This document shows, in pieces, positions 1-30,620 of a DNA stretch of 30,620 nucleotides. Both the position numbers and the translations under genes were made by a program. How positions within the stretch are numbered: position 1 is the stretch's first letter; every line of letters starts with the position of its first letter. A model generated the notes under the pieces. The model was not told where the DNA came from. It saw only the letters and a program-made list of their open reading frames with translations, and did no database searches. Source of the DNA: Psammoneis japonica (taxonomy: Eukaryota); NCBI GenBank assembly GCA_008632985.1, contig QPGO01000092.1, positions 310,001 through 340,620 on the forward strand. The letters are read 5' to 3'.

Positions 1-2950
1 AACAGGCACACAAGACTTCTTTCTTGTGCTTGGACATTTCCAAACAGCACAAACAACAAGCAAGAGCTTCTTTGTCTGAGTTGCACAAGCCCAAAATGGG
101 CGCTAACCTCACACACCTTTTTTGCAATTTTTGCTGGCTTCCAATTTGCACCAACACAGCAAGCACCAAAATGAGCATTTGACTCATTGTCTGCACAGTG
201 ACCAGAGGCTCTGAAACACTTTGGTTTGCAGCTGTTGCTGCAATGGAACAAAAACACTCTGTTTTGAGACAACACAAATGCCCCAGTGTTTTTTTGTTGA
301 CAAGATGATCAACAACAAAGTCCCTCATGTCACCCAATGATGCACAGCATGTCATCAATGCTGTCAGTGCCACCCTGCTCTTTGCTGCAGGCACAAAAGA
401 GTGAGCACTGTCTCTGAGCCTGGCACTGGTGCTCTGACCTCCTTTTTGCCCCAACCCCCTGTTTCCAGAGTCAGCCTCAGTTGTGCAAAAACAGCAAGCC
501 CCGCCAACAAGAAATCCAGCACTGCTCCAACACCTTCTTTGTTGTCCCAGCCCCACATCCAGCTGTGCATGTTTCCAAGCCACTTTTTCTTTCATTTTGA
601 TTCAGTGCTCACTTTTCCTTGACATTGTGACTGTGCCCTTCATTGCAGCCACCCTTTTGTGTGCTGGGACAATGAACACCCACAATGCCACCATCATTTT
701 GCAACATTTGCAAGCAGCCCCACTTGTGCATCAGGTGAAAAAACAAGTGTGCCAAACTGAACACTGCACCAGTGATGAGCTGTTGATGACAGCTGTGCAC
801 ACCAGCTGAGGTGTTGCCTCTGCCAAGCACATGTGGAGGGCCACCTTTGCCCCTGCCAAATTGCCTCCATCTGCTGCAACTGCAATCAGAGGGGTGCTGA
901 CGCGTTCCAGACGTAGGTGGGAATCCGTGTGACATTGGGCCCGTAGACTTCTACGTGCGAGCTCCGTAGTAAAATTACACGGTAATTAAAATGTCAATGA
1001 TCGCCAACAGAAAATGAGGCAATTTTGCGAACGCACAAACTCGCACATGATTGAAGTACATCATTTTTTACTTAGCCAGTTACATTCTTCAGACATTGAA
1101 GAATGTAACTGGCGCATTATTGTTTCTATAAATTTGTTACATAAAACGTCTGGGGCTTCGCAAAACAGCGAGTCTGGACAATTTTTTTTAAATATCACAC
1201 GTAGAAATCTACGTACGAAACATACGACGGATGATAAAAATTATTGTTGTCACACGTCAGTACTACGAGCTCCCACCTAGGGCTGGAACGCGTCTGCTGC
1301 AAGCATCAGCAGTCTCTCTCTGAAATGAGTTTTGTTTTGACAAGGGACAACTCTCAAGCTGAGCACATCGTCCATGCAAGCTGAGCACCTGAAATGTGAG
1401 AAGCAAGAAGCACAAGCTCCTGAAAAGTCTCTTGAACAAGGCTGGTTGTTGGCAGCATGTGAGTGTGCATCTCAGAGGTGGTGTCTTGACCTTTTCTGTC
1501 TTTCAGCTCATTTCTGGTCCAGATTTTTCACAGGCTTCTTCTTGGGAGTCTCAGACAGGTGGGGCACCCTTTCAATGCTGTGAGGATGATCCATTTTCAC
1601 AATTCTCCTGAATGCTGCTGCAGCCACCTTCCACCACAACATGCAGCAACCAACTCAAGCTCACCCAGCTGTGTTGACCAAGGCGCAATGCTCTTTTTGC
1701 TTGCAACCAGCCCAGCTGCAGCTGTCCTTGTTAAGTGCCATTTTAACAGCTGAGGTGCTCAACAAGGCTCCCCATTTTTGCAAGTTATCTGGAAGCACTC
1801 TCCCACTCAATTTCTGCAAAGCAAGTTCAAGAGGAGCATGTCTTTGCACACGCGCCATGGCAGCCCTCTGGCTTGAGTTTGGTCCACCTGTTGAATGACC
1901 TGCAGTCTGCAATGCTTCCACTGTGCAACTTTTGCCACAGCCAAGCCCTCTGCTCATGATGACACTTCTCACCATGGACCACCCACCATGCCACACAAAG
2001 CTTGAGCTCTTTCAGCCTGAGCTGTTCCAAGGTTTGCGCAGTTTTTGAGTGCTCACATGCACGGGGTGTCACATGCATTGACATCTTGGCACAAAATTTG
2101 CACCACACTCTCTGTTCTTTCTCCAACACATGCCAAAAGTTTCAAATCCTTCATGCACAATTTTGCACACCCCCCTGAGCCTGCAGCAGATTTCTCACAC
2201 CCGGTGTGCACCAAAAGCCGAGCCCACACATCTGGTGGTGTGGCTGCAGTCTGCAGTGCAAAACAAGTTTGTGCTCCACATGGGCCCATCAGAGTGAAAC
2301 CTGTCAACAAAATGTGAAAGAAAATTTGCAGAGCTCTTCTCAAGTGCAGCGGTGGGCATGTGCTGCCCTGCACACTGTGCCGTCCCACACACAGGAGAAA
2401 GCATGCAGCAACCGCAGGGCTGCTCACTTGCTGGTGCCATGGACCAGTCAACCCTGCACCATTTTGTTTCAAGTGCCACATGGTTTGGACATGGCATGTC
2501 ATGTGTTGGCCTGTCATGTGCTGCCAACTCTCCGCACCTTTTTTTTGTGTGCACTTGCAGGCAGCATGCAGAGCAAACTGTGCATGTGCACGGTGTGAGC
2601 ACACGACGCACCTGAGGTCACACAAGTCCACGCTGCACACACAGCACAATGTCAGTGCTCACTTTTCCAGTGCTTGCAGAACATGGCTTTGTGCTTGCAC
2701 TCTTGCAAAATGCCATTTGGCAGCACCAAACAAGGGAGCTGCTTTTTGCCCAAGTGACGAGTGAGGCACGACCAGCCACAAACTCAGCTGGCTGGTCTCA
2801 CCTTGTTTCAGCAGACACAATGAGCCTGGAACACTCTGAAGAACAATTCAACTCTCATCTTCTCAATTGTGAAATCTGAGTTGTGACCGAAGCCTGGCAT
2901 TGCCTTGAAGAACAAGCATGTGTGACACCACCCAATGATCTCGGACTCTG
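1..2950. other. TpA/CpG-erased block 1 (probable hypermutated repeat or transposon relic), interrupted by a MITE at 899-1294
   Basis: Manual count: about 1 TpA and 2 CpG in 1-898, and about 3 TpA in 1299-2950. TG/CA is strongly enriched. The six-frame ORFs are Cys/His/Gln-rich and nearly Tyr-free. TE origin is inferred; no transposase motif was recognised. Confidence 0.75.
899..1294. mobile_element. Non-autonomous TIR element (MITE), 396 bp, 4-bp TSD TGCT
   Basis: Left end GACGCGTTCCAGacgTAGGTGGGA matches the reverse complement of the right end GACGCGTTCCAGcccTAGGTGGGA (22/24). TGCT flanks both sides (895-898, 1295-1298). Subterminal inverted motifs are also present (CGTAGACTTCTACGTG vs CACGTAGAAATCTACG; GTGTGACA vs TGTCACAC). 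The interior is AT-rich and non-coding. Confidence 0.9.
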
Positions 2951-3191
2951 ACGGAATTCGCATTCGCATTTCATTGGTGAAAGTGACGACCTGCCTGCTG
3001 CACGACCTTCATTCCACATAAATGTTTGACAACATTTATTTGGCGAATGCCAGAGGCGATGACCCCATGCGACATGTATGCGACGCAGCACGCAGCCCCT
3101 CACAAAACACCAAAACGACCGGAAAGCATGCAGCATGCCACCTACTGTACGCATGTCATCACTCACGACGTCTCAAACAACACCAACAACT

Positions 3192-4717
3192 ATGAAGGCC
3201 CTTGCAACCACCTGCCTTGTGCTCGTTGGCATTCTTTACACGTTCCCAGTAATGACAGGACGTTCTCAGTCAGATGTTGGGAGAGCTGACCGTCTTCTGA
3301 AGCGCCTTGATGCTCTCGAAAGACAGATGGCACACGACCAGGAGCGCATCGCCACACTTGAGAAGGAGCTTCACTCCAGAAAGCTTCAGTCGAGAAAGCT
3401 TCAAGGTGGTGTGCAGTGGGAAGATCTAAACGAGCATCTTAAAAACTATGTGGAATGGAGTCAATTTAATTGGTGGAAGGGGAACGAGTTCAATGCCAAG
3501 TTGAGTTGCATCTTGGGAGAAAGTGACGGCAAGAATCTTGTGGTGGATGGATGCAACATGCGGATTTGAAATGGATCGGGTTCCACAAAAAACATCAATG
3601 GTCTTGGCAATATCATTTTGGGCTACGATGAAGAACAATGCGATTATGACCGCCTTATTATGGGACGACCTGATTACAAGGTCAGAACCAGAATGGGCTC
3701 TCACAACGGTATGTTTTTTTTTTTTGCACTGCTTGCATCAAATCTACTCTATTTCTACCTGACGCATGATTGTTTCAATGCTAGTTGTGGTTGGCGTCTG
3801 CAATGACTGGAGGGGCTTTGGAGGCCTACTTGGCGGTAGAGGTAACACTATTGAGGGTGATTGTTCTTCAGTAGTCGGCGGTTGGAAAAACATGGCAACT
3901 GGACGGCAGGCCGCTATTCTTGGAGGTAAGAAATCGAATCGTTCTTGCAACTGTAATGTCACTGTGACATCATTATTTGTTCACTCATTTTTTCATGTGT
4001 AATCCCGTCCTTTTAGGAGGTCATAACACAGCTGATGGTGAAAAAGGTGAAAAATGTGCCATATCTGGTAAGTCTGCTGTAGTTTTCACAAGCTTGTTAG
4101 TGAGGAATATCAGACTGCTGCATCTGAACCATCTGTCAATTGTTTGTCTATAGGAGGAATTGGAAACAACGCAACTGGAAGATACGCCAGCGTTAGCGGA
4201 GGTAGGCGTTATGAACTCACTCGACTTTCACTGCTGTTCGCGTGACTCCTTCAGCTGAATATTTTGCTCGTTTTGATCCAACAATAGGAATGGATAACAG
4301 CGCCTCGGGTTTGTACTCTAGTGTCCTTGGCGGTACGTCACAAATGGCATAGCTTGTCTGCATCGCGCAAAGCATCTTTCCCGATTATTAATAACTCATA
4401 CCTGAAATACACCCCCATTGTGCTGCTGTTCGTGACCGTCAATCATCTGAATCGTTTGCTCGTTTTGTTCGAACATGCAGGGCAGAAAAACAAAGCCGGA
4501 GGGCAATCCTCGAGTGTCACTGGCGGTACGTCACAATAATTGTGTGTCGCGTTCACCATCTTTCCCACTTTTTACTTATAATACCAAGCACAAATCCTAT
4601 GACCCAAAAGGTATGGAGAATGTAAATGATGTTGATTTCGGTACGGTTATCGGGGGCGCAGGGGTCGCTGACGTCGACCCCAATTTTGGGGTTGGGCCGC
4701 CTTCGTGTTGTCAGTAA
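3192..4717 (+). pseudogene. Secreted Gly/Asn-rich 15-aa repeat (predicted beta-solenoid) protein; 7 exons; in-frame TGA at 3567-3569
   Basis: Exons 3192-3708, 3785-3925, 4017-4067, 4154-4201, 4288-4332, 4481-4525 and 4611-4717 are joined by GT-AG introns into one frame. Order of elements: signal peptide MKALATTCLVLVGILY, coiled coil, SRKLQSRKLQ, VDGCNMRI*NGSGSTKNINGLGNIILGYDE...GSHNVVVG, then repeats such as GNNATGRYASVSGG and DNSASGLYSSVLGG. Confidence 0.8.
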
Positions 4718-4899
4718 TAATGATGCTTCTTCATGTCAAAAACATTGTCCGTTAGAGACGGCTGCATGTGTATTTTTCATGGCCCGAGGCCCGAGCCGTG
4801 TAATCGAATAGCAAAATGAATTGGGGCTTGGGAAAGAGTAGCTGCATATTCCTTAGAACATTAATCAATTTAACAGTTATTGCAAATACAAGATGGACG

Positions 4900-5900
4900 C
4901 AAAAACGAATCCACACATGCCACAATGCCCATCTCAGCTCGAATCAGCCAAATGGAAACTTGATCCCTGCATCAGTCAGCACTTTCACAGGGCTGGAGGA
5001 CTTGGGCCACACAACAAACACTTTGGTGGTGATCTCGTCAAGTCACTCCAACTGTTGCCTGTTGTGGTGGAACATCACCCTGGCAGTTGGTTGCGATTCA
5101 AAAGGCATCCTGATGGAGTCGGAGGCAATTCAGCAGAGGAACAGAGAGTGTTCCTGCTGGGCACCTCTTCAAAAACCAAATGCCCCAGGTGTGAAGCAGC
5201 AACATGTCCAGAAACAATTGCACATGTTTTTAATTTGATGCTGTTCTGAAAGGTTCAACTGGAGAGGGAGGCAAACACCGGGATGAGGAGTTTGTGGGTG
5301 CTGCAGCTGGGTGTAGAAAAAAAGATGGCTTTGACAGCTTGTTCAAGTTTTTGCTTCCTCAAGTTAAACCTTTTGGAGTTTCTCAACAACTTGTTGCAGA
5401 ATGGCAGTGGGGTGATCTTTGTGTGAGATGCCGAGTGTTGGGCACAGTTGCTTGTGAGAGTCGCTGCCACCTGGGCCTCTCTCTCTCTCTCTCTCTCTCC
5501 AAACTCCAGCTCCAGCCCCATCTGGCTGCCACAAAAAGAGGGAAAGAATTGGAGCTTCAGAACTCAAAGGAAAACAGGTGTGCAGTGCAATCTGTCAAGT
5601 CCCATGCAGCGTCATCATGCACACAAGCAAGTTGATCGAAAAATGCCCCGCTTCACTCACGCTGCACAAACCTGGGGGTTGGCTCACTGCTGTGCTCCAC
5701 AGTGCATGTGTTTTGACAACAGCTGAGATGACAAGTGTTGCACCGGGATTGCCACAGTCAGCAGAGCATGTGCCAACAAGGTTGCAGCCTGCACCTGGCA
5801 AAGAACTGAAACCTTGGCTGCAGCCCAAACAAAAAACAGTGGCACAAAGCACCAGGCCCTTTGGAAGACTTTTGGAATTCAAACTGGCAAAGAACAACCA
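4900..5900. other. TpA/CpG-erased block 2
   Basis: About 3 TpA in 1 kb by manual count, reduced CpG, TG/CA-rich. Normal composition resumes on both sides. Confidence 0.7.
5477..5499. repeat. (CT)11 microsatellite
   Basis: Directly visible. Confidence 0.95.
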
Positions 5901-6212
5901 GGAATTGTTTCACGAAGTATTTCTCTCATTTGGTCCAGTCTCTACGACCACTGAAGCTTTCCCCCCCTGTTGAAAACACACTCAGCAACCCTGGGACAAT
6001 TTTTGTTGTCTATGGTGTCAGTTGCCTGATGCTGAGTGCATTTTTTGGCGCCAAAATCGAAGTGACCCGGAAATCTTGTGTCATTCAGGTGGAAACCGCA
6101 GAACTGCATCCAAAACGTCAACCACATCATCGCATCCATCATCAAACATCGCAACACCACCATGCCATAAACGCTACAACAAGCAGCAGAAACTCGCAGG
6201 ATAGTTGTGGCA

Positions 6213-6911
6213 ATGGCTATTCCTCTATTTTATCGCATTCGATCGGGATTGAATGTGGCGATAGGGACGCACCTCGCTGTAACCCTCACATCCATGGCGC
6301 GCTCTCTCGGCGGCTGGGGCGACAAATCCAACCTACTACTGGAGGACGCAGACAATGCTCCACCTTTACAAGTTCGAGATGCACAACATTATGAATCCAT
6401 CACCAGTCTTGTTTCTGACATGTACGCCGGTCGAGGTCTTGTTCAGAAAATTCAGAAACAGCAGCTCTCCCAAGAACATGTTGGAACTGGAGTCACACTT
6501 GCCGATGATGTTTCATTTGAAGATCCCGCTGCTTGCTGTATTGGACGAGAGGAAGTTATAGAAGCCTTTCGAGCGTTGACAGCTCTACAGCCTGAACCTG
6601 TCAGTCGTCCACGTTGCATCAACGTGGAACCTCAGGGAGAATCCATTGCTCTTACGTATCATCTGCATCAGCGTTATGGGTACCTCGGTCGCATGTCCCT
6701 ACATTCGTTACTGGTTGTAAATGTGAAACTGAAGCAGTTGCCGCATTCTCGGGAATTCAATGAGTTTGTTCTTGTCAGCATGGAGGAACAGTGGAATGGA
6801 ATCAAGCCTTTCTCGAATACACTCTTCTGGATCGTGCGACGCATCAATGGTTGGGTCAGTTTCCATGTTACGAGGCGGATGCTGCCGACAAAAGATTCGG
6901 GTTTGCAATAA
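6213..6911 (+). CDS. Hypothetical protein with SnoaL/NTF2-like domain
   Basis: Intronless 232-aa ORF from ATG 6213. The motif LADDVSFEDPAACCIGREEVIEAFRAL and the C-terminal SMEEQWNG resemble SnoaL-like folds. Confidence 0.7.
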   Translation: MAIPLFYRIRSGLNVAIGTHLAVTLTSMARSLGGWGDKSNLLLEDADNAPPLQVRDAQHYESITSLVSDMYAGRGLVQKIQKQQLSQEHVGTGVTLADDVSFEDPAACCIGREEVIEAFRALTALQPEPVSRPRCINVEPQGESIALTYHLHQRYGYLGRMSLHSLLVVNVKLKQLPHSREFNEFVLVSMEEQWNGIKPFSNTLFWIVRRINGWVSFHVTRRMLPTKDSGLQ

Positions 6912-8138
6912 CTGTTACTGCCAACGGCGCTCGATAGATATCTACAAGATTGCAGTCACACTCTGCAATGCATTATGAGCTTTGCGGTGGCTTGGAGAAT
7001 GGTTAGAACAACGTGCTACTCGTCTTATCCTTCCCTACAATAGTTCCTTCTTCGACGGATACAAACGAGTCGATATCCCTCCATCCGAGCCTCGTGTGCT
7101 TTTGGAGTACATTTGGAGCAAGGGCTTTTTGACTCCATACTGACAGTTATTGCAAGTCTTGCATTGTCACATTCGCCAGTCCTAACCTTTCTTGCACCGC
7201 CTGCTGCACGGCCATGTGCAGCTCGATTGAGCTAACGAGGTGCGACAAAAGGAGTTCAACTAACCGGATGAGCTGCCAATAGAAAGTATCTCCTTCTGCA
7301 AGGCTTTCTTGTTGAGGTTCTTGATGCTGTCCTCCAAGCACTCGTACAAATCAGAATTGCGAGTTTAGGATGCAATGCTTTGGTGAGTCACCATAGTTCC
7401 CTTTTGTATGTTCTTTCGAACATGCATTTCGAAACAGGGGTGAGGACGATCGTTATTGAGATCAATGAAAATCCCATGGTCGACAACTATGCCTCGATTT
7501 TGTCGGTCCGACCACGATTGCTGAACGGAGCGCATGTCTCGTTGCTTTCAGACTACCTTGCATAGGAGCGAAAACATTTGCCATTGCACTCGTCGCCACG
7601 TTCCATGCCGTAGCCGCACTCCATCTCGAAGTCGTAGCCCATATCGGAGGAGTCGTCCAATTTCGCTGGAATTATGCTCGGAGGGCTGCACACCAGATTG
7701 TGAGGAGCAGAAATGATGATTACACAGCCTACACTCCGAATCCTGCTTTGGAACGGTCTGTTTCTGCCCAACATCACTCGAGTTTAGAATCCCACGGGAC
7801 CTGCACATTTTTTGCGCATAGCTCATGTCCTTACCGCCACAATGTAGTCAATGGGACCACGTCAATTCAATAGTAGTAGAATAGAGTTGTGATCCAACTC
7901 AAAACACTGTGCTAGCTGACTGTGCTATGCTGTCCGCTCTCGCGGAATACCGGTAATGCTTCCCGCCAATACGTTCGACTCTTTCGACTAACAATGCGAC
8001 GAGCGATAACGTGATGTTTCGATGATGCTCATGAAGTCTTCAAGCGAAAGGTACCGTAGTTTCCCTAACCAATAAAAGGCTATTTGTCAAGAAGATCGTC
8101 ACGGCAACACCTAAATCGCAACCAACATTCAACATCCA

Positions 8139-10500
8139 ATGTTTCGACTCGGAGCAGCAAAAGACACTAAGTCGTTCAAAATCCTCGTAGCAGCAGGAGG
8201 TGCCACTGCCGCGGGCGGTCTGTTGTTTTTGCTCGACCAGTCCGAGAGCAAAGCCTACTTGGAAGCTGCAAACAAAGAGGACCTTGATGGCAAGGATAGT
8301 ACTCGTCACTTGATTCGAAAGTACACGTCAAAGCCTTTACCTTCCCGTAGTTTCAATATTGAGAAACTACAGACTGCCACCAGAGATGATCCGCTGGATG
8401 TTTTGGTAGTAGGAGGTGGTTGTACAGGAAGTGGCACTGCGCTGGATGCAGCGACTCGAGGATTGAAGACCGGACTAGTCGAGCGCTATGATTTTGGTAG
8501 TGAAACGAGCTCTAGGAGTACAAAGCTTATTTGGGCAGGTATCCGATACATTGCCACGGCCTTTTCAGCGTTGCTTCGGTTTCACAACATTACCCGTCCC
8601 GTTGCGGCAGTGTCGGATTTTGTTTCAGAATTCAAAATGGTTCTCGGGGCCCATCGCGAAAGACGAGCTCTGTTGGAGAATAATCCACACCTTACAAACT
8701 GTGAGTATGTAAGATGTTCTCTGCGCTCTTTGTTTCTGTCTGTTGCTCACTTTTCTGAGATACTTTTCGCAATCAAAACCTACAGGGGTCCCGATCGCAG
8801 TTCCGATTGCAAGCTGGATGTCATGGCCACCTCCGTTCGGCCATCCAATCTTTGCAACAGCGCCCTTCACTCTCCCCGCGGTATTCAAGTTTTACGATTC
8901 TCTGAGTGGATTCACTTGTCCTCCTTCACACATTATGGGAACGAAACGTGCCTTGCGCAAGTTTCCTCAGTTGGATGAGGAGGCAAAGTACTTTCAAGTG
9001 TTTTATGAAGGACAGCACAACGATGCGCGTACAAACACATGTATTGCGCTGACGGCAGCCGAACAAGGAGCTACCGTCTGCAACTATACGGAAATGATTG
9101 ATCTGCTGACAGATGATAATGGAAAGGCGATTGGGATCAAGTGCCGCGACAACATATCTGGAAAAGAGTTTGAAGTCTATTCCAAGAGCATCATTTTCTG
9201 TGGAGGTCCATTCACGGACGAACTTCGAAACATAGAGGACCCAGAGAGCAAACCAGCTGTGGCTGCCGCCGCCGGCACTCATATCGTTCTTCCCGCGTAC
9301 TACTCGCCTGGAGGGATAGGCATGCTCGACATCAACACCAGTGACGGGCGTTTCCTCTTCTTTCTTCCTTGGCAAGGATCAACGTTGGTCGGAACAACCG
9401 ATCGGAAAGGAAAGGCAGTCTCTAGTGTTGGACCTCCTGAAGAAGAAATTCAGTGGCTGTTAAATGAAGTCAAAAAGTACCTTAGCGACGATATCCAAGT
9501 CCGGAGAGCCGATGTATTGAGTGCATGGCAAGGCTTTCGCCCACTGGCTTCAGACCCCAATGCTCCCCCGGGAGCACCGGTGTCAAGAGACCATGTCATT
9601 TCCACCAACCCGAAAACCGGCGTCACGTTTATCACGGGAGGAAAGTGGACTACCTACCGCGAAATGGCAGAAGACGTAGTCGACAAAGTTGTGGATTTGC
9701 ACAAGCTCAAGACGACAGGTCCGTCAACGACTGCGAAATTACCGCTGCGTGGAGGAGTTGGATACACTCGCAACGTGCCAGTCAAGCTTGTACAAGAGTA
9801 TGGCGTGAGTGAAGCGACAGCCAAACACCTTGCGCGAGCTTATGGCATGAACGCCTTTGCCGTATGTGAACTGGCTGAACCTACCTCGCAGCGGTGGCCT
9901 CGTTTTGGAAATAAGTTGATTGAAGGATATCCATTCCTCGAATGCGAAATACAGTATCAGTGTCGCAGTGAAATGGTTTGCACGCTGAAAGATATGCTGA
10001 CGTTGCGAATGCGAATCGCCTACCTCAACAAAGAGGCTGCATTGACTGTTATGCCAAAGGTGGCAGACATTATGGCCAAGGAACTCAAATGGAGTAAGCG
10101 AGAACGCAATCGTCAGCTGCAGGAAGCCGAAGAGCACCTCAAGATGTTTGGCGGACCGTACCCTAACAAAGAGGCTTTGGACCAGTCGATCGAGTCTGTG
10201 CACGATGTGAGAAGTCTCTTTCGTACCTTTGATAATGACGGAAGTGGGTACATTGACTTTCAAGAGTTCAAGGACTGCGTTGAGATGTTGAATATTCCAT
10301 TCAAGAATGACAAGGCGGCGATGACGTCTTTCAAAAAGATCGATAGTTCGGGTGACGGAAGAATCAACGAAGACGAATTTGTTCAGTGGTGGAAATCCGA
10401 CGAGCCAGATAAGCTGAAGTCAGAGCTGGAAGAGAAATTCAAATTGACACCCGAGAAGCTGGGCGAGGGAGCGGAATCTCGTGGTGCTGCATTTGGATAA
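8139..10500 (+). CDS. GPD2: Mitochondrial FAD-dependent glycerol-3-phosphate dehydrogenase with C-terminal EF-hand pair
   Basis: Exons 8139-8700 and 8786-10500 (intron GTGAGT...TACAG), 758 aa. Motifs: DVLVVGGGCTGSG, TSSRSTKLIWAGIRY, FYEGQHNDAR, GRFLFFLPWQG, ITGGKWTTYREMAED. EF loops DNDGSGYIDFQE and DSSGDGRINEDE. Confidence 0.96.
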
Positions 10501-10796
10501 GGCGGAGAGGGGATCATAGTATGTTGATGTATTCATTATTTTTTGTAACGTATTATCATGTCAAGTGACCTCTTAGTTCTCCATCTCTGACGACTACTAG
10601 CTAGTAGGGCCTACTAGCTAGAGTGTTGCACAGAGCCATCTAATCGAGAGCACAAGTGGAAACGTGAACAAGAATTTGCTGAAAGCGCAGATGTCACAGA
10701 GATTTCAACGCAAACTCACTCTTTTATAGAATGCCATGTCGGACACATATACCAGGCTACCGTGCAATTCTTAGTTCGACTAAAAAGGGTTCTATT

Positions 10797-11618
10797 CTAT
10801 TTTACAGGATGGCATTTTTCTCGCCAGTCGGCAATCCATTGTAATGCCATTTCAGACGATGTCGAATAGCTCAAATCAAAATGAACGCCGTATAAGCCTT
10901 TTGTTTCTTGGCATGATACGTTCATGCCACTCGTACCAAATATTGTGTTGGCTTTGTAGATTGCGTCATGGTTGACGCCGGTACGCTGTTTGCGCTGGGC
11001 TGTATTGGCCATTTGCAACTTGGCCACTCTGTACCATTCTTCCGCGCTCCCTGATATCATGTTTGAAAAGGGTACAGCATCCGGGGCTTCCTCGTATGAA
11101 TGAATCGTTAGTCGCTTGTCGTTTGGGAGCTCATGATTGAAGTTTTCGAGCGGAAAGGTATTGTGACTGATGAACCAACCACCCTTCACCACCGACATGG
11201 CCAACATTTGCCAAACATAGCGACGGTCTTGGTCACTGAATGCATGTTCATCCATCATATCAGAAAACTTTTCAAAGTCTTGAGGTTGTTTTGCATTATT
11301 GATATTCAGGATTTGGGGTGTCCAGTCATGGTCCGACCATGCTTGGCTCCACGCCGACATCCAGTGTTCGTGGTCGTCGTCGGAGGGACCTGAATCGAAA
11401 GTGTAAATAATGGATTCCGCGGTAGTAGAAGATGTCTCAGAAAGTTCCCGACTTGGTTGTGGTGGTACAATAAATCTCTTGTCATATAGTGACTTGCTCC
11501 CACGAAGCGCCACACCGTTCGGTGCCCTGCAGCTCATGTGAAAACACACAAGTAGAATGGAAGGGACAAGAATCGGCGGTATTTTTCTCCACGGTCTATT
11601 CTTTTTCTCAGCCATCAT
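10797..11618 (-). CDS. Hypothetical type II membrane protein (diatom family, possibly glycosyltransferase-like)
   Basis: Long ORF. Basic N-terminus plus hydrophobic segment (IPPILVPSILLVCF), then WMSAWSQAWSDHDWTPQIL, LAMSVVKGGWFISHNTFPL and ISGSAEEW. Confidence 0.7.
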   Translation of the reverse strand: MMAEKKNRPWRKIPPILVPSILLVCFHMSCRAPNGVALRGSKSLYDKRFIVPPQPSRELSETSSTTAESIIYTFDSGPSDDDHEHWMSAWSQAWSDHDWTPQILNINNAKQPQDFEKFSDMMDEHAFSDQDRRYVWQMLAMSVVKGGWFISHNTFPLENFNHELPNDKRLTIHSYEEAPDAVPFSNMISGSAEEWYRVAKLQMANTAQRKQRTGVNHDAIYKANTIFGTSGMNVSCQETKGLYGVHFDLSYSTSSEMALQWIADWREKCHPVK

Positions 11619-12292
11619 GATGTAAAGTGTGAATCTATGCAGCTCGGGGTGTTGACCGGAGTTTTGAGAGTTTGTGCCTAGAAACTTTTTTGGTGCTTTT
11701 TGCTTTCGAGTCGTCGAGGCAGGGAAAAGAAGGATGGATGTCGGGATCCAAACACTCAAAAACAGCTTTGTGGCGCGAGATCGATGCCGGTCATTTTTGA
11801 ATATTCATCGACTACGCGTCTGCAGATGTCTGAGACATTAGTATCGCAAGGATTGTAGCCACAGTATCTTCAAAAGTGTCTTGGTTTTACTCAATCATAA
11901 ATAGATATTTCCGTTGAAAAGTTAACGCAAATGGAATGACGTTTTCACCTATATGTTTACGCGATCTGCTGTCATGACAATGGACTAATTCCCAAGGCTT
12001 AATCCCGAGGCGTCTTTGGGTGCTTTGGGAATAAGAAAAAGGGTCACAAAGACTTTTTCAAAAGCCTCATGCGTATGACGTCGAGATGCACGCGTTTTCG
12101 CGCAAACGCTTCCGCGTCCACTTCAACTTGGAACTTGGCGCTTGGTGCAGAAGCTGAAGAGAGCGCTATGGTACTTCTATGAAGACGATGAACGGGTGAG
12201 AATCCACAATCATCGTTGTTCTGCAATCCCCGCGACTTTCGAACCTTAGATCATCGTATTGTGACAAGAAAGGAACACGGCTTTGAGAGCGA

Positions 12293-13114
12293 ATGTACTT
12301 TTCGAATAGAAAACTTCTGGTTCTCCTTTTTTGCTTCCAGAGTTTGCCCCGTACCACCCAAGCCGTGAGGAGTCCTTCGTTTTTAACCATGTCGCCGCAA
12401 AATCGTGACTCTGCGGTATTGACTGATTTAAAAGATACAATTCGATCACAAGCTGCTGAAATTCAGAAACTGAAACAGCAAGTACAAAAAAATGGCGGGT
12501 CTGACGTTGGGCATGGAGGCGGCGCACATGGAGGAGGTCCAGCGCCAGATGCTACGACTTACAGGACAAAGAACTTTTTTCATTTGGCAATGTCAAGAGT
12601 GGGATGGCTCAGTCTTTTCTTGGTATCGCTCTCATTGACTGCAATAATCATGAATGGATTTGAGCACACGCTTTCACGTCAGATTGAGCTAGCGTACTTT
12701 GTCCCTCTATTGGCGGGGCATGGCGGTAATACGGGGGGTCAAACGGTAGGAACAGTCCTGAGTGCAATGTCATCTGGAACGGTTACCCTAAGAGATGCTC
12801 CTCGAGTTATTGGAAAAGAAGCTTTGAGTGGGCTTACTGTGGGCTGCTTCCTAGGTGCCGTGGTTGGGCCCGTTGTTCACTATTTTATGGGAATATCTGT
12901 GCATGTTGCAGCAGTCGTATCATGTACTCTCCCGTTGACATCGACCATTGCAGCAACCTTGGGATCGGTCATTCCCTTTGCATGCGTTGCGGCGGGTTTG
13001 GACCCAGCCATCATTTCAGCACCAGCTATGACATCATTCGTTGATGTCAGTGGGCTAATGGCATACTTTATCATTGCCAACCATATCTTTGCGCACTTTG
13101 GTATTGAGCTGTAA
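12293..13114 (+). CDS. mgtE: MgtE/SLC41-family divalent cation (Mg2+) transporter, membrane domain only
   Basis: Motifs RVGWLSLFL, LAYFVPLLAGHGGNTGGQT and GLDPAIISAPAMTSFVDVSGL are MgtE TM signatures, including the Mg-binding Asp. Alternative start at ATG 12389. Confidence 0.9.
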   Translation: MYFSNRKLLVLLFCFQSLPRTTQAVRSPSFLTMSPQNRDSAVLTDLKDTIRSQAAEIQKLKQQVQKNGGSDVGHGGGAHGGGPAPDATTYRTKNFFHLAMSRVGWLSLFLVSLSLTAIIMNGFEHTLSRQIELAYFVPLLAGHGGNTGGQTVGTVLSAMSSGTVTLRDAPRVIGKEALSGLTVGCFLGAVVGPVVHYFMGISVHVAAVVSCTLPLTSTIAATLGSVIPFACVAAGLDPAIISAPAMTSFVDVSGLMAYFIIANHIFAHFGIEL

Positions 13115-13318
13115 CACAAAACTTTGACGGATAAGGACTCGATTGTGATCGTTTAGGTATGCCTCATTATTCTGCCAAATTTTACTCTAATATTAACCCT
13201 TTAGAAGTAGAGACTCACTTGCAATACTTCTCTTTTCGGCGTTTCAAGAACCATAATCTTCTAGAGAGAGAGAGTCACGGTTAAAGAGAAACACGAGCAG
13301 ATATCATTTCACAACTTG

Positions 13319-15673
13319 TCATGGAACACTAGTCACTGTGAAATCCTCCAAGTCTGCAAAAGAGTAACGCGTCGATGTGGAAGAGGACCAGGACCCTGGA
13401 GACGCGAGCGACCGCAGAAGCTCTTCCTTGCTCCCGCTTTTTTCGCCATTGTATCTGAAATTGTCACCGGATTCAAAGGCAAGATCTTTCATGGGAGCAA
13501 GATCAATGGGTAGAGCACTCTTTCGTCCATAAAAGAACCACGGTAACCCTGATCGCCTCCAGTATCCACTGTAAGAGAATCCACTTACATGAACAACGTC
13601 ATTGTCCACAGAAAGACAATATAACAAGATTGTATCTCCGGAGGTAGACAAAGAAAAGGAGCCGTCAACGTTTACCCAGTCTGTCGTGTAGGCTACAGCA
13701 TCGTCCCCCTATCCAAAGATAGTCCCCTCAGGAATGCCACCACTGGGTATTGTCATCTGGCAAGTCCAAGTCGAATTCAAGTTACGAGAAGTCAGTGTAC
13801 CATCACGTGTGACTTCAACATGACCGGCAACAGTTCACTTCTCTTACCTTCACGATGCCTTCTCTTAAACGAGTACGAAATCCTGACCCCGTCCAGGCAT
13901 TATCGGTCATGTATAGATCGACTCCTTCGTCCAAGTCGGTGAGGGCGACTATTGCAACAGTATCAGGATCATCCGAATTCACACCAATCACCATCACGTC
14001 TCCTGCTTGCCATCCGTTACAACTTCCATCACGTGGACCTGAAATGGCGTCGGTTGTCACTTCAAATGGAATTTGGTTCGGGACGAATAGCTCGGCATCA
14101 GAGCCTACCCACATGTCTGGATCATTCAAGAACGATGCGATTTCGTCTCTGGATCCAATGCGTGGTCCTTGATAGTTGTAGTTGTCGTTATGATCCAGAG
14201 CTGTCGAGAAAACCGGCTCAATCTCCTTTGGCAGTGCGCTCGTCCCTGAGCCGTATTCTGAAGATTCTAAGCCTGAAGGCTGCCAATCCCCACTATATGA
14301 AAACCCGCTGATGTGCACAACATCGCCGTCACCTTCTACACAATAGAGAAGAATTGTGTCACCTCTAGATGATAACGAGAAACTCCCTCCAATTCGAAGC
14401 CAGTCAGTAGCATAGGCTAAGTCCAGATCGCCGAATCCAAATATGCTACCTGATGGAATACCACTATCCGGAATTGTCAGCTGAAAACAACCAAACGGGA
14501 TAAATTAAGCAAGGCGAAAGAAGCTGTAGAGATTTACCAACTGAACCGAGAATAGAATACACGGGGTATACGTACCTTTACAATTCCTTCATTTGTTCGA
14601 AAGGAAGTTCCTGTCCAAGCGTTGTCGGTCATGTACAAGTCTGCGCCACCTTGCAAGTCAGAAAGAGCAACGAGAGCTACCACACCGTCTGATCCATCCG
14701 AATTCATCATTGTGACCATGATATCACCGGCATTCCACTCTTGACAGCTGCTTGTCCCACCAGGTGGAAAAGGTGACGGAATAGGTGGAGCCGGTGCTGG
14801 CTCTGGATTTGTGCTTGAACAATTCCGAGTGTTCGCTGGAGCGCCAAAGATTGACGTGGCGAGTTCGGGGAAATCGACAAAAGGATTCCGGTTTCCTTGC
14901 CATCGTTCGCATACTCTGTCATTCCTAGTCCGTTCTTCTTCACTCACAGGGTCAGCGATATGCCACTCTAGCAATTCACTAAGATACCCCAAGTGGTTGC
15001 TTTGGGTAGGACAATCGGTCAGCTGCAAATCCATGTCGTATGGGTTGTTACCACTGTATCGTAGATCCATGTAAAACAGAGCACGAGCGACATCACCACG
15101 GACTGCGGCTGGAGGTAAAAAGACGGCATCATCCGTGCTTGTGTCATTTGCGGCTTGTGGATGTGCAGGCGTAATGCATGGTCCACCGCCATCCGTGCGA
15201 CGGGTGCAGTCACCAAAATGCTTGTTACTTCGAGCGGAATTGATCCTGGTGTTGGAAGGACGAAGATGATGAACATCGGTAAAGTCATAGCCTCCGCTAC
15301 CAACTCCGCGAGATTTTGGCCAAAGGTGTTCTCTGTTCCAGGGAGTTGTCGATCCTCCGTATGGCTGCACTGGCATATCGACATTGGAATAGATCAAATC
15401 AATAGTATTTGGTAACGAAGATCCCGGATGAAGATCAATGAGAGCATCCCATACATCATCATTTGTACTGCTTGTGTATGGAAGTTGATTTCGATGAGTC
15501 CGATCTAACAAATCCACTAGATCGTTTCGTGTCCAGTCTGTTGGATTGATTTCCGCCCCCGCCGCAACATTATTTTGAAAGTAGTATGTTTCAATGCTGC
15601 AGTCTGTAAACAAATTTTCAGCAGCACGGACGAGATTGATCCCAAAGGTTAATATCAAAAAGAAGAGTTTCAT
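13319..15673 (-). CDS. Secreted Endonuclease I family (Bsn/EndA-like His-Me) nuclease with two tandem C-terminal beta-rich domains; in-frame TAG in the last exon
   Basis: Exons 15673-14576, 14480-13848 and 13756-13319. Signal peptide MKLFFLILTFGINLVRA. Motifs WNREHLWPKS, TDVHHLRP, NSARSN, RGDVARALFYMDLRY and QGNRNPFVDFP. Pro-rich linker, then two GD-x-MV...LYMTDNAWTG...GDTILLYC repeats. TAG at 13711-13709. Confidence 0.88.
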
Positions 15674-16174
15674 CTCGAGTTGGAAGTACGGTACAGTATT
15701 AGATCCCATGATCTGACATCGAATTGTGAGCAATACACAGAGAAACAACCGTACCGGTAGCGCTGGTCCCGGATTGAAGGCAGACACGACTTGATGTCAC
15801 CGGTGAATAAAACTACTCAGTAGCTTATAAAATTTTATATAGCACACGTGTCACATGAATAGCGAACCCTACTCTGATCATTGATTGGTCAATTGACTGT
15901 CGCACACATCAACTCCGACTGTTCTCCACCAGACTTCAGCCAATCAAATCACTCAATGTACTGGTATTGAACAAGCGTAGGATCTACGTGAGAAAAAGTG
16001 CGAGGTTTTTCCGGTGTGAGCGAGCGAGGGTGTGTGCGTGATGCAGTCGTTCTCACATGCATTTCAGGAAGTTTGTTGCGAAGGTTGAAGTCGAACGAGA
16101 AATACAAAAAAGCGACAACAGCACCGACGATCTTTAATCTGTTTATTGTTTTGTATGGAAGGATCAGCGAGACC

Positions 16175-17838
16175 ATGAGAGCAGGAAACATGTTAAATGA
16201 AAAGAATGCAACTTCTTATCAGAAGGGAGAGGAAAGCAATGCTCTTCTGGATCACGATGTGGAGCGTATGAGTGCGAGGAGTCGCTTTCGATATGAGCGA
16301 AAGAATTCGATGAAGCGAACGAGGCTCGTGGCTTTGGGTGCGGTACTTTTCACCGTTGCTGTTCTTGTCGCTATTACTGCGATATCGAATGAATCTTCAG
16401 AGGGCGAGGAGAGCAATCTTATGCATCGGTAAGACGCAAAGGTATGCACAAGTCGCTATACACTTATCATATCAATTCTCAGTTTTCGTCCTTGCGCTTG
16501 TTTCATAACATCACAGCGAAACCAAGAGCGGCAAGAACAAGTGGCAGGAGCAAATGAAAATGGCAGAAGAGGAGAAAAAGCGTATTGACAAGTGTAACGA
16601 TGGCAAGTACTCGAAAGAAACTCTGAAACTAGCGTACGAGCTACCGTTCTCTGCCCTGTTCAAAGACAATCGCAACCAAAAGAGGTTTGAAGCTTCTGAT
16701 GTGACGTTGGTCGGTGACTATGCTTACGCGGTATGCGACAACTCTTGGGCAATTTCAAGATTTGGGGCCTCGCTAACGCCGTTTTCGAGTGACAACATTC
16801 TTATTGGCGATCCTTACAGGGAGGAAGATGTAAGGCATCATCATCTGTACTGTACGCTGTAATGCTGTGTTGCATCGGACGTATCGTTTGCTCACAGGGC
16901 GATTTAATTTATCTGCGCATTCTCACTTTTAGGAGTCTGGATACGAGGCGATTCTTCATGAAGCTGGAGTGTTTTACATTGTGAGAGAGTCAGTTTTGGA
17001 TGAGGGGTCTTATCATGCCGTGGTGGAAGAGATTACCGTGAACGAAAGCGACACTTTGGACTACGACATTGGAGACTCTTGTCCTTGCGAATTTAAATTT
17101 GGAGGTGACAGGTTAGTGTGTTGAGCTATGTTGTGGTTTGCGCCTGATACTTTTCTCTAACGCACATTGTTTGCTATGCTACTATGTCTCTCCGCGAGCA
17201 GCAAGGGATTCGAGGGTGCGATCTCCTTTCTCGACAGCACCAACACGATGGTTATAGTCGGTCTCTGCGAAGGAAATCTATGTTCAGAGTCCGCCAAAGA
17301 CAAGCCAGGAAATGGTCGCTTAGTAGCAATGAAGAAGGAGCAGGGTGAAGACGGCTGCCAGTGGAAGACCGTGAAGGAAATCAAGATTCCGAAATCAGCT
17401 TACTTTATGGATTATTCTGCGATCACCATGAATGAAGAGGGTGACGTTGCCATTTCATCTCAAGAAAACAGTGCCGTGTGGATTGGAAAGCTCAAGGGTC
17501 TACAGGAGGATAGTGGTTTGTGGGATTTGGATGAGGTGGAGTTTGACGAAGATGACTATAATCTCTTCCAGTTCCCGAAGAGTTCAGAATGTCACACTGT
17601 GTATTGCAACGTCGAGGGAATTCATTGGCTAGACAACAACATGCTAATGGCTGTGAGCGATAAAATGAAAAGCAAGGGAAAACAAGACTTTCGGTAAGTT
17701 TCATCTTCGGTACGGCGGTTTCTCTATTGCAAAAAGAAGTCATCTTACTCGCTCCTTACTCATCATGATCATGTTTTTCTTGTGCGTTTCAGATGCTTTG
17801 ACAAGGACCAAAGTGTTCATGCGTTTGTCTTGCCGTGA
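16175..17838 (+). CDS. Conserved hypothetical type II membrane protein, probable beta-propeller ectodomain; 5 exons
   Basis: Exons 16175-16428, 16517-16829, 16933-17111, 17202-17693 and 17793-17838 splice in frame with GT-AG introns. TM segment LVALGAVLFTVAVLVAITAI. Recurring acidic motifs FEASDV, SGYEAI, SKGFEG, DYSAI and YCNVEGI...VSDK. Confidence 0.85.
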
Positions 17839-18282
17839 TAATTCATCTTGTCTTTTGTCAGACTACATCATACCTTGTTTCGGATACGCTCAAGGTGTAG
17901 TGTTACAATGAGATACATACCAATACATGAAAACAAGCGAAACGCGACCGCTACGAATCCAATATCGCTCTCAAATGAGATAAAATTGAGAGTACTTGCT
18001 AAGATAGCACTACACTAAAAATAATTGACTATTCAAACACGTACATTATGAATAAAGGTTTAGTGTGTTTGAGAGCTCAATCCGAACTCCTTCCCGCCAA
18101 CACGACGGATCTTTGACTTTCGACTTTCTTTTTGCAGTTTCTTTGCCGTTGTGGCGTCACTGCCATCATAGCACTCGTCACCACACAACGCAGCGGAGGT
18201 GAGTGAACAACCACAGCAACGTAAATCGCACCTACAACAGAAAAAGGAAGTGGAATAAAGAAAGCTAGAGGGAGAATCGATC

Positions 18283-19259
18283 ATGGCTAGAGTCCCTGGC
18301 AGACTGATCAACGAAGATGACATGGCCTATCTCAGGGACGATGATAGACCCCCGGTAACAGAGGTCGATCCTTTGCTGCAAGAACCGTCCGTGTTATCTG
18401 GAGACGACGACCTTCTTGATGATGAAGAAGAGGAGACGTCACCACGGCGTTTGGCGATACTATCCTTCTGTATTGTAATGTTTGCGGCCTTGCTTGTTGT
18501 CTCGTTTGATATATATGGATACTATCGCCCGCCCCCGTATTCCAGTCTATCGAAGAAACACAAAAAGAGCAAAAAGTATTATCACAAGCACCCATTTGAA
18601 CAGTACAACACTGACAAGCTACCGAAGAAGAAAAAGAAACACCATCACCATCATAAGTATTGTAATAAGAAAAAGAAGCATTGTCACCGGAAGAAAAATG
18701 CCACAGAAGCACCGATTGAGGACAGCAATCAGAACACGACATCTCAGCTACAAGACTTGAGTGATGACCTGAACTACACAGTCCCTGTTATGGATCCTAG
18801 CGATATGGAGTACAGGACGCTCCCTCCACGCCCCATCAATCGCAGGCTTCGATATACTGAACAGGAAGAGCGGTCGTAGAGAAATGCGAACGAGGCTCCG
18901 TACGCAAGCGCATGCAGTTCAAGACGCGTCATGGGCGAATCTTTCGTCCCTCGTAACGATTTGGACTTGTATGTTTTTGGTTCTTAATTCGTTTGAAGAG
19001 GGGTTGAGGGAGTCGAGGATGATGTCTGATCAGGGTGCAGTTGTATCGAAAGCACGACCATGCGAGTTTTCACTTTAACGGACCGCAGACTCGGAACGAC
19101 GCTGATGCCGCTGCATCTATCCTTGAGCTGTTAGTTAGTTGGTTGAAATGGAAGAATCGCAGGTTTTCTCTGGAAAAGTTCAGAAGATCATTCGAATGGA
19201 GTGCACAACATGAGGACCGGCTTTTGGATGGTAGGCTGCTACAGCAAGAAAATGCGTAG
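18283..19259 (+). CDS. Lys/His-rich single-pass membrane protein; 3' part (after about 18860) frame-disrupted
   Basis: ORF 18283-18879 has an acidic N-terminus, a TM segment (LAILSFCIVMFAALLVVSF), a KKHKKSKK...KKKKKHHHHHK tract and RRL. Protein-like sequence continues in other frames to TAG 19259. Confidence 0.6.
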
Positions 19260-19559
19260 GATGATACATGACATGAGAATGGAAGCCAAAGTCAAGCGCA
19301 TAGAGCGTTAAAACATCTAGCTGTTCGTTTTAGGGCCAATTTTCTCCTCAAGAGTGATCCATTCACCTCACTTTCTCAGGATGCACTGGCATTTAACCAA
19401 TCAATGCGGGCGAGGCACAGCTTCCAGGGTCATCGTCATCTTTCCCAAGGCGACAAAAGAGGAGCAGGTGTTCATGTGTTGAAACCACCGATACAATCTG
19501 CCTGGTCTGAATTGATAAAATCGTGGATCTCCTTCTAGACACAACTGGGCATCATCTTG

Positions 19560-21120
19560 ATTGAAGGTCTTGTCAGACAGATTTTTGTCTCCTCTCCCTC
19601 CAACTTGATCTGTTACAAAACTGCCACACGGCCATTGATGTGTTTTTTGCACTTTGTGATTGACATGTGACCATTTCTCTCCAACAGGGCTGAGCTTCAG
19701 CTGTCCTGATGTGGGGCACTGTCCCACATCTCACATGTCCCTGCTGGGGCTCTTTAGAAAATTCCAAGTCCACAGCAACTGGGAGCAGCACACCAACTGC
19801 TGTCATGAACCCCCGCTGGTGCTTGGGCTCTGTCAAGCTCCCAGTGCTCAGCTTCTTCTTGGAAAATGGCCAATCAGCACACATCCTCCCAGGCTCATGG
19901 CCACAAAGCTGCAGTTTCTTGTGCCTTTGCATGTGGCACAGCAGCACAGAGGGCATCAATCTGTGCCAATGGGTGACACCCAATTTGTCCAAGCTGAGAC
20001 AGCAGCAGAGTGGCAAAGCCCTCAAAAGTTGCTCTTGCAGGTGTTTTTGTGTGCAACAGACACCAACTTTTTGACATCACATGATCCTGAGCCTTGTGCT
20101 CTCATTGTGCGCAGCACCAAAAACTAGATTGCACTCTCTGCAAGTCTGGCCATGTTCATCTTGACAGGAAAAGTGGTTTTTGCAATGTTTTTGGATGTGA
20201 GCACACACTGCTTTCTTCTGTCAGGGGTCTGAGGCTCTTGTCCTCAATGACGTCAAAAAGGTGGCTGGGCTCCAGAGCAGCAGGGCTCTCTCCTCCACCC
20301 ATGCTTGCTGGCGGCAGTTTCTCAAGCATTTGACAGCCACCTCTTGGTTGTTGGGTGTGTTGGGTGCATGCCCAGAGAGACAGACATTTGCACACACAGA
20401 TGGCAGCTAAATCACCACCTGAGTTCCTCCTCCACTCGCTTTCCTTCACCACGGCCAGCGCCATTTGTGCACGTGTTGCGCCGCTGCCCCAGCGACATCT
20501 TGTCAGATTGCCCAGACACAGCTGCCTGATGGCATTTCATCAGTGTGTGTTGGAACATGTTTGGCTCTTGTTGGCCTTTTCTTCTTTTCAGCTTTGGGAG
20601 ACTCTCTCCACCCTCGCTTGACACAGCGGCAGCTCCTTGAGCACCTCATCGTCAATGTGTTTGGGGTGTGTGTGTGTGTGTGTGTGTGCTGGGTGCTTGA
20701 CCTTTCTTTTTTACCACAGTTGACAGCAAGCATGCCCAGATGTGCATCATGTGTGTGTTGACAAGAGACTGTCAGAGCTCTGAGAATTTTGCCACACTCC
20801 TCTTTCAAAATGTCTTTGAAGGTGTTCATCATTGCACTTGATTTTGCCTGGGACATTTTCAAATTTTGAAATGCTGCGGAACAGTGGGCACACTGCTCTC
20901 CTCCATTGGCAAGTTGTTTCACAACACACACACACACAATGACCATGAACAGAGTTCTGCCAACAGCTTTGGGACCTTCTGTGATTTTGACAGAGGACAC
21001 TGCTTTCAATGTTTTCTTGCTCAAAAAATGAAAAACAAGTTGCACAAGAAACTAAAAGTTGCACAAAAAACCATTTGCAGTCACATGGGCAAACATTTGG
21101 CAAATTAGAAAAGCAGTGCT
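19560..21120. other. TpA/CpG-erased block 3
   Basis: About 7 TpA in 1.55 kb by manual count, few CpG, TG/CA-rich. Contains (GT)n and (AC)n tracts. Confidence 0.75.
20666..20688. repeat. (GT)11 microsatellite
   Basis: Directly visible. Confidence 0.95.
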
Positions 21121-21439
21121 GAATGCTTCTCTAAGCCTGTGGCTGAACGGACGCAAATCGCACAAGCTGACATGTTTTTGTCTCTTGTCCTTCGTCCGTG
21201 GTCCTCTTTTCTGGCTGTTCTGCCCCCCATGTCTCACGCCACAACTCACGCGAAATCCTAAGTACATCACCTCCGGTTTTTTAGTCTTTCGCCTCATTCA
21301 AACGGGATCCTCCTCGATCCTCGACCAGAAACCTCAAAAAGAGCACTTCCCTTGCTGCGTGACGCAGACAGCCTTAATGCACGTTGCATCTACTCTAGGT
21401 GTACCTCGCAGCTAAACAAGACCAACTTTTACATGTTTC

Positions 21440-22783
21440 TTACTTTTGCTTTTTACTTTCGGCTTGCTTTGATGCGGGTGCTTTCCCCTGCCTGACTGGC
21501 CTTTGATTATTCTTGTATGGCGGACGCAAATCATTAGGATCGGGAATGAGACACATTGTTATGGAAATCACAATGGCGGCCAAAAACATGATGCTGTACG
21601 GCAAGTTATCCGCAAACATTCTTTGGATCGTCCTCAGAACTCCCGGCATAGGTCGTCCTTCTGCTTGACGTGATTCAATTGTGCCATCTTGTACGGCTTG
21701 CATAAAGGTGCTCGTCGTCTTGTAATTTAAATCTTGCCAATAATTTTTGGTTTTCACGTCGAGCGCAATGATCTGTGGTGTTTTTGTGACATTAAACTGT
21801 TCCAAGAAACGCCCCCACTCGGTTCCATCCATCCAACCAAAGTAATACTTTTCCACAACTTCTTCAGGACCAGTCGTAGCATAGGACGCCAAGTCCAATT
21901 TCATTTCTGCAACTTGCTGTGCATTGTTGCCGTCTACGATTCCCATAACCAGCGGCTTGCCGTTTCGTCCGAGCCGGTTGAAGTTTTGTGGACCAAAATT
22001 AGTGACCAGAGCCACGTTTTCCTGTATGACCCAGTCATTCAATTCGTCAACCGTCGTTGCCTTGGACATGGTAAACGGCTTTGGTTGTACATTTTCCTCC
22101 ACCTTGACCACAAAGCCCTTTTTGTGAGTTGCTGCAAACTTTGCAGCTTCCTCCTTGGAGGCGCTGGGCGAAAGGAGCGCAAAGCTTGCACTTGCCTGTT
22201 GCTGCCGTGCAACCTGTCCAAACACTTGCGTCAAGTGAGTAGATAAAATCATACTATCCACTCCGGAACCTTTTGCGTGGGGATGGTATGCTACAAAAGC
22301 AACTCCATCGATGCTCTTGAGAGCAACTTGCTGAATGGCTTCATCATAGGTCATTGCCAACTTTACAGGATTAGAACTCATCTTGATGGCAAACTCAATG
22401 ATGGATTCAGCCTTGCGGTTGCCTGGATAGTCGTGTACTTTACCGTCACGAGCAAATTTCAGTGTTGGGTATCCACGGACATTGAACTTGTTGCATAGCG
22501 CTTTGTGCTGCGTACAATCAATTGTTCCAATCGCCATTTTCCCTTGAATACGAGGAGCCACATCATCAAGCACCGGAGCTAAACGTTTACAATGGCCACA
22601 CCACGGCGCAAAGAACTTGAGCAGCCATAAAGAATTTGCAGGATCGTCGCTAATTGCTTCTTGAAACGTCTCACTTGTCAAGGCTACGACTGAACTGTGC
22701 GGAGTTCCGCCACGATAACTTTCAGCGTCAGCCACAAAGGCGCATGATACGAGTACCAATAAGGACAACAGCTTGTTCATCAT
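21440..22783 (-). CDS. Protein disulfide isomerase family, TMX3-like (ER membrane-anchored)
   Basis: Signal peptide MMNKLLSLLVLVSCAFVADA; FFAPWCGHCKRL thioredoxin site; FNVRGYPTL; two inactive Trx-like domains; C-terminal TM segment and KKXX ER-retrieval signal (ESKKQK). Confidence 0.92.
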   Translation of the reverse strand: MMNKLLSLLVLVSCAFVADAESYRGGTPHSSVVALTSETFQEAISDDPANSLWLLKFFAPWCGHCKRLAPVLDDVAPRIQGKMAIGTIDCTQHKALCNKFNVRGYPTLKFARDGKVHDYPGNRKAESIIEFAIKMSSNPVKLAMTYDEAIQQVALKSIDGVAFVAYHPHAKGSGVDSMILSTHLTQVFGQVARQQQASASFALLSPSASKEEAAKFAATHKKGFVVKVEENVQPKPFTMSKATTVDELNDWVIQENVALVTNFGPQNFNRLGRNGKPLVMGIVDGNNAQQVAEMKLDLASYATTGPEEVVEKYYFGWMDGTEWGRFLEQFNVTKTPQIIALDVKTKNYWQDLNYKTTSTFMQAVQDGTIESRQAEGRPMPGVLRTIQRMFADNLPYSIMFLAAIVISITMCLIPDPNDLRPPYKNNQRPVRQGKAPASKQAESKKQK

Positions 22784-22850
22784 GGCTTGTATATCGCCTA
22801 TTATTGGTAAAGTAAGAACGTACAGTAAGATCACCCGTCGTCTTCGTTCA

Positions 22851-22891
22851 TCGCGAGATCCAGATCGCGAATCTTGAATCGCGAATCGCGA
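22851..22891. promoter_or_regulatory. Cluster of four TCGCGA palindromes in the PDI/CDC27 divergent promoter
   Basis: TCGCGA at 22851, 22865, 22879 and 22886 within a 368-bp head-to-head intergenic region. Function is inferred from position only. Confidence 0.4.
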
Positions 22892-23151
22892 TCTCCCTCC
22901 AAAACGTGGTACAGAGAATACGTACGATTGTACTTACGAAGAGATCAGTACTGGTACACCGTGTCTGTACCGTATCTATGCGGCGTCTGTGTGTCTATGT
23001 CGATGAAGAGGCGTTCCCATCCGTTCTACCCCTGCCGGTATCACTGATGTCTGCGCGCTGAAATCGCAGAAGTCAAACAACCAAAAATCAGTGCAACCAA
23101 CAAAGACGACGCATCAGCGCTGCCTGTGCTGTAAACACAAGTCTCTTTACA

Positions 23152-25599
23152 ATGGGCGCTCCGATGCAGGATTCGTCTTCCAAACAAGTCTTAACGACGA
23201 ATGATTCGACAATGGAAAAGACGGGGTCGGATGACGATTCGTTGGAGGCGACTTATACGTCGCTGATTCAGCAGCACTTGTCTGTGCTGTGCATGGAGAA
23301 CGCCACGTTTCTCGCAGAACGTTTGGTGGCAACCACCAAGACATGCAATTCTGTTTATCTTCTCGCCATGTGTTATTATCGTGGTGGAGAAGTTGGACGA
23401 GCCACTCGTGTGCTGGAGGATTATCATTCCGAGACAACAACGACACCAGCGATTCAGTACTTATTGGGCAAGTGTTTGTATGAAAAGAAAAAGTACGGAG
23501 CAGCAGAACAAGTCTTGCTAGAGCAGGCTCGGGCTTTGAAACAGACCGCCGCCACTACCATGGAGGGGAGCGCAGATGATATGGATGAATGGATTCTTTC
23601 CACGACGGTACGATTCGTGTGAATTCATGTTTGCTAGGATTTCCGTACAAATATCTTACTTGTTCTGAACCGTATGTTTGTATCTTTTCTTTCCAACTAA
23701 TAGCCTTGTCCAATTCCAAACGGAGCTGCTGGTTTGTACTTACTGGGAAACATTTGCCGTAGATCGTATCGCAAACAACGTGCAATCAAATACTTTCACA
23801 TGTCGCTTCAATTGGATCCCACCATGTGGAGCAGCTACGAAGCTCTAGTTGAGATGGGAGATGATGCGGATGCTGTGGAAATTTTTGGTGTCACACCTGC
23901 TGCGCTCGTCGCACAGCAAGAGGTAGAAGAAGAGATTGGAGAGATGCCATCCCATTCCACTCCCATGCAAGACACGCGCTGCAACCCATGGATGTCGCAA
24001 CTCCATCCACAGCGGGCTCCGCGTCGTTTTCGTTGCACAAGACAATCTGTTTCAGTCGGGTTGTACGCAACCATCGTCAAAGAAATCGGTGCCTCGTCCC
24101 CCCATTCAACCCACCATGCTCTCCATGTTTGAAACCCCCAATCTGACACCCATTCCTAAGAGCCAAGACGATGACGAAAACAGGACAAATCCTTTGTGCC
24201 TCCGAGTAGCATCAAGCTGCACCGTGCCAAGCTTGTGGCGTCTCGCTTGTACTACCCCGCCTCCCCGGAAACGACACCGCAGCTGTCTGAAACGTCGCCG
24301 TCATTATATTTGAGTGGTATTGATCACCAGGGAAACACGTCCACCAAGAATCGTGTCTTGTTTCTACGGAAACTTCAACGACGACAACTCCGGCACCTAG
24401 TCAGAGGAATCCACGTAAACTGTTTCCGCCGCCGTCGTCCTTCAGCAATCGTGCTCAACAAGAAGACGCTCAAAACGAAGAAAAGGAGGAAGGGGCGATC
24501 ATGAGAAAACGTCAGGAGTTCAGGCTATCTAGAGCTGCTTTGTGTGCTTGGGACAGCTTACAAGCAACAATGTCAGGTACGTACTCGTATGCGAATATGT
24601 TGTGGTATCGTTATTTCTATTGGTTTTCTTACGCCCTATCTATCCTTCTTGGTACAGTACCGCTGCCGTGAGGCATTGCAGACGTTCTGTGCCCTCTCGC
24701 CCAAGCAGTTTGAAACAGGATGGGTCCTTCATCAGGTCGGGCGGGCATACTTTGAAGTCGCTGAGTACAAAAACGCCAAGCACTCTTGGAACTCATGCAC
24801 CGAGTTGAACCGCACCGCATGAAGGGACTCGAGGTCTTGTCACCGTCCTTTGGCATTGAAGAAGGAAGTGGAGCTATCGCATTTGGCACAGAGCGCCACA
24901 GACTTTGACCGCATGTCCCCTGAAGCTTGGTGCGTGGTGGGTAATTGCTTTGCTCTCCAAAAGGAGCACGAGACCGCCCTGACCTTCTTTCGTCGAGCCA
25001 TGCAACTTGATCCGTCATTCACCTACGCTCATACGCTCTCTGGACATGAGTACATGGCCAATGAAGATTTGAAAAGGCCGTGTGTGTTACCGCAACGCTA
25101 TCCGTGTTGATGAGCGTCATTACAACGCATGGTACGGTTTGGGGTCCATCTACTATCATCAAGAAAAGTACGACTTGGCTGAATACCATTATCGCCGGCC
25201 ATTACCATCAATCCTCAAAGCTGTGTGCTCTATTGCCATTTGGGGATGGCTCAGCACGCCAACGGCATGCCTTATGAGGCTCTCGACACTCTGACATCGG
25301 CCTTTCGCCTGCAGCCACGCAATCCGAACGCGCGTTATCAACGTGCCACGATCCTCATGGCGTTGGAGCGCCCACATGATGCCTTGGAAGAATTGAAGTT
25401 GGTGCGTGACGCAGCACCAAGGGAATCATCCATTCATTTTGCCATGGGACGTGTGCTGAAGCGGATTGGACGACCTGAACAGGCCATGAGGTGCTTCTTG
25501 ACCGCCATGGATTTGGATCCCAAGGACAACAACCTCATCAAGGCAGCTATGGACAAGTTGGACGAACCTGACGTGGACGAAGAAGTGTCGGCCTTTTAG
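23152..25599 (+). CDS. CDC27: Anaphase-promoting complex subunit 3 (CDC27), TPR protein; several single-base frameshifts in this sequence
   Basis: Motifs ENATFLAERL, YLLAMCYYR, LQLDPTMWSSYEALVEMG, TGWVLHQVGRAYFE, SPEAWCVVGNCFALQKEHETAL, FTYAHTLSGHEY, RHYNAWYGLG and APRESSIHFAMG. Introns 23608-23703 and 24577-24657. Confidence 0.93.
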
Positions 25600-26127
25600 A
25601 ATGAAAACCCTAAACTAGCGAGAAGCGATTTCAGATTGTGTTGGCTCTGCTGTGATCTTATCCGTCAGGTCGCAATTATTTCGGGCCGTCTTGAGGTCTC
25701 TAGGTTTCCCCCACTCCCAAGTAGGGAGGTCTAGATTGGTATGCAGGTGAGCTAGCTCGCTCTCTCCTAGGTAGAGCGAGAGAGAAAACTACGGTAGAAA
25801 CTAGCTAGAGAGTAGAGCCCTAACATTACGGTACACTTCACTTCATCGCATCGTCTGATCGGTCTACCTATGTTGGCTTGCTCGCTCGGCTCGCTCCAAC
25901 TACAGTGCTATCGTCTGTACGACGCTCGGGAGCGAACTTGAAGTTGGGGTCACGCGGTGACCTACCTACAAGTACGAGCGCCTGTAGAATCCACGTGAGA
26001 GTTCAACGCACGATCGATGACTGCACAGAAACAGTCACGAGTCGGTTACAAAGTCGTCGTACTTTCCCTCACAAAATCTCACACCAAGCCGCAGACGTCA
26101 CAAAAGAAAACGAAACAAAAATAGAAA

Positions 26128-26718
26128 ATGGTGGTTCCAATGGTCTATTTAGCTCCGGCACGCGTAGTTTACCGTGCAAAGCAACGTGGTGAAGTGGAAG
26201 CACTCGACAAGCAAGACAGAGGTGAAAAAATCAACACTGCAGACAGGATTTGTGCCGGGGAAAGGCCCGTCACAGCAGTGCTAAAACCAATAACAGGGAA
26301 AGGTGACGATCCGATTCTTACCAAAGAGGAACGCGGAAACATGACAACCACCGAACGCCTGAAACATTGCGAAACTGGTCGCCACATTGCCGTGGACAAA
26401 ATCAAGAATCGAAGAGAGAAAGCCGAGGAGGAGGCATACAAGAAACAAGAAAACGGTGAAGATCTAAACGCAATGGATCGACTAAAGCTTGGAGAACGCC
26501 CGACTCGTACTGTAGTCAAAGTTGTAACTGGCAAAACCAATGACTATATTCCAACCGCCAAGGAAAGGGCGCAAATGTCCACCTTTCAGCGAGTGAAGAG
26601 TGGTGAAGGTATAAGACATGCTAGAAAAGACAAGAGCATTCTCGGGGACTTAGTATATGGAAAGAGAAGTAAGAAAGATATGGAATTAAGCGATGATGTA
26701 CTGTCAAAGGACGAGTGA
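26128..26718 (+). CDS. Hypothetical hydrophilic protein with an internal two-fold repeat
   Basis: 196-aa ORF. DRICAGERPVTAVLKPITGKGDDPILTKEERGNMTT recurs as DRLKLGERPTRTVVKVVTGKTNDYIPTAKERAQMST 78 aa later. Confidence 0.8.
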   Translation: MVVPMVYLAPARVVYRAKQRGEVEALDKQDRGEKINTADRICAGERPVTAVLKPITGKGDDPILTKEERGNMTTTERLKHCETGRHIAVDKIKNRREKAEEEAYKKQENGEDLNAMDRLKLGERPTRTVVKVVTGKTNDYIPTAKERAQMSTFQRVKSGEGIRHARKDKSILGDLVYGKRSKKDMELSDDVLSKDE

Positions 26719-27193
26719 CGCGTGCCGCTCACAATGATGCACCGTGGTAGAGTGCCGTGACCTGCCACTGCTACACCAGTTATCTACTTGCAAAAATTTA
26801 TTAAGGCAAATATCAAAGCGATATCAGTAGAAGCTTTGTAATCATACCCCTCTACGCTGTTGCTTAAATGAGCAGCTCCAGCTATCTACTTCTACGATCT
26901 AGGCTAGAGACTCCCTCTAGACTACAGTACGACCGGTTGGTGTGTCATGGGCCTCTGCTGTAGAGAGCGAGAATTGGTTATGGGTGGTTGAAGAGTTAGT
27001 CGCGCGGTGACGATGACAAGCGAACAGAACAAAGCCAATGCGCATCCAGTGCAAAATTGCAAAACCCATTTTCTGTCCGAGCGAACGATGGAAGCCGATA
27101 AACACTGAACATAAGTTGAAGATAAACAACGGAATATCGGAAGGGAAGAAATAATCGAGACTCTCTAGAGAGAGTAAGACTCAACAGAGAAGA

Positions 27194-28343
27194 ATGGAGA
27201 GTGAAGAAGATGTTTTTGTCGAGTCGCCGTCGTCAGAGGATCCGGAGCTGACGCAATCGCGATCGGCTCGCATTCGAGCTATAGATCCACCACGAACGCA
27301 GAGAGAAATTGGACGGGACTACATTCTCCGATGGCTCGATGGACGTTTCTTTCAAGTGCTTAATGTCGTTGCGCTCTTTCTGGTGATTGCCGATGGCGCA
27401 TTCTTTTTCTTTTTGCTCATGGGGTGGCATGCAATGTGTGAGCCTCGTACGGATTGTGAACCTCGAAATTTTTGGTACAATTGGTCTGTTCAGGTGCTTA
27501 CTGGTTTGTTCACGTACATGGTGACCGTCTCGTTGCCCTGGAGAATGGCTAACTTTTGGCACACTATTGGTTGCGGTTTACGGAAGAACACTCCAGGCCT
27601 CGATCTCTATGCTCTTCCCACCAAAGATATTTGGTTTCATATTCCTCTCGGTCGACGACTGTAAGTGAGCGGGTTAGGTTTAGTGCGCGTGCTTCACTGC
27701 CCGAATAGATTTCAACGCATAGCTTTGCTTAAGTCTTGCGGGTTGTACATGACAGGGACAATTTATTTTCTAATTGCTGTTTTCTTTTTTTAATTTTATT
27801 GTTTCTCCAATCGAAGGGGGATCATCATAATTCTGCTGCTGAATGTCTTTACGCAGTATGCTAACCAAACGTATGTGTCTTCGAACTCACTTTTTGTTTG
27901 TTTGAATGGATTGGTGTACTGGTATGCACAATGTTCCGTCTCACAGCCCTCGTCCGTTTCTCCTTCAAAGCATGCGACTTATCTTCTACAGCTATGAGCT
28001 TCAAGCGGAACATGGATTAGCGGTTACCATATTTTTTGTGATGAGTTTCACGTTTGCTTTTCTTGCCTTCATATGGATGTCATTGGAGACCGTAAAATTA
28101 CGACGGGCGAATCCAGGGTTCTTTGCGGATGGAGAGTCTCCCGCCGACATGGTTAAGAAACACTGGAACAGGTATTGTTGTTGCATGTGTGGCGGTGGTA
28201 AAGCTGAAGATGAAAACAGTGACGCTGAAATGGAAATTACAGAAAGCGAGCTTCAATACCGCCACGCAGACCCAACAACAAATTCTGTGGCCGTCTTCTT
28301 TGGCAAGAGACGAGCAGAACTAAGAATGCTGGGAATAGGATAG
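27194..28343 (+). CDS. Multi-pass membrane protein, DUF2985-like; 3 exons
   Basis: Exons 27194-27660, 27817-27870 and 27971-28343 splice in frame. The motifs WSVQVLTGLFTY...LPWR and LLLNVFTQYANQ resemble DUF2985 as recalled; not searched. Confidence 0.75.
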
Positions 28344-28519
28344 TAACGCATACCTTATTAATATTTTTGCAATTTTTGTTCCTGACATACCTTTGTCCAG
28401 CGGATGCGATTCATTCTAGAAGCGCTCTCTGGCCTCAAAAAGCCATTGTTGTTGCAATGCCAGGAGCTCAGTCAGAGCTGTGGATGGTGTAAATTGTGTC
28501 GCCACACCATGCTTTCGCG

Positions 28520-29480
28520 TGTCTCGACTTGGGAAGCCTGCTGCGAGTCCCTTGCCGCTGACCCTGGCATTGAAGCGGTTGGGCGCTTTTCGCAGTTTTT
28601 TGACAAGGACCTCTCCGCTGAAGCTTGTTGTGCAGAGATCTTAGTCTCCAATGACCTCGTGGGACTTGTGCAGGGGACTCCTGGTGACATGAAGCTGACT
28701 CACCAGCTGCATGTTGATTTGCAGGTGCCACTTGACCCGGAGTGCTTCCCACAGGTGGACTTGCAGGCAGCTGTGTCAAGGCTTTGAGAGTGTGCAGGCA
28801 GACCTGATGGAGGTGTTTGCCACCCAACACACCATCATTGTCCCACACTTTTTGGCAGGGGGCATCATTGAAGCCTCCAGGGCTTTGATGCCACGCCACC
28901 TTGGAGTCACCAGCCAGCCCTGTGGCAAACACCTTGGGCAACCATGCGCCAATGACAAGTTGGCACCGGCAGTGTCTCACCCTGTCACCCATTTTCTCTG
29001 GCTTGCAGCCTTGTGTGAGATGCATGACACTGTCCTGGAGATGCCCTTGAGCTCTCCGCAGGGCAACCAGCAGTCACCTTGGTCACTGCTGGGCGCGCTT
29101 TGTGCCGCCATGCACACCGCTGTCACCAAGGCACACACCACAATGCTTTTCAGCCAGTGGTGTGGGAGAGCTTTGGGCATTGAGTTGCCCAGCAGGTGAC
29201 CTGCAAGGAGCTTTTGGACCAGATTTTGAGAACCACCCCCACTGGGCACCCTTCCTCAACAATGGTCTGTGAGGACAGCCAGTGCGCACCTCAAAGTTAC
29301 GAACACACCACTGAGATGTCTCCGCACGCACCGCCAGCCAAACGCACTGGCACTCCATGCTGTGGTTGGTGTTCCACATGAAAAATGAAGCACTCGAGAT
29401 CATCATTGAGCCTGCAGGAACTGGCGCTCAGCTTGCAGATCAGTTCACGAAGGGCCCAGTCCAAGCTTTTTTTGAATCTT
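28520..29480. other. TpA/CpG-erased block 4
   Basis: About 2 TpA in 28560-29400 by manual count. CpG is only partly reduced. TG/CA-rich. Confidence 0.7.
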
Positions 29481-29672
29481 GTCGTCTTACATGCTGGCAG
29501 CTCTGCGGTTGAGAGGGAGAGTCAAAATTGTCACAGTCATTTGGCAAAGTCATTACGACATTTTTTTACGTCTTTCTTACCGTACGTCAAAATCCATTCC
29601 TCTCACAAAATCGTTCGTTGAGCGCTGAGACTCTTCAGTTTGTAGCCAACATTTCCCCATAGAGAACTTTCA

Positions 29673-29705
29673 CAACAACAACAACAACAACAACTACTAC
29701 TACTA
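29673..29705. repeat. Compound microsatellite (CAA)7(CTA)4
   Basis: Directly visible. Confidence 0.9.
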
Positions 29706-29738
29706 CTTCTAATACTACTGTATTGCAACTTTGAGCTA

Positions 29739-29788
29739 CTGCTCTTATCTATAAAACTACTTCTGCTCTTATCTATAAAACTACTTCT
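29739..29788. repeat. 24-bp tandem duplication CTGCTCTTATCTATAAAACTACTT x2
   Basis: Two exact copies starting at 29739 and 29763. Confidence 0.9.
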
Positions 29789-30111
29789 TTGTATCTTTAC
29801 TACTATGTATCGCCGTGTAATCTGCGAGTACACGTGTGGGCCATGCTAGAAGATTTCGATCCCTTTGTATTTAAACAGCTTGGGCGCATTCATTGCAAGG
29901 GTGCTCCTCTTACTTACCCTGCATTCAAAATGTTTCTTTTCGAAACAGGAGGGGCACTTCAAGAGGAAAGCCTAAACAACTTTGAACAAGCTATGAACGT
30001 CTTTGTCCTTTCAAAGTTGGATGACTTATACCGGTACACAAGTCTGTGGAGTTTAATTCCGTAACATCAGACATTTTGGAGGAATTCGCAACTCTGGAAT
30101 CATAGAGGCAA

Positions 30112-30620
30112 CTATTCTTGGGACCCGCAGAGCCGACTATAGACTAGAATGGACAGCGTGATCTCCATCGAGAAATCATTGGAGTGTAGATATTGATCAT
30201 TATTGAAATCACGGTAAAGTGCGACCACGCCCCGCCAGATGATCTGAGAGAAAAGTATAGAGTATGCCACAAGATCTCGAACCTTTTGTAAACAGCTTGG
30301 CTTAATTCAAGGATCAAAGTAATTGAAAACGCCATGTTTTCTCAGGTTCTGCAATCCAGTTTTCCCGGACTTTACATCCTCTAAAGCCTTCGGCTCTGTC
30401 TTCGAAAGTATCAGATACGACATGGCACCAACGTCACCGTCAATATCGCCGTATCTGGCCCCCATTATCCCTTCATTTAACGCCACAGACAGATCCTCCA
30501 TCGGAAACATCGGCTTCGTCGCCGTCAGTAAGACCAGTTCCTTCTTCGGACCTAGCTCGACTCAAAGTGACGCCCCGTCGACGCCATTAGGCGAGCCAAG
30601 AGATGTGCCATCTCTGACAC
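30112..30620 (-). pseudogene. Possible gene fragment running off the window edge, with two in-frame TGA codons
   Basis: One minus-strand frame reads as protein-like from the window end to TAG 30114-30112, interrupted only by TGA at 30564-30562 and 30309-30307. No family recognised. Confidence 0.35.

Follow-up and report, generated by a model that had tools for sequence, protein, structure and literature searches.

Fungal RIP turns CpA/TpG into TpA (by C>T at CpA) and needs duplicated sequence, and ADAR acts on double-stranded RNA and edits ApA as well. To our knowledge, hypermutation that is specific to TpA and targeted to regions has been reported only once, for a rhizarian alga, the chlorarachniophyte Bigelowiella natans (Mettrop et al., 2026 preprint, bioRxiv 10.64898/2026.01.13.699255): there, mutation-accumulation lines showed integrated viral DNA to be hypermutated from TpA to TpG/CpA within limited regions. 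Two integrated viral regions acquired 231 new single-nucleotide mutations, of which 230 were A>G or T>C; each of these 230 hit a TpA, and the rate was about 1000-fold that of the background. Of the two target regions the larger is single-copy, and 124 TpA-poor, CpA+TpG-rich clusters are described genome-wide. Its authors attribute the process, without proof, to adenine deamination in DNA, with inosine pairing with C; they cite A-to-I hyperediting of the ADAR type as well as reports of ADAT2/TadA-family deaminases acting on DNA, and their Discussion gives ADAR a preference for an upstream U. The statement in the initial annotation of the present locus that no mechanism had been described for such a change is therefore outdated. 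As to diatoms, cytosine methylation is described as co-localising with heterochromatin marks and, in P. tricornutum, as limited to transposable elements (PMC12344493, in the part consulted), and in that species methylation is depleted once DNMT5a is lost (PMC9998398, likewise). The literature we searched (subscription journals were outside its coverage) held no report of TpA erasure in diatoms.

The window analyzed here (the whole stretch of DNA, 30,620 nt) carries genes that are diatom genes by homology, which bears out the host assignment made earlier. It shares with B. natans an end state that fits replacement of TpA by TpG/CpA on both strands, the restriction to delimited regions with normal neighboring genes, a single-copy target, and the genomic scar of low TpA with high CpA+TpG. 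It differs in its host, a diatom (stramenopile) rather than a chlorarachniophyte; in its saturation (TpA observed/expected ratio, o/e, of 0.02-0.05, where the NCLDV region of B. natans still has 3.3% TpA); in the size of the blocks (1-3 kb, against 25-186 kb); in that viral or transposon genes are not recognizable; and in the co-depletion of CpG, of which the portion of the preprint at hand makes no mention. In addition, new mutations were measured in B. natans, whereas the end state alone is seen here. The likeness to fungal RIP lies in region-limited, saturating transitions with a dinucleotide context that leave a compositional scar (cf. PMC2621366, in part); however, TpA is erased here rather than created, and the blocks are single-copy. 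ADAR, ADAT2 and TadA offer a similar A>G chemistry and 5' U or T preference, but ApA is undepleted in the blocks, unlike in ADAR hyperediting. Decay of methylated CpG would resemble the CpG deficit and the matching TpG/CpA gain in this untranscribed-looking intergenic DNA, but cannot remove TpA, which is erased.

TpA and CpG depletion in four blocks of the window

From sliding windows, gap analysis and per-block counts, we identified four TpA-depleted blocks, one of which is divided by an insert, giving five segments with a total of 6,060 bp. Segments A1 (1-898, truncated where the window begins; 1 TpA and 2 CpG, TG o/e 2.20, CA o/e 1.79) and A2 (1297-3018; 3 TpA, at 1732, 1744 and 1786) are one block split by a MITE-like insert (897-1296) with terminal inverted repeats and with normal TpA (o/e 0.86) and CpG (o/e 1.51). 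Block B (4888-5917) has the 3' end of a plus-strand gene on its left and the 5' end of the following one on its right, block C (19537-21052; 5 TpA) lies between two convergent genes, and block D spans 28491-29487 (2 TpA). For the ratios and totals given below, the limits used were 1-898 (A1), 1297-2950 (A2), 4890-5915 (B), 19560-21050 (C) and 28495-29485 (D). The blocks occupy intergenic spaces that otherwise are short.

The five segments together contain 14 TpA, against 259 expected at the rate of the flanks (Poisson P about 2e-90), and 83 CpG, against 322 expected (P about 8e-57). The TpA o/e is 0.02 in A1, 0.03 in A2, 0.05 in B, 0.05 in C and 0.04 in D, and 0.61 in the rest of the window; the CpG o/e is 0.04, 0.19, 0.24, 0.18 and 0.39 in the same segments, and 0.96 in the rest. 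TpA-free gaps reach 810, 1233, 656 and 553 bp; the median spacing of TpA is 15 bp, and outside the block zones no gap exceeds 212 bp. In contrast, TpG and CpA are in surplus in the blocks (o/e 1.64-2.20, vs 1.18 in the rest), AA and TT show no depletion, and the genes adjoining the blocks have normal TpA, so that the depletion is confined to delimited regions. The TpA erasure is thus confirmed as real and extreme. The initial annotation had described blocks almost free of TpA and scarce in CpG, with abundant TpG/CpA, persisting AA/TT runs and normal adjacent genes, and had proposed a sliding-window comparison of TpA, CpG and TpG/CpA ratios; run within the window, this comparison recovered the same four blocks, and the per-block counts agree with each of these descriptions. 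Two details need amending: the borders, described as sharp, are sharp to ~50-250 bp and not to the base, and the block given as continuous over 1-2950 is indeed TpA-depleted, but is interrupted by the insert of normal composition at 899-1296. ApT is also low in the blocks (o/e 0.60-0.69, vs 0.94 in the rest) and GpC is high (o/e 1.16-1.48, vs 1.03), two features absent from that earlier account.

The borders of the TpA-free and CpG-poor zones differ. A2 is CpG-poor only to about 2941; block B is followed on its right by a shoulder poor in TpA (5918-6167), with 3 TpA in 250 bp against about 10.7 expected at the flanks' 0.0428 per bp, and with normal CpG from about 6049; and block D has a narrower CpG-poor core (about 28660-29284), with edges that are TpA-free yet normal in CpG. 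The offsets amount to ~50-240 bp at the right end of A, the left end of B and both ends of D; the right end of C shows an offset of the opposite sense, the CpG-poor zone continuing beyond the TpA border to 21147. The CpG-poor zones are also the less complete ones, TpA loss being the fuller in all five segments, which together with the non-coincident borders fits two processes.

Support from sequencing reads

We compared the window with contigs built out of 31-letter words from DNA run X1, a run of the window's own sample and of unrecorded platform. These contigs have an even word depth of about 60 and a length of 10-11 kb. The contig over 1270-12679 differs from the window at 3 letters and the contig over 13645-21099 at 6; inside A2, B and C (about 4.2 kb) there are three differences, none of which restores a TpA. 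Two are in A2 (1328 A>T and 1454 A>G, neither making TpA), none is in block B, and the sole one in block C (19790 A>G) yields CpG rather than TpA. For the region 1-10000, X1 contains 0.98 of the sampled words, which covers A1 by word search only. The flanking genes and the MITE-like insert, within the same X1 contigs, have normal TpA. The initial annotation had named reads showing TpA at these sites, i.e., a base-calling artefact, as the observation that would overturn it; over A2, B and C, the X1 contigs lack those TpA.

Single-copy, non-coding DNA between genes

Word depth over the blocks is 60.7-69.1, against about 60 over genes, which is single-copy depth, and no paralogue of the blocks at 80% likeness or more was found in the X1 reads. 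No similarity between blocks was detected by blastn or in a transition-proof R/Y code. (In the R/Y-code comparison the sole standout was a gene-internal duplication, at 13544-14779.) Searches of Pfam gave no match for eight block ORFs and, for 30 read-through frames, only Ada3 (E 0.031; 14.8 bits, vs a cut-off of 24.5), which is not credible. The median chi-square for codon periodicity is 5.9 (6 degrees of freedom) in the blocks, vs 10.6 outside, and R/Y periodicity stays within the shuffle null, the best value being that of the minus-strand frame of A1 (0.11, vs a 95th percentile of 0.116). Five block ORFs compared with IMG/VR viral contigs returned no locus (one tblastn relative was reported without a locus). 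No terminal repeats or other insertion hallmarks were found at the block ends, and searches for Rfam families and tRNAs found none. Thus, the blocks are single-copy, non-coding DNA between genes. Two parts of the initial annotation are not supported by this result: that repeats or TEs are the target, which finds no backing in the depth, the lack of a paralogue at 80% or above, the mutual unlikeness of the blocks and the lack of a credible Pfam match, and that Tyr is recoded to Cys/His in TEs, there being no coding or TE object to recode here (no credible Pfam match, no codon periodicity).

When the minus-strand frame of A1 was compared by HMMER with 1.84 billion representatives, a single match appeared (E 7e-6), to a repetitive Cys-rich protein, which we judged compositional and set aside. 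We also examined run X2, which is RNA-like, its contigs skipping GT..AG introns of 85-103 bp; X2 contigs are absent from bins wholly inside A2, B and C, which has no bearing on expression.

Probable transitions at TpA and their sequence context

TA and CG together make up 9.59% of dinucleotides in the rest of the window and 1.60% in the blocks (-8.0 points), and TG and CA together 14.71% and 22.84% (+8.1 points), so that the YpR total is unchanged (24.4% in the blocks, 24.3% in the rest). The loss of TA+CG thus equals the gain of TG+CA, as would result from transitions within these steps, and with AA and TT spared the change is not A>G at large. TG and CA occur in balance and intermingled (runs test z from -0.98 to +0.59, in 5/5 segments), with no strand patches of TG against CA, as expected if each site is hit on either strand independently. 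The CpG deficit (o/e 0.04-0.39) with its TG/CA surplus has the pattern of methylated-CpG decay, and two in-block differences that are CpG in the reads and CpA in the window are compatible with methylated sites. Since no ancestral or unmutated block copy was found in our searches, we infer the polarity of change from the composition of the end state. The claim of a second, region-limited process converting TpA to TpG/CpA is therefore retained as the best reading of the mass balance and the constant YpR total, and its targeting to repeats is not supported.

The surviving TpA sites are unevenly distributed among contexts: 9 of the 14 are Y-TA-R, vs 16% of the 1,027 flank TpAs (P = 7e-5, for a hypothesis formed after inspecting the survivors), and none of the 14 is R-TA-Y, vs 30% of flank TpAs. 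This may reflect a sequence preference, as for an enzyme favoring T-A-pyrimidine. A 4-mer asymmetry that we had predicted from such a T-A-Y preference (419:249 in the blocks, 1006:905 in the flanks) was dropped as independent evidence, since dinucleotide content accounts for it in full (1.68 observed, 1.82 +/- 0.15 under the Markov expectation). When every TA and CG is converted, either in the flanking DNA or in 4.6 kb of non-coding DNA of the window, the TG and CA levels are reproduced; the same conversion misses the ApT deficit (0.040 observed vs 0.068 simulated), the GpC surplus (0.082 observed vs 0.057 simulated) and the CC/GG surplus of the blocks. A T-A-Y preference shifts the simulated ApT and GpC in the right direction, over only part of the distance.

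The MITE-like insert as a time marker

The terminal inverted repeats of the insert lie at about 900 to 1293 (arms 896-922 and 1271-1297, 27 nt, 89% complementary), and it is flanked on both sides by CTG (897-899 and 1294-1296). Its word depth is about 17,600, vs about 60, showing that it is very high-copy; its end pattern had no match in the metagenome contigs searched. The normal TpA and CpG of this copy indicate that it was inserted after the erasure of block A. Among its copies genome-wide, all five variant sites listed for 1100-1296 (93 further variant rows exist) are TpA in the window and TpG/CpA elsewhere; for five changes that are all A>G or T>C, falling on TpA five times out of five has a chance of about 0.002. 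These variants are unpolarized, and the TpG/CpA state, which accounts for 50-69% of depth at those sites, could be ancestral.

Two proposed mutation processes and the alternatives

We consider it probable that intergenic diatom nuclear DNA has been rewritten in place here by two separate, locally targeted mutation processes. The first would be a fast transition specific to TpA, in which the A of 5'-TpA-3' on one or the other strand becomes G, with TpG or CpA as the product, and which would have run to saturation; it would be the same kind of event as that measured in B. natans, possibly carried out by an adenine deaminase acting on DNA. The second would be slower, the ordinary decay by which methylated CpG becomes TpG/CpA. 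The trigger may be a silencing mark on newly arrived or untranscribed DNA, which would overlap cytosine methylation without being identical to it. A broader proposal is possible, and we hold it more tentatively, at somewhat less than even chances: diatoms may have an active editing defence at the DNA level, which would clear DNA that is newly silenced or invading of every TpA in about 1e5-1e6 generations (a figure that we calculated from the B. natans rates), with a T-A-pyrimidine preference, and which acts beside cytosine methylation and is separately targeted.

Of the alternatives, the one that survives best, itself unlikely, is that the blocks arrived with this composition, as virus, plasmid or transposon DNA that was hypermutated or edited elsewhere (at an RNA stage or during replication) and then inserted, and is now inert. 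Such an origin would account for the block-flank differences in ApT, GpC and CC/GG, where in-place conversion of host-like DNA fails; the blocks occupy intergenic spaces that are short without them, in the manner of inserts, the B. natans targets are integrated viruses, and degraded foreign DNA would look as the blocks do, with no recognizable domains. However, the block ends have no terminal repeats or insertion hallmarks, the searches of block frames and ORFs found no viral or transposon homology, and the TpA-poor shoulders and offset borders resemble graded spreading rather than a clean insert edge; in addition, RNA editing of the ADAR type would deplete ApA too, which is undepleted.

It is improbable that the blocks are functional and exclude TpA and CpG by selection, as a structural DNA element or as a long RNA evading UpA- and CpG-directed nucleases. 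Cytoplasmic RNAs and RNA viruses are known to have CpG and UpA jointly suppressed under selection (PMC3829696, in part), and the blocks are fixed at full depth; but both strands are depleted alike and almost totally, the TG/CA gain compensates for and matches the loss, no sequence is shared by the four blocks even in R/Y code, neither an Rfam family nor a tRNA was found, and a high-copy MITE sits within one of them. About equally improbable is RIP run backwards, in which duplicates are detected by homology and then mutated. The MITE, the only multi-copy element here, does vary at TpA in 5/5 of the variant sites listed for 1100-1296, but the erased blocks are single-copy (no paralogue at 80% or above) and mutually unrelated, the window's own MITE copy is very high-copy yet not erased, and the larger B. 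natans target region is also single-copy. Least probable is that modified bases of native DNA were miscalled (modified T/A at TpA, 5mC at CpG) or the region misassembled: two of the three in-block differences (1454 and 19790) are CpA in the window and CpG in the X1 reads, so that a small number of the CpG "losses" may stem from errors of assembly or from polymorphism at methylated sites, but X1 contigs of even depth about 60, which should not be obtainable from noisy reads, reproduce A2, B and C with no extra TpA, and the flanking genes and MITE in the same contigs keep normal TpA, so that a base-calling artefact is excluded for A2, B and C.

Implications and minor features

With two in-place processes as the preferred reading, and the genes of the window being diatom genes, the TpA-erasure scar would have a second, distant lineage after B. 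natans, and the process would be shown not to be confined to one species. New in the diatom case is a saturated, bounded erasure beside CpG decay, without coincidence of the two; the possible T-A-pyrimidine preference, the separable TpA and CpG borders and the unmutated MITE that dates the event provide handles on it. If the proposal is true, and taken with Bigelowiella, TpA editing would be an old, widespread genome immunity of stramenopile-alveolate-rhizarian (SAR) lineages, TpA-free scars could map past invasions in any algal genome, and TpA-free blocks would mark old insertions beyond the reach of homology searches. Genetic tools exist for diatoms (CRISPR was used in PMC9998398, in the part consulted), so the enzyme and the targeting signal could be sought experimentally.

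In 80 loci around PDI relatives (271,706 bp), which are mostly short and taxonomically mixed and thus serve as a weak negative control rather than a diatom test, one window of 500 bp passes TpA<0.15 with TG/CA>1.5, at a GC of 74%. Tandem repeats were limited to trivial ones; we noted a (CT)n run inside block B, at about 5478-5500, and (TG)n and (CA)n runs in block C, at about 20660-20690 and 20924-20938.

TpA- and CpG-depleted blocks

Over the entire 30,620-bp window the observed/expected ratio (o/e) is 0.51 for TpA and 0.80 for CpG, and an analysis of TpA-free gaps, together with per-block counts, showed that the TpA deficit is mostly confined to four blocks (A to D), bearing out the loss of TpA and CpG described in the initial annotation. 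The first block is indeed nearly free of TpA, but its description as one continuous stretch did not hold, since positions ~897-1296 are an insert of normal composition; five segments result: A1 (1-898; TpA o/e 0.02, CpG o/e 0.04), A2 (1297-2950, with no TpA until 3018; 0.03 and 0.19), B (4890-5915; 0.05 and 0.24), C (19560-21050; 0.05 and 0.18), and D (28495-29485; 0.04 and 0.39), compared with 0.61 and 0.96 in the rest of the window. The 6,060 bp of blocks contain 14 TpAs where 259 are predicted from the flank rate (Poisson P ~2e-90), and 83 CpGs where 322 are predicted (P ~8e-57). The longest TpA-free gap is 1,233 bp, against a median of 15 bp and a maximum of 212 bp outside the block zones. 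TpG and CpA are enriched (o/e 1.64-2.20 in the blocks vs 1.18 elsewhere in the window); AA and TT are spared, as had also been noted. All five segments share a low ApT (o/e 0.60-0.69 vs 0.94 in the rest) and a high GpC (1.16-1.48 vs 1.03). The TpA- and CpG-depleted blocks are thus confirmed as a real observation.

Origin of the composition

TA, CG, TG, and CA are all the pyrimidine-purine (YpR) steps. TA and CG together fall from 9.59% of dinucleotides in the rest of the window to 1.60% in the blocks, while TG and CA together rise from 14.71 to 22.84%, and the YpR total stays level (24.4% in blocks vs 24.3% in the rest); this balance is as expected if transitions had converted TA and CG to TG or CA. 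The two products occur at equal frequency and alternate with no patches favoring one strand, as would follow from independent hits on either strand at each site.

In every block TpA has been lost more completely than CpG, and the borders of the two do not coincide. In block D, the TpA-free domain (28491-29487) extends ~170-200 bp beyond the CpG-poor core (28660-29284) on both sides; on the right of block A, CpG is back at 2942 and TpA not until 3019, whereas the right end of C has the opposite order (TpA back at 21053, CpG at 21148). We read these offset borders as two processes with overlapping yet separate targeting.

Nine of the 14 surviving TpAs lie in a Y-TA-R context, compared with 16% of the 1,027 flank TpAs (P = 7e-5, for a hypothesis framed after the survivors were seen), and none in R-TA-Y, the context of 30% of flank TpAs, which points to a preference for hitting an A with a pyrimidine on its 3′ side (T-A-Y). 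We treat this preference as a hint, because the 4-mer asymmetry it predicts is no greater than the dinucleotide content implies, and because in simulation it lowers ApT and raises GpC but covers the residuals only partly. Simulated TA and CG conversion of flank-like or non-coding window DNA did not reproduce the ApT, GpC, and CC/GG values of the blocks; this residual reflects either ancestors of another composition, as imported DNA would have, or further biases.

Our favored reading, which we consider probable, is hypermutation in place: TpA-specific transitions would act on silenced, single-copy intergenic DNA, and CpG decay would be a second process beside them in the same blocks. The main rival, that the blocks are DNA already mutated on arrival, would fit the imported-DNA option for the residual composition; we consider it unlikely, and the five block ORFs compared with viral contigs returned no locus. 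Selection for the absence of TpA and CpG is a lesser rival, which we judge improbable.

Nature and position of the blocks

The blocks do not look like coding DNA: no Pfam domain was found in eight block ORFs, and 30 read-through frames gave a single Pfam match (E 0.031), under its cut-off. Codon periodicity is at null level (median chi-square 5.9 with 6 degrees of freedom, vs 10.6 outside), and periodicity in a purine/pyrimidine (R/Y) code, which is proof against transitions, lies inside the shuffle null, with only a minus-strand frame of A1 borderline; that frame, searched against 1.84 billion representative proteins, gave only a compositional Cys-repeat match. Neither Rfam families nor tRNAs were found in the blocks. 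Every block occupies an unusually long intergenic space, with gene ends ~100-400 bp from its borders, as judged from ORFs and from transcript-like contigs of a run behaving like RNA (X2).

The initial annotation took repeat or heterochromatic DNA as the target, and a repeat trigger is slightly less probable still than selection. The blocks are not recognisable repeats: their depth in a run behaving as genomic DNA (X1) is 60.7-69.1, vs ~60 over genes; no other X1 sequence matches them at 80% likeness or above, beyond short pieces at simple repeats; the blocks show no likeness to one another, either by blastn or in R/Y code; and no terminal or long direct repeats were found at block ends.

Read support

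X1 and X2 are runs of one study containing window DNA; X1 shares its sample with the window (platform unrecorded) and was compared with it over 1100-21099, a span ending before block D. X1 word depth is even there, ~60 over genes, introns, and spacers. An X1 contig of 11,410 letters covers 1270-12679 with three letters differing from the window, and a second covers 13645-21099 with six; noisy reads should be incapable of yielding such long contigs. Three of these differences fall within A2, B, and C (~4.2 kb): 1328 A>T, 1454 A>G, and 19790 A>G. As none of them creates a TpA, the TpA erasure stands in the reads; a base-calling artefact had been named at the outset among the findings that could overturn it. 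The A>G differences at 1454 and 19790 are CpA in the window against CpG throughout the X1 depth, and reflect either misassembly at a methylated CpG or a CpG>CpA change of very recent date. No more than a couple of CpG "losses" are thus due to assembly error or polymorphism. For A1, read support is a word share only (0.98 of sampled words of 1-10000 present). An artefact of sequencing or assembly is excluded for A2, B, and C and unlikely for A1 and D, and is overall the least credible explanation, with very little probability left to it.

Another X1 contig (depth 67.6; window 5560-5919) matches ~5583-5643 with three substitutions and one inserted letter, then joins 5919, omitting 275 bp of block B. 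With only 25 letters on its shorter side, this contig may represent a deletion allele or match by chance.

Comparison with known processes

Fungal RIP runs in the opposite direction to TpA loss and requires repeats, and fails here on both counts.

The initial annotation knew of no described mechanism, but a bioRxiv preprint (10.64898/2026.01.13.699255) reports such hypermutation in Bigelowiella natans: in mutation-accumulation lines, two regions of integrated viral DNA (186 kb and 25 kb) mutate ~1000x faster than the remainder of the genome, and 230 of their 231 new single-nucleotide mutations are A>G or T>C, all 230 at TpA. The larger of the two is present in single copy and is not transcribed, windows poor in TpA and rich in CpA+TpG form 124 clusters across the genome, and an ADAT2-like deaminase is the proposed candidate; CpG, diatoms, and stramenopiles go unmentioned in the main text of the preprint (10.64898/2026.01.13.699255). 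The window blocks share this TpA-poor, CpA+TpG-rich signature, but their host is of diatom lineage, and they are small, saturated in erasure, without recognisable viral genes, and accompanied by CpG decay. That decay would have an ordinary explanation in cytosine methylation, which in available descriptions of diatoms co-localises with heterochromatin marks and in P. tricornutum is described as transposable-element-only (PMC12344493, PMC9998398).

We regard the blocks as a probable further case of a process so far described in one recent preprint; the literature searched gave no account of diatom DNA erased of TpA. Their interest is that they would extend the TpA process to another group of algae, distant from the first and genetically tractable, and that the separable TpA and CpG borders and candidate sequence preference are testable handles.

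A MITE-like element inside block A

The insert at ~897-1296 is MITE-like, with 27-nt terminal inverted repeats (arms 89% complementary) and CTG on both flanks; its composition is normal (TpA o/e 0.86, CpG o/e 1.51), and it inserted into block A later than the erasure. Its X1 word depth is ~17,600 (single sites to ~52,000) vs ~60 for single-copy DNA, so it is very abundant, with hundreds of copies implied. A search of metagenome contigs for its end pattern gave no match. Among the variants listed for 1100-1296 (1138 T>C; 1194, 1215, 1262, and 1265 A>G), with 93 more variant rows lying beyond the listing, the window copy has TpA at each of the five sites, where 50-69% of the depth has TpG or CpA (chance of five in five on TpA ~0.002, given that all are A>G or T>C), which hints at the expected kind of change, unpolarised as the variants are.

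Host lineage and neighboring genes

Judging from protein similarity, the host is a diatom, not Bigelowiella. A PDI-like gene (21440-22834, minus strand) has named diatom relatives at 38-43% identity (Nitzschia, Coscinodiscus, Mayamaea, Thalassiosira, Cylindrotheca, Cyclotella, Seminavis, and Entomoneis), besides a small number of animal thioredoxin-domain proteins that match in part. The best relatives of a mitochondrial glycerol-3-phosphate dehydrogenase are at 84% and 79%; the closest named ones are Corethron (64-66%) and Seminavis (62%), followed by the labyrinthulid Hondaea (53%) and Triparma (49%).

Positions 12650-13670 are covered by two X1 contigs (depth 45.6 and 53.2) with 42-45 mismatches between them per 370-390 bp, besides indels and the replacement of a 91-bp piece; they resemble a pair of highly divergent alleles, located where an MgtE-like gene ends (3′) and its neighbor begins. 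An Endonuclease I gene whose product looks secreted (13319-15796, minus strand; Pfam PF04231) has a terminal domain that recurs in adjoining ORFs (13319-13708 and 13815-14504), and an internal duplication (13544-14053 / 14268-14779) is the sole strong match in R/Y code. Within 4066-17792, X2 contigs omit eight intervals of 85-103 bp bounded by GT..AG (or CT..AC), which locates introns in four or more genes; one of them, 8700-8786, belongs to the glycerol-3-phosphate dehydrogenase gene.
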